Positions 1-64,000 of a DNA stretch of 64,000 bases are shown one piece after another. Source of the DNA: Eledone cirrhosa (Eukaryota); contig OZ024744.1 of the NCBI GenBank assembly GCA_964016885.1, positions 124,310,001 through 124,374,000 on the forward strand. Reading direction: 5' to 3'. The notes below the pieces were generated by a model, which made no database searches, was not told the DNA's origin, and saw only the letters and a program-made list of their open reading frames with translations. The translations under genes and the position numbers were made by a program. Numbering within the stretch: position 1 is the first letter of the stretch; every line of letters begins with the position of its first letter.

Positions 1-3000
1 CCCATGACAGGTAGGACAATAGTCTGTAATAACTTGTCCAACCCATGACAGGTAGGACAATAATCTGTAATAACTTGTCTAACCCATGACAGGTAGGACA
101 ATAGTCTGTAATAACTTGTCCAACCCATGTATGTAGGACAATAGTCTGTAATAACTTGTCCAACCCATGTATGTAGGACAATAGTCTGTAATAATAATTT
201 GTCCAACCCATGTATGTAGGACAATAGTCTGTAATAACTTGTCCAACCCATGAAAGGTAGGTCAATAGTCTGTAATAACTTGTCCAACCCATGTATGTAG
301 GACAATAGTCTGTAATAACTTGTCCAACCCATGGCATGTAGGACAATAGTCTGTAATAACTTGTCCAACCCATGACAGGTAGGACAATAGTCGGTAATAC
401 CTTGTCCAACCAATGACAGGTAGGACAATAGTCTGTAATAACTTGGCCAACCCATGTATGTAGGACAATAGTCTGTAATAACTTGTCCAACCCATGTATG
501 TAGGACAATAGTCTGTAATAACTAGTCCAAACCATGACAGGTAGGACAATAGTCTGTAATAACTTGTCCAACCCATGACAGGTAGGACAATAGTCTGTAA
601 TAACTTGTCCAACCCATGTATGTAGGACAATAGTCTGTAATAACTTGTCCAACCCATGACAGGTAGGACAATAGTGTGTAATAACTTGTCCAACCCATGA
701 CAGGTAGGACAATAGTCTGTAATAACTTGTCCAACCCATGTATGCAGGACAATAGTCTGTAATAACTTGTCCAACCCATGTATGTAGGTCAATAGCCTGT
801 AATAACTTGTCCAATCCATGACAGGTAGGACAATAGTCTGTAATAACTTGTCCAACCCATGACAAGTAGGACAATAGTCTGTAATAACTTGTCCAACCCA
901 TGTATGTAGGACAATAGTCTGTAATAACTTGTCCAACCGATGTATGTACGACAATAGTCTGTAATAACTTGCCTAACCCATGTATGTAGGACAATAGTCT
1001 GTAATAACTTGTCCAACCCATGTATGTAGGACAATAGTCTATAATAACTTTTCCAACCCATGTATGTAGGACAATAGTCTGTAATAACTTGTCCAACCCA
1101 TGACAGGTAGGACAATAGTCTGTAATACCTCGTCCAACCCATGACAGGTAGGACAATAGTCTGTAATAACTTGTCCAACCCATGACAGGTAGGACAATAG
1201 TCTGTAATAACTTGTCCAACCCATGTATGTAGGACAATAGTCTGTAATAACTTGTCCAACCCATGACAGGTAGGACAATAGTCTGTAATAACTTGTCCAA
1301 CCCATGCATGTAGGACAATAGTCTGTAATAACTTGTCCAACACATGTATGTAGGACAATAGTCTGTAATAACTTGTCCAACCCATGACAGCTAGGACAAT
1401 AGTCTGTAATAACTTGTCCAACCCATGACATATAGGACAATAGTCTGTAATAACTTGTCCAACCCATGCCAGGTAGGACAATAGTCTGTAATAACTTGTC
1501 CAACCCATGACAGGTAGGACAATAGTCTGTAATAACTTGTCCAACCCATGTATGTAGGACAATAGTCTGTAATAACTTGTCCAACCCATGACAGATAGGA
1601 CAATAGTCTGTAATAACTTTTCTAACCCATGTATGTAGGACAATAGTCTGTAATAACTTGTCCAACCCATGTATGTAGGACAATAGTCTATAATAACTTG
1701 TCCAACCCATGTATGTAGGACAATTGTCTGTAATAACTTGTCCAACCCATGACAGGTAGGACAATAGTCTGTAATACCTCGTCCAACCCATGACAGGTAG
1801 GACAATAGTCTGTAATAACTTGTCCAAGCCATGACAGGTAGGACAATAGTCTGTAATAACTTGTCCAACACATGACTGGTAGGACAATAGTCTGTAATAA
1901 CTTGTCCATCCCATGACAGGTAGGACAATAGTCTGTAATAACTTGTCCAACCCATGACAGCTAGGACAATACTCTGTAATAACTTGCCCAACCCATGTAT
2001 GTAGGACAATAGTCTGTAATAACTTGTCCAACCCATGACAGGTAGGACAATAGTCTGTAATAACTTGTCCATCCCATGACAGGTAGGACAATAGTCTGTA
2101 ATAACTTGTCGAACCCATGTATGTAGGTCAATAGTCTGTAATAAATTGTCCAACCCATGACAGGTAGGACAATAGTCTGTAATAACTTGTCCAACCCATG
2201 ACAGGTAGGACAATAATCTGTAATAACTTGTCTAACCCATGACAGGTAGGACAATAGTCTGTAATAACTTGTCCAACCCATGTATGTAGGACAATAGTCT
2301 GTAATAACTTGTCCAACCCATGTATGTAGGACAATAGTCTGTAATAATAATTTGTCCAACCCATGTATGTAGGACAATAGTCTGTAATAACTTGTCCAAC
2401 CCATGAAAGGTAGGTCAATAGTCTGTAATAACTTGTCCAACCCATGTATGTAGGACAATAGTCTGTAATAACTTGTCCAACCCATGGCATGTAGGACAAT
2501 AGTCTGTAATAACTTGTCCAACCGATGACAGGTAGGACAATAGTCGGTAATACCTTGTCCAACCAATGACAGGTAGGACAATAGTCTGTAATAACTTGGC
2601 CAACCCATGTATGTAGGACAATAGTCTGTAATAACTTGTCCAACCCATGTATGTAGGACAATAGTCTGTAATAACTAGTCCAAACCATGACAGGTAGGAC
2701 AATAGTCTGTAATAACTTGTCCAACCCATGACAGGTAGGACAATAGTCTGTAATAACTTGTCCAACCCATGTATGTAGGACAATAGTCTGTAATAACTTG
2801 TCCAACCCATGACAGGTAGGACAATAGTGTGTAATAACTTGTCCAACCCATGACAGGTAGGACAATAGTCTGTAATAACTTGTCCAACCCATGACAGATA
2901 GGACGATAGTCTGTAATAACTTGTCCAACCCATGTATGTAGGTCAATAGCCTGTAATAACTTGTCCAATCCATGACAGGTAGGACAATAGTCTGTAATAA

Positions 3001-6000
3001 CTTGTCCAACCCATGACAAGTAGGACAATAGTCTGTAATAACTTGTCCAACCCATGTATGTAGGACAATAGTCTGTAATAACTTGTCCAACCGATGTATG
3101 TACGACAATAGTCTGTAATAACTTGCCTAACCCATGTATGTAGGACAATAGTCTGTAGTAACTTGTCCAACCCATGTATGTAGGACAATAGTCTATAATA
3201 ACTTGTCCAACCCATGTATGTAGGACAATAGTCTGTAATAACTTGTCCAACCCATGACAGGTAGGACAATAGTCTGTAATACCTCGTCCAACCCATGACA
3301 GGTAGGACAATAGTCTGTAATAACTTGTCCAACCCATGACAGGTAGGACAATAGTCTGTAATAACTTGTCCAACCCATGTATGTAGGACAATAGTCTGTA
3401 ATAACTTGTCCAACCCATGACAGGTAAGACAATAGTCTGTAATAACTTGTCCAACCCATGACAGGTAGGGCAATAGTCTGTAATAACTTGTCCAACCCAT
3501 GTATGTAGGACAATAGTCTGTAATAACTTGTCCAACCCATGACAGGTAGGACAATAGTCTGTAATAACTTGTCCAGCCCATGCCAGGTAGGACAAAGTCT
3601 GTAATAACTTGTCCAACCCATGACAGGTAGGGCAATAGTCTGTAATAACTTGTCCAACCCATGACAGGTAGGACAATAGTGTGTAATAACTTGTCCAACC
3701 CATGACAGGTAGGGCAATAGTCTGTAATAACTTGTCCAACCCATGTATGCAGGACAATAGTCTGTAATAACTTGTCCATCCCATGACAGGTAGGACAATA
3801 GTCTGTAATAACTTGTCCAACCCATGCATGTAGGACAATAGTCTGTAATAACTTGTCCAACCCATGTATGTAGGACAATAGTCTGTAATAACTTGTCCAA
3901 CCTATGACAGGTAGGAAAATAGTCTGTAATAACTTGTCCATCCCATGACAGGTAGGACAATAGTCTGTAATAACTTGTCCAACCCATGACAGCTAGGACA
4001 ATAGTCTGTAATAACTTGTCGAACCCATGTATGTAGGACAATAGTCTGTAATAAATTGTCCAACCCATGACAGGTAGGACAATAGTCTGTAATAAATTGT
4101 CCAACCCATGACAGGTAGGACAATAATCTGTAATAACTTGTCTAACCCATGACAGGTAGGACAATAGTCTGTAATAACTTGTCCAACCCATGACAGGTAG
4201 GACAATAATCTGTAATAACTTGTCTAACCCATGACAGGTAGGACAATAGTCTGTAATAACTTGTCCAACCCATGTATGTAGGACAATAGTCTGTAATAAC
4301 TTGTCCAACCCATGTATGTAGGACAATAGTCTGTAATAATAATTTGTCCAACCCATGTATGTAGGACAATAGTCTGTAATAACTTGTCCAACCCATGAAA
4401 GGTAGGTCAATAGTCTGTAATAACTTGTCCAACCCATGTATGTAGGACAATAGTCTGTAATAACTTGTCCAACCCATGGCATGTAGGACAATAGTCTGTA
4501 ATAACTTGTCCAACCCATGACAGGTAGGACAATAGTCGGTAATACCTTGTCCAACCAATGACAGGTAGGACAACAGTCTGTAATAACTTGGCCAACCCAT
4601 GTATGTAGGACAATAGTCTGTAATAACTTGTCCAACCCATGTATGTAGGACAATAGTCTGTAATAACTAGTCCAAACCATGACAGGTAGGACAATAGTCT
4701 GTAATAACTTGTCCAACCCATGACAGGTAGGACAATAGTCTGTAATAACTTGTCCAACCCATGTATGTAGGACAATAGTCTGTAATAACTTGTCCAACCC
4801 ATGACAGGTAGGACAATAGTGTGTAATAACTTGTCCAACCCATGACAGGTAGGACAATAGTCTGTAATAACTTGTCCAACCCATGTATGCAGGACAATAG
4901 TCTGTAATAACTTGTCCAACCCATGTATGTAGGTCAATAGCCTGTAATAACTTGTCCAATCCATGACAGGTAGGACAATAGTCTGTAATAACTTGTCCAA
5001 CCCATGACAAGTAGGACAATAGTCTGTAATAACTTGTCCAACCCATGTATGTAGGACAATAGTCTGTAATAACTTGTCCAACCGATGTATGTACGACAAT
5101 AGTCTGTAATAACTTGCCTAACCCATGTATGTAGGACAATAGTCTGTAATAACTTGTCCAACCCATGTATGTAGGACAATAGTCTATAATAACTTTTCCA
5201 ACCCATGTATGTAGGACAATAGTCTGTAATAACTTGTCCAACCCATGACAGGTAGGACAATAGTCTGTAATACCTCGTCCAACCCATGACAGGTAGGACA
5301 ATAGTCTGTAATAACTTGTCCAACCCATGACAGGTAGGACAATAGTCTGTAATAACTTGTCCAACCCATGTATGTAGGACAATAGTCTGTAATAACTTGT
5401 CCAACCCATGACAGGTAGGACAATAGTCTGTAATAACTTGTCCAACCCATGCATGTAGGACAATAGTCTGTAATAACTTGTCCAACACATGTATGTAGGA
5501 CAATAGTCTGTAATAACTTGTCCAACCCATGACAGCTAGGACAATAGTCTGTAATAACTTGTCCAACCCATGACATATAGGACAATAGTCTGTAATAACT
5601 TGTCCAACCCATGCCAGGTAGGACAATAGTCTGTAATAACTTGTCCAACCCATGACAGGTAGGACAATAGTCTGTAATAACTTGTCCAACCCATGACAGC
5701 TAGGACAATAGTCTGTAATAACTTGTCCAACCCATGACAGGTAGGGCAATAGTCTGTAATAACTTGTCCAACCCATGACAGGTAGGACAATAGTCTGTAA
5801 TAACTTGTCCAACCCATGTATGTAGGACAATAGTCTGTAATAACTTGTCCAACCCATGACAGATAGGACAATAGTCTGTAATAACTTTTCTAACCCATGT
5901 ATGTAGGACAATAGTCTGTAATAACTTGTCCAACCCATGTATGTAGGACAATAGTCTGTAATAACTTGTCCAACCCATGTATGTCGGACAATAGTCTGTA

Positions 6001-9000
6001 ATAACTTGTCTAACCCATGTATGTAGGACAATAGTCTGTAATAACTTGTCCAACCCATGTATGTAGGACAATAGTCTATAATAACTTGTCCAACCCATGT
6101 ATGTAGGACAATTGTCTGTAATAACTTGTCCAACCCATGACAGGTAGGACAATAGTCTGTAATACCTCGTCCAACCCATGACAGGTAGGACAATAGTCTG
6201 TAATAACTTGTCCAAGCCATGACAGGTAGGACAATAGTCTGTAATAACTTGTCCAACACATGACTGGTAGGACAATAGTCTGTAATAACTTGTCCATCCC
6301 ATGACAGGTAGGACAATAGTCTGTAATAACTTGTCCAACCCATGACAGCTAGGACAATACTCTGTAATAACTTGCCCAACCCATGTATGTAGGACAATAG
6401 TCTGTAATAACTTGTCCAACCCATGACAGGTAGGACAATAGTCTGTAATAACTTGTCCATCCCATGACAGGTAGGACAATAGTCTGTAATAACTTGTCGA
6501 ACCCATGTATGTAGGACAATAGTCTGTAATAAATTGTCCAACCCATGACAGGTAGGACAATAGTCTGTAATAACTTGTCCAACCCATGACAGGTAGGACA
6601 ATAATCTGTAATAACTTGTCTAACCCATGACAGGTAGGACAATAGTCTGTAATAACTTGTCCAACCCATGTATGTAGGACAATAGTCTGTAATAACTTGT
6701 CCAACCCATGTATGTAGGACAATAGTCTGTAATAATAATTTGTCCAACCCATGTATGTAGGACAATAGTCTGTAATAACTTGTCCAACCCATGAAAGGTA
6801 GGTCAATAGTCTGTAATAACTTGTCCAACCCATGTATGTAGGACAATAGTCTGTAATAACTTGTCCAACCCATGGCATGTAGGACAATAGTCTGTAATAA
6901 CTTGTCCAACCGATGACAGGTAGGACAATAGTCGGTAATACCTTGTCCAACCAATGACAGGTAGGACAATAGTCTGTAATAACTTGGCCAACCCATGTAT
7001 GTAGGACAATAGTCTGTAATAACTTGTCCAACCCATGTATGTAGGACAATAGTCTGTAATAACTAGTCCAAACCATGACAGGTAGGACAATAGTCTGTAA
7101 TAACTTGTCCAACCCATGACAGGTAGGACAATAGTCTGTAATAACTTGTCCAACCCATGTATGTAGGACAATAGTCTGTAATAACTTGTCCAACCCATGA
7201 CAGGTAGGACAATAGTGTGTAATAACTTGTCCAACCCATGACAGGTAGGACAATAGTCTGTAATAACTTGTCCAACCCATGACAGATAGGACGATAGTCT
7301 GTAATAACTTGTCCAACCCATGTATGTAGGTCAATAGCCTGTAATAACTTGTCCAATCCATGACAGGTAGGACAATAGTCTGTAATAACTTGTCCAACCC
7401 ATGACAAGTAGGACAATAGTCTGTAATAACTTGTCCAACCCATGTATGTAGGACAATAGTCTGTAATAACTTGTCCAACCGATGTATGTACGACAATAGT
7501 CTGTAATAACTTGCCTAACCCATGTATGTAGGACAATAGTCTGTAGTAACTTGTCCAACCCATGTATGTAGGACAATAGTCTATAATAACTTGTCCAACC
7601 CATGTATGTAGGACAATAGTCTGTAATAACTTGTCCAACCCATGACAGGTAGGACAATAGTCTGTAATACCTCGTCCAACCCATGACAGGTAGGACAATA
7701 GTCTGTAATAACTTGTCCAACCCATGACAGGTAGGACAATAGTCTGTAATAACTTGTCCAACCCATGTATGTAGGACAATAGTCTGTAATAACTTGTCCA
7801 ACCCATGACAGGTAAGACAATAGTCTGTAATAACTTGTCCAACCCATGACAGGTAGGGCAATAGTCTGTAATAACTTGTCCAACCCATGTATGTAGGACA
7901 ATAGTCTGTAATAACTTGTCCAACCCATGACAGGTAGGACAATAGTCTGTAATAACTTGTCCAGCCCATGCCAGGTAGGACAAAGTCTGTAATAACTTGT
8001 CCAACCCATGACAGGTAGGGCAATAGTCTGTAATAACTTGTCCAACCCATGACAGGTAGGACAATAGTGTGTAATAACTTGTCCAACCCATGACAGGTAG
8101 GGCAATAGTCTGTAATAACTTGTCCAACCCATGTATGCAGGACAATAGTCTGTAATAACTTGTCCATCCCATGACAGGTAGGACAATAGTCTGTAATAAC
8201 TTGTCCAACCCATGCATGTAGGACAATAGTCTGTAATAACTTGTCCAACCCATGTATGTAGGACAATAGTCTGTAATAACTTGTCCAACCTATGACAGGT
8301 AGGAAAATAGTCTGTAATAACTTGTCCATCCCATGACAGGTAGGACAATAGTCTGTAATAACTTGTCCAACCCATGACAGCTAGGACAATAGTCTGTAAT
8401 AACTTGTCGAACCCATGTATGTAGGACAATAGTCTGTAATAAATTGTCCAACCCATGACAGGTAGGACAATAGTCTGTAATAAATTGTCCAACCCATGAC
8501 AGGTAGGACAATAATCTGTAATAACTTGTCTAACCCATGACTGGTAGGACAATAGTCTGTAATAATTTGTCCAACCCATGTATGTAGGACAATAGTCTGT
8601 AATAACTTGTCCAACCCATGAAAGGTAGGTCAATAGTCTGTAATAACTTGTCCAACCCATGTATGTAGGACAATAGTCTGTAATAACTTGTCCAACCCAT
8701 GTATGTAGGACAATAGTCTGTAATAACTTGTCCAAACCATGACAGGTAGGACAATAGTCTGTAATAACTTGTCCAACCTATGACAGGTAGGACAATAGTC
8801 TGTAATAACTTGTCCAACCCATGACAGGTAGGACAATAGTCTGTAATAACTTGTCCAACCCATGACAGGTAAGACAATATTCTGTAATAACTTGTCCAAC
8901 CCATGTATGTAAGACAATAGTGTGTAATAACTTGTCCAACCCAATTCAGGTAGGACAATAGTCTAATAACTTGTCCAACTCATGACAGGTAGGACGATAG

Positions 9001-12000
9001 TCTGTAATAACTTGTCCAACCCATGTATTTAGGACAATAGTCTGTAATAACTTGTCCAAACCATGACAGGTAGGACAATAGTCTGTAATAACTTGTCCAA
9101 GCCATGACAGGTAGGACAATAGTCTGTAATAACTTGTCCAACACATGACTGGTAGGACAATAGTCTGTAATAACTTGTCCAACCCATGACAGCTAGGACA
9201 ATACTCTGTAATAACTTGCCCAACCCATGTATGTAGGACAATAGTCTGTAATAACTTGTATGTAAGACAATAGTGTGTAATAACTTGTCCAACCCATGAC
9301 AGGTAGGACAATAGTCTGTAATAACTTGTCCAACCCATGACAGGTAGGACAATAGTCTGTAATAACTTGTCCAACCCATGACAGGTAGGACAATAGTCTG
9401 TAATAACTTGTCCAACCCATGACAGGTAAGACAATATTCTGTAATAACTTGTCCAACCCATGTATGTAAGACAATAGTGTGTAATAACTTGTCCAACCCA
9501 ATTCAGGTAGGACAATAGTCTGTAATAACTTGTCCAACCCATGACAGGTAGGACAATAGTCGGTAATACCTTGTCCAACCAATGACAGGTAGGACAATAG
9601 TCTGTAATAACTTGGCCAACCCATGTATGTAGGACAATAGTCTGTAATAACTTGTCCAACCCATGTATGTAGGACAATAGTCTGTAATAACTAGTCCAAA
9701 CCATGACAGGTAGGACAATAGTCGGTAATACCTTGTCCAACCAATGACAGGTAGGAGAACAGTCTGTAATAACTTCTCCAACCCATAACAGGTAGGACAA
9801 TAGTCTGTAATACCTTGTCCAACCAATGACAGGTAGGACAATAGTCTGTAATAACTTGTCCAACCCATGTATATAGGACAATAGTCTGTAATAACTTGTC
9901 CAACCCATGTATGTAGGACAATAGTCTGTAATAACTTGTCCAAACCATGACAGGTAGGACAATAGTCTGTAATAACTTGTCCAACCCATGACAGGTAGGA
10001 CAATAGTCTGTAATAACTTGTCCAACCCATGACAGATAGGACGATAGTCTGTAATAACTTGTCCAACCCATGTATGTAGGTCAATAGCCTGTAATAACTT
10101 GTCCAATCCATGACAGGTAGGACAATAGTCTGTAATAACTTGTCCAACCCATGACAAGTAGGACAATAGTCTGTAATAACTTGTCCAACCCATGACAGAT
10201 AGGACGATAGTCTGTAATAACTTGTCCAACCCATGTATGTAGGTCAATAGCCTGTAATAACTTGTCCAATCCATGAAAGGTAGGTCAATAGTCTGTAATA
10301 ACTTGTCCAACCCATGTATGTAGGACAATAGTCTGTAATAACTTGTCCAACCCATGTATGTAGGACAATAGTCTGTAATAACTTGTCCAAACCATGACAG
10401 GTAGGACAATAGTCTGTAATAACTTGTCCAATCCATGACAGGTAGGACAATAGTCTGTAATAACTTGTCCAACCCATGACAAGTAGGACAATAGTCTGTA
10501 ATAACTTGTCCAACCCATGTATGTAGGACAATAGTCTGTAATAACTTGTCCAACCGATGTATGTACGACAATAGTCTGTAATAACTTGTCCAACCCATGT
10601 ATGTAGGACAATAGTCTATAATAACTTGTCCAACCCATGTATGTAGGACAATAGTCTGTAATAACTTGTCCAACCCATGACAGGTAGGACAATAGTCTGT
10701 AATAACTTGTCCAACCCATGTATGTAGGACAATAGTCTGTAATAACTTGTCCAACCCATGACAGGTAGGACAATAGTCTGTAATAACTTGTCCAACCCAT
10801 GTATGTAGGACAATAGTCTGTAATAACTTGTCCAACCCATGTATGTAGGACAATAGTCTGTAATAACTTGTGCAACCCATGACAGGTAGGACAATAGTCT
10901 GTAATAACTTGTCCAACCCATGTATGTAGGACAATTGTCTGTAATAACTTGTCCAACCCATGACAGGTAGGACAATAGTCTGTAATAACTTGTCCAACCC
11001 ATGTATGTAGGACAATAGTCTGTAATAACTTGTCCAACCCATGACAGGTAGGACAATAGTCTGTAATAACTTGTCCAACCCATGTATGCAGGACAATAGT
11101 CTGTAATAACTTATCCAACCCATGACAGGTAGGACAATAGTCTGTAATAACTTGTCCAAGCCATGAGAGGTAGGGCAATAGTCTGTAATAACTTGTCCAA
11201 CCAATGTATGTAGGACAATAGTCTGTAATAACTTGCCCAAACCATGACAGGTAGGACAATAGTCTGTAATAACTTGTCCAACCCATGCATGTCGGACAAT
11301 AGTCTGTAATAACTTGTCCAACCCATGTATGTAGGACAGTAGTCTGTAATAACTTGTCCAACCCATGACAGGTAGGACAATAGTCTGTAATAACTTGTCC
11401 ATCCCATGACAGGTAGGACAATAGTCTGTAATAACTTGTCCAACCCATGACAGCTAGGACAATAGTCTGTAATAACTTGTCCAACCCATGACAGCTAGGA
11501 CAATAGTCTGTAATAACTTGTCCAACCCATGACATGTAGGACAATAGTCTGTAATAACTTGTCCAACCTATGACAGGTAGGACAATAGTCTGTAATAACT
11601 TGTCCAACCCATGACATGTAGGACAATAGTCTGTAATAACTTGTCCAACCCATGACAGGTAGGACAATAGTCCGTAATAACTTGTCGAACCCATGTATGT
11701 AGTACAATAGTCTGTAATAAATTGTCCAACCCATGACGGGTAGGACAATAGTCTGTAATAACTTGTCCAACCCATGACAGGTAGTACAATAATCTGTAAT
11801 AACTTGTCTAACCCATGACAGGTAGGACAATAGTCTGTAATAACTTGTCCAACCCATGTATGTAGGACAATAGTCTGTAATAACTTGTCCAACCCATGTA
11901 TGTAGGACAATAGTCTGTAATAATAATTTGTCCAACCCATGTATGTAGGACAATAGTCTTTAATAACTTGTCCAACCCATGAAAGGTAGGTCAATAGTCT

Positions 12001-15000
12001 GTAATAACTTGTCCAACCCATGTATGTAGGACAATAGTCTGTAATAACTTGTCCAACCCATGACATGTAGGACAATAGTCTGTAATAACTTGTCCAACCC
12101 ATGACAGGTAGGACAATAGTCTGTAATACCTTGTCCAACCAATGACAGGTAGGAGAATAGTCTGTAATAACTTGTCCAACCCATGACAGGTAGGACAATA
12201 GTCTGTAATAACTTGTCCAACCCATGACAAGTAGGACAATAGTCTGTAATAACTTGTCCAACCCATGTATGTAGGTCAATAGCCTGTAATAACTTGTCCA
12301 ACCAATGACAGGTAGGACAATAGTCTGTAATAACTTGTCCAACCCATGACAAGTAGGACAATAGTCTGTAATAACTTGTCCAACCCATGTATGTAGGACA
12401 ATAGTCTGTAATAACTTTTCCAACCCATGTATGTACGACAATAGTCTGTAATAACTTACCTGACCCATGTATGTAGGACAATAGTCTGTAATAACTTGTC
12501 CAACCCATGTATGTAGGACAATAGTCTATAATAACTTGTTCAACCCATGTATGTAGGACAATAGTCTGTAATAACTTGTCCAACCCATGACAGGTAGCAC
12601 AATAGTGTGTAATAACTTGTCCAACCCATGACAGGTAGGACAATAGTCTGTAATAACTTGTCCAACCCATGACAGGTAGGACGATAGTCTGTAATAACTT
12701 GTCCAACCCATGTATGTAGGTCAATAGCCTGTAATAACTTGTCCAATCCATGACAGGTAGGACAATAGTCTGTAATAACTTGTCCAACCCATGACAAGTA
12801 GGACAATAGTCTGTAATAACTTGTCCAACCCATGTATGTAGGACAATAGTCTGTAATAACTTGTCCAACCGATGTATGTACGACAATAGTCTGTAATAAC
12901 TTGCCTAACCCATGTATGTAGGACAATAGTCTGTAATAACTTGTCCAACCCATGTATGTAGGACAATAGTCTATAATAACTTGTCCAACCCATGTATGTA
13001 GGACAATAGTCTGTAATAACTTGTCCAACCCATGACAGGTAGGACAATAGTCTGTAATACCTCGTCCAACCCATGACAGGTAGGACAATAGTCTGTAATA
13101 ACTTGTCCAACCCATGACAGGTAGGACAATAGTCTGTAATAACTTGTCCAACCCATGTATGTAGGACAATAGTCTGTAATAACTTGTCCAACCCATGTAT
13201 GTAGGACAATAGTCTGTAATAATAATTTGTCCAACCCATGTATGTAGGACAATAGTCTGTAATAACTTGTCCAACCCATGAAAGGTAGGTCAATAGTCTG
13301 TAATAACTTGTCCAACCCATGTATGTAGGACAATAGTCTGTAATAACTTGTCCAACCCATGGCATGTAGGACAATAGTCTGTAATAACTTGTCCAACCCA
13401 TGACAGGTAGGACAATAGTCGGTAATACCTTGTCCAACCAATGACAGGTAGGACAATAGTCTGTAATAACTTGGCCAACCCATGTATGTAGGACAATAGT
13501 CTGTAATAACTTGTCCAACCCATGTATGTAGGACAATAGTCTGTAATAACTAGTCCAAACCATGACAGGTAGGACAATAGTCTGTAATAACTTGTCCAAC
13601 CCATGACAGGTAGGACAATAGTCTGTAATAACTTGTCCAACCCATGTATGTAGGACAATAGTCTGTAATAACTTGTCCAACCCATGACAGGTAGGACAAT
13701 AGTGTGTAATAACTTGTCCAACCCATGACAGGTAGGACAATAGTCTGTAATAACTTGTCCAACCCATGTATGCAGGACAATAGTCTGTAATAACTTGTCC
13801 AACCCATGTATGTAGGTCAATAGCCTGTAATAACTTGTCCAATCCATGACAGGTAGGACAATAGTCTGTAATAACTTGTCCAACCCATGACAAGTAGGAC
13901 AATAGTCTGTAATAACTTGTCCAACCCATGTATGTAGGACAATAGTCTGTAATAACTTGTCCAACCTATGTATGTACGACAATAGTCTGTAATAACTTGC
14001 CTAACCCATGTATGTAGGACAATAGTCTGTAATAACTTGTCCAACCCATGTATGTAGGACAATAGTCTATAATAACTTTTCCAACCCATGTATGTAGGAC
14101 AATAGTCTGTAATAACTTGTCCAACCCATGACAGGTAGGACAATAGTCTGTAATACCTCGTCCAACCCATGACAGGTAGGACAATAGTCTGTAATAACTT
14201 GTCCAACCCATGACAGGTAGGACAATAGTCTGTAATAACTTGTCCAACCCATGTATGTAGGACAATAGTCTGTAATAACTTGTCCAACCCATGACAGGTA
14301 GGACAATAGTCTGTAATAACTTGTCCAACCCATGCATGTAGGACAATAGTCTGTAATAACTTGTCCAACACATGTATGTAGGACAATAGTCTGTAATAAC
14401 TTGTCCAACCCATGACAGCTAGGACAATAGTCTGTAATAACTTGTCCAACCCATGACAGATAGGACAATAGTCTGTAATAACTTGTCCAACCCATGCCAG
14501 GTAGGACAATAGTCTGTAATAACTTGTCCAACCCATGACAGGTAGGACAATAGTCTGTAATAACTTGTCCAACCCATGACAGCTAGGACAATAGTCTGTA
14601 ATAACTTGTCCAACCCATGACAGGTAGGGCAATAGTCTGTAATAACTTGTCCAACCCATGACAGGTAGGACAATAGTCTGTAATAACTTGTCCAACCCAT
14701 GTATGTAGGACAATAGTCTGTAATAACTTGTCCAACCCATGACAGATAGGACAATAGTCTGTAATAACTTTTCTAACCCATGTATGTAGGACAATAGTCT
14801 GTAATAACTTGTCCAACCCATGTATGTAGGACAATAGTCTGTAATAACTTGTCCAACCCATGTATGTCGGACAATAGTCTGTAATAACTTGTCTAACCCA
14901 TGTATGTAGGACAATAGTCTGTAATAACTTGTCCAACACATGTATGTAGGACAATAGTCTATAATAACTTGTCCAACCCATGTATGTAGGACAATTGTCT

Positions 15001-18000
15001 GTAATAACTTGTCCAACCCATGACAGGTAGGACAATAGTCTGTAATACCTCGTCCAACCCATGACAGGTAGGACAATAGTCTGTAATAACTTGTCCAAGC
15101 CATGACAGGTAGGACAATAGTCTGTAATAACTTGTCCAACACATGACTGGTAGGACAATAGTCTGTAATAACTTGTCCATCCCATGACAGGTAGGACAAT
15201 AGTCTGTAATAACTTGTCCAACCCATGACAGCTAGGACAATACTCTGTAATAACTTGCCCAACCCATGTATGTAGGACAATAGTCTGTAATAACTTGTCC
15301 AACCCATGACAGGTAGGACGATAGTCTGTAATAACTTGTCCATCCCATGACAGGTAGGACAATAGTCTGTAATAACTTGTCGAACCCATGTATGTAGGAC
15401 AATAGTCTGTAATAAATTGTCCAACCCATGACAGGTAGGACAATAGTCTGTAATAACTTGTCCAACCCATGACAGGTAGGACAATAGTCTGTAATAACTT
15501 GTCCATCCCATGACAGGTAGGACAATAGTCTGTAATAACTTGTCGAACCCATGTATGTAGGACAATAGTCTGTAATAAATTGTCCAACCCATGACAGGTA
15601 GGACAATAGTCTGTAATAACTTGTCCAACCCATGACAGGTAGGACAATAATCTGTAATAACTTGTCTAACCCATGACAGGTAGGACAATAGTCTGTAATA
15701 ACTTGTCCAACCCATGTATGTAGGACAATAGTCTGTAATAACTTGTCCAACCCATGTATGTAGGACAATAGTCTGTAATAATAATTTGTCCAACCCATGT
15801 ATGTAGGACAATAGTCTGTAATAACTTGTCCAACCCATGAAAGGTAGGTCAATAGTCTGTAATAACTTGTCCAACCCATGTATGTAGGACAATAGTCTGT
15901 AATAACTTGTCCAACCCATGGCATGTAGGACAATAGTCTGTAATAACTTGTCCAACCCATGACAGGTAGGACAATAGTCGGTAATACCTTGTCCAACCAA
16001 TGACAGGTAGGACAATAGTCTGTAATAACTTGGCCAACCCATGTATGTAGGACAATAGTCTGTAATAACTTGTCCAACCCATGTATGTAGGACAATAGTC
16101 TGTAATAACTAGTCCAAACCATGACAGGTAGGACAATAGTCTGTAATAACTTGTCCAACCCATGACAGGTAGGACAATAGTCTGTAATAACTTGTCCAAC
16201 CCATGTATGTAGGACAATAGTCTGTAATAACTTGTCCAACCCATGACAGGTAGGACAATAGTGTGTAATAACTTGTCCAACCCATGACAGGTAGGACAAT
16301 AGTCTGTAATAACTTGTCCAACCCATGACAGATAGGACGATAGTCTGTAATAACTTGTCCAACCCATGTATGTAGGTCAATAGCCTGTAATAACTTGTCC
16401 AATCCATGACAGGTAGGACAATAGTCTGTAATAACTTGTCCAACCCATGACAAGTAGGACAATAGTCTGTAATAACTTGTCCAACCCATGTATGTAGGAC
16501 AATAGTCTGTAATAACTTGTCCAACCGATGTATGTACGACAATAGTCTGTAATAACTTGCCTAACCCATGTATGTAGGACAATAGTCTGTAATAACTTGT
16601 CCAACCCATGTATGTAGGACAATAGTCTATAATAACTTGTCCAACCCATGTATGTAGGACAATAGTCTGTAATAACTTGTCCAACCCATGACAGGTAGGA
16701 CAATAGTCTGTAATACCTCGTCCAACCCATGACAGGTAGGACAATAGTCTGTAATAACTTGTCCAACCCATGACAGGTAGGACAATAGTCTGTAATAACT
16801 TGTCCAACCCATGTATGTAGGACAATAGTCTGTAATAACTTGTCCAACCCATGACAGGTAAGACAATAGTCTGTAATAACTTGTCCAACCCATGACAGGT
16901 AGGGCAATAGTCTGTAATAACTTGTCCAACCCATGTATGTAGGACAATAGTCTGTAATAACTTGTCCAACCCATGACAGGTAGGACAATAGTCTGTAATA
17001 ACTTGTCCAGCCCATGCCAGGTAGGACAAAGTCTGTAATAACTTGTCCAACCCATGACAGGTAGGGCAATAGTCTGTAATAACTTGTCCAACCCATGACA
17101 GGTAGGACAATAGTGTGTAATAACTTGTCCAACCCATGACAGGTAGGGCAATAGTCTGTAATAACTTGTCCAACCCATGTATGCAGGACAATAGTCTGTA
17201 ATAACTTGTCCATCCCATGACAGGTAGGACAATAGTCTGTAATAACTTGTCCAACCCATGCATGTAGGACAATAGTCTGTAATAACTTGTCCAACCCATG
17301 TATGTAGGACAATAGTCTGTAATAACTTGTCCAACCTATGACAGGTAGGAAAATAGTCTGTAATAACTTGTCCATCCCATGACAGGTAGGACAATAGTCT
17401 GTAATAACTTGTCCAACCCATGACAGCTAGGACAATAGTCTGTAATAACTTGTCGAACTCATGTATGTAGGACAATAGTCTGTAATAAATTGTCCAACCC
17501 ATGACAGGTAGGACAATAGTCTGTAATAAATTGTCCAACCCATGACAGGTAGGACAATAATCTGTAATAACTTGTCTAACCCATGACTGGTAGGACAATA
17601 GTCTGTAATAATTTGTCCAACCCATGTATGTAGGACAATAGTCTGTAATAACTTGTCCAACCCATGAAAGGTAGGTCAATAGTCTGTAATAACTTGTCCA
17701 ACCCATGTATGTAGGACAATAGTCTGTAATAACTTGTCCAACCCATGTATGTAGGACAATAGTCTGTAATAACTTGTCCAAACCATGACAGGTAGGACAA
17801 TAGTCTGTAATAACTTGTCCAACCCATGACAGGTAGGACAATAGTCTGTAATAACTTGTCCAACCCATGACAGGTAGGACAATAGTCTGTAATAACTTGT
17901 CCAACCCATGACAGGTAAGACAATATTCTGTAATAACTTGTCCAACCCATGTATGTAAGACAATAGTGTGTAATAACTTGTCCAACCCAATTCAGGTAGG

Positions 18001-21000
18001 ACAATAGTCTAATAACTTGTCCAACTCATGACAGGTAGGACGATAGTCTGTAATAACTTGTCCAACCCATGTATTTAGGACAATAGTCTGTAATAACTTG
18101 TCCAAGCCATGACAGGTAGGACAATAGTCTGTAATAACTTGTCCAACACATGACTGGTAGGACAATAGTCTGTAATAACTTGTCCAACCCATGACAGCTA
18201 GGACAATACTCTGTAATAACTTGCCCAACCCATGTATGTAGGACAATAGTCTGTAATAACTTGTCCAACCCATGACAGGTAGGACAATAGTCTGTAATAA
18301 CTTGTCCATCCCATGACAGGTAGGACAATAGTCTGTAATAACTTGTCCAACCCATGACAGCTAGGACAATAGTCTGTAATAACTTGTCCAACCCATGACA
18401 GGTAGGACAATAGTCTGTAATAACTTGTCCAACCCATGTATGTAGGACAATAGTCTGTAATAACTTGTCCAACCCATGTATGTAGGACAATAGTCTGTAA
18501 TAATAATTTGTCCAACCCATGTATGTAGGACAATAGTCTGTAATAACTTGTCCAACCCATGAAAGGTAGGTCAATAGTCTGTAATAACTTGTCCAACCCA
18601 TGTATGTAGGACAATAGTCTGTAATAACTTGTCCAACCCATGGCATGTAGGACAATAGTCTGTAATAACTTGTCCAACCCATGACAGGTAGGACAATAGT
18701 CGGTAATACCTTGTCCAACCAATGACAGGTAGGACAATAGTCTGTAATAACTTGGCCAACCCATGTATGTAGGACAATAGTCTGTAATAACTTGTCCAAC
18801 CCATGTATGTAGGACAATAGTCTGTAATAACTAGTCCAAACCATGACAGGTAGGACAATAGTCGGTAATACCTTGTCCAACCATTGACAGGTAGGAGAAC
18901 AGTCTGTAATAACTTCTCCAACCCATAACAGGTAGGACAATAGTCTGTAATACCTTGTCCAACCAATGACAGGTAGGACAATAGTCTGTAATAACTTGTC
19001 CAACCCATGTATATAGGACAATAGTCTGTAATAACTTGTCCAACCCATGTATGTAGGACAATAGTCTGTAATAACTTGTCCAAACCATGACAGGTAGGAC
19101 AATAGTCTGTAATAACTTGTCCAACCCATGACAGGTAGGACAATAGTCTGTAATAACTTGTCCAACCCATGACAGATAGGACGATAGTCTGTAATAACTT
19201 GTCCAACCCATGTATGTAGGTCAATAGCCTGTAATAACTTGTCCAATCCATGACAGGTAGGACAATAGTCTGTAATAACTTGTCCAACCCATGACAAGTA
19301 GGACAATAGTCTGTAATAACTTGTCCAACCCATGACAGATAGGACGATAGTCTGTAATAACTTGTCCAACCCATGTATGTAGGTCAATAGCCTGTAATAA
19401 CTTGTCCAATCCATGAAAGGTAGGTCAATAGTCTGTAATAACTTGTCCAACCCATGTATGTAGGACAATAGTCTGTAATAACTTGTCCAACCCATGTATG
19501 TAGGACAATAGTCTGTAATAACTTGTCCAAACCATGACAGGTAGGACAATAGTCTGTAATAACTTGTCCAATCCATGACAGGTAGGACAATAGTCTGTAA
19601 TAACTTGTCCAACCCATGACAAGTAGGACAATAGTCTGTAATAACTTGTCCAACCCATGTATGTAGGACAATAGTCTGTAATAACTTGTCCAACCGATGT
19701 ATGTACGACAATAGTCTGTAATAACTTGTCCAACCCATGTATGTAGGACAATAGTCTATAATAACTTGTCCAACCCATGTATGTAGGACAATAGTCTGTA
19801 ATAACTTGTCCAACCCATGACAGGTAGGACAATAGTCTGTAATAACTTGTCCAACCCATGTATGTAGGACAATAGTCTGTAATAACTTGTCCAACCCATG
19901 ACAGGTAGGACAATAGTCTGTAATAACTTGTCCAACCCATGTATGTAGGACAATAGTCTGTAATAACTTGTCCAACCCATGTATGTAGGACAATAGTCTG
20001 TAATAACTTGTGCAACCCATGACAGGTAGGACAATAGTCTGTAATAACTTGTCCAACCCATGTATGTAGGACAATTGTCTGTAATAACTTGTCCAACCCA
20101 TGACAGGTAGGACAATAGTCTGTAATAACTTGTCCAACCCATGTATGTAGGACAATAGTCTGTAATAACTTGTCCAACCCATGACAGGTAGGACAATAGT
20201 CTGTAATAACTTGTCCAACCCATGTATGCAGGACAATAGTCTGTAATAACTTATCCAACCCATGACAGGTAGGACAATAGTCTGTAATAACTTGTCCAAG
20301 CCATGAGAGGTAGGGCAATAGTCTGTAATAACTTGTCCAACCAATGTATGTAGGACAATAGTCTGTAATAACTTGCCCAAACCATGACAGGTAGGACAAT
20401 AGTCTGTAATAACTTGTCCAACCCATGCATGTCGGACAATAGTCTGTAATAACTTGTCCAACCCATGTATGTAGGACAGTAGTCTGTAATAACTTGTCCA
20501 ACCCATGACAGGTAGGACAATAGTCTGTAATAACTTGTCCATCCCATGACAGGTAGGACAATAGTCTGTAATAACTTGTCCAACCCATGACAGCTAGGAC
20601 AATAGTCTGTAATAACTTGTCCAACCCATGACAGCTAGGACAATAGTCTGTAATAACTTGTCCAACCCATGACATGTAGGACAATAGTCTGTAATAACTT
20701 GTCCAACCTATGACAGGTAGGACAATAGTCTGTAATAACTTGTCCAACCCATGACATGTAGGACAATAGTCTGTAATAACTTGTCCAACCCATGACAGGT
20801 AGGACAATAGTCCGTAATAACTTGTCGAACCCATGTATGTAGTACAATAGTCTGTAATAAATTGTCCAACCCATGACGGGTAGGACAATAGTCTGTAATA
20901 ACTTGTCCAACCCATGACAGGTAGTACAATAATCTGTAATAACTTGTCTAACCCATGACAGGTAGGACAATAGTCTGTAATAACTTGTCCAACCCATGTA

Positions 21001-24000
21001 TGTAGGACAATAGTCTGTAATAACTTGTCCAACCCATGTATGTAGGACAATAGTCTGTAATAATAATTTGTCCAACCCATGTATGTAGGACAATAGTCTT
21101 TAATAACTTGTCCAACCCATGAAAGGTAGGTCAATAGTCTGTAATAACTTGTCCAACCCATGTATGTAGGACAATAGTCTGTAATAACTTGTCCAACCCA
21201 TGACATGTAGGACAATAGTCTGTAATAACTTGTCCAACCCATGACAGGTAGGACAATAGTCTGTAATACCTTGTCCAACCAATGACAGGTAGGAGAATAG
21301 TCTGTAATAACTTGTCCAACCCATGACAGGTAGGACAATAGTCTGTAATAACTTGTCCAACCCATGACAAGTAGGACAATAGTCTGTAATAACTTGTCCA
21401 ACCCATGTATGTAGGTCAATAGCCTGTAATAACTTGTCCAACCCATGACAGGTAGGACAATAGTCTGTAATAACTTGTCCAACCCATGACAAGTAGGACA
21501 ATAGTCTGTAATAACTTGTCCAACCCATGTATGTAGGACAATAGTCTGTAATAACTTTTCCAACCCATGTATGTACGACAATAGTCTGTAATAACTTGCC
21601 TGACCCATGTATGTAGGACAATAGTCTGTAATAACTTGTCCAACCCATGTATGTAGGACAATAGTCTATAATAACTTGTTCAACCCATGTATGTAGGACA
21701 ATAGTCTGTAATAACTTGTCCAACCCATGACAGGTAGCACAATAGTGTGTAATAACTTGTCCAACCCATGACAGGTAGGACAATAGTCTGTAATAACTTG
21801 TCCAACCCATGACAGGTAGGACGATAGTCTGTAATAACTTGTCCAACCCATGTATGTAGGTCAATAGCCTGTAATAACTTGTCCAATCCATGACAGGTAG
21901 GACAATAGTCTGTAATAACTTGTCCAACCCATGACAAGTAGGACAATAGTCTGTAATAACTTGTCCAACCCATGTATGTAGGACAATAGTCTGTAATAAC
22001 TTGTCCAACCGATGTATGTACGACAATAGTCTGTAATAACTTGCCTAACCCATGTATGTAGGACAATAGTCTGTAATAACTTGTCCAACCCATGTATGTA
22101 GGACAATAGTCTATAATAACTTGTCCAACCCATGTATGTAGGACAATAGTCTGTAATAACTTGTCCAACCCATGACAGGTAGGACAATAGTCTGTAATAC
22201 CTCGTCCAACCCATGACAGGTAGGACAATAGTCTGTAATAACTTGTCCAACCCATGACAGGTAGGACAATAGTCTTTAATAACTTGTCCAACCCATGTAT
22301 GTAGGATAATAGTCTGTAATAACTTGTCCAACCCATGACAGGTAGGACAATAGTCTGTAATAACTTGTCCAATCCATGTATGTAGGACAATAGTCTGTAA
22401 TAACTTGTCCAACCCATGACAGGTAGGACAATAGTCTGTAATAACTTGTCCAACCCATGTATGTAGGACAATAGTCTGTAATAACTTGTCCAACCCATGA
22501 CAGGTAGGACAATAGTCTGTAATAACTTGTCCAACCCATGACAGGTAGGACAATAGTCTGTAATAACTTGTCTAACCCATGTATGTATGACGATAGTCTG
22601 TAATAACTTGTCCAACCCATGTATGTAGGACAATAGTCTGTAATAACTTGTCCAACCCATGTATGTCGGACAATAGTCTGTAATAACTTGTCTAACCCAT
22701 GTATATAGGACAATAGTCTGTAATAACTTGTCCAACCCATGTATGTAGGACAATAGTCTATAATAACTTGTCCAACCCACGTATGTAGGACAATTGTCTG
22801 TGATAACTTGTCCAACCCATGACAGGTAGGACAATAGTCTGTAATACCTCGTCCAACCCATGACAGGTAGGACAATAGTCTGTAATAACTTGTCCAACCC
22901 ATGACAGGTAGGACAATAGTCTGTAATAACTTGTCCAACCCATGACAGGTAAGACAATAGTCTGTAATAACTTGTCCAACCCATGACAGGTAGGGCAATA
23001 GTCTGTAATAACTTGTCCAACCCATGTATGCAGGACAATAGTCTGTAATAACTTGTCCATCCCATGACAGGTAGGACAATAGTCTGTAATAACTTGTCCA
23101 ACCCATGCATGTAGGACAATAGTCAGTAATAACTTGTCCAACCCATGTATGTAGGACAATAGTCTGTAATAACTTGTCCAACCTATGACAGGTAGGACAA
23201 TAGTCTGTAATAACTTGTCCATCCCATGACAGGTAGGACAATAGTCTGTAATAACTTGTCCAACCCATGACAGCTAGGACAATAGTCTGTAATAACTTGT
23301 CGAACCCATGTATGTAGGACAATAGTCTGTAATAAATTGTTCAACCCATGACAGGTAGGAAAATAGTCTGTAATAACTTGTCCAACCCATGACAGGTAGG
23401 ACAATAATCTGTAATAACTTGTCTAACCCATGACAGGTAGGACAATAGTCTGTAATAATTTGTCCAACCCATGTATGTAGGACAATAGTCTGTAATAACT
23501 TGTCCAACCCATGAAAGGTAGGACAATAGTCTGTAATAACTTGTCCAACCCATGTATGTAGGACAATAGTCTGTAATAACTTGTCCAACCCATGTATGTA
23601 GGACAATAGTCTGTAATAACTTTTCCAACCCATGTATGTAGGACAATAGTCTGTAATAACTTGTCCAAACCATGACAGCTAGGACAATAGTCTGTAATAA
23701 CTTGTCCAACCCATGACAGGTAGGTCAATAGTCTGTAATAACTTGTCCAACCCATGACAGGTAGGACAATAGTCTGTAATAACTTGTCCAACCCATGACA
23801 GGTAAGACAATATTCTGTAATAACTTGTCCAACCCATGTATGTAAGACAATAGTGTGTAATAACTTGTCCAACCCAATTCAGGTAGGACAATAGTCTAAT
23901 AACTTGTCCAACTCATGACAGGTAGGACAATAGTCTGTAATAACTTGTCCAACCCATGTATTTAGGACAATAGTCTGTAATAACTTGTCCAAGCCATGAC

Positions 24001-27000
24001 AGGTAGGACAATAGTCTGTAATAACTTGTCCAACACATGACAGGTAGGACAATAGTCTGTAATAACTTGTCCATCCCATGACAGGTAGGACAATAGTCTG
24101 TTATAACTTGTCCAACCCATGACAGCTAGGACAATACTCTGTAATAACTTGCCCAACCCATGTATGTAGGACAATAGTCTGTAATAACTTGTCCAACCCA
24201 TGACAGGTAGGACAATAGTCTGTAATAACTTGTCCATCCCATGACAGGTAGGACAATAGTCTGTAATAACTTGTCCAACCCATGACAGCTAGGACAATAG
24301 TCTGTAATAACTTGTCCAACCCATGACAGGTAGGACAATAGTCTGTAATAACTTGTCGAACCCATGTATGTAGGACAATAGTCTGTAATAAATTGTCCAA
24401 CCCATGACAGGTAGGACAATAGTCTGTAATAACTTGTCCAACCCATGACAGGTAGGACAATAATCTGTAATAACTTGTCTAACCCATGACAGGTAGGACA
24501 ATAGTCTGTAATAACTTGTCCAACCCATGTATGTAGGACAATAGTCTGTAATAACTTGTCCAACCCATGTATGTAGGACAATAGTCTGTAATAACTTGTC
24601 CAAACCATGACAGGTAGGACAATAGTCTGTAATAACTTGTCCAACCCTTGACAGTTAGGACAATAGTCTGTAATAACTTGTCCAACCCATGTATGTAGGA
24701 CAATAGTCTGTAATAACTTGTCCAACCCATGACAGGTAGGACAATAGTCTGTAATAACTTGTCCAACCCATGACAGGTAGGACGATAGTCTGTAATAACT
24801 TGTCCAACCCATGTATGTAGGTCAATAGCCTGTAATAACTTGTCCAATCCATGACAGGTAGGACAATAGTCTGTAATAACTTGTCCAACCCATGACAAGT
24901 AGGACAATAGTCTGTAATAACTTGTCCAACCCATGTATGTAGGACAATAGTCTGTAATAACTTGTCCAACCGATATATGTACGACAATAGTCTGTAATAA
25001 CTTGCCTAACCCATGTATGTAGGACAATAGTCTGTAATAACTTGTCCAACCCATGTATGTAGGACAATAGTCTATAATAACTTGTCCAACCCATGTATGT
25101 AGGACAATAGTCTGTAATAACTTGTCCAACCCATGACAGGTAGGACAATAGTCTGTAATACCTCGTCCAACCCATGACAGGTAGGACAATAGTCTGTAAT
25201 AACTTGTCCAACCCATGACAGGTAGGACAATAGTCTGTAATAACTTGTCCAACCCATGTATGTAGGACAATAGTCTGTAATAACTTGTCCAACCCATGAC
25301 AGGTAGGACAATAGTCTGTAATAACTTGTCCAACCCATGTATGTAGGACAATAGTCTGTAATAACTTGTCCAACCCATGTATGTAGGACAATAGTCTGTA
25401 ATAACTTGTCCAACCCATGACAGGTAGGACAATAGTCTGTAATAACTTGTCCAACGCATGTATGTAGGACAATAGTCTGTAATAACTTGTCCAACCCATG
25501 ACAGGTAGGACAATAGTCTGTAATAACTTGTCCAACCCATGACAGGTAGGGCAATAGTCTGTAATAACTTGTCCAACCCATGTATGTAGGACAATAGTCT
25601 GTAATAACTTGTCCAACCCATGACAGGTAGGACAATAGTCTGTAATAACTTGTCCAACCCATGTATGCAGGACAATAGTCTGTAATAACTTATCCAACCC
25701 ATGACAGGTAGGACAATAGTCTGTAATAACTTGTCCAACCCATGAGAGGTAGGGCAATAGTCTGTAATAACTTGTCCAACCCATGTATGCAGGACAATAG
25801 TCTGTAATAACTTGCCCAACCCATGACAGGTAGGACAATAGTCTGTAATAACTTGTCCAACCCATGTATGTAGGACAGTAGTCTGTAATAACTTGTCCAA
25901 CCCATGACAGGTAGAACAATAGTCTGTAATAACTTGTCCAACCCATGACAGCTAGGACAATAGTCTGTAATAACTTGTCCAACCCATGACAGATAGGACA
26001 ATAGTCTGTAATAACTTGTCCAACCCATGACATGTAGGACAATAGTCTGTAATAACTTGTCCAACCTATGACAGGTAGGACAATAGTCTGTAATAACTTG
26101 TCCAACCCATGACATGTAGGACAATAGTCTGTAATAACTTGTCCAACCCATGACAGGTAGGACAATAGTCTGTAATAACTTGTCGAACCCATGTATGTAG
26201 TACAATAGTCTGTAATAAATTGTCCAACCCATGACAGGTAGGACAATAGTCTGTAATAACTTGTCCAACCCATGACAGGTAGGACAATAATCTGTAATAA
26301 CTTGTCTAACCCATGACAGGTAGGACAATAGTCTGTAATAACTTGTCCAACCCATGTATGTAGGACAATAGTCTGTAATAACTTGTCCAACCCATGTATG
26401 TAGGACAATAGTCTGTAATAACTTGTCCAACCCATGTATGTAGGACAATAGTCTGTAATAATAATTTGTCCAACCCATGTATGTAGGACAATAGTCTTTA
26501 ATAACTTGTCCAACCCATGAAAGGTAGGTCAATAGTCTGTAATAACTTGTCCAACCCATGTATGTAGGACAATAGTCTGTAATAACTTGTCCAACCCATG
26601 ACATGTAGGACAATAGTCTGTAATAACTTGTCCAACCCATGACAGGTAGGACAATAGTCTGTAATACCTTGTCCAACCAATGACAGGTAGGAGAATGGTC
26701 TGTAATAACTTGTCCAACCCATGACAGGTAGGACAATAATCTGTAATAACTTGTCCAACCCATGACAAGTAGGACAATAGTCTGTAATAACTTGTCCAAC
26801 CCATGTATGTAGGTCAATAGCCTGTAATAACTTGTCCAACCCATGACAGGTAGGACAATAGTCTGTAATAACTTGTCCAACCCATGACAAGTAGGACAAT
26901 AGTCTGTAATAACTTGTCCAACCCATGTATGTAGGACAATAGTCTGTAATAACTTGTCCAACCCATGTATGTACGACAATAGTCTGTAATAACTTGCTTA

Positions 27001-30000
27001 ACCCATGTATGTAGGACAATAGTCTGTAATAACTTGTCCAACCCATGTATGTAGGACAATAGTCTATAATAACTTGTCCAACCCATGTATGTAGAACAAT
27101 AGTCTGTAATAACTTGTCCAACCCATGACAGGTAGGACAAAGGTCTGTAATACCTCGTCCAACCCATGACAGGTAGGACAATAGTCTGTAATAACTTGTC
27201 CAACCCATGACAGGTAGGACAATAGTGTGTAATAACTTGTCCAACCCATGACAGGTAGGACAATAGTCTGTAATAACTTGTCCAACCCATGACAGGTAGG
27301 ACGATAGTCTGTAATAACTTGTCCAACCCATGTATGTAGGTCAATAGCCTGTAATAACTTGTCCAATCCATGACAGGTAGGCCAATAGTCTGTAATAACT
27401 TGTCCAACCCATGACAAGTAGGACAATAGTCTGTAATAACTTGTCCAACCCATGTATGTAGGACAATAGTCTGTAATAACTTGTCCAACCGATGTATGTA
27501 CGACAATAGTCTGTAATAACTTGTCCAACCCATCTATGTAGGACAATAGTCTGTAATAACTTGTCCAACCCATGACAGGTAGGACAATAGTCTGTAATAA
27601 CTTGTCCAACCCATGTATGCAGGACAATAGTCTGTAATAACTTATCCAACCCATGACAGGTAGGACAATAGTCTGTAATAACTTGTCCAACCCATGAGAG
27701 GTAGGGCAATAGTCTGTAATAACTTGTCCAACCCATGTATGCAGGACAATAGTCTGTAATAACTTGCCCAACCCATGACAGGTAGGACAATAGTCTGTAA
27801 TAACTTGTCCAACCCATGTATGTAGGACAGTAGTCTGTAATAACTTGTCCAACCCATGACAGGTAGAACAATTGTCTGTAATAACTTGTCCAACCCATGA
27901 CAGCTAGGACAATAGTCTGTAATAACTTGTCCAACCCATGACAGATAGGACAATAGTCTGTAATAACTTGTCCAACCCATGACATGTAGGACAATAGTCT
28001 GTAATAACTTGTCCAACCTATGACAGGTAGGACAATAGTCTGTAATAACTTGTCCAACCCATGACATGTAGGACAATAGTCTGTAATAACTTGTCCAACC
28101 CATGACAGGTAGGACAATAGTCTGTAATAACTTGTCGAACCCATGTATGTAGTACAATAGTCTGTAATAAATTGTCCAACCCATGACAGGTAGGACAATA
28201 GTCTGTAATAACTTGTCCAACCCATGACAGGTAGGACAATAATCTGTAATAACTTGTCTAACCCATGACAGGTAGGACAATAGTCTGTAATAACTTGTCC
28301 AACCCATGTATGTAGGACAATAGTCTGTAATAACTTGTCCAACCCATGTATGTAGGACAATAGTCTGTAATAATAATTTGTCCAACCCATGTATGTAGGA
28401 CAATAGTCTTTAATAACTTGTCCAACCCATGAAAGGTAGGTCAATAGTCTGTAATAACTTGTCCAACCCATGTATGTAGGACAATAGTCTGTAATAACTT
28501 GTCCAACCCATGACATGTAGGACAATAGTCTGTAATAACTTGTCCAACCCATGACAGGTAGGACAATAGTCTGTAATACCTTGTCCAACCAATGACAGGT
28601 AGGAAAATGGTCTGTAATAACTTGTCCAACCCATGACAGGTAGGACAATAATCTGTAATAACTTGTCCAACCCATGACAAGTAGGACAATAGTCTGTAAT
28701 AACTTGTCCAACCCATGTATGTAGGTCAATAGCCTGTAATAACTTGTCCAACCCATGACAGGTAGGACAATAGTCTGTAATAACTTGTCCAACCCATGAC
28801 AAGTAGGACAATAGTCTGTAATAACTTGTCCAACCCATGTATGTAGGACAATAGTCTGTAATAACTTGTCCAACCCATGTATGTACGACAATATTCTGTA
28901 ATAACTTGCTTAACCCATGTATGTAGGACAATAGTCTGTAATAACTTGTCCAACCCATGTATGTAGGACAATAGTCTATAATAACTTGTCCAACCCATGT
29001 ATGTAGAACAATAGTCTGTAATAACTTGTCCAACCCATGACAGGTAGGACAAAGGTCTGTAATACCTCGTCCAACCCATGACAGGTAGGACAATAGTCTG
29101 TAATAACTTGTCCAACCCATGACAGGTAGGACAATAGTGTGTAATAACTTGTCCAACCCATGACAGGTAGGACAATAGTCTGTAATAACTTGTCCAACCC
29201 ATGACAGGTAGGACGATAGTCTGTAATAACTTGTCCAACCCATGTATGTAGGACAATAGTCTGTAATAACTTGTCCAACCGATGTATGTACGACAATAGT
29301 CTGTAATAACTTGCCTAACCCATGTATGTAGGACAATAGTCTGTAATAACTTGTCCAACCCATGTATGTAGGACAATAGTCTATAATAACTTGTCCAACC
29401 CATGTATGTAGAACAATAGTCTGTAATAACTTGTCCAACCCATGACAGGTAGGACAATAGTCTGTAATACCTCGTCCAACCCATGACAGGTAGGACAATA
29501 GTCTGTAATAACTTGTCCAACCCATGACAGGTAGGACAATAGTCTGTAATAACTTGTCCAACCCATGTATGTAGGACAATAGTCTGTAATAACTTGTCCA
29601 ACCCATGACAGGTAGGACAATAGTCTGTAATAACTTGTCCAACCCATGTATGTAGGACAATAGTCTGTAATAACTTGTCCAACCCATGTATGTAGGACAA
29701 TAGTTTGTAATAACTTGTCCAACCCATGACAGGTAGGACAATAGTCTGTAATAACTTGTCCAACCCATGTATGTAGGACAATAGTCTATAATAACTTGTC
29801 CAACCCATGTATGTAGAACAATAGTCTGTAATAACTTGTCCAACCCATGACAGGTAGGACAAAGGTCTGTAATACCTCGTCCAACCCATGACAGGTAGGA
29901 CAATAGTCTGTAATAACTTGTCCAACCCATGACAGGTAGGACAATAGTGTGTAATAACTTGTCCAACCCATGACAGGTAGGACAATAGTCTGTAATAACT

Positions 30001-33000
30001 TGTCCAACCCATGACAGGTAGGACGATAGTCTGTAATAACTTGTCCAACCCATGTATGTAGGTCAATAGCCTGTAATAACTTGTCCAATCCATGACAGGT
30101 AGGCCAATAGTCTGTAATAACTTGTCCAACCCATGACAAGTAGGACAATAGTCTGTAATAACTTGTCCAACCCATGTATGTAGGACAATAGTCTGTAATA
30201 ACTTGTCCAACCGATGTATGTACGACAATAGTCTGTAATAACTTGTCCAACCCATCTATGTAGGACAATAGTCTGTAATAACTTGTCCAACCCATGACAG
30301 GTAGGACAATAGTCTGTAATAACTTGTCCAACCCATGTATGCAGGACAATAGTCTGTAATAACTTATCCAACCCATGACAGGTAGGACAATAGTCTGTAA
30401 TAACTTGTCCAACCCATGAGAGGTAGGGCAATAGTCTGTAATAACTTGTCCAACCCATGTATGCAGGACAATAGTCTGTAATAACTTGCCCAACCCATGA
30501 CAGGTAGGACAATAGTCTGTAATAACTTGTCCAACCCATGTATGTAGGACAGTAGTCTGTAATAACTTGTCCAACCCATGACAGGTAGGACAATAGTCTG
30601 TAATAACTTGTTCATCCCATGACAGGTAGAACAATAGTCTGTAATAACTTGTCCAACCCATGACAGCTAGGACAATAGTCTGTAATAACTTGTCCAACCC
30701 ATGACAGATAGGACAATAGTCTGTAATAACTTGTCCAACCCATGACATGTAGGACAATAGTCTGTAATAACTTGTCCAACCTATGACAGGTAGGACAATA
30801 GTCTGTAATAACTTGTCCAACCCATGACATGTAGGACAATAGTCTGTAATAACTTGTCCAACCCATGACAGGTAGGACAATAGTCTGTAATAACTTGTCG
30901 AACCCATGTATGTAGTACAATAGTCTGTAATAAATTGTCCAACCCATGACAGGTAGGACAATAGTCTGTAATAACTTGTCCAACCCATGACAGGTAGGAC
31001 AATAATCTGTAATAACTTGTCTAACCCATGACAGGTAGGACAATAGTCTGTAATAACTTGTCCAACCCATGTATGTAGGACAATAGTCTGTAATAACTTG
31101 TCCAACCCATGTATGTAGGACAATAGTCTGTAATAATAATTTGTCCAACCCATGTATGTAGGACAATAGTCTTTAATAACTTGTCCAACCCATGAAAGGT
31201 AGGTCAATAGTCTGTAATAACTTGTCCAACCCATGTATGTAGGACAATAGTCTGTAATAACTTGTCCAACCCATGACATGTAGGACAATAGTCTGTAATA
31301 ACTTGTCCAACCCATGACAGGTAGGACAATAGTCTGTAATACCTTGTCCAACCAATGACAGGTAGGAAAATGGTCTGTAATAACTTGTCCAACCCATGAC
31401 AGGTAGGACAATAATCTGTAATAACTTGTCCAACCCATGACAAGTAGGACAATAGTCTGTAATAACTTGTCCAACCCATGTATGTAGGTCAATAGCCTGT
31501 AATAACTTGTCCAACCCATGACAGGTAGGACAATAGTCTGTAATAACTTGTCCAACCCATGACAAGTAGGACAATAGTCTGTAATAACTTGTCCAACCCA
31601 TGTATGTAGGACAATAGTCTGTAATAACTTGTCCAACCCATGTATGTACGACAATATTCTGTAATAACTTGCTTAACCCATGTATGTAGGACAATAGTCT
31701 GTAATAACTTGTCCAACCCATGTATGTAGGACAATAGTCTATAATAACTTGTCCAACCCATGTATGTAGAACAATAGTCTGTAATAACTTGTCCAACCCA
31801 TGACAGGTAGGACAAAGGTCTGTAATACCTCGTCCAACCCATGACAGGTAGGACAATAGTCTGTAATAACTTGTCCAACCCATGACAGGTAGGACAATAG
31901 TGTGTAATAACTTGTCCAACCCATGACAGGTAGGACAATAGTCTGTAATAACTTGTCCAACCCATGACAGGTAGGACGATAGTCTGTAATAACTTGTCCA
32001 ACCCATGTATGTAGGACAATAGTCTGTAATAACTTGTCCAACCGATGTATGTACGACAATAGTCTGTAATAACTTGCCTAACCCATGTATGTAGGACAAT
32101 AGTCTGTAATAACTTGTCCAACCCATGTATGTAGGACAATAGTCTATAATAACTTGTCCAACCCATGTATGTAGAACAATAGTCTGTAATAACTTGTCCA
32201 ACCCATGACAGGTAGGACAATAGTCTGTAATACCTCGTCCAACCCATGACAGGTAGGACAATAGTCTGTAATAACTTGTCCAACCCATGACAGGTAGGAC
32301 AATAGTCTGTAATAACTTGTCCAACCCATGTATGTAGGACAATAGTCTGTAATAACTTGTCCAACCCATGACAGGTAGGACAATAGTCTGTAATAACTTG
32401 TCCAACCCATGTATGTAGGACAATAGTCTGTAATAACTTGTCCAACCCATGTATGTAGGACAATAGTTTGTAATAACTTGTCCAACCCATGACAGGTAGG
32501 ACAATAGTCTGTAATAACTTGTCCAGCCCATGTATGTAGGACAATAGTCTGTAATAACTTGTCCAACCCATGACAGGTAGGACAATAGTCTGTAATAACT
32601 TGTCCAACCCATGACAGGTAGGGCAATAGTCTGTAATAACTTGTCCAACCCATGTATGTAGGACAATAGTCTGTAATAACTTGTCCAACCCATGACAGGT
32701 AGGACAATAGTCTGTAATAACTTGTCCAACCCATGTATGCAGGACAATAGTCTGTAATAACTTATCCAACCCATGACAGGTAGGACAATAGTCTGTAATA
32801 ACTTGTCCAACCCATGAGAGGTAGGGCAATAGTCTGTAATAACTTGTCCAACCCATGTATGCAGGACAATAGTCTGTAATAACTTGTCCAACCCATGACA
32901 GGTAGGACAATAGTCTGTAATAACTTGTCCAACCCATGCATGTAGGACAATAGTCTGTAATAACTTGTCCAACCCATGTATGTAGGACAGTAGTCTGTAA

Positions 33001-36000
33001 TAACTTGTCCAACCCATGACAGGTAGGACAATAGTCTGTAATAACTTGTCCATCCCATGACAGGTAGGACAATAGTCTGTAATAACTTGTCCAACCCATG
33101 ACAGCTAGGACAATAGTCTGTAATAACTTGTCCAACCCATGACAGATAGGACAATAGTCTGTAATATCTTGTCCAACCCATGACATGTAGGACAATAGTC
33201 TGTAATAACTTGTCCAACCTATGACAGGTAGGACAATAGTCTGTAATAACTTGTCCAACCCATGACATGTAGGACAATAGTCTGTAATAACTTGTCCAAC
33301 CCATGACAGGTAGGACAATAATCTGTAATAACTTGTCCAACCCATGACAGGTAGGACAATAGTCTGTAATAACTTGTCGAACCCATGTATGTAGTACAAT
33401 AGTCTGTAATAAATTGTCCAACCCATGACAGGTAGGACAATAGTCTGTAATAACTTGTCCAATCCATGACAGGTAGGACAATAATCTGTAATAACTTGTC
33501 TAACCCATGACAGGTAGGACAATAGTCTGTAATAACTTGTCCAACCCATGTATGTAGGACAATAGTCTGTAATAATAATTTGTCCAACCCATGTATGTAG
33601 GACAAGTCTTTAATAACTTGTCCAACCCATGAAAGGTAGGTCAATAGTCTGTAATAACTTGTCCAACCCATGTATGTAGGACAATAGTCTGTAATAACTT
33701 GTCCAACCCATGACATGTAGGACAATAGTCTGTAATAACTTGTCCAACCCATGACAGGTAGGACAATAGTCTGTAATACCTTGTCCAACCAATGACAGGT
33801 AGGAGAATAGTCTGTAATAACTTGTCCAACCCATAACAGGTAGGACAATAGTCTGTAATACCTTGTCCAACCAATGACAGGTAGGACAATAGTCTGTAAT
33901 AACTTGTCCAACCCATGTACGTAGGACAATAGTCTGTAATAACTTGTCCAACCCATGACAGGTAGGACAATAGTCTGTAATAACTTGTCCAACCCATGAC
34001 AGGTAGGACAATAGTCTGTAATAACTTGTCCAACCCATGACAGGTAGGACAATAGTCTGTAATAACTTGTCCAACCCATGACAGGTAGGACAATAGTCTG
34101 TAATAACTTGTCCAACCCATGTATGTAGGTCAATAGCCTGTAATAACTTGTCCAACCCATGACAGGTAGGACAATAGTCTGTAATAACTTGTCCAACCCA
34201 TGACAAGTAGGACAATAGTCTGTAATAACTTGTCCAACCCATGTATGTAGGACAATAGTCTGTAATAACTTCTCCAACCCATGTATGTAGGACAATAGTC
34301 TATAATAACTTGTCCAACCCATGTATGTAGGACAATAGTCTGTAATAACTTGTCCAACCCATGACAGGTAGGACAAAGGTCTGTAATACCTCGTCCAACC
34401 CATGACAGGTAGGACAATAATCTGTAATAACTTGTTCAACCCATGACAGGTAGGACAATAGTCTGTAATAACTTGTCCAACCCATGTATGTAGGACAATA
34501 GTCTGTAATAACTTGTCCAACCCATGTATATAGGACAATAGTCTGTAATAACTTGTCCAACCCATGACAGGTAGGACAATAGTCTGTAATAACTTGTCCA
34601 ACCCATGTATGTAGGACAATAGTCTGTAATAACTTGTCCAACCCATGTATGTAGGACAATAGTCTGTAATAACTTGTCCAACCCATGACAGGTAGGGCAA
34701 TAGTCTGTAATAACTTGTCCAACCCATGTATGTAGGACAATAGTCTGTAATAATTTGTCCAACCCATGACAGGTAGGACAATAGTCTGTAATAACTTGTC
34801 CAACCCATGTATGCAGGACAATAGTCTGTAATAACTTGTCCAACCCATGTATGTAGGACAATAGTCTGTAATAACTTGTCCAACCCATGACATGTAGGAC
34901 AATAGTGTGTAATAACTTGTCCAACCCATGACAGCTAGGACAATAGTCTGTAATAACTTGTCCAACCCATGACAGGTAGGACAATAGTCTGTAATAACTT
35001 GTCCAACCCATGACATGTAGGACAATAGTCTGTAATAACTTGTCCAACCCATGACAGGTAGGACAATAGTCTGTAATAACTTGTCGAACGCATGTATGTA
35101 GGACAATAGTCTGTAATAAATTGTCCAACCCATGACAGGTAGGACAATAGTCTGTAATAACTTGTCCAACCCATGCCAGGTAGGACAATAGTCTGTAATA
35201 ACTTGTCCAACCCATGTATGTAGGACAATAGTCTGTAATAACTTGTCCAACCCATGACAGGTAGGACAATAGTCTGTAATAACTTGTCCAGCCCATGCCA
35301 GGTAGGACAAAGTCTGTAATAACTTGTCCAACCCATGACAGGTAGGGCAATAGTCTGTAATAACTTGTCCAACCCATGACAAGTAAGACAATAGTCTGTA
35401 ATAACTTGTCCAACCCATGACAGGTAGGGCAATAGTCTGTAATAACTTGTCCAACCCATGTATGCAGGACAATAGTCTGTAATAACTTGTCCATCCCATG
35501 ACAGGTAGGACAATAGTCTGTAATAACTCGTCCAACCCATGCATGTAGGACAATAGTCTGTAATAACTTGTCCAACCCATGTATGTAGGACAATAGTCTG
35601 TAATAACTTGTCCAACCCATGACAGGTAGGACAATAGTCTGTAATAACTTGTCCATCCCATGACAGGTAGGACAATAGTCTGTAATAACTTGTCCAACCC
35701 ATGACAGCTAGGACAATAGTCTGTAATAACTTGTCCAACCCATGACAGGTAGGACAATAGTCTGTAATAACTTGTCTCGCCCATTACAGGTAGGACAATA
35801 GTCTGTAATAACTTGTCCAACCCATGACAGGTAGGACAATAGTGTGTAATAACTTGTCCAACCCATGACAGGTAGGACAATAGTCTGTAATAACTTGTCC
35901 AACCCATGTATGTAGGACAATAGCCTGTAATAACTTGTCCAACCCATGACAGGTAGTACAATAGTCTGTAATAACTTGTCCAACCCATGACAGGTAGGAC

Positions 36001-39000
36001 AATAGTCTGTAATACCTTGTCCAGCCAATGACAGGTAGGAAAATAGTATGTAATACCTTATCCAACCAATGACAGGTAGGACAATAGTCTGTAATAACTT
36101 GTCCAACCCATGTATGTAGGACAATAGTCTGTAATAACTTGCCCAACGCATGTATGTAGGACAATAGTGTGTAATAACTTGTCCAACCCATGACAGGTAG
36201 GACAATTGTCTGTAATAACTTGTCCAACCCATGTATGTAGGACAATAGTCTGTAATAACTTGTCCAACCTATGACAGGTAGGACAATAGTCTGTAATTAC
36301 TTGCCCAACCCATGACAGGTTGGACCATAGTCGGTAATAACTTGTCCAACGCATGTATGTAGGACAATAGTGTGTAATAACTTGTCCAACCCATGACAGG
36401 TAGGACAATAGTCTGTAATAACTTGTCCAACCCATGTATGTAGGACAATAGTCTGTAATAACTTGTCCAACCCATGACAGGTAGGACAATAGTCTGTAAT
36501 AACTTGTCCAACCCATGACAGGTAGGAAAATAGTCTGTAATAACTTGTCCAACCCATGTATGTAGGACAATAGTGTGTAATAACTTGTCCAACACATGAC
36601 AGCTAGGACAATAGTGTGTAATAACTTGTCCAACCCATGTATGTAGGACAATAGTCTATAATAACTTGTCCAACCCATGTATGTAGGACAATAGTCTGTA
36701 ATAACTTGTCCAACCCATGACAGGTAGGACAAAGGTCTGTAATACCTCGTCCAACCCATGACAGGTAGGACAATAATCTGTAATAACTTGTCCAACCCAT
36801 GACAGGTAGGAAAATAGTCTGTAATAACTTGTCCAACCCATGTATATAGGACAATAGTCTGTAATAACTTGTCCAACCCATGACAGGTAGGACAATAGTC
36901 TGTAATAACTTGTCCAACCCACGACAGGTAGGACAATAGTCTGTAATAACTTGTCCAACCCACGACAGGTAGGACAATAGTCTGTAATAACTTGTCCAAC
37001 CCATGACAGGTAGGGCAATAGTCTGTAATAACTTGTCCAACCCATGACAGGTAGGACAATAGTCTGTAATAACTTGTCCAACCCATGACATGTAGGACAA
37101 TAGTCTGTAATAACTTGTCCAACCCATGACAGGTAGGACAATAGTCTGTAATAACTTGTCGAACCCATGTATGTAGGACAATAGTCTGTAATAAATTGTC
37201 CAACCCATGACAGGTAGGACAATAGTCTGTAATAACTTGTCCAACCCATGCCAGGTAGGACAATAGTCTGTAATAACTTGTCCAACCCATGTATGTAGGA
37301 CAATAGTCTGTAATAACTTGTCCAACCCATGACAGGTAGGACAATAGTCTGTAATAACTTGTCCAGCCCATGCCAGGTAGGACAAAGTCTGTAATAACTT
37401 GTCCAACCCATGACAGGTAGGGCAATAGTCTGTAATAACTTGTCCAACCCATGACATGTAGGACAATAGTCTGTAATAACTTGTCCAACCCATGACAGGT
37501 AGGACAATAGTCTGTAATAACTTGTCGAACCCATGTATGTAGGACAATAGTCTGTAATAAATTGTCCAACCCATGACAGGTAGGACAATAGTCTGTAATA
37601 ACTTGTCCAACCCATGCCAGGTAGGACAATAGTCTGTAATAACTTGTCCAACCCATGTATGTAGGACAATAGTCTGTAATAACTTGTCCAACCCATGACA
37701 GGTAGGACAATAGTCTGTAATAACTTGTCCAGCCCATGCCAGGTAGGACAAAGTCTGTAATAACTTGTCCAACCCATGACAGGTAGGGCAATAGTCTGTA
37801 ATAACTTGTCCAACCCATGACAAGTAGGACAATAGTCTGTAATAACTTGTCCAACCCATGACAGGTAGGGCAATAGTCTGTAATAACTTGTCCAACCCAT
37901 GTATGCAGGACAATAGTCTGTAATAACTTGTCCATCCCATGACAGGTAGGACAATAGTCTGTAATAACTCGTCCAACCCATGCATGTAGGACAATAGTCT
38001 GTAATAACTTGTCCAACCCATGTATGTAGGACAATAGTCTGTAATAACTTGTCCAACCCATGACAGGTAGGACAATAGTCTGTAATAACTTGTCCATCCC
38101 ATGACAGGTAGGACAATAGTCTGTAATAACTTGTCCAACCCATGACAGCTAGGACAATAGTCTGTAATAACTTGTCCAACCCATGACAGGTAGGACAATA
38201 GTCTGTAATAACTTGTCTCGCCCATTACAGGTAGGACAATAGTCTGTAATAACTTGTCCAACCCATGACAGGTAGGACAATAGTGTGTAATAACTTGTCC
38301 AACCCATGACAGGTAGGACAATAGTCTGTAATAACTTGTCCAACCCATGACATGTAGGACAATAGTCTGTAATAACTTGTCCAACCCATGACAGGTAGGA
38401 CAATAGTCTGTAATAACTTGTCGAACCCATGTATGTAGGACAATAGTCTGTAATAAATTGTCCAACCCATGACAGGTAGGACAATAGTCTGTAATAACTT
38501 GTCCAACCCATGCCAGGTAGGACAATAGTCTGTAATAACTTGTCCAACCCATGTATGTAGGACAATAGTCTGTAATAACTTGTCCAACCCATGACAGGTA
38601 GGACAATAGTCTGTAATAACTTGTCCAGCCCATGCCAGGTAGGACAAAGTCTGTAATAACTTGTCCAACCCATGACAGGTAGGGCAATAGTCTGTAATAA
38701 CTTGTCCAACCCATGACAAGTAGGACAATAGTCTGTAATAACTTGTCCAACCCATGACAGGTAGGGCAATAGTCTGTAATAACTTGTCCAACCCATGTAT
38801 GCAGGACAATAGTCTGTAATAACTTGTCCATCCCATGACAGGTAGGACAATAGTCTGTAATAACTCGTCCAACCCATGCATGTAGGACAATAGTCTGTAA
38901 TAACTTGTCCAACCCATGTATGTAGGACAATAGTCTGTAATAACTTGTCCAACCCATGACAGGTAGGACAATAGTCTGTAATAACTTGTCCATCCCATGA

Positions 39001-42000
39001 CAGGTAGGACAATAGTCTGTAATAACTTGTCCAACCCATGACAGCTAGGACAATAGTCTGTAATAACTTGTCCAACCCATGACAGGTAGGACAATAGTCT
39101 GTAATAACTTGTCTCGCCCATTACAGGTAGGACAATAGTCTGTAATAACTTGTCCAACCCATGACAGGTAGGACAATAGTGTGTAATAACTTGTCCAACC
39201 CATGACAGGTAGGACAATAGTCTGTAATAACTTGTCCAACCCATGTATGTAGGACAATAGCCTGTAATAACTTGTCCAACCCATGACAGGTAGTACAATA
39301 GTCTGTAATAACTTGTCCAACCCATGACAGGTAGGACAATAGTCTGTAATACCTTGTCCAACCAATGACAGGTAGGAAAATAGTATGTAATACCTTATCC
39401 AACCAATGACAGGTAGGACAATAGTCTGTAATAACTTGTCCAACCCATGTATGTAGGACAATAGTCTGTAATAACTTGCCCAACGCATGTATGTAGGACA
39501 ATAGTGTGTAATAACTTGTCCAACCCATGACAGGTAGGACAATTGTCTGTAATAACTTGTCCAACCCATGTATGTAGGACAATAGTCTGTAATAACTTGT
39601 CCAACCTATGACAGGTAGGACAATAGTCTGTAATTACTTGCCCAACCCATGACAGGTTGGACAATAGTCGGTAATAACTTGCCCAACGCATGTATGTAGG
39701 ACAATAGTGTGTAATAACTTGTCCAACCCATGACAGGTAGGACAATAGTCTGTAATAACTTGTCCAACCCATGTATGTAGGACAATAGTCTGTAATAACT
39801 TGTCCAACCCATGACAGGTAGGACAATAGTCTGTAATAACTTGTCCAACCCATGACAGGTAGGACAATAGTCTGTAATAACTTGTCCAACCCATGTATGT
39901 AGGACAATAGTGTGTAATAACTTGTCCAACACATGACAGCTAGGACAATAGTGTGTAATAACTTGTCCAACCCATGTATGTAGGACAATAGTCTATAATA
40001 ACTTGTCCAACCCATGTATGTAGGACAATAGTCTGTAATAACTGGTCCAACCCATGTATGTACGACAATAGTGTGTAATAACTTGTCCATCCCATGACAA
40101 GTAGGACAATAGTCTGTAATACCTTATCCAACCAATGACAGGTAGGAAAATAGTCTGTAATAACTTGTCCAACCCATGACAGGTAGGACAATAGTCTGTA
40201 ATACCTTGTCCAACCAATGACAGGTAGGACAATAGTCTGTAATAACTTGTCCAACCCATGACAGGTTGGACAATAGTCTGTAATAACTTGTCCAACCTAT
40301 GACAGGTAGGACAATAGTCTGTAATAACTTGTCCAACCCATATATGTAGGAGAATACTCTGTAATAACTTGTCCAACCCATGACAGGTAGTACAATAGTC
40401 TGTAATAACTTTTCCAACCCATGACAGGTAGGACAATAGTCTGTAAAAACGTGTCCAACCCATGACAGATAGGACAATAGTCTGTAATAACTTGTCCAAC
40501 CCATGTATGTAGGACAATAGTCTGTAATAACTTGTCCAACCCACGTATGTACGACAATAGTGTGTAATAACTTGTCCAACCCATGTATGTAGGACAATAG
40601 TCTGTAATAACTTGTCCAACCTATGACAGGTAGGACAATAGTCTGTAATAACTTGTCCAACCCATGACAGGTAGGACAATACTCTGTAATAACTTGTCCA
40701 ACCCATGTATGTAGGACAATAGTTTGTAATAACTTGTCCAACCCATGACAGGTAGGACAATAGTCTGTAATAACTTGTCCAACCCATGCATGTGGGACAA
40801 TAGTCTGTAATAACTTTTCCAACCCATGTATGTAGGACGATAGTCTGTAATAAGTTGTCCAACCCATGACAGGTAGGACAATAGTCTGTAATAACTTGTC
40901 CAACCCATGTATGTAGGACAATAGTTTGTAATAACTTGTCCAACCCATGACAGGTAGGACAATAGTCTGTAATAACTTGTCCAACCCATGTATGTAGGAC
41001 AATAGTCTGTAATAACTTGTCCAACCCATGTATGTAGGACAATAGTCTGTAATAACTTGTCCTACCCATGTATGTAGGACAATAGTCTGTAATAACTTGT
41101 CCAACCCATGTATGTAGGACAATAGTCTGTAATAACCTGTCCAACCCATGACAGGTAGGACAATAGTCTGTAATAGCTTGTCCAACCCATGACAGGTAAG
41201 ACAATAGTCTGTAATAACTTGTCCAACCCATGACAGGTAGGACAATAGTCTGTAATAACTTGTCCAACCCGTGACAGGTAGAACAATAGTCTATAATAAT
41301 TTGTCCAACCCATGACAGGTAGGACAATAGTCTGTAATAAATTGTTCAACCCATGTATGTAGGACAATAGGCTGTAATAACTTGTCCAACCCATGTATGT
41401 ACGACAATAGTCTGTAATAACTTGTCCAACCCATGTATGTAGGACAATAGTCTCTAATAACTTGTCCAACCCATGACAGGTAGGACAATACTCTGTAATA
41501 ACATGTCCAACCCATGACAGGTAGGACAATAGTCTGTAATAACTTGTCCAACCCATGACAGGTAGGACAATAGTCTGTAATAACTTGTCCAACCCATGTA
41601 TGTAGGACAATAGTCTGTAATAACTTGTCCAACCCATGTATGTAGGACAATAGTCTGTAATAACTTGTCCAACCCATGTATGTAGGACAATAGTCTGTAA
41701 TAACTTGTCCAACCCATGTATGTAGGACGATAGTCTGTAATAACTTGTCCAACCCATGACAGGTAGGACAATAGTCTGTAATAACTTGTCCAACCCATGT
41801 ATGTAGGACAATAGTTTGAATAACTTGTCCAACCCATGACAGGTAGGACAATAGTCTGTAATAACTTGTCCAACCCATGTATGTAGGACAATAGTCTGTA
41901 ATAACTTGTCCAACCCATGTATGTAGGACAATAGTCTGTAATAACCTGTCCAACCCATGACAGGTAGGACAATAGTCTGTAATAACTTGTCCAACTCATG

Positions 42001-45000
42001 ACAGGTAGGACAATAGTCTGTAATAGCTTGTCCAACCCATGACAGGTAAGACAATAGTCTGTAATAACTTATCCAACCCATGCCAGGTAGGACAATAGTC
42101 TGTAATAACTTGTCCAACCCATGTATATAGGACAATAGACTGTAATAACTTGTCCAGCCCATGTATGTAGGACAATAGTCTGTAATAACTTGTCCAACCC
42201 ATGACAGGTAGGACAATAGTCTGTAATAACTTGTCCAACCCATGTATATAGGAAAATAGACTGTAATAACTTGTCCAACCCATGACAGGTAGGACAATAG
42301 TCTGTAATACCTTGTCCAACCAATGACAGGTAGGACAATAGTCTGTAATAACTTGTCCAACCCATGACATGTTGGACAATAGTCTGTAATAACTTGTCCA
42401 ACCTATGACAGGTAGGACAATAGTCTGTAATAACTTGTCCAACCCATGTATGTAGGAGAATACTCTGTAATAACTTGTCCAACCCATGACAGGTAGTACA
42501 ATAGTCTGTAATAACTTTTCCAACCCATGACAGGTAGGACAATAGTCTGTAAAAACTTGTCCAACCCATGACAGGTAGGACAATAGTCTGTAATAACTTG
42601 TGCAACCCATGTATGTAGGACAATAGTCTGTAATAACTTGTCCAACCCATGACAGGTAGGACAATAGTCTGTAATAACTTGTCCAACCCATGTATGTAGG
42701 ACAATAGTCTGTAATAACTTGTCCAACCCACGTATGTACGACAATAGTGTGTAATAACTTGTCCGACCCATGTATGTAGGACAATAGTCTGTAATAACTT
42801 GTCCAATCCATGACAGGTAGGACAATAGTCTGTAATAACTTGTCCAACCCATGTATGTAGGACAATAGTTTGTAATAACTTGTCCAACCCATGACAGGTA
42901 GGACAATAGTCTGTAATAACTTGTCCAACCCATGTATGTAGGACAATAGTCTGTAATAACTTGTCCAACCCATGTATGTAGGACGATAGTCTGTAATAAC
43001 TTGTCCAACCCATGACAGGTAGGACAATAGTCTGTAATAACTTGTCCAACCCATGTATGTAGGACAATAGTTTGTAATAACTTGTCCAACCCATGACAGG
43101 TAGGACAATAGTCTGTAATAACTTGTCCAACCCATGTATGTAGGACAATAGTCTGTAATAACTTGTCCAACCCATGTATGTAGGACAATAGTCTGTAATA
43201 ACTTGTCCTACCCATGTATGTAGGACAATAGTCTGTAATAACTTGTCCAACCCATGTATGTAGGACAATAGTCTGTAATAACCTGTCCAACCCATGACAG
43301 GTAGGACAATAGTCTGTAATAACTTGTCCAACTCATGACAGGTAGGACAATAGTCTGTAATAGCTTGTCCAACCCATGACAGGTAAGACAATAGTCTGTA
43401 ATAACTTGTCCAACCCATGACAGGTAGGACAATAGTCTGTAATAACTTGTCCAACCCGTGACAGGTAGAACAATAGTCTGTAATAATTTGTCCAACCCAT
43501 GACAGGTAGGACAATAGTCTGTAATAAATTGTTCAACCCATGTATGTAGGACAATAGGCTGTAATAACTTGTCCAACCCATGTATGTACGACAATAGTCT
43601 GTAATAACTTGTCCAACCCATGACAGGTAGGACAATACTCTGTAATAACATGTCCAACCCATGACAGGTAGGACAATAGTCTGTAATAACTTGTCCAACC
43701 CATGTATATAGGACAATAGACGGTAATAACTTGTCCAGCCCATGTATGTAGGACAATAGTCTGTAATAACTTGTCCAACCCATGACAGGTAGGACAATAG
43801 TCTGTAATAACTTGTCCAACCCATGTATATAGGACAATAGTCTGTAATAACTAGTCCAACCCATGCCAGGTAGGACAATAGTCTGTAATAACTTGTCCAA
43901 CCCATGTATATAGGACAATAGACTGTAATAACTTGTCCAACCCATGACAGGTAGGACAATAGTCTGTAATACCTTGTCCAACCAATGACAGGTAGGACAA
44001 TAGTCTGTAATAACTTGTCCAACCCATGACAGGTTGGACAATAGTCTGTAATAACTTGTCCAACCTATGACAGGTAGGACAATAGTCTGTAATAACTTGT
44101 CCAACCCATGTATGTAGGAGAATACTCTGTAATAACTTGTCCAACCCATGACAGGTAGTACAATAGTCTGTAATAACTTTTCCAACCCATGACAGGTAGG
44201 ACAATAGTCTGTAAAAACTTGTCCAACCCATGACAGGTAGGACAATAGTCTGTAATAACTTGTGCAACCCATGTATGTAGGACAATAGTCTGTAATAACT
44301 TGTCCAACCCATGACAGGTAGGACAATAGTCTGTAATAACTTGTCCAACCCATGTATGTAGGACAATAGTCTGTAATAACTTGTCCAACCCACGTATGTA
44401 CGACAATACTGTGTAATAACTTGTCCGACCCATGTATGTAGGACAATAGTCTGTAATAACTTGTCCAACCCATGTATGTAGGACAATAGTTTGTAATAAC
44501 TTGTCCAACCCATGACAGGTAGGACAATAGTCTGTAATAACTTGTCCAACCCATGTATGTAGGACAATAGTCTGTAATAACTTGTCCAACCCATGTATGT
44601 AGGACAATAGTCTGTAATAACTTGTCCAACCCATGTCTGTAGGACAATAGTCTGTAATAACTTGTCCAACCCATGTATGTAGGACAATAGTCTGTAATAA
44701 CCTGTCCAACCCATGACAGGTAGGACAATAGTCTGTAATAACTTGTCCAACTCATGACAGGTAGGACAATAGTCTGTAATAGCTTGCCCAACCCATGACA
44801 GGTAAGACAATAGTCTGTAATAACTTGTCCAACCCATGACAGGTAGGACAATAGTCTGTAATAACTTGTCCAACCCGTGACAGGTAGGACAATAGTCTGT
44901 AATAACTTGTCCAACCCATGTATGTAGGACAATAGTTTGTAATAACTTGTCCAACCCATGACAGGTAGGACAATAGTCTGTAATAACTTGTCCAACCCAT

Positions 45001-48000
45001 GTATGTAGGACAATAGTCTGTAATAACTTGTCCAACCCATGTATGTAGGACAATAGTCTGTAATAACTTGTCCTACCCATGTATGTAGGACAATAGTCTG
45101 TAATAACTTGTCCAACCCATGTATGTAGGACAATAGTCTGTAATAACCTGTCCAACCCATGACAGGTAGGACAATAGTCTGTAATAGCTTGTCCAACCCA
45201 TGACAGGTAAGACAATAGTCTGTAATAACTTGTCCAACCCATGACAGGTAGGACAATAGTCTGTAATAACTTGTCCAACCCGTGACAGGTAGAACAATAG
45301 TCTGTAATAATTTGTCCAACCCATGACAGGTAGGACAATAGTCTGTAATAAATTGTTCAACCCATGTATGTAGGACAATAGGCTGTAATAACTTGTCCAA
45401 CCCATGTATGTACGACAATAGTCTGTAATAACTTGTCCAACCCATGTATGTAGGACAATAGTCTCTAATAACTTGTCCAACCCATGACAGGTAGGACAAT
45501 ACTCTGTAATAACATGTCCAACCCATGACAGGTAGGACAATAGTCTGTAATAACTTGTCCAACCCATGACAGGTAGGACAATAGTCTGTAATAACTTGTC
45601 CATCCCATGCCAGGTAGGATTAAAGTCTGTAATAATTTGTCCAACCCATGACAGGTAGGACAATAGTCTGTAATAACTTGTCCAACCCATGTATGTAGGA
45701 CAATAGTCTGTAATAACTTGTCCAACCCATGTATGTAGGACAATAGTCTGTAATAACTTGTCCAACCCATGTATGTAGGACAATAGTCTGTAATAACTTG
45801 TCCAACCCATGTATGTAGGACGATAGTCTGTAATAACTTGTCCAACCCATGACAGGTAGGACAATAGTCTGTAATAACTTGTCCAACCCATGTATGTAGG
45901 ACAATAGTTTGAATAACTTGTCCAACCCATGACAGGTAGGACAATAGTCTGTAATAACTTGTCCAACCCATGTATGTAGGACAATAGTCTGTAATAACTT
46001 GTCCAACCCATGTATGTAGGACAATAGTCTGTAATAACCTGTCCAACCCATGACAGGTAGGACAATAGTCTGTAATAACTTGTCCAACTCATGACAGGTA
46101 GGACAATAGTCTGTAATAGCTTGTCCAACCCATGACAGGTAAGACAATAGTCTGTAATAACTTATCCAACCCATGCCAGGTAGGACAATAGTCTGTAATA
46201 ACTTGTCCAACCCATGTATATAGGACAATAGACTGTAATAACTTGTCCAGCCCATGTATGTAGGACAATAGTCTGTAATAACTTGTCCAACCCATGACAG
46301 GTAGGACAATAGTCTGTAATAACTTGTCCAACCCATGTATATAGGAAAATAGACTGTAATAACTTGTCCAACCCATGACAGGTAGGACAATAGTCTGTAA
46401 TACCTTGTCCAACCAATGACAGGTAGGACAATAGTCTGTAATAACTTGTCCAACCCATGACAGGTTGGACAATAGTCTGTAATAACTTGTCCAACCTATG
46501 ACAGGTAGGACAATAGTCTGTAATAACTTGTCCAACCCATGTATGTAGGAGAATACTCTGTAATAACTTGTCCAACCCATGACAGGTAGTACAATAGTCT
46601 GTAATAACTTTTCCAACCCATGACAGGTAGGACAATAGTCTGTAAAAACTTGTCCAACCCATGACAGGTAGGACAATAGTCTGTAATAACTTGTGCAACC
46701 CATGTATGTAGGACAATAGTCTGTAATAACTTGTCCAACCCATGACAGGTAGGACAATAGTCTGTAATAACTTGTCCAACCCATGTATGTAGGACAATAG
46801 TCTGTAATAACTTGTCCAACCCACGTATGTACGACAATAGTGTGTAATAACTTGTCCGACCCATGTATGTAGGACAATAGTCTGTAATAACTTGTCCAAT
46901 CCATGACAGGTAGGACAATAGTCTGTAATAACTTGTCCAACCCATGTATGTAGGACAATAGTTTGTAATAACTTGTCCAACCCATGACAGGTAGGACAAT
47001 AGTCTGTAATAACTTGTCCAACCCATGTATGTAGGACAATAGTCTGTAATAACTTGTCCAACCCATGTATGTAGGACGATAGTCTGTAATAACTTGTCCA
47101 ACCCATGACAGGTAGGACAATAGTCTGTAATAACTTGTCCAACCCATGTATGTAGGACAATAGTTTGTAATAACTTGTCCAACCCATGACAGGTAGGACA
47201 ATAGTCTGTAATAACTTGTCCAACCCATGTATGTAGGACAATAGTCTGTAATAACTTGTCCAACCCATGTATGTAGGACAATAGTCTGTAATAACTTGTC
47301 CTACCCATGTATGTAGGACAATAGTCTGTAATAACTTGTCCAACCCATGTATGTAGGACAATAGTCTGTAATAACCTGTCCAACCCATGACAGGTAGGAC
47401 AATAGTCTGTAATAACTTGTCCAACTCATGACAGGTAGGACAATAGTCTGTAATAGCTTGTCCAACCCATGACAGGTAAGACAATAGTCTGTAATAACTT
47501 GTCCAACCCATGACAGGTAGGACAATAGTCTGTAATAACTTGTCCAACCCGTGACAGGTAGAACAATAGTCTGTAATAATTTGTCCAACCCATGACAGGT
47601 AGGACAATAGTCTGTAATAAATTGTTCAACCCATGTATGTAGGACAATAGGCTGTAATAACTTGTCCAACCCATGTATGTACGACAATAGTCTGTAATAA
47701 CTTGTCCAACCCATGACAGGTAGGACAATACTCTGTAATAACATGTCCAACCCATGACAGGTAGGACAATAGTCTGTAATAACTTGTCCAACCCATGTAT
47801 ATAGGACAATAGACGGTAATAACTTGTCCAGCCCATGTATGTAGGACAATAGTCTGTAATAACTTGTCCAACCCATGACAGGTAGGACAATAGTCTGTAA
47901 TAACTTGTCCAACCCATGTATATAGGACAATAGTCTGTAATAACTAGTCCAACCCATGCCAGGTAGGACAATAGTCTGTAATAACTTGTCCAACCCATGT

Positions 48001-51000
48001 ATATAGGACAATAGACTGTAATAACTTGTCCAACCCATGACAGGTAGGACAATAGTCTGTAATACCTTGTCCAACCAATGAGAGGTAGGACAATAGTCTG
48101 TAATAACTTGTCCAACCCATGACAGGTTGGACAATAGTCTGTAATAACTTGTCCAACCTATGACAGGTAGGACAATAGTCTGTAATAACTTGTCCAACCC
48201 ATGTATGTAGGAGAATACTCTGTAATAACTTGTCCAACCCATGACAGGTAGTACAATAGTCTGTAATAACTTTTCCAACCCATGACAGGTAGGACAATAG
48301 TCTGTAAAAACTTGTCCAACCCATGACAGGTAGGACAATAGTCTGTAATAACTTGTGCAACCCATGTATGTAGGACAATAGTCTGTAATAACTTGTCCAA
48401 CCCATGACAGGTAGGACAATAGTCTGTAATAACTTGTCCAACCCATGTATGTAGGACAATAGTCTGTAATAACTTGTCCAACCCACGTATGTACGACAAT
48501 ACTGTGTAATAACTTGTCCGACCCATGTATGTAGGACAATAGTCTGTAATAACTTGTCCAACCCATGTATGTAGGACAATAGTTTGTAATAACTTGTCCA
48601 ACCCATGACAGGTAGGACAATAGTCTGTAATAACTTGTCCAACCCATGTATGTAGGACAATAGTCTGTAATAACTTGTCCAACCCATGTATGTAGGACAA
48701 TAGTCTGTAATAACTTGTCCAACCCATGTCTGTAGGACAATAGTCTGTAATAACTTGTCCAACCCATGTATGTAGGACAATAGTCTGTAATAACCTGTCC
48801 AACCCATGACAGGTAGGACAATAGTCTGTAATAACTTGTCCAACTCATGACAGGTAGGACAATAGTCTGTAATAGCTTGCCCAACCCATGACAGGTAAGA
48901 CAATAGTCTGTAATAACTTGTCCAACCCATGACAGGTAGGACAATAGTCTGTAATAACTTGTCCAACCCGTGACAGGTAGAACAATAGTCTGTAATAATT
49001 TGTCCAACCCATGACTGGTAGGACAATAGTCTGTAATAATTTGTCCAACCCATGTATGTAGGTCAATAGCCTGTAATAACTTGTACAACCCATGATAGGT
49101 AGGACAATAGTCTGTAATAACTTGTCCAACCCATGACAGGTAGGTCAATAGTCTGTAATAACTTGTCCAACCCATGACAGGTAGGACAATAGTCTGTAAT
49201 AACTTGTCCAACCCATGTATGTAGGACAATAGTGTGTAATAACTTGTCCAACACATGACAGCTAGGACAATAGTGTGTAATAACTTGTCCAACCCATGTA
49301 TGTAGGACAATAGTCTATAATAACTTGTCCAACCCATGTATGTAGGACAATAGTCTGTAATAACTGGTCCAACCCATGTATGTACGACAATAGTGTGTAA
49401 TAACTTGTCCATCCCATGACAGGTAGGACAATAGTCTGTAATACCTTGTCCAACCAATGACAGGTAGGAAAATAGTCTGTAATAACTTGTCCAACCCATG
49501 ACAGGTAGGACAATAGTCTGTAATACCTTGTCCAACCAATGACAGGTAGGACAATAGTCTATAATAACTTGTCCAACCCATGACAGGTTGGACAATAGTC
49601 TGTAATAACTTGTCCAACCTATGACAGGTAGGACAATAGTCTGTAATAACTTGTCCAACCCATGTATGTAGGAGAATACTCTGTAATAACTTGTCCAACC
49701 CATGACAGGTAGTACAATAGTCTGTAATAACTTTTCCAACCCATGACAGGTAGGACAATAGTCTGTTAAAACTTGTCCAACCCATGACAGGTAGGACAAT
49801 AGTCTGTAATAACTTGTGCAACCCATGTATGTAGGACAATAGTCTGTAATAACTTGTCCAACCCATGACAGGTAGGACAATAGTCTGTAATAACTTGTCC
49901 AACCCATGTATGTAGGACAATAGTCTGTAATAACTTGTCCAACCCACGTATGTACGACAATAGTCTGTAATAACTTGTCCAACCCATGTATGTAGGACAA
50001 TAGTCTGTAATAACTTGTCCAACCTATGACAGGTAGGACAATAGTCTGTAATAACTTGTCCAACCCATGACAGGTAGGACAATAGTCTGTAATAACTTGT
50101 CCAACCCATGTATGTAGGACAATAGTTTGTAATAACTTGTCCAACCCATGACAGGTAGGACAATAGTCTGTAATAACTTGTCCAACCCATGTATGTAGGA
50201 CAGTAGTCTGTAATAACTTGTCCAACCCATGTATGTAGGACGATAGTCTGTAATAACTTGTCCAACCCATGACAGGTAGGACAATAGTCTGTAATAACTT
50301 GTCCAACCCATGTATGTAGGACAATAGTTTGTAATAACTTGTCCAACCCATGACAGGTAGGACAATAGTCTGTAATAACTTGTCCAACCCATGTATGTAG
50401 GACAATAGTCTGTAATAACTTGTCCAACCCATGTATGTAGGACAATAGTCTGTAATAACTTGTCCTACCCATGTATGTAGGACAATAGTCTGTAATAACT
50501 TGTCCAACCCATGTATGTAGGACAATAGTCTGTAATAACCTGTCCAACCCATGACAGGTAGGACAATAGTCGGTAATAACTTGTCCAACTCATGACAGGT
50601 AGGACAATAGTCTGTAATAGCTTGTCCAACCCATGACAGGTAAGACAATAGTCTGTAATAACTTGTCCAACCCATGACAGGTAGGACAATAGTCTGTAAT
50701 AACTTGTCCAACCCATGACAGGTAGAACAATAGTCTGTAATAATTTGTTCAACCCATGACAGGTAGGACAATAGTCTGTAATAAATTGTCCAACCCATGT
50801 ATGTAGGACAATAGGCTGTAATAACTTGTCCAACCCATGTATGTACGACAATAGTCTGTAATAACTTATCCAACCCATGCCAGGTAGGACAATAGTCTGT
50901 AATAACTTGTCCAACCCATGTATATAGGACAATAGTCTGTAATAACTAGTCCAACCCATGACAGGTAGGACAATAGTCTGTAATAACTTGTCCAACCCAT

Positions 51001-52533
51001 GACAGGTAGGACAATAGTCTGTAATAACTTGTCCAACCCATGCCAGGTAGGATAAAAGTCTGTAATAATTTGTCCAACCCATGACAGGTAGGACAATAGT
51101 CTGTAATAACTTGTCCAACCCATGTATGTAGGACAATAGTCTGTAATAAATTGTCCAACCCATGTATGTAGGACAATAGTCTGTAATAACTTGTCCAACC
51201 CATGACAGGTAGGACAATAGTCTGTAATAACTTGTCCAACCCATGTATGTAGGACAATAGTCTGTAATAACTTGTCCAACCCATGTATGTAGGACGATAG
51301 TCTGTAATAACTTGTCCAACCCATGTATGTAGGACAATAGTTTGAATAACTTGTCCAACCCATGACAGGTAGGACAATATTCTGTAATAACTTGTCCAAC
51401 CCATGTATGTAGGACAATAGTCTGTAATAACTTGTCCAACCCATGTATGTAGGACAATAGTCTGTAATAACCTGTCCAACCCATGACAGGTAGGACAATA
51501 GTCTGTAATAACTTGTCCAACTCATGACAGGTAGGACAATAGTCTGTAATAGCTTGTCCAACCCATGCCAGGTAGGACAATAGTCTGTAATAACTTGTCC
51601 AACCCATGTATATAGGACAATAGTCTGTAATAACTAGTCCAACCCATGACAGGTAGGACAATAGTCTGTAATAACTTGTCCAATCCATGTATATAGGACA
51701 ATAGTCTGTAATAACTTGTTCAACCCATGTATGTAGGACAATAGTCTGTAATATCTTGTCCAACCCATGACAGGTAGGACAATAGTCTGTAATAACTTGT
51801 CCAACCCATGTATGTAGGACAATAGTCTGTAATAACTTGTCCAACCCATGACAGGTAGGACAATAGTCTGTAATAACTAGTCCAACCCATGACAGGTAGG
51901 ACAATAGTCTGTAATAACTTGTCCAATCCATGTATATAGGACAATAGTCTGTAATAACTTGTCCAACCCATGTATGTAGGACAATAGTCTGTAATATCTT
52001 GTCCAACCCATGACAGGTAGGACAATAGTCTGTAATAACTTGTCCAACCCATGTATGTAGGACAATAGTCTGTAATAACTTGTCCAACCCATGACAGGTA
52101 GGACAATAGTCTGTAATAACTTGTCCAACCCATGTATGTAGGACAATAGTCTGTAATAACTTGTCCAACCCATGACAGGTAGGACAATAGTCTGTAATAA
52201 CTTGTCCAACCCATGACAGGTAGGGCAATAGTCTGTAATAACTTGTCCAACCCATGTATGTAGGACAATAGTCTGTAATAACTTGTCCAACCCATGACAG
52301 GTAGGACAATAGTCTGTAATAACTTGTCCAACCCATGACAGGTAGGACAATAGTCTGTAATAACTTGTCCAACCCATGACAGGTAGGACAATAGTCTGTA
52401 ATACATTGTCCAACCCATACCAGGTGGGACAATAGTCTGTAATAACTTGTCCATAGGTCAATAGCCTGTAATAACTTGTCCAACCCATGTATGAAGGACA
52501 ATAGTCTGTAATTACTTGTCTAGCCCATGCCAG
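1..52533. repeat. Satellite array of 40/41-bp monomers (types A and B), >52.5 kb, truncated by the left window edge; ~1,300 copies by length division
   Basis: Continuous head-to-tail copies of CCCAT[GACAGG|GTATG]TAGGACAATAGTCTGTAATAACTTGTCCAA, usually with 0-2 substitutions per unit. I saw no interrupting unique sequence. The last ~3 units (52395-52533) are more diverged. Confidence 0.99.
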
Positions 52534-52554
52534 TTTAGAAAACAATGATGATGA
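52510..52554 (+). mobile_element. Degenerate RTE-like retroelement 3' end with (GAT)n tail, fused to the last satellite unit
   Basis: ACTTGTCTAGCCCATGCCAGTTTAGAAAACAATGATGATGA parallels ...GTCTAACCCATGCTAGCATGGAA...GATGATGAT seen at 60115-60160 (+) and as the reverse complement at 54225-54290. Confidence 0.55.
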
Positions 52555-52590
52555 CATGTTTGTAATGAAAATGGTGATATTATTTGACAG

Positions 52591-52647
52591 GTCTTCCGGA
52601 AGCTTTTCTCTCTTGGAATGAGTGAATTAACCGAAGAGAAATTAATT
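52591..52647 (+). CDS. PIK3R4: Internal coding exon (57 nt, phase 0-0) of phosphoinositide 3-kinase regulatory subunit 4 / Vps15: VFRKLFSLGMSELTEEKLI
   Basis: tatttgacAG acceptor and GTAAGT donor. The peptide resembles recalled human PIK3R4 LLKKLLSQGMTEEEEDKLL and continues in phase into the downstream exons. Confidence 0.85.
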
Positions 52648-52721
52648 GTAAGTAGATTTTAACAGTTGCAAAATAATAAAAATAACAAAAAAAAACCAAC
52701 AGTGTGTATCCTTTTCTGTAC

Positions 52722-52860
52722 CCAAGCCAGATCTGGCATTCTCTACCACTCCCCTCCACAGCTAGATCTGTCCTGCTTTACCCCCTCCCACTCGCCTCCA
52801 ACCAGATCTGCCCTTTTCTTACCGTCCCTCACAACCAGACCTGCCCTTCTTCCCCCTCCC
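52722..52860. repeat. Degenerate ~35-bp pyrimidine-rich minisatellite (~4 copies)
   Basis: Recurrent core: ccagatctggc, ctagatctgtc, ccagatctgcc, ccagacctgcc, each followed by C/T-rich spacers. Confidence 0.5.
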
Positions 52861-52975
52861 CTATTTTCTCCTTATTTTACCTTTTACCTATCTTTCCCAT
52901 ATTTATGTAATCAAAGGTTTTTTAGCCAACTTTGTGAATATTTGTCATATATTACTAGAATTATCGTTTCTAATA

Positions 52976-53556
52976 TCTATATATATATAAAACTGAGGAT
53001 GTCTGTCTTTGTGTGTGAGTTTGAATCCCTAAAACTAGAGAACCACCCAACCGACTGTTTTCAAACTTTACACATGTAATACTAATGTTTCAGGGAGTGT
53101 TCTGAGCAAAAAGAAATTTCAAATTTTTAATGCCCTAGGCAATTTAGCGATCTCTCTCTATAATTCTTAGTCTTTCTCTTTTTAGATAGATACATATATA
53201 TAACGTCGCGCCCTTATAATATCTCTCTATATGTCTGGCTGTCTGCATTACGTCACTTCCTACAATTCGCTCTGCGTCCAGAACGCGCCCTTATAATATC
53301 TGTCTGTATGTCTGGCTGTCTGCTGCCTCCGATTATTCTGCCACTCTTGCTCAACACAAATCTCACACTCATTCCCCAAACAGTTGGTAAGTGCACACAA
53401 CTTCTTCCTCATGTTTTAAGCCACAGTGTTGCTTACTTATGTACCACCAGACCCTTACTTCTTTGCCAGCTGTGGTTGTGGCAATACTAAGCTTAGCTAA
53501 GGCAGTTATATATTTCACAATACCTTATCCCGTGCAACGCCAGGTACCACTGTTAG
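52976..53556 (+). mobile_element. Non-autonomous Helitron-like element
   Basis: Starts A|TCTATATATATAAAACTGAGGATGTCTGTC...CTAAAACTAGAGAACC...ACCGA. Ends with a GC-rich hairpin-like CCCGTGCAACGCCAGGTA followed by GTTAG|T (degenerate CTAG), inserted between A and T. Internal direct repeat at 53207-53246 / 53284-53323. Confidence 0.55.
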
Positions 53557-53933
53557 TACTTTATATCAGGGGCGAAGGGTCCGTGCATGCGTTATAGAAT
53601 CTTGAGTTGATCAATTGCGTCGGTTGAAGCAAGCAGAATTTTGGCTGCTTACTAAAACGTATAGACACAAAAAAGATAACACACATGCACACACACATAC
53701 ACACAAACACACAAACACACAACAGCTTTGGGGCAAGCAGAAATTAGACTGCTTACTAAATCGTAGACACATAGAAAGAGAACACACACTAGATAACACT
53801 ACATGCAGCTTTGACCGGGAGGATGATTTAGAGGGAATTGGGAGGTGTGGGGGTAAGGCTGCACAACACCACTTTCCGCCATGGCGATTGGACTGCATGC
53901 ACTGCTTTCCAGGTTACCCTTCGCCACTGCTTT

Positions 53934-54224
53934 AGATGGCATTGTGGTTAGGGTATTGGGTTTACAATCGTAAGGTTGTCAGTTCGATTCCTGGCGATGT
54001 GTTGTGTCCCTGAGCAAGACATTTTATTTCACGTTGCTCCAGTCCACTCGACTGGCAAAAATGAATTGTACATGTAATTCGAAGAGCTAGCATTGTCACA
54101 TTCTGTATGATGTTGAATCTCCCTGAGAACTACGTTAAGTACCCACATATCTGTGGAATGCTCAGTCACATGCACGTTAATTTTATGAGCAGGCTGTTCT
54201 GTTAATCGGATCAACTAGAACACT
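53934..54224 (+). mobile_element. tRNA-derived SINE
   Basis: A-box-like TGGCATTGTGG and B-box-like AGTTCGATTCC, followed by TGTGTCCCTGAGCAAGACATTTTATTTCACGTTGCTCC. A related second copy lies at 55990-56100. Confidence 0.7.
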
Positions 54225-55375
54225 CATCATCATCATCACGGTTTTACGTCCGTTCTTCCATGCTAGCATGGGTTAGACGGGTTGTCCTGTAGTGGGCAGT
54301 GCCCGGTCGGCTGACCTTGTCTTGCTCATAAGGGAACTGATTCTGGCTTGATTTCTACAGCTGGATGCCCTTCCTAACACCAACCTCATTTACAGTGGGT
54401 GCTGGGTGCTTTTTTGCCGTGGCACCTCCACGACCTCTTTGCAGTGGGAGGGTGTGGGGGCATATTGTCTATATGCTTCAGATTCTGCTTGTACCTATTG
54501 GGGGCCGGGTCTTCTGTATTACTGCATGACGCCAGAAGTCACGGTCGTATGTCATCGCTTTTGAGAGGTGTAATTGGGTAAAGTCGGCTTTTATCACCTC
54601 ATCCCAGGTCTTCGTGGGTCTCCCCACTCCGCGGTTTCCATTGACTTCTAGTGCTCTGCACCTTTTTATGCAGCTGTCATCCTTCATACGCATCACATGT
54701 CCATACCAACGTCACCGCCTCTCCTGGACATAGCATTTGATTCCTCTTATGCTCAGTCTCTCTCTCAATTCATTTATGCTTTGCCGTTCGCATATATTAC
54801 TATTACACATCCAATCTACACAAATCTTCCACAGGCAGTGCCCAGGTCTCACTACCATGTAACATCGCTGTTCGTATACACGCATCATACAGTCTGCCTT
54901 TCATTTTGAGGGAAAAGCCTTTTGCAGCTAGCAGTGGCAGTAGCTCCCTGAACTTCTTGCATCCTGTTCTTACCCTAGTTATTGTACTTTCCGAACACCC
55001 ACCTCTGCTGCTAATTTGGTCACCTAGGTAGCAGAAGCTGTCTACTGTTTCTACAGAGCCCTCCCAGAGTTTAGTGGTGCTTGTTTCCTGTGGCTGTTTG
55101 CTGCTTCCTGTCCCAGCACAGCTGCTACATGTGAAGCCTACATTCTTAGTTAAGCTTCCTGAGATCCCGCTACATCTCTTGTGAACCCATTGTTTGCATT
55201 TGGGGCAGAGAATGGAGTTCCTACCTACACCTTTCCTACATAGTGAGCAAGGCCATTTCCTTCAGGGGATCTGGGTTCTGTTTTCTCGTCTACTTACAAG
55301 GACCTTAGTCTTTGTCAGGTTGACTTTGAGACCTTTTGTTTCTAGTCCCTGCTTCCATGTTCGGAATTTCTTCTC
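54225..55375 (-). mobile_element. 5'-truncated RTE-clade LINE (C-terminal ORF remnant, 3' UTR and (GAT)n tail)
   Basis: Minus-strand translation gives GLKVNLTKTKVLV, a Cys/His finger (CSLC..CPKC..HKRC..CSSC), DSFCYLGD, and MRM...GRPTKTWDEVIKAD..DRDFWR. Ends in a CATCAT tail on the + strand. Confidence 0.85.
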
Positions 55376-55544
55376 TACACTCATCGTTGTAACTGACAGA
55401 GTGCTTCAGTTCAGTTTAAATGATTAAAATCTTATTTATCTTGAATTACCTGTTAATTAATCAGATAAATCAAACTTAGGTAAATTTTAAGTCTCACCAG
55501 GTGTGTATTTATGAGTTGTAACGGAGATTTTCCTTATGACATCA

Positions 55545-55800
55545 AGAAACACATACAGGCACTCACATATAGAAGCCCATGCACACATACAGCCACACAC
55601 ACACGCATACACTCGCATACAGAAACAGATACACACACACATATACACATACACAGACACACATACACAGACACACACACACAGACACACATACACACAG
55701 AAACACATACATACACACACACACACACAGACATACATATACACACAGAAACACACCGAAATACACACACACAACATACACAGAAACACAGACACACACC
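55545..55800. repeat. Imperfect (CA)n-rich microsatellite
   Basis: Mixed CA/CATA/CAGA units. Confidence 0.9.
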
Positions 55801-55989
55801 ACCAAGGTCAACTTTACCTTTCATCCAATCAAGGTCAATATAAAAGTGCCAGTCATGTACTGGAGTCTATACTCTCTCTGTATCTCTTCCTCACTTCCAT
55901 TCTCTCACCCTCTCTATCTTTGTCTGGTATTCAGACCTGGAGAGGAGAAGGGCTCCACCAGATTTAACAAATGCTGTATATCAATACAG

Positions 55990-56100
55990 TGAAGGCGTGC
56001 GGCTGAGTGGTTAGAGACCAGGATTTGCAATCGTGAAGTTGTGAGTTCAATTCCTGGACCAGGTGATGATTGAGCAAGACACTTTATTTCATGTTGCTCC
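55990..56100 (+). mobile_element. tRNA-derived SINE 5' fragment
   Basis: GGCTGAGTGGTTAG...GAGTTCAATTCC...TGAGCAAGACACTTTATTTCATGTTGCTCC, homologous to 53934-54040. Confidence 0.65.
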
Positions 56101-56206
56101 TTCTACCTGGAGTTGCGACCGATAGATAGTATTAACAATGGAAACAATTGGAAACATTGTTTCCTCGGTCCAATTTGACGAAAGTCAATCGACTGTCGTA
56201 TATCAA

Positions 56207-56934
56207 TTCTAGGGCGGGTAAAATTCCCGAGATCCATGGATGAGTTCTCTCCAGCGGTCTCTGTCCCTCATTATCGCTGCCATGTCCTGCGTCTCCAAGA
56301 GACCAGTGTCTGTCGTTAACCTTGGTCTCCCCTTCCAGTGTGTCCATGTAGGGGCTCCTACAGGAGCACTGAGTGCAGTGTCAACTCTGGATGTCGGTGA
56401 GCATGTCCAGCTAACCTCAGTCTCCTCTGTGTCACTTTTGAGCTGACTTTTGGGAGGCTCCCATACAGCTCTGAGTTTTTCATCCTCAGTGTATACTGAT
56501 TAATGTTCAGAGCCATCCTCAGCATTCTCGTGTAGCACCCATCCACCATCTGAGTGAGTTTCTTGGTCAGTGTCCAAGTCTCGGACCCGTACAGCAGCAC
56601 AGACTCCACTACTGCAATGAAGAGACGGATCTTCAGGTCTTTACGAAGGTCCGACTTCCACACCGATCTCAAGCTGTGGCACGCCGCCCAGGCCTTGCTC
56701 TTCCTCTCAACCACATCATCTTCCGTATTCCCAATCTTTGCTCCCAAATACAGTAAGTCCTCAACCAGTTCTAGCGGCTTCCCGCCTACATTAGTGATCC
56801 CCTCTGGCTTCTCAACATTCTCTACCAGATATTTTGTTTTAGTCTCATTCATTCTCAGCTCCACACTCATCAACACAGTCTCAACCTCCTGAATCCAATC
56901 CTCTGCCTACTTCACTGTATTTGTCACCAAAACT
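56207..56934 (-). mobile_element. 5'-truncated RTE-like LINE (second family), RT C-terminal region
   Basis: ORF 56358-56876 reads LRMNETKTKY...LYLGAKI...VESVLLYGSETWTL...RRLRLAGH, which are typical non-LTR RT C-terminal motifs. Confidence 0.9.
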
Positions 56935-57024
56935 GTAATGTTCAAGGTATGTAATGCTGTACCTTAACACAACAGCTCTCAGAGTTCTCTACTTGTTTCT
57001 AATTACACCCACTTTCTTCTTTAG

Positions 57025-57068
57025 GCTATGAAAGATTTCATATTAAAACTCAACAGATCTCGCTCCAG
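57025..57068 (+). CDS. PIK3R4: Internal coding exon (44 nt, phase 0-2) of PIK3R4/Vps15: AMKDFILKLNRSRS(S)
   Basis: ctttcttctttAG acceptor and CAG|GTAAGT donor. Resembles recalled human ALKDFMMKSNKAK. Confidence 0.88.
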
Positions 57069-57119
57069 GTAAGTTTCATTACATGTACACCTCTTAACAC
57101 TTGACTGTGGCCATGCTGG

Positions 57120-58165
57120 CAGGGCTGGATTTAATGGGAGGTGGGGGTAATTGCCCCAGGTCCCCTACAGTGGGGCTCCCAACAGCAATGGCTGAGTGTC
57201 CTCAGCTGGGCTTTTTAGTTTTATAATGGTTAGAATTTTTTAATTTAATACCTGTATGTATAACTTTTTAATTCTAATTACTTGCACCAAGCTAACTGTC
57301 TAGAGCGGGTAAAATTCCCGAGATCCATGGACGAGTTCTCTCCAGCAGTCTCTGTCCCTCATTATTGCTGCCATGTCCTGCGTCTCCAAGAGACCAGTGT
57401 CTGTCCTTAGGGCATCAACATACGTTAACCTTGGTCTTCCTCTTCCAGTGTGTCCATGCAGGGGCTCCTACAGGAGCACTGAGTGCAGTGTCAACTCTGG
57501 ATGTCAGTGAGCATGTCCAGTTAACCTCAGTCTCCTCTGTGAAAAAGATATCAGATGCTGAATTTGCCGACGACATAGTTTTGGTGACAAATACAGTGAA
57601 GGAGGCAGAGGATTTGATGCAGGAAGTTGAGACTGTGTCGATGAGTGTGGGGCTGAGAATGAATGAGACTAAGACAAAATGTCTGGTAGAGAATGTTGAG
57701 AAGCCAGAGGGGATCATAGAATTGGGAATACGGAAGATGATGTAGTTGAGAGGAAGAGCAAATCCTGGGCGGTGTGCCACAGATTGAGATGGGTGTGGAA
57801 GTCGAACCTTCATAAAGACCTGAAGATCCGCCTCTTCATTGCTGTAGTGGAATCTGCTGCTGTACGGGTCTGAGACTTGGACATTAACCAAGAAACTCAC
57901 CCAGATGGTGGATGGGTGCTACATGAGAATACTGAGGATGGCTCTGAACATGAATCAGTATACACTGAGGATGAAAAACTCATAGCTGTATGGGAGCCTC
58001 CCAAAGGTCAGCTCAAAAGTGACACAGAGGAGACTGAGGTTAGCTGGACAAGCTAACTTTGATATGTAAAATTGGGGGGTTTGCTGGGAATTGTAGTTTT
58101 TTGTGTATGAGTCCCTCCAAACCTGAAGTGTATGTGTGTGTGTCCCCAGTCTATATCCAGCCCTG
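57120..58165. mobile_element. hAT-type MITE (~285 bp without its nested LINE)
   Basis: TIRs CAGGGCTGGATTTA / TATATCCAGCCCTG (13/14 match). Perfect 8-bp TSD CATGCTGG at 57112-57119 and 58166-58173. Confidence 0.85.
57298..58050. mobile_element. RTE-like LINE copy with an inverted 5' part, nested in the MITE
   Basis: 57299-57541 is on the minus strand and matches 56207-56432. 57542-58050 is on the plus strand (EFADDIVLV...GLRMNETKTK...). The copy is flanked by CAAGCTAACT at 57288-57297 and 58049-58058. Confidence 0.85.
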
Positions 58166-58389
58166 CATGCTGGGGCAGGTTTTTGTTGGTCATATACAAG
58201 GTTTTAACCAATCCGATCAATCATATCAACCCTAATGTATATTTCAGACTGGTGCTAATTTTCTTGATGTATATTTATTGAATAAAATAAAGTACCATTA
58301 ACTCGCTGAGGTCAATGCAATTGGCTCCCCCACCCTCTCTTTTCTACCTAAATCAGAAGCCATTGTACCATGCACAATTATACTTGTAG

Positions 58390-58539
58390 CTCTGTTGAAG
58401 CTGTATTTGCTGAAATAGATGATGAATGTTCACGTGGGAAACTAAATCTTCGTCATCTTGGTAACACATTTACCCGAAGACATGCTGATCTCTTCAAACC
58501 TAAAGATACCAGAACAGAAACACCAAACTCACCGGCACG
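58390..58539 (+). CDS. PIK3R4: Internal coding exon (150 nt, phase 2-2) of PIK3R4/Vps15: SVEAVFAEIDDECSRGKLNLRHLGNTFTRRHADLFKPKDTRTETPNSPA(R)
   Basis: acttgtAG acceptor and GTATGT donor. The phase fits both neighbours. GKLNLRHLG..RHADLFK resembles recalled human GVIDLAALG..RQVDLVK. Confidence 0.85.
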
Positions 58540-58573
58540 GTATGTAGTAGGAATTTTTTTTATTACGTATTTT

Positions 58574-58730
58574 CATCACCACCACCATCACCATCATCAC
58601 CACTACCACCAACATCACCACCACAACCATAACCACCACCACCACCATCACCATCACCACCATCATCACCACCATCACACCATCACATCATCACCACCAC
58701 CACCATCACCACCACCACCACCATCATCAC
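58574..58730. repeat. (CAC/CAT)n trinucleotide microsatellite
   Basis: Direct reading. It lies in the intron and abuts an RTE-type 3' end. Confidence 0.9.
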
Positions 58731-58781
58731 TGGTCAACATCTATTTTCCATGTTAGCATGAGTTAGACAAGTTGTCCCATG
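58722..58781 (-). mobile_element. RTE-like 3' end remnant
   Basis: CATCATCAC..TTTTCCATGTTAGCATGAGTTAGACAAGTTGTCCC is similar to 54225-54290. Confidence 0.6.
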
Positions 58782-58789
58782 TGAGACAA

Positions 58790-58904
58790 AAAGTGGTCAT
58801 GTAGGTGTCACAACAAAAAGTACCCAGTCCACACTGTAAAGTGGTCATGTAGGTGTCACAACAAAAAGTACCCAGTACACACTCTAAAGTGGTCATGTAA
58901 GTGT
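58790..58904. repeat. 48-bp minisatellite, ~2.4 copies
   Basis: AAAGTGGTCATGTAGGTGTCACAACAAAAAGTACCCAGTCCACACTGT, with units starting at 58790, 58838 and 58886. Confidence 0.9.
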
Positions 58905-59055
58905 ATATATAGATATATATAAAAGTTAAGGGCCAAAACACTCATCTGGGTGGGTGGTGGTCTCTTCTCTGAAGACCTTTGTCCCAGCTCTCCTGGGAGT
59001 TTCTTGCCACTATATATTTATGTACATATATATATATAAATATATATATATATAT

Positions 59056-59155
59056 CATCATCATCATCATCATCACTGTTTTACGTCCGTTCTTCCATGC
59101 TAGACGGGTTGTCCTGTTGTGGGCAGTGTCTGGTCGGCTGACCATGCCTTGCTCA
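59056..59155 (-). mobile_element. Short 3'-terminal fragment of the same RTE family as 54225-55375
   Basis: Near-identical to 54225-54330, but lacking GCATGGGTTA (a deletion between TAG repeats). Confidence 0.8.
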
Positions 59156-59181
59156 TATCTCTCTCTCTGTATATATATATA

Positions 59182-60045
59182 CAGGGTGTGGATGATATTT
59201 GTTCGCAATTTTCAACTGCTAATTTTATGCAAATTTTTCTTACTTCCGTTGTCACTCTTGTCTTCATAAAAACAGTGACTATATTTCCAATATTTCTTTT
59301 CAGAATAATTGATTATGAATAATTTTGAACCTCCAAATTTGTGGAAGAGACACGGAGTTCTTAGAATCCGCGCCGCGAGGACAAATAAGACCAGAAGATC
59401 AACTCCCAGAACAACAGGTGGCTCGCTGTCTCATCCAAAGATGTGCCCAGAGTCATGCAAACAAAGTTTCCAGCAAGAACATTGGTCTTAGGTGTCGTCA
59501 GCAGTCAAGGTGACTTCATGCCTGAGGGTCTCAAGCTGAACACCGATGGCTACATCTGTGTTCTGAGCGAGATAGTAAAGCCCTGGATTGACCAGGTAGC
59601 TGCAGGTAGGCCGTACGTGTGGCAGCAAGACTCAGCACCCTGCCATACCAGCCGAAAGGCCCAAGCCTGGCTGTCAGAGAACTTTGTCGACCACACTTCA
59701 CCTGATATCTGGCCTCCCAGCTCGCCTGACTGCAACCCCCTCGACTTCTTTGTGTGGGGCGCAGTGGAATGAGATACCAACAGATCTAGCTGCAATACAA
59801 AAGACGATCTGAAGGCCAGGATCACAAATGCCTTTAGGGGCCTAAGTCAGGGGACAGTGACGAAGGCCTGTAGCCGGTTCCAAGGCCGCCTTGAGGCCGT
59901 CATCAAAGCCAATGGCAGGTTTATCGAGTGAGATTGAAAGAACAAGTCATGAAGACAAACTGACCCAAGTTTGATAAATATATCTTAAAAAATAAAACTA
60001 CTGTGTTATTTTTTCCTAGACCGTAATCTTGCGAACAAATATCGT
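59182..60045 (+). mobile_element. Defective Tc1/mariner DD37D (maT) DNA transposon
   Basis: TA|CAGGGTG left end and partial TIR GATATTTGTTCGCAA / TTGCGAACAAATATC. The transposase remnant QQDSAPCH...WPPSSPDCNPLDFFVW has 37 residues between the two Asp. It carries an internal deletion and an in-frame TGA at 59770, and the original C-terminus ..RLEAVIKANGRFIE* ends near 59931. Confidence 0.88.
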
Positions 60046-60099
60046 AGTAATATATATTTATAGATAGATAGACACAGAGACACCAATCTTACCTTAAAT

Positions 60100-60160
60100 G
60101 GGACAATTCCCATGTAACCCATGCTAGCATGGAAGATAGACGTTAAACGATGATGATGAT
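60100..60160 (+). mobile_element. RTE-like 3' end remnant with (GAT)n tail
   Basis: GGGACAAT...AACCCATGCTAGCATGGAAGATAGACGTTAAACGATGATGATGAT. Confidence 0.7.
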
Positions 60161-60221
60161 ATATATATACATATATATATCCACTTGATTATTTTATTCT
60201 TTTTTCTTTATTCCACGATAG

Positions 60222-60270
60222 ATCACGAAGGAAGAAAAGTCCCCAGTTAGACAACTCAGCAGTTGCTATG
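60222..60270 (+). CDS. PIK3R4: Internal coding exon (49 nt, phase 2-0) of PIK3R4/Vps15: (R)SRRKKSPQLDNSAVAM
   Basis: Long T-rich tract plus atAG acceptor, and ATG|GTAACT donor. It supplies exactly the phase 2-to-0 change needed between the flanking exons and is basic like recalled human KRARKHVKQD. Confidence 0.78.
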
Positions 60271-60534
60271 GTAACTATTACAAGAATATTTATATTTTAT
60301 TTTACCAAGTTTTCATTTTTTTCTCTTTTATTGTTTTAGGAAAATTAGTTAAACTCCTCGAAACAGGAGTTTTCTGTGGAATACCTGCATCAACATGTAT
60401 CTCTACTGTGTGTGTGTATATATGTGTGTGTGTGTGGTTGTATATGTATGTGTGTGTATGTATGTATCATCATCATTTTACCTCCGCTTTTCCTTGCTTA
60501 CAAGGGTGGGACACATATATGTATGATACTAATA

Positions 60535-61320
60535 TATGTGACGCTAATAACCTAACTATCTGTAACACAAACTTCAAAAAACGAGACCAATGTGACCTAA
60601 ATGATCACATTGGTCAACATTTTGATGGCTATGACGGAATCCATGGAGGCTATAGGTTTGATACTAGAAATGAGGAAGGCTTTAGGCTCCTGAAATTCTG
60701 TGATGCTAATAACCTAACTATCTAACACAAACTTCAATAAACGAGACAATCACTTGATCACCTGTACATCAGGGGAACACGCCAGCCAGATAGATTATAT
60801 CCTTACTAGAAGACGTGACAGTGTCTGTTGTAAACACTAAGTCCCTCCCCCATGAAGGATGCACCTCCCAACATAGCCTCATAATTAGCGTCCTCATAGT
60901 CAGGACGAGGCGTACTCGACGACAGAGGAGGACTACCTTGAGGAGAAGAATATGGAAGTTGAAGGACCCCACAGCCAGTAACAAATTTAAAAGCATATTA
61001 CTTGATGCCTTTGACAGTAAGGAAGAGCAATTAGAGACATACAATATAGAGGAACAGTGGGAATTCCTGAAAGTTAACCTGCTGAAGGCGACTGATGAAT
61101 TCTGTGGCTGGAGCAGACCATTAGGCAGGAGGAGAGTGACATGGTGGTGGAATAGTAAGGTGGAGAAGTCCATCAAGGACAAAAAGCAGGTATGGAAAGA
61201 ATGGCAGGATGGGGGTAGTAGAGAACTCTATTGGGTAGCTAGGAGAGAAGCTAGACAACAAGTGTACTTTGCAGGAAAGGAAGCAGAGGTTAGAAAGTTC
61301 AAGCATGTTCTACAACGTTA
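60535..61320 (+). mobile_element. RTE-clade LINE fragment (AP-endonuclease C-terminus and linker), frameshifted
   Basis: DLNDHIG..HGGY..RNEEG.RLLKFC..NLTI, SQIDYIL, TSQHSLI, RIWKLKD and TWWWN motifs. 60536-60590 duplicates 60699-60748. Confidence 0.85.
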
Positions 61321-61619
61321 TGCAAATCAGCCAGATTTGCATAACTGTACTGATGAAGAGTAATACCCAGAAACATTAGTGTCTGCAGTTCTGTTTACAT
61401 ACCAACACGAGAGCAAAGAATATACAGTTTCCTGTATACAAGCGTCTTTGCCATATTAAAAAAAAATGGCTGAATATAATAAATATAATTTTAGTTTTTC
61501 GGATATTAATAATAATATATAATTCATTTGCAATTATGCAAGCAAGCCTCATTTTTAAAGCCATGTCCTCTGTGATGCAACATACATCAGGGGACATTTT
61601 AATTATGGGGCGTATAATC

Positions 61620-62000
61620 ATAGAGAGGAAGTAGGAGATCTTGTAGTTACTAGCAATATTGGCTCCGCATACAGGTCTTGTTGGTGGTCCTGTATAGGGT
61701 CATTAGTTGTTTTATGGTTTTTGCAGAGCCCATACAAGGGGTGGTATGTCATTGTTAAACGCTTGGAAGTTGTTGGCTGTATGTCTACTTGGTTTTAGGA
61801 TATCAGTCCACATCATGTGAGCATTGACAATCTTTTCTCTCTCCTCATGTGGTATTGTTTCACTCATGTTGATGTTGTGGGGTAGCATAGCCTTGATATA
61901 GTTTGGTATGCTGTCTATTGACATCCTACCAGATTTATCTGTGGGTAGACACACTACCTCACCATCCCTTGTGCACTGCTTGAGGCTAAGTAGGCCTTCT
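61620..62000 (-). mobile_element. Degraded Penelope-like RT N-terminal fragment
   Basis: VVCLPTDKSGRMSI, IPPL.. and GPPTRPVCGA..SYFLS correspond in order to the PLE motifs ADKG / LYGLPK / PLRPIVS. Confidence 0.5.
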
Positions 62001-62049
62001 GCAGGTTTTCTTCCAAGTTGTTGAACCTCTTGTCTGTTTTGTCTCTTAA

Positions 62050-62311
62050 TATATAATAATAATAATGAAATTATTGTGTAAAGTGCTCAGGTGCACTACA
62101 ACTCGTCAAAGGTGTATGTATAGTACATAGAATAATACACAAATGTCAGGGAAGTACATGTGTGTATGTGTTAGCTGTAGTGTTGGCGGATCTCGGGAAG
62201 CATGGAGGTCTTAAAGGATGCAGTGTCTCGACAGCTAACAACTGATGCAGGTAGTTTGTTCCATGCTTCAGCAACTCTGAGCGTGAAAAAATGTTTCCGA
62301 AAGTCATGGGA
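62050..62311 (-). mobile_element. CR1/L2-group LINE 3' end
   Basis: RKHFFTLRVAEAWNKLPASVV..TASFK followed by a stop, a 3' UTR and an (ATT)n tail. Confidence 0.75.
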
Positions 62312-62574
62312 ATGGTCTACTACCTATCTAAGTTTATTTCTAGCTATGGTAAACTGTGCCTCTGTTTGGTCATCTTTTTGTTGTGGTATAAAAACCCTTT
62401 TGTTAACTATGGAGATACGAAAGATACAGATTTAAGTTAAATGAAATGAAAAGACGTTAAAATTTTGAACGTGCACATTGTGAAATGTATGATATATGTA
62501 TGTGTGTGCGTGAATTCCCCGCTTACTACACTCTCCACCTATCAACCGTGATCTTGAGAATAAACTCTGACAGT

Positions 62575-63161
62575 TAAAACTTACCATGACTAACATCCTA
62601 CAATAACACACACACACTCCCCACAATCCCTCCAGATCACAACTTGCTACCCTAAGCAACCTCAGATCTAAGGACCTTGTATACCTCCCATTGGACAAGG
62701 AAAAAGAGTTTTGTGTTATTAATAGGGAGGCCTACAACAACCGAACCCACCAACATCTCAACTACGACAGTCTCTACTCAAAAGTCACTGGAATTACACC
62801 CACACTGATAGAGAACCAGATCAACACTGCCTGGACCAACATCTGTGATCAACGAAGGCTCCCGAAGAGATTCCAGTAAAATTACATAACAAGAAACAGC
62901 AAGCTGCCCAACTTCTACCACCTGATCAAAACCCACGAAGAAGGACCCGACCTGAAAATTAGACCCATTGTCTCCAGTGTTGAAGGACCATCTTATAAAA
63001 TCTTTTGGCTTCTGTCCAAGATTTTAAAGCTCCTGTTGACAACCTTCCCGGGCCACATCTATAGCTCAGATGATGTCATCCAGCGACTCAACAAACTAGA
63101 ACTTGACACCCTCAAATCCAATAGGTACACCTTCAGCCTAGATGTAGTATCCCTCTACACT
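62575..63161 (+). mobile_element. Penelope-like element reverse transcriptase fragment with stops
   Basis: LVYLPLDKEKEFCV..PNFYHLIKTH..KIRPIVSS..GPSYKI.WLLSKILK..FSLDVVSLYT, read through TAA at 62877. Confidence 0.8.
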
Positions 63162-63690
63162 ATTTATCTGTGCTGGTTTTTGGTACTAGCAGTTACAATG
63201 GATTGACAGCTAACACCATCCCACTCCCACAATTAAAAGAACTGCTTCGACCTTTGCTTGACCGCACCTATTCCGCACGCACGTGTTATCTGCAGAATAC
63301 CTCAGTTAGTCACAAACAGCGAACAGCAGAGGACACATACCGTTCCTCTCCGACAGATAACTCCTCACCTCTCCCCCGGAAAACCCAGTTGATGGATGCG
63401 AATCCGAAATATAGGGACAATTAAATCTCTCCCAAGGTAACTCTATCTCGTGTTATTATTTTTATTTTTTACGCTCTTTCCTACGTTCCTCTACACACTA
63501 TACATCTCATTCTACATTACCTTACATCTCTCTCTTCACCACCGGATCCTGTTACCCGGAGACTGACCCATCTGCATTGTTGAGGCTTCCAAAACGACCA
63601 AAAGAAAATAAATCTTATTATTCCACAATGCTTCAAGCAAACTTCAATACTCTCTTGTATATATATTTTTTTTTTTTCTTTTTTTCCCAG

Positions 63691-63901
63691 AATGCTGAAT
63701 GGAAAAGTATGTTTGGTTCAAGTGACACAGAAAAATCCTTGTCGAGTTCTCCAAAGTCTAAAGGAAACATCAAATGGGAGAGTGGTTCAGAACGCCGATC
63801 ATCTTTAACAAATCCTGCTCTCACGTCAAATGTCTTTGCACAGACTTCTTTGGAAGGGAACAATCTTCGAGGAACAATTCCTGAAAAACAAACTATCCAG
63901 A
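63691..63901 (+). CDS. PIK3R4: Internal coding exon of PIK3R4/Vps15 starting NAEWKSMFGSSD; the 3' boundary is uncertain
   Basis: Poly-T tract plus cccAG acceptor. NAEWKSMFGS matches recalled human NEEWKSMFGS. The donor is tentatively A|GTCTGT at 63902, and the frame closes at 63945. Confidence 0.85.
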
Positions 63902-63927
63902 GTCTGTTTATGTTTTATTATTATTTG

Positions 63928-64000
63928 GATTGGCAGTATCGGTAGAGGGTCGGACGCCATGCTTTCCAGCATAGTTACGTCCCTTTACGATCCGAGTTCA
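63928..64000 (+). mobile_element. Probable SINE 5' head, truncated by the window
   Basis: TGGCAGTATCGGTAG (A-box-like) ... TTTACGATCCGAGTTCA (start of a B-box-like motif). Confidence 0.4.

Follow-up and report, generated by a model that had tools for sequence, protein, structure and literature searches.

A satellite-filled intron of 420 kb in the intact PIK3R4/VPS15 gene of Eledone cirrhosa

Intron 20 of PIK3R4/VPS15 in Eledone cirrhosa is 420,733 bp long, lies in phase 0, and consists to 99.6% of one satellite that is private to this locus. PIK3R4/VPS15 is a conserved subunit of the Vps34 complex and is broadly required in other animals. We analyzed a 64,000-bp stretch of contig C28 (the window), which shows about one-eighth of the array, its 3′ end, and followed the gene and the repeat through the rest of the assembly. 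We consider it probable that this intron of an intact gene became so large through local tandem duplication, with no selection on its size, and that it is transcribed whole and spliced in one step. Unequal exchange or replication-based duplication would have enlarged a short local repeat seed, as the kilobase-scale exact repeats and regional variant blocks suggest, in a distal part of the chromosome that hosts the growth of many unrelated satellites. Purifying selection would preserve only the exons and the short splice-site flanks, and intron size itself would not be under selection.

An intact gene around a single large array

Exons of PIK3R4 were placed by protein search; a genome profile search with PF22956 matched nothing, controls included. 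The intact locus (copy A) has 34 exons spread over 931,019 bp, with a CDS of 4,035 nt, which leaves over 99% of the locus non-coding. Every intron is GT-AG, and the spliced, stop-free ORF encodes 1,344 aa, of which 1,309 are identical to O. bimaculoides PIK3R4 (P0001). In the latter protein PF00069, PF22956, and PF00400, corresponding to the N-terminal kinase-like, helical/HEAT, and WD40 regions, all scored above cut-off. The preliminary description had placed the encoded peptide in the middle of Vps15 and predicted further exons upstream on the contig. Both points held: the window carries exons 21–25 (aa 754–924 of 1,344), and the upstream exons all lie on the same contig, collinear and on the same strand, in an intact ORF. 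On the forward strand of the window, exon 21 occupies positions 52,591–52,647 (57 nt, aa 754–772, phase 0/0, with RNA-like cover confined to the exon), exon 22 positions 57,025–57,068 (aa 773–787), exon 23 positions 58,390–58,539 (aa 787–837), exon 24 positions 60,222–60,270 (aa 837–853), and exon 25 positions 63,691–63,901 (aa 854–924); the peptide from 58,391–58,537 is 98% identical to O. bimaculoides PIK3R4. Exon 20 (aa 695–753) ends at C28:123,941,857, on the same contig and strand as the window exons, and joins exon 21 in frame. It is single copy in the assembly, and therefore no alternative short-intron locus was found. The split O. bimaculoides models P0005/P0006 break at intron 21, not intron 20, a weak hint to which we gave no weight.

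TRF described the repeat in the window as a single array at positions 1–52,533 of the forward strand (period 41, 1,294 copies, 91% matches between adjacent copies), and monomer analysis extended it to C28:~123,943,441–124,362,533. The satellite of more than 52 kb reported earlier is thus real and about eight times larger, at ~419 kb without a gap. We counted 10,140 monomer anchors between C28:123,942,201 and 124,362,496, with only one interruption, of 1.2 kb, near the 5′ end; no N occurs in a contiguous 514-kb stretch that includes the intron. The units are 40- and 41-bp monomers, each ~97% identical to its own commonest type across the whole array. On the donor side the first monomers follow ~340 nt of array-free sequence; on the acceptor side, 57 nt are free. 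The latter segment (52,534–52,590, forward strand) is unique and ends in the acceptor ...TATTTGACAG, with its AG at 52,589–52,590, as first described; in splice-site scoring its leave-one-out PWM score of 7.1 falls in the lower third of the gene's 33 acceptors.

GC content measured 0.39–0.41, with 39% in the array. AATAAA occurs in the array at 0.39 versus 0.82 per kb, a modest avoidance of poly(A) signals that leaves 166 sites. The introns of the gene contain retroelement remnants, and a retroelement tail was examined as a source of the monomer, giving a weak hint only (best E 0.66–2.6). Folding six monomers yielded z = −2.7 with an unstructured centroid, and we make no case for a structured satellite RNA.

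Homogeneous arrays are hard to assemble, and the length of this one comes from one assembly. Inside the array 40% of 300-mers recur, and the longest exact repeat, a tandem one of ~8.5 kb that makes up 2% of the array, may have been duplicated during assembly. These features, and an array of only 44 kb in a second copy of the locus (copy B, below), would fit a reading in which the exon order is right but expanded or stitched repeats have lengthened a much shorter intron. We think this unlikely. There is no N gap, 4-kb windows recur at only 1.1%, and the 936 distinct monomers are arranged in regional blocks, with rare variants common to neighboring 42-kb bins (cosine ≤0.90) and similarity between distant bins falling to 0.10. 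Regional blocks with limited exact repeats are what is expected of a naturally grown, resolvable array. The window showed no short higher-order repeat of fixed form; among rarer monomers the best lag match was 0.09. There was also no sign of the misjoin at ~52,535 that the preliminary description had allowed for: a 595-bp short-read DNA contig runs from array monomers through exon 21 to position 53,000, and copy B has the same array–exon 21 edge with its own SNPs.

Contig depth was tried and rejected as a measure of copy number. Run X1 gave 3.7–3.9 for the unique exon-20 contigs and ~29,900 summed over one monomer bin, values that are depth and not copy number; the ~11,200 assembled monomers are of the same order as the summed value. 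Depth was unusable for comparing copies A and B, as the exon-21 contig carries satellite words.

A decayed duplicate and a satellite-rich neighborhood

Copy B is a decayed, inverted duplicate of the PIK3R4 locus, 11 Mb from copy A and near the contig end. The flanks of the two arrays are 99.2% identical over 19.4 kb (98.8–99.3% across introns and flanks on both sides), whereas the arrays have no exact 400-mers and only 1.4% of 200-mers in common. Array turnover is therefore much faster than that of the flanks. Intron 10 is 55.8 kb long in copy A and ~177 kb in copy B. The shortness of the copy B array is explained by a deletion adjoining its 5′ end, the one that also took exons 19–20.

The close identity of introns and both flanks, the 16-bp satellite that adjoins both copies, and the position of copy B near the contig end could also mean that a single locus is represented on one scaffold by two haplotypes, A and B. 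Intron length would then be an allelic difference, and B would be either a null allele or a poorly assembled haplotig. We regard this as very unlikely, and a decaying paralog fits better. Copy B is disabled three times over, by the loss of exon 13, the loss of exons 19–20, and a 2-bp deletion in exon 27, and over 3,637 nt it has two synonymous changes versus three missense changes, each of which departs from the residue in O. bimaculoides. The edge of its exon 19–20 deletion holds a young dispersed 405-bp element, 98–100% identical to many loci, and a probe 250 kb past the 5′ end of copy B had no counterpart near copy A. Whether B is a paralog or a haplotype, the assembly contains no intact PIK3R4/VPS15 other than copy A.

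A genome-wide search with a 34-mer of the satellite returned 4,873 exact matches, 4,519 forward and 354 reverse. These numbers equal the counts in copies A and B, respectively, and by exact matching the 34-mer was otherwise absent, confining the satellite to PIK3R4 intron 20 and the array of the duplicate. The earlier statement that a satellite fills one intron stands for intron 20 and fell short for the gene, in which four introns are so filled, and for the locus, of which a second, broken copy exists. Introns 10, 18, and 28 contain three other satellites of 55–110 kb. The one in intron 18 is dispersed, with 14,411 matches (among the first 100 listed, all on C1). On distal C28, 12 of 20 chosen probes were wholly tandem; among comparison probes, 2 of 14 on C1–C4 and 2 of 6 on proximal C28 were tandem at ≥79%. 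Distal C28 is largely satellite, of many unrelated families, and introns filled with satellite appear to be frequent in this part of the genome. Given the three further satellite introns and the satellite-rich distal chromosome, PIK3R4 has most likely been carried along as a passenger in a region of expanding satellites.

Transcription and removal of the intron

The joining of exons 20 and 21 agrees with run X4, which covers exactly these two exons and whose RNA-like status was judged by the exon-confined cover alone. Its exon-20 contig departs from the genome after GT, the letters common to exon 21 and the intron start, a point of departure that would fit the spliced exon 20–exon 21 junction. 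The length of one contig would fit candidate skipping of exon 20. Satellite contigs are also present in X4, where they may be array transcripts or DNA carry-over. In the two stretches surveyed, runs from other organisms (X5, X6, X8) covered only interspersed repeats. Splicing in cis makes it likely that Pol II transcribes the whole array, ~10,000 repeats per mRNA. At an assumed 2 kb/min, transit would take ~3–4 h for intron 20 and 7–8 h for the gene.

The sense strand of the 41-bp monomer contains CAG/GTAGGA, a donor-like 9-mer with an AG/GT core that exon 9 uses as its actual donor. In the array we counted 4,803 sense-strand copies of CAGGTAGG and 467 of CAGGTAAG. The monomer donor scores 7.0, exceeding 10 of the 33 real donors in leave-one-out scoring, although the donor matrix includes the same 9-mer and the score is partly circular. 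An AG/GT site was matched in 1.0% of 5,000 shuffles, a p of 0.01 that is one of 10 unit-strand tests. Recursive sites are described as enriched in large invertebrate introns (PMC2773006), and it is conceivable that the intron is real but removed recursively. Each 41-bp unit would then be a ratchet point and a tandem zero-length exon, both monomer types would be U1-binding donors, and a mis-splice into the array would regenerate a donor while U1 coated the transcript, so that the array licensed its own expansion. If so, the intron would be a ladder of ~5,000 ratchet points whose growth would be nearly free, even within a core housekeeping gene, apart from the price of sometimes skipping the preceding exon.

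We judge this account improbable. The monomer has the AG/GT core and a good donor half in common with known recursive sites but lacks a polypyrimidine tract, and its acceptor half scores −0.7, below 32 of the 33 real acceptors. Candidate sites occur at ~12 per kb in the array, whereas the reported density of ratchet points in invertebrates is 0.5–2.2 per 100 kb (PMC2773006). A sense-strand AG/GT is absent from the other three intronic satellites, and the X4 contig agrees with the first two letters of the intron, where a recursive intermediate would agree with three. With its donor-like 9-mer, the monomer may nonetheless have some role in splicing.

Relation to other giant introns

The preliminary description pointed to Drosophila Y fertility genes as the precedent. 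The kl-3 and kl-5 genes are described as Y-linked and expressed only in spermatocytes, having megabase introns made of simple repeats and relying on dedicated RNA-binding proteins (PMC6508621, PMC11207136, PMC12965833). The comparison captures shared features of gigantism: PIK3R4 likewise has a locus more than 99% non-coding, an intron of hundreds of kilobases, satellite as its bulk, and different satellites in different introns. PIK3R4 differs in encoding a conserved Vps34-complex subunit, in a 40/41-bp unit private to one intron, and in that we infer transcription of the array. Among autosomal genes, Drosophila Myo81F (>2.5 Mb) and Pzl (>700 kb) are giant and heterochromatic with stage-restricted expression (PMC4352887). 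Like PIK3R4, they are expressed non-Y genes of near-megabase scale through their position in repeat-rich chromatin; unlike it, they had gaps of unstated size within their introns in that assembly, and the text consulted does not describe the introns as single satellites.

Intronic sequence stuttering on chicken dot chromosomes is a closer precedent. Exon-stuttering expansions there measure 112–23,555 bp (median 1,751; PMC12954441). The chicken repeats resemble the PIK3R4 array in being strictly local tandem expansions: ordinary genes in a compartment of the chromosome rich in repeats carry several apiece, flanked by conserved exons. Length change is likewise rapid, as in our comparison of copies A and B. 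The PIK3R4 array is on a ~20-fold larger scale at 419 kb. The chicken regions are described as GC-rich and without interspersed repeats (PMC12954441), in contrast to the 39% GC and retroelement-bearing introns here, and occasionally have exon-derived units, whereas the PIK3R4 monomer had no exon match at E ≤ 10 in 770 kb of non-array DNA. Satellite-filled introns have precedents in these systems. For cephalopods we found no literature on them in a search with most subscription journals outside its coverage, and in the available main text of an O. vulgaris repeat paper (PMC13282606) the words "satellite" and "intron" are absent.

Satellite intron gigantism is documented in PIK3R4 of E. cirrhosa, a conserved housekeeping gene beyond flies and birds, in complete sequence and without a gap. 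Since no other intron has this repeat, any read or probe signal from it can be assigned to PIK3R4 or to its dead duplicate, and the latter, at ~0.5% divergence, is a built-in neutral control. The passage of Pol II through hundreds of kilobases of tandem repeat, recursive cutting, exon skipping, and the rate of array turnover all become testable at this locus, and short-read cephalopod assemblies may understate gene sizes.

Anatomy of a giant PIK3R4 intron

The preliminary description had proposed that a satellite of more than 52 kb fills one intron of PIK3R4/VPS15, that an AG acceptor and a phase-0 exon follow at 52,591, and that the kinase/HEAT exons should lie upstream. The observation is real, and this reading of it is supported. 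The peptide encoded at window positions 58,391-58,537 had as its sole match, among two candidates, the O. bimaculoides PIK3R4 protein (P0001; 98% identical), whose cluster also includes O. vulgaris, O. sinensis and Argonauta members, which marks the source of the window as an octopod. A search of the genome with P0001 placed collinear exons on the forward strand of contig OZ024744.1 (C28), from 123.57 to 124.50 Mb. The resulting model, copy A, comprises 34 exons with a CDS of 4,035 nt free of stops, and 1,309 of 1,344 residues are identical to P0001. The gene spans 931,019 bp, and its introns have a median length of 4,033 bp; probes were used to sample introns 12 and 18 as well as parts of introns 10 and 28.

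Exon 20 (177 nt, L096:3781-3957, aa 695-753) ends at C28:123,941,857 with the donor CCA/GTAAGT, and exon 21, 57 nt from window position 52,591, begins at aa 754 in phase 0 directly after an AG at 52,589-52,590. Intron 20 is therefore 420,733 bp long, in phase 0, and 99.6% of it is array. Tandem Repeats Finder (TRF) reported a single array at window 1-52,533 with a period of 41, built of 40- and 41-bp monomers. All DNA of C28:123,910,001-124,424,000 was examined for the extent of the array; it contains no N, and 10,140 anchors traced the array through it, although its exact length depends on one assembly. There are 936 distinct monomers, whose variants fall into regional blocks, and no exact repeat is longer than about 8.5 kb. 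The only interruption, 1.2 kb near the 5' end (C28:123,942,278-123,943,440), separates the two leading monomers from the main array and by eye resembles a retroelement fragment; a different, approximately 54-bp mini-array sits between the exon 20 donor and the first monomer.

The boundary between array and exon is supported by short reads: a 595-bp contig from the short-read DNA run X1 passes from array monomers through exon 21 into unique DNA up to window position 53,000, with one difference across the aligned part. Judged by exact matches, the satellite is private to intron 20 and its duplicate copy, since a 34-nt motif of the array matches the genome exactly 4,519 times in forward and 354 times in reverse orientation, the numbers counted in intron 20 of copy A and in copy B, respectively.

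Satellites elsewhere in the gene and region

Other introns of the gene carry arrays as well. An 83/90-bp satellite occupies intron 10 (55.8 kb), and a 48-bp satellite extends over approximately 110 kb of intron 18 (115.6 kb), as judged from probes and from the ends of that intron. A different 48-bp satellite is found in intron 28 (84.7 kb), while the array of intron 33 measures 5 kb. The intron 18 satellite belongs to a dispersed family with 14,411 genome matches, which among the first 100 listed cluster near the end of contig C1 (431-436 Mb). Probes of the 135-kb intron 12 (C28:123,665,745-123,801,218) were rich in (TA)n-type microsatellites, not one satellite, and it may conceal other features. 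Introns 21-24 carry mobile-element remnants at window 54,481-58,050, 59,389-59,928, 60,794-61,360 and 62,607-63,200, among them a PHD finger (54,806-55,261, minus strand) and weak matches to RVT_1 (57,296-57,742) and DDE_3 (59,389-59,769); judged from translations, the stretches 56.1-56.9 kb and 57.3-58.1 kb nearly copy each other in inverted orientation.

Both the region around copy A and the genome at large are rich in satellites. On distal C28, 12 of 20 chosen probes were wholly tandem; among evenly spaced probes, a tandem share of at least 79% was seen for 2 of 14 from C1-C4 and for 2 of 6 from proximal C28. C1-C4 are four contigs of 379-443 Mb each, more than half of the 3.0-Gb assembly.

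A probable decaying duplicate and array turnover

An inverted duplicate of the whole locus, copy B, occupies the minus strand at C28:135,439,628-135,992,156 and is 99.2% identical to copy A along 19.4 kb. It lacks exon 13 and exons 19-20, and a 2-bp deletion shifts the frame in exon 27. Over the 31 exons found (3,637 nt) there were three missense changes (S373N, R420W and G1313R), all departing from the O. bimaculoides residue, versus two synonymous ones. We adopted the reading that copy B is a decaying segmental duplicate; it may instead be a haplotig. In either case copy A is the only intact PIK3R4 gene. VPS15 is broadly required in other animals. At the edge of the exon 19-20 deletion lies a dispersed 405-bp element, young and arranged in tandem copies (C28:135,610,716-135,612,250), which forms short tandem runs, 94-100% identical, at many loci on at least 10 contigs. 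A 16-bp satellite filled 6 of 6 probes across 1.35 Mb beside copy B (C28:134.0-135.35 Mb), with a 32-bp relative at 135.35 Mb, and also lies beside copy A (124.6 Mb) in opposite orientation; it may form a megabase array tied to the duplication.

The 44-kb array of copy B shares no exact 400-mers and 1.4% of its 200-mers with copy A, mostly in the last 60 kb of the latter, whereas collinear arrays at the 0.44% flank substitution rate should arithmetically share about 17% and 41%, respectively. Intron 10 measures about 177 kb in copy B versus 55.8 kb in copy A. The near absence of shared k-mers, together with this difference in length, shows that the arrays turn over far faster than their flanks. 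Most likely, a short local repeat grew via repeated kilobase-scale tandem duplication while selection preserved the exons and short splice-site flanks.

The PIK3R4 case resembles chicken dot-chromosome stuttering in how it works, with an array nearly 20 times the largest expansion given there (PMC12954441), and its anatomy is that of Drosophila Y-loop gigantism (PMC6508621); unlike Y-loop genes, PIK3R4 has no tissue restriction as far as is known. Large non-Y heterochromatic genes are also described (PMC4352887). No cephalopod report was among the papers that the literature searches listed.

Probable transcription and splicing of intron 20

Intron 20 is most likely transcribed in full and removed through ordinary splicing. 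At an assumed 2 kb/min, the polymerase would need 3.5 h to cross the intron and 7.8 h to cross the gene; elongation of about 45 min per 100 kb is cited in PMC2773006. The sequencing run X4, whose kind is not on record, acts like RNA judging by its cover at exons: cover at exon 21 held a constant level of 24, and the values of the partially covered bins (8.2 and 4.42) match 52,591-52,648 exactly. One X4 contig of 236 nt lies on exon 20 without differences and departs from the genome after GT. The starts of exon 21 and intron 20 have two letters in common, which fits this departure; at least three would be expected of a product that is unspliced or recursive. From the departure point we infer an exon 20-exon 21 junction.

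Recursive splicing at monomer sites is improbable as the route by which intron 20 is removed. The sense 41-mer contains CAG/GTAGGA (4,803 copies, with a further 467 of CAG/GTAAG), a 9-mer identical to the actual exon 9 donor of copy A, and the AG/GT score of the monomer was reached by 1.0% of shuffles; however, this is one of 10 tests, 32 of 33 real acceptors outscore the acceptor half of the site, and none of the other three intronic satellites has a sense AG/GT.

The 236 nt of the X4 contig break down as 30+177+29. This is the length expected of the inclusion arm in a bubble whose alternative arm runs from exon 19 straight to exon 21. A single event, exon 20 skipping, explains both ends of the contig, the fit being one of length. 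Retention of intron 19 with a cryptic donor in the array, where AA/GTAGGA occurs in 88 copies, would give the same length. In-frame skipping of exon 20, just before the giant intron, is a lead, and contigs do not show its share. If true, it would remove 59 aa in frame, partly from the VPS15 helical domain (aa 352-730).

Follow-up and report, generated by a model that had tools for sequence, protein, structure and literature searches.

Thousands of splice-site-like monomers in a 420-kb satellite intron of an octopod PIK3R4 gene are probably inert decoys

In Drosophila, ratchet points are described as highly conserved (PMC8605326) and recursive segments as nearly all longer than 1 kb (PMC6110457), and a weaker ratchet donor leads to the inclusion of a cryptic exon (PMC8605326). 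Ratchet sites are also reported to be enriched in the long introns of the invertebrates studied (PMC2773006), and recursive splicing of the satellite-filled introns of the Drosophila Y chromosome appears as a suggestion rather than a result (PMC12965833). In human genes, the tandem AGGT dual-specific sites of UBC splice stochastically (PMC10809524), stochastic recursive splicing of introns has been described (PMC10156609), and a longer ABCA7 VNTR leads to more skipping of the adjacent exon (PMC5954066). A literature search, conducted mostly outside the subscription journals, returned no paper on recursive splicing in cephalopods, and searches on octopus intron satellites returned nothing about the PIK3R4 locus.

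In this paper we describe an intron of the octopod PIK3R4 (VPS15) gene that is 420,733 nt long and occupied by a tandem array of 41- and 40-bp units. The array fills more than 99% of the intron with 10,311 units, which lie on average 2.8% from the consensus, and it has a single 1.2-kb interruption near the 5' end. The units run head to tail, the intron exceeds 100 kb and the gene is intact and expressed, with intact and spliced exons on both sides of the giant intron. PIK3R4 is a housekeeping gene on an ordinary scaffold, and several unrelated arrays private to the locus are found in its different introns. The window, by which we mean the whole stretch of 64,000 nt that was analysed, contains the 3' end of the array, and positions 1-52533 comprise 1,293 units (753 of 41 nt, 518 of 40 nt and 22 others). 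The main features of the window are:

1..52533, + strand: 3' end of the array, 52.5 kb of the 420,733-nt intron (G000:C28:123,941,858-124,362,590)
3421..3429, + strand: example of the stronger donor variant CAG|GTAAGA, which occurs 17 times in the window
52301..52341, + strand: one consensus A unit, read from the donor-like GTAGGA to the AG
52534..52590, + strand: last 57 nt of the giant intron, unique in sequence and containing the true acceptor TTATTTGACAG (7.4 bits)
52591..52647, + strand: PIK3R4 exon, about aa 754-772, spliced onto the next exon in the RNA-like run described below
57025..57068, + strand: PIK3R4 exon, about aa 773-787
58390..58539, + strand: PIK3R4 exon, about aa 787-837, with the donor ACG|GTATGT at 58540
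60222..60270, + strand: PIK3R4 exon, about aa 837-853
63691..63901, + strand: PIK3R4 exon, about aa 854-924

The A unit at 52301..52341 has GT at its positions 1-2, an in-frame TAG at 10-12, TAATAAC at 17-23, then a T-poor tract and CAG at 39-41. An earlier note on this DNA had observed that the sense-strand monomers resemble splice sites, and the motifs are indeed present. The window has 261 exact copies of the 31-mer that spans the context from branch to donor, and positions 1-52533 contain 630 AG|GT junctions. These positions hold 541 copies of CAGGTAGGA, 17 of CAGGTAAGA, 440 of CATGTATGT and 1,157 of TAATAAC, and none of these four occurs there on the opposite strand. The CAG|GTAAGA variants that had been placed at 3421 and 7809 are both among the 17 copies of CAGGTAAGA; in the whole intron the stronger donor variant CAGGTAAG is found 467 times. 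Over the full length of the intron there are 5,932 AG|GT in sense versus 512 in antisense, and YAGGTR, with the YAG|GT core of a ratchet site, occurs 5,462 times on the sense strand of the 420,733 nt. Units bearing AG|GT are about half of the copies, with sites about 70 nt apart. The motif had been said to precede each A unit, which overstates its regularity: branch A, AG and GT are all intact in 4,960 of 6,402 A-context records. Likewise, the hundreds of sense-only sites stand as a count and go back to a single founding event repeated, as strand bias and high copy number are one founding monomer multiplied.

The branch-like and donor-like elements compare well with real splice sites. The A of TAATAAC, earlier put at about 19 nt before the AG, lies 19 nt before the G of AG, the first AG downstream, a distance that would be usable judging from the letters. 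We take TAATAAC to be a 6/7 match to the yeast branch consensus, and as a branch-like heptamer it beats those of 27 of the 28 real acceptors in the gene. Over 9 nt the monomer's CAG|GTAGGA matches one of the real PIK3R4 donors exactly, and the donor half of the monomer equals real donors of the species in quality. Both real sites to which the monomers had been likened are genuine: position 58540 is a donor, and TGACAG|GT at 52585-52592 is the true acceptor, with a spliced contig that begins at 52591. This acceptor does share 8 contiguous nt with the A unit (2-6 for the other 27 acceptors).

The likeness to splice sites is partly real. Using weight matrices built from 28 introns of one gene, we find that the score of the A unit is matched by 0.12% of base-shuffled monomers and by 0.65% of 35-50-mers from natural introns, and that 0.03-0.2% of controls do so when YAG|GTR and a 6/7 branch match are also required, the figure depending on the null. 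Per monomer, the likeness is uncommon but not extreme. The note's own caveat, that the pyrimidine tract is weak and coincidence possible, holds: most monomer sites have 4 T's at -20..-5, versus 6-14 in all 28 real acceptors, and at least 6 are found in 75 of 5,932 monomer sites.

The acceptor is the weak half of the monomer. It scores 4.1 bits, within a leave-one-out range of 1.3-19.0 for real acceptors, 27 of 28 of which score higher (the exception has 1.3 bits), and 5.7% of 5,122 ordinary intronic AGs do as well. A ratchet site should have an acceptor as strong as the real ones, and the monomer has not. None of the 5,932 AG|GT sites is at or above the real median, and 29 reach the 7.4 bits of the true giant-intron acceptor, itself among the weaker real ones. 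In the whole intron, none of the 5,932 combines a 7.4-bit acceptor with a rebuilt donor of at least 6.8 bits. The published minimal motif Y5-N0-4-YAGGT occurs at 78 sites in the intron and at none in the window; this is a weak criterion here, as just 12 of the 28 real acceptors have the Y5 part.

A further difficulty concerns the donor left after a ratchet step. The upstream exon ends in CCA, and the rebuilt donor is therefore CCA|GTAGGA (3.5 bits, -4.2 kcal/mol with U1) and not CAG|GTAGGA, the site considered in the earlier note, which the next monomer offers at 7.0 bits and -10.7 kcal/mol. Set against donors lying 30-130 nt downstream, the rebuilt donor wins at 7 of 3,995 sites and loses at 3,988, the reverse of what a ratchet site needs, so that a monomer in use would add an exon carrying an in-frame TAG. 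An in-frame stop lies at most 39 nt away at 3,731 of the 3,995 sites. If a monomer captured the exon donor, the result would be a 41-nt exon that contains a stop codon, and if half of the transcripts are to survive, use per site would be capped at about 2 in 10,000 transcripts.

We also compared the copies with each other. The branch A is the most variable of the 41 positions, the G of GT the third and the G of AG the fourth, and a class-matched permutation test for greater conservation of these essential residues among copies gives P 0.62-0.91; they do not show the conservation of ratchet sites. We considered whether the splice-like residues had been purged, as the raw ranks (1st, 3rd, 4th of 41) are striking, and rejected this since they lost significance on class matching: site-destroying variants give no significant signal of purging (P 0.09-0.38). 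Branch-A changes reach 8.1% in the A context versus 0.4% in the B context; this is mostly one amplified allele, recurs in the broken second copy of the locus, which may be an allele or a duplicate, and was set aside. Among A-context variants the most frequent, G4 to A (7.2%), makes the donor stronger, and the G41-to-T variant is partly an A/B hybrid.

Taken together, we consider it likely, with a probability of roughly 0.77, that the approximately 5,900 AG|GT, multiplied from a single founding monomer, are inert decoys and that the intron is an ordinary satellite intron. The spliceosome would pass over the monomers and splice the true donor directly onto the true acceptor. Acceptors in PIK3R4 may be marked by their T-rich tract, and a monomer without one would be ignored. 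In an inverted repeat internal to the A unit, pairing between the donor-like hexamer and the tract is predicted (9 of 10), which might add to the non-recognition. The predicted effect of folding is modest (z -1.39), 3-4 of 28 real donors are equally occluded, and at 15 C the monomer tract is modelled as paired no more than real tracts. Strong RNA structure as the full explanation was rejected, the z being just -1.39. The idea that the sites must be actively silenced is needless, as the T-poor tract and the modest predicted pairing of donor and tract may suffice.

The alternative that survives best is nested splicing from monomer to monomer, which we regard as improbable, at odds of perhaps one in eight. 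A donor (CAG|GTAGGA or CAG|GTAAGA) would join a later AG, cut out n x 41 nt and rebuild an identical site, so that the nascent intron would telescope and leave the mRNA traceless, by analogy with UBC. The rebuilt junction would keep its upstream CAG and stay at 7.0-10.5 bits, there are about 20 donors of at least 7 bits per kb, the branch geometry is good, and the stochastic splicing of the UBC AGGT arrays (PMC10809524) and of human introns recursively (PMC10156609) offers precedents. However, nested splicing needs recognition of the monomer acceptor, which should also capture the waiting exon donor and create a poison exon; the copies show no conservation of AG, GT or branch A, and the neighbouring giant intron does without such sites. 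That adjacent intron of 115,647 nt contains 110 kb of a different 48-bp satellite, with no monomer-grade site in the 110 kb and 3 YAGGTR versus 5,462 in the giant intron. The nested-lariat read that the model predicts, in which the branch A is directly followed by the unit start, has 0 copies in the genomic intron, which makes this reading cheap to test. Saw-tooth coverage is a poor test here, as only 22% of the 150-mers in the intron are unique.

It is very unlikely, about half as probable as nested splicing, that competent sites are kept silent by a protein on the repeat RNA or by its structure and that the array disturbs a neighbouring exon in an ABCA7-like manner. The evidence comes from the contigs of one run (X1), among four contig sets from a single study, that behave as spliced RNA, with a word depth of 10-24 and rare forms dropped. 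The 177-nt exon next to the array on its upstream side lies in a contig of 30 + 177 + 29 nt (depth 10.2); the contig downstream has depth 24 and starts one base ahead of its exon. This geometry fits an in-frame skip, from the exon ending at C28:123,938,389 to the one at 52591, of the 177-nt exon, which is probably skipped in part of the transcripts, as judged from the contigs of this one run. The corresponding segment is present in 12 of 12 homologous proteins (none is without aa 695-753), and ABCA7 VNTR length raises skipping of the adjacent exon (PMC5954066). Against repression, the skip comes from a single run that displays neither a skip junction nor a tie to the array, site-destroying variants are not significantly purged (P 0.09-0.38), and weak tracts account for non-use without a repressor. 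In the same run, a single contig crosses the end of the upstream exon and goes straight on without a fork into monomer sequence; the low depth and the absence of rare forms from contigs leave room for splicing intermediates. Least probable of all, at a few per cent, is the stepwise removal proposed in the earlier note, a true 5'-to-3' ratchet from the upstream exon to a monomer AG and on by reuse of the rebuilt donor to the true acceptor: it would agree with the 5,932 sense versus 512 antisense AG|GT, the enrichment in long invertebrate introns (PMC2773006) and the suggestion for Drosophila Y satellite introns (PMC12965833), but the strand bias is one monomer repeated, the weak rebuilt donor is outcompeted at 3,988 of 3,995 sites and would leave a cryptic exon, as in the fly parallel (PMC8605326), here with a stop, the sibling intron has no such sites, and fly points are conserved with segments nearly all above 1 kb whereas the octopod sites are variable and about 70 nt apart (PMC8605326, PMC6110457).

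The surrounding sequence offers a candidate origin for the monomer. The satellite family is confined to the PIK3R4 locus and the second copy: exact 37-mers number 4,029 + 329 genome-wide, and all 329 are in the second copy. Two further arrays in PIK3R4 are rich in AG|GT on the antisense strand only. Copies of a dispersed repeat lie at the following positions:

58742..58790, - strand: copy resembling the monomer 3' half together with the first part of the following unit (likely source)
near 54252-54300, - strand: dispersed-repeat copy
near 59088-59136, - strand: dispersed-repeat copy
near 60098-60146, + strand: dispersed-repeat copy

The monomer 3' half, including its AG, may derive from a degenerate copy of this common repeat, and tandem expansion would then have multiplied a chance AG|GT junction. 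The GTAGGACAAT part of the monomer recurs exactly, in inverted orientation, about 20 nt before the array begins.

If the decoy reading is right, nature has set up a stress test of splice-site choice in this housekeeping gene: some 5,900 AG|GT are passed over although their donor 9-mer is a proven one and their branch-like heptamer is close to perfect, and the T-rich tract would be the deciding signal in this animal. The satellite could instead be a self-excising intron filler, every monomer being dual-specific and the 420-kb nascent intron being shortened by nested splicing, which we think improbable. If true, it could have grown to hundreds of kb in an essential gene at little cost, which would explain the tolerance of satellites in introns; no satellite before it would have encoded splice sites, and recursive or nested splicing would be shown for the first time in a cephalopod.

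The locus resembles several known systems in part. The ABCA7 intron 18 VNTR (PMC5954066) is likewise intronic, with a donor-like site per unit and a skipped neighbouring exon, but its unit is 25 bp, it is no longer than about 10 kb, it starts at the real donor and the exon skipped lies downstream; the octopod array spans 420 kb, its likely skipped exon is upstream and the tie to the array is putative. The dual-specific sites of human UBC and VCX3A (PMC10809524) share the AGGT core, the fixed place per unit and the possible removal of whole units. In UBC, however, the repeats are coding and their use is shown in RNA, whereas the octopod repeats are intronic, 41 nt long and known from sequence. 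The Drosophila ratchet points of Ubx, kuz and Bx (PMC8605326, PMC6110457) are alike in the juxtaposed YAG|GT, the very long intron and the short cryptic exon, which has a second downstream donor and is out of frame or contains a stop. They are described as few per intron, strong and conserved, with a donor that wins over the downstream one; the octopod array has thousands of near-identical copies, a weak acceptor, a losing rebuilt donor and no conservation among copies. Closest in scale are the Drosophila Y fertility genes kl-3 and kl-5 (PMC11207136, PMC12965833), coding genes with satellite introns of hundreds of kb. In the available text of these two papers no splice-site-like monomer is evident for the gigantic introns, while the octopod array sits in a housekeeping gene whose scaffold is ordinary and whose different introns hold several unrelated private arrays.

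The AG|GT sites repeated through the satellite of PIK3R4 are, in our reading, inert decoys, to which we give a probability of about 0.77. An upstream exon matches PIK3R4/VPS15 in solved structures and shows identity over 45 aa with the Octopus bimaculoides protein P0001. Aligning P0001 to the genomic DNA fixed the exon placement and 28 introns; this set leaves out two junctions, at about aa 410-456 and 1059-1087, which were not located. The gene extends over about 123.57-124.50 Mb (~930 kb) of C28, the scaffold on which the window occupies 124,310,001-124,374,000, and includes (L-numbers are fetched stretches of C28):

C28:123,941,681-857 (L043:1681-1857): 177-nt PIK3R4 exon, directly upstream of the 420-kb intron
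C28:123,941,858 (donor CCA|GTAAGT) to window 52590 (acceptor), sense strand: array-bearing intron, aa 753/754, 420,733 nt

The whole intron was read and holds 10,311 units (6,409 of 41 nt, 3,713 of 40 nt and 189 other), with a mean divergence of 2.8% (9,896 units), one interruption of 1.2 kb and no N. That sole long interruption in 420 kb (L043:2276-3445) sits after the array's first one and a half units and is a fragment resembling, in reverse orientation, an element in L042 labelled LINE-type by eye. Within window 1-52533 the units form irregular higher-order repeats, rare variants returning at 22, 41, 47, 48, 53, 60, 68 and 225 units. Further on, window 60341-60395 carries a good-looking acceptor and a short open stretch outside the protein alignment (60270 joins 63691), and may be a pseudo-exon or a minor alternative exon.

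The earlier note had proposed that the monomers resemble ratchet splice sites, and the motifs and coordinates it quoted are all present in the sequence. The large AG|GT counts exist because one monomer was copied, and the question was therefore posed per single monomer, with weight matrices built from the 28 introns of this gene. Among shuffled monomers 12.6% hold AGGT, 0.12% score as high as the real one, and 0.2% carry YAG|GTR together with a heptamer that agrees with the branch consensus at 6/7 positions. Tandemised natural intronic 35-50-mers score as well in 0.65% of cases by summed score and in 0.24% for both parts, and 0.03-0.12% reach the branch criterion. These low shares mean that the likeness is uncommon. 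With at least six unrelated arrays in this one gene, chance would be expected to yield a few monomers of this kind in a genome, which is an extrapolation and not a count.

The donor half of the monomer is good. CAG|GTAGGA scores 7.0 bits, within the 2.6-12.9 of the 28 real donors, and is the same as the real PIK3R4 donor at 123,601,963; the CAT|GTATGT of B units scores 7.8 and the variant CAG|GTAAGA 10.5 bits. Folding predictions place most of the donor hexamer in a paired state (unpaired probability 0.18 vs a real-donor median of 0.40, with 4/28 real donors as low), and the fold of the unit does not stand out from those of shuffled sequences (z -1.39). The acceptor half is poor. At 4.1 bits it lies under 27/28 real acceptors and is equalled by 5.7% of ordinary intronic AGs, with four T's at -20..-5 vs 6-14 in real acceptors. 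Its branch-like heptamer surpasses that of 27/28 real acceptors, but 173/5,081 decoy AGs match the branch equally well, so this heptamer is not the mark of real acceptors here. None of the 5,932 AG|GT in the whole intron reaches the real-acceptor median. Nested splicing from monomer to monomer has a low but not negligible probability.

A ratchet step would rebuild the donor from the upstream exon end and the unit start. A fly study (PMC8605326) describes ratchet points as recognised via a short cryptic exon, whose donor the rebuilt one must out-compete; if it is weakened, the exon is included. Here the rebuilt CCA|GTAGGA has 3.5 bits and -4.2 kcal/mol with U1, and the donor of the next A unit 7.0 bits and -10.7 kcal/mol. 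At only 7 of the 3,995 sites with an acceptor of at least 4 bits does the rebuilt donor top every donor 30-130 nt downstream. The true acceptor reaches a modest 7.4 bits, and none of the 29 array sites that equal it pairs with a strong rebuilt donor. An included piece would read GTA GGA CAA TAG in frame, with a stop within 39 nt at 3,731/3,995 sites. By calculation, half of the transcripts would escape only with a capture rate per site below about 1.7 in 10,000. Judged from these scores, ratcheting should fail on its weak rebuilt donor and stop-bearing inclusion.

Variation among copies was followed in the 6,241/6,409 A units with at most six changes from consensus. The branch A is changed in 8.3%, the G of AG in 7.5% and the G of GT in 8.2% of copies, where the median is 2.3%; no such excess is seen for the A of AG (0.7%) or the T of GT (2.6%). 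By permutation within substitution classes the five essential residues show neither greater conservation (P 0.62-0.91) nor a significant excess of variation (P 0.09-0.38), with a similar outcome in the broken second copy of the gene. Redundancy among thousands of copies leaves this test with little power, so its outcome takes away support without amounting to a refutation. True ratchet use, and with it the stepwise intron removal suggested in the earlier note, is very unlikely: the monomers possess the YAG|GT core and branch geometry of the class, but fall short in acceptor strength, donor competition and conservation among copies.

The contigs of run X1 are taken as spliced RNA from their behaviour (no run is recorded as RNA). 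One begins at 52591 and runs on into the exon at 57025. Another, over the upstream exon, departs from the genome after the G,T of the donor, which agrees with the GTC of the next exon and not with GTAGGA, the diverging letters themselves being unseen. These contigs, from which rare forms are dropped, show no fork at the upstream exon end, so there is no abundant exon-to-monomer form. The upstream-exon contig is 236 nt (30 + 177 + 29; depth 10.2) and the downstream contig starts one base early (depth 24), which with 31-letter words is the shape of a bubble. Both ends are explained if the exon ending CAAAAA is joined directly to that at 52591. Among other possible paths, this geometry suggests an in-frame skip of the 177-nt exon (aa 695-753) in a sizeable part of transcripts, a share that contig depth measures poorly. 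The segment is missing from 0/12 homologous proteins.

Other introns of PIK3R4 hold three further unrelated satellites (48, 48 and 83-90 bp), which take up tens of kb:

C28:123,823,963-123,933,812: array of an unrelated 48-bp satellite filling the preceding intron (115,647 nt)
C28:124,384,500-124,470,000 and C28:123,608,000-123,663,000: other PIK3R4 intron satellites

The preceding intron's satellite has no monomer-grade site and three YAGGTR. In a 65.5-kb sample of the second 48-bp array, AG|GT counts are 37 sense vs 1,175 antisense, and in the 12.5 kb scored of the 90-bp array they are 0 sense vs 10.5 per kb antisense, the exact intron limits of both not being fixed. Giant satellite introns of PIK3R4 therefore need no such sites, and AG|GT monomers occur on either strand. 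Small 57- and 64-bp arrays also lie within the gene, and directly after the first 48-bp array a unique stretch (C28:123,933,850-123,934,700, L044) looks by eye like a retroelement start.

Genome-wide, exact matches to a 37-mer of the unit number 4,029 forward, in agreement with the array length, and 329 reverse, all within the second gene copy. A dispersed repeat, one 21-mer of which has 3,625 exact matches forward and 3,698 reverse, aligns with the unit's 3' half and the next unit's start, and its CTAG/CAAG/CCAG gives the AG position. Some 20 nt before the array begins lies a 10-mer whose reverse complement is identical to GTAGGACAAT; as a result, part of the unit is complementary to itself (9 of 10). 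We treat the 8-nt identity of the unit with the true acceptor as a post hoc coincidence.

The second copy of the whole gene (C28:135.44-135.99 Mb, minus strand; L002, L015-L022, L039-L042, L056-L062) is inverted and 99.2% identical, with just 44 kb of 41-bp array. It is without the exons for aa 649-753, its exon coding for aa 987-1031 is frameshifted by 2 nt, and it is either a defective duplicate or a second haplotype that was retained. The place of its two missing exons is taken by a 405-bp unit repeated about 3.8 times in tandem (C28:135,610,716-135,612,250; L020:4716-6250). Short arrays of this unit lie on at least 12 scaffolds, many > 95% identical and often sharing an end position (>= 195 matches), and it is probably a mobile element of recent origin that contains tandem repeats.

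Our literature search turned up neither this locus nor any account of recursive splicing in cephalopods. In its working the locus resembles a giant intron filled by satellite DNA and rich in pseudo splice sites. For any use of the monomer sites, the nearest working analogue is the array of dual-specific sites in UBC (PMC10809524).
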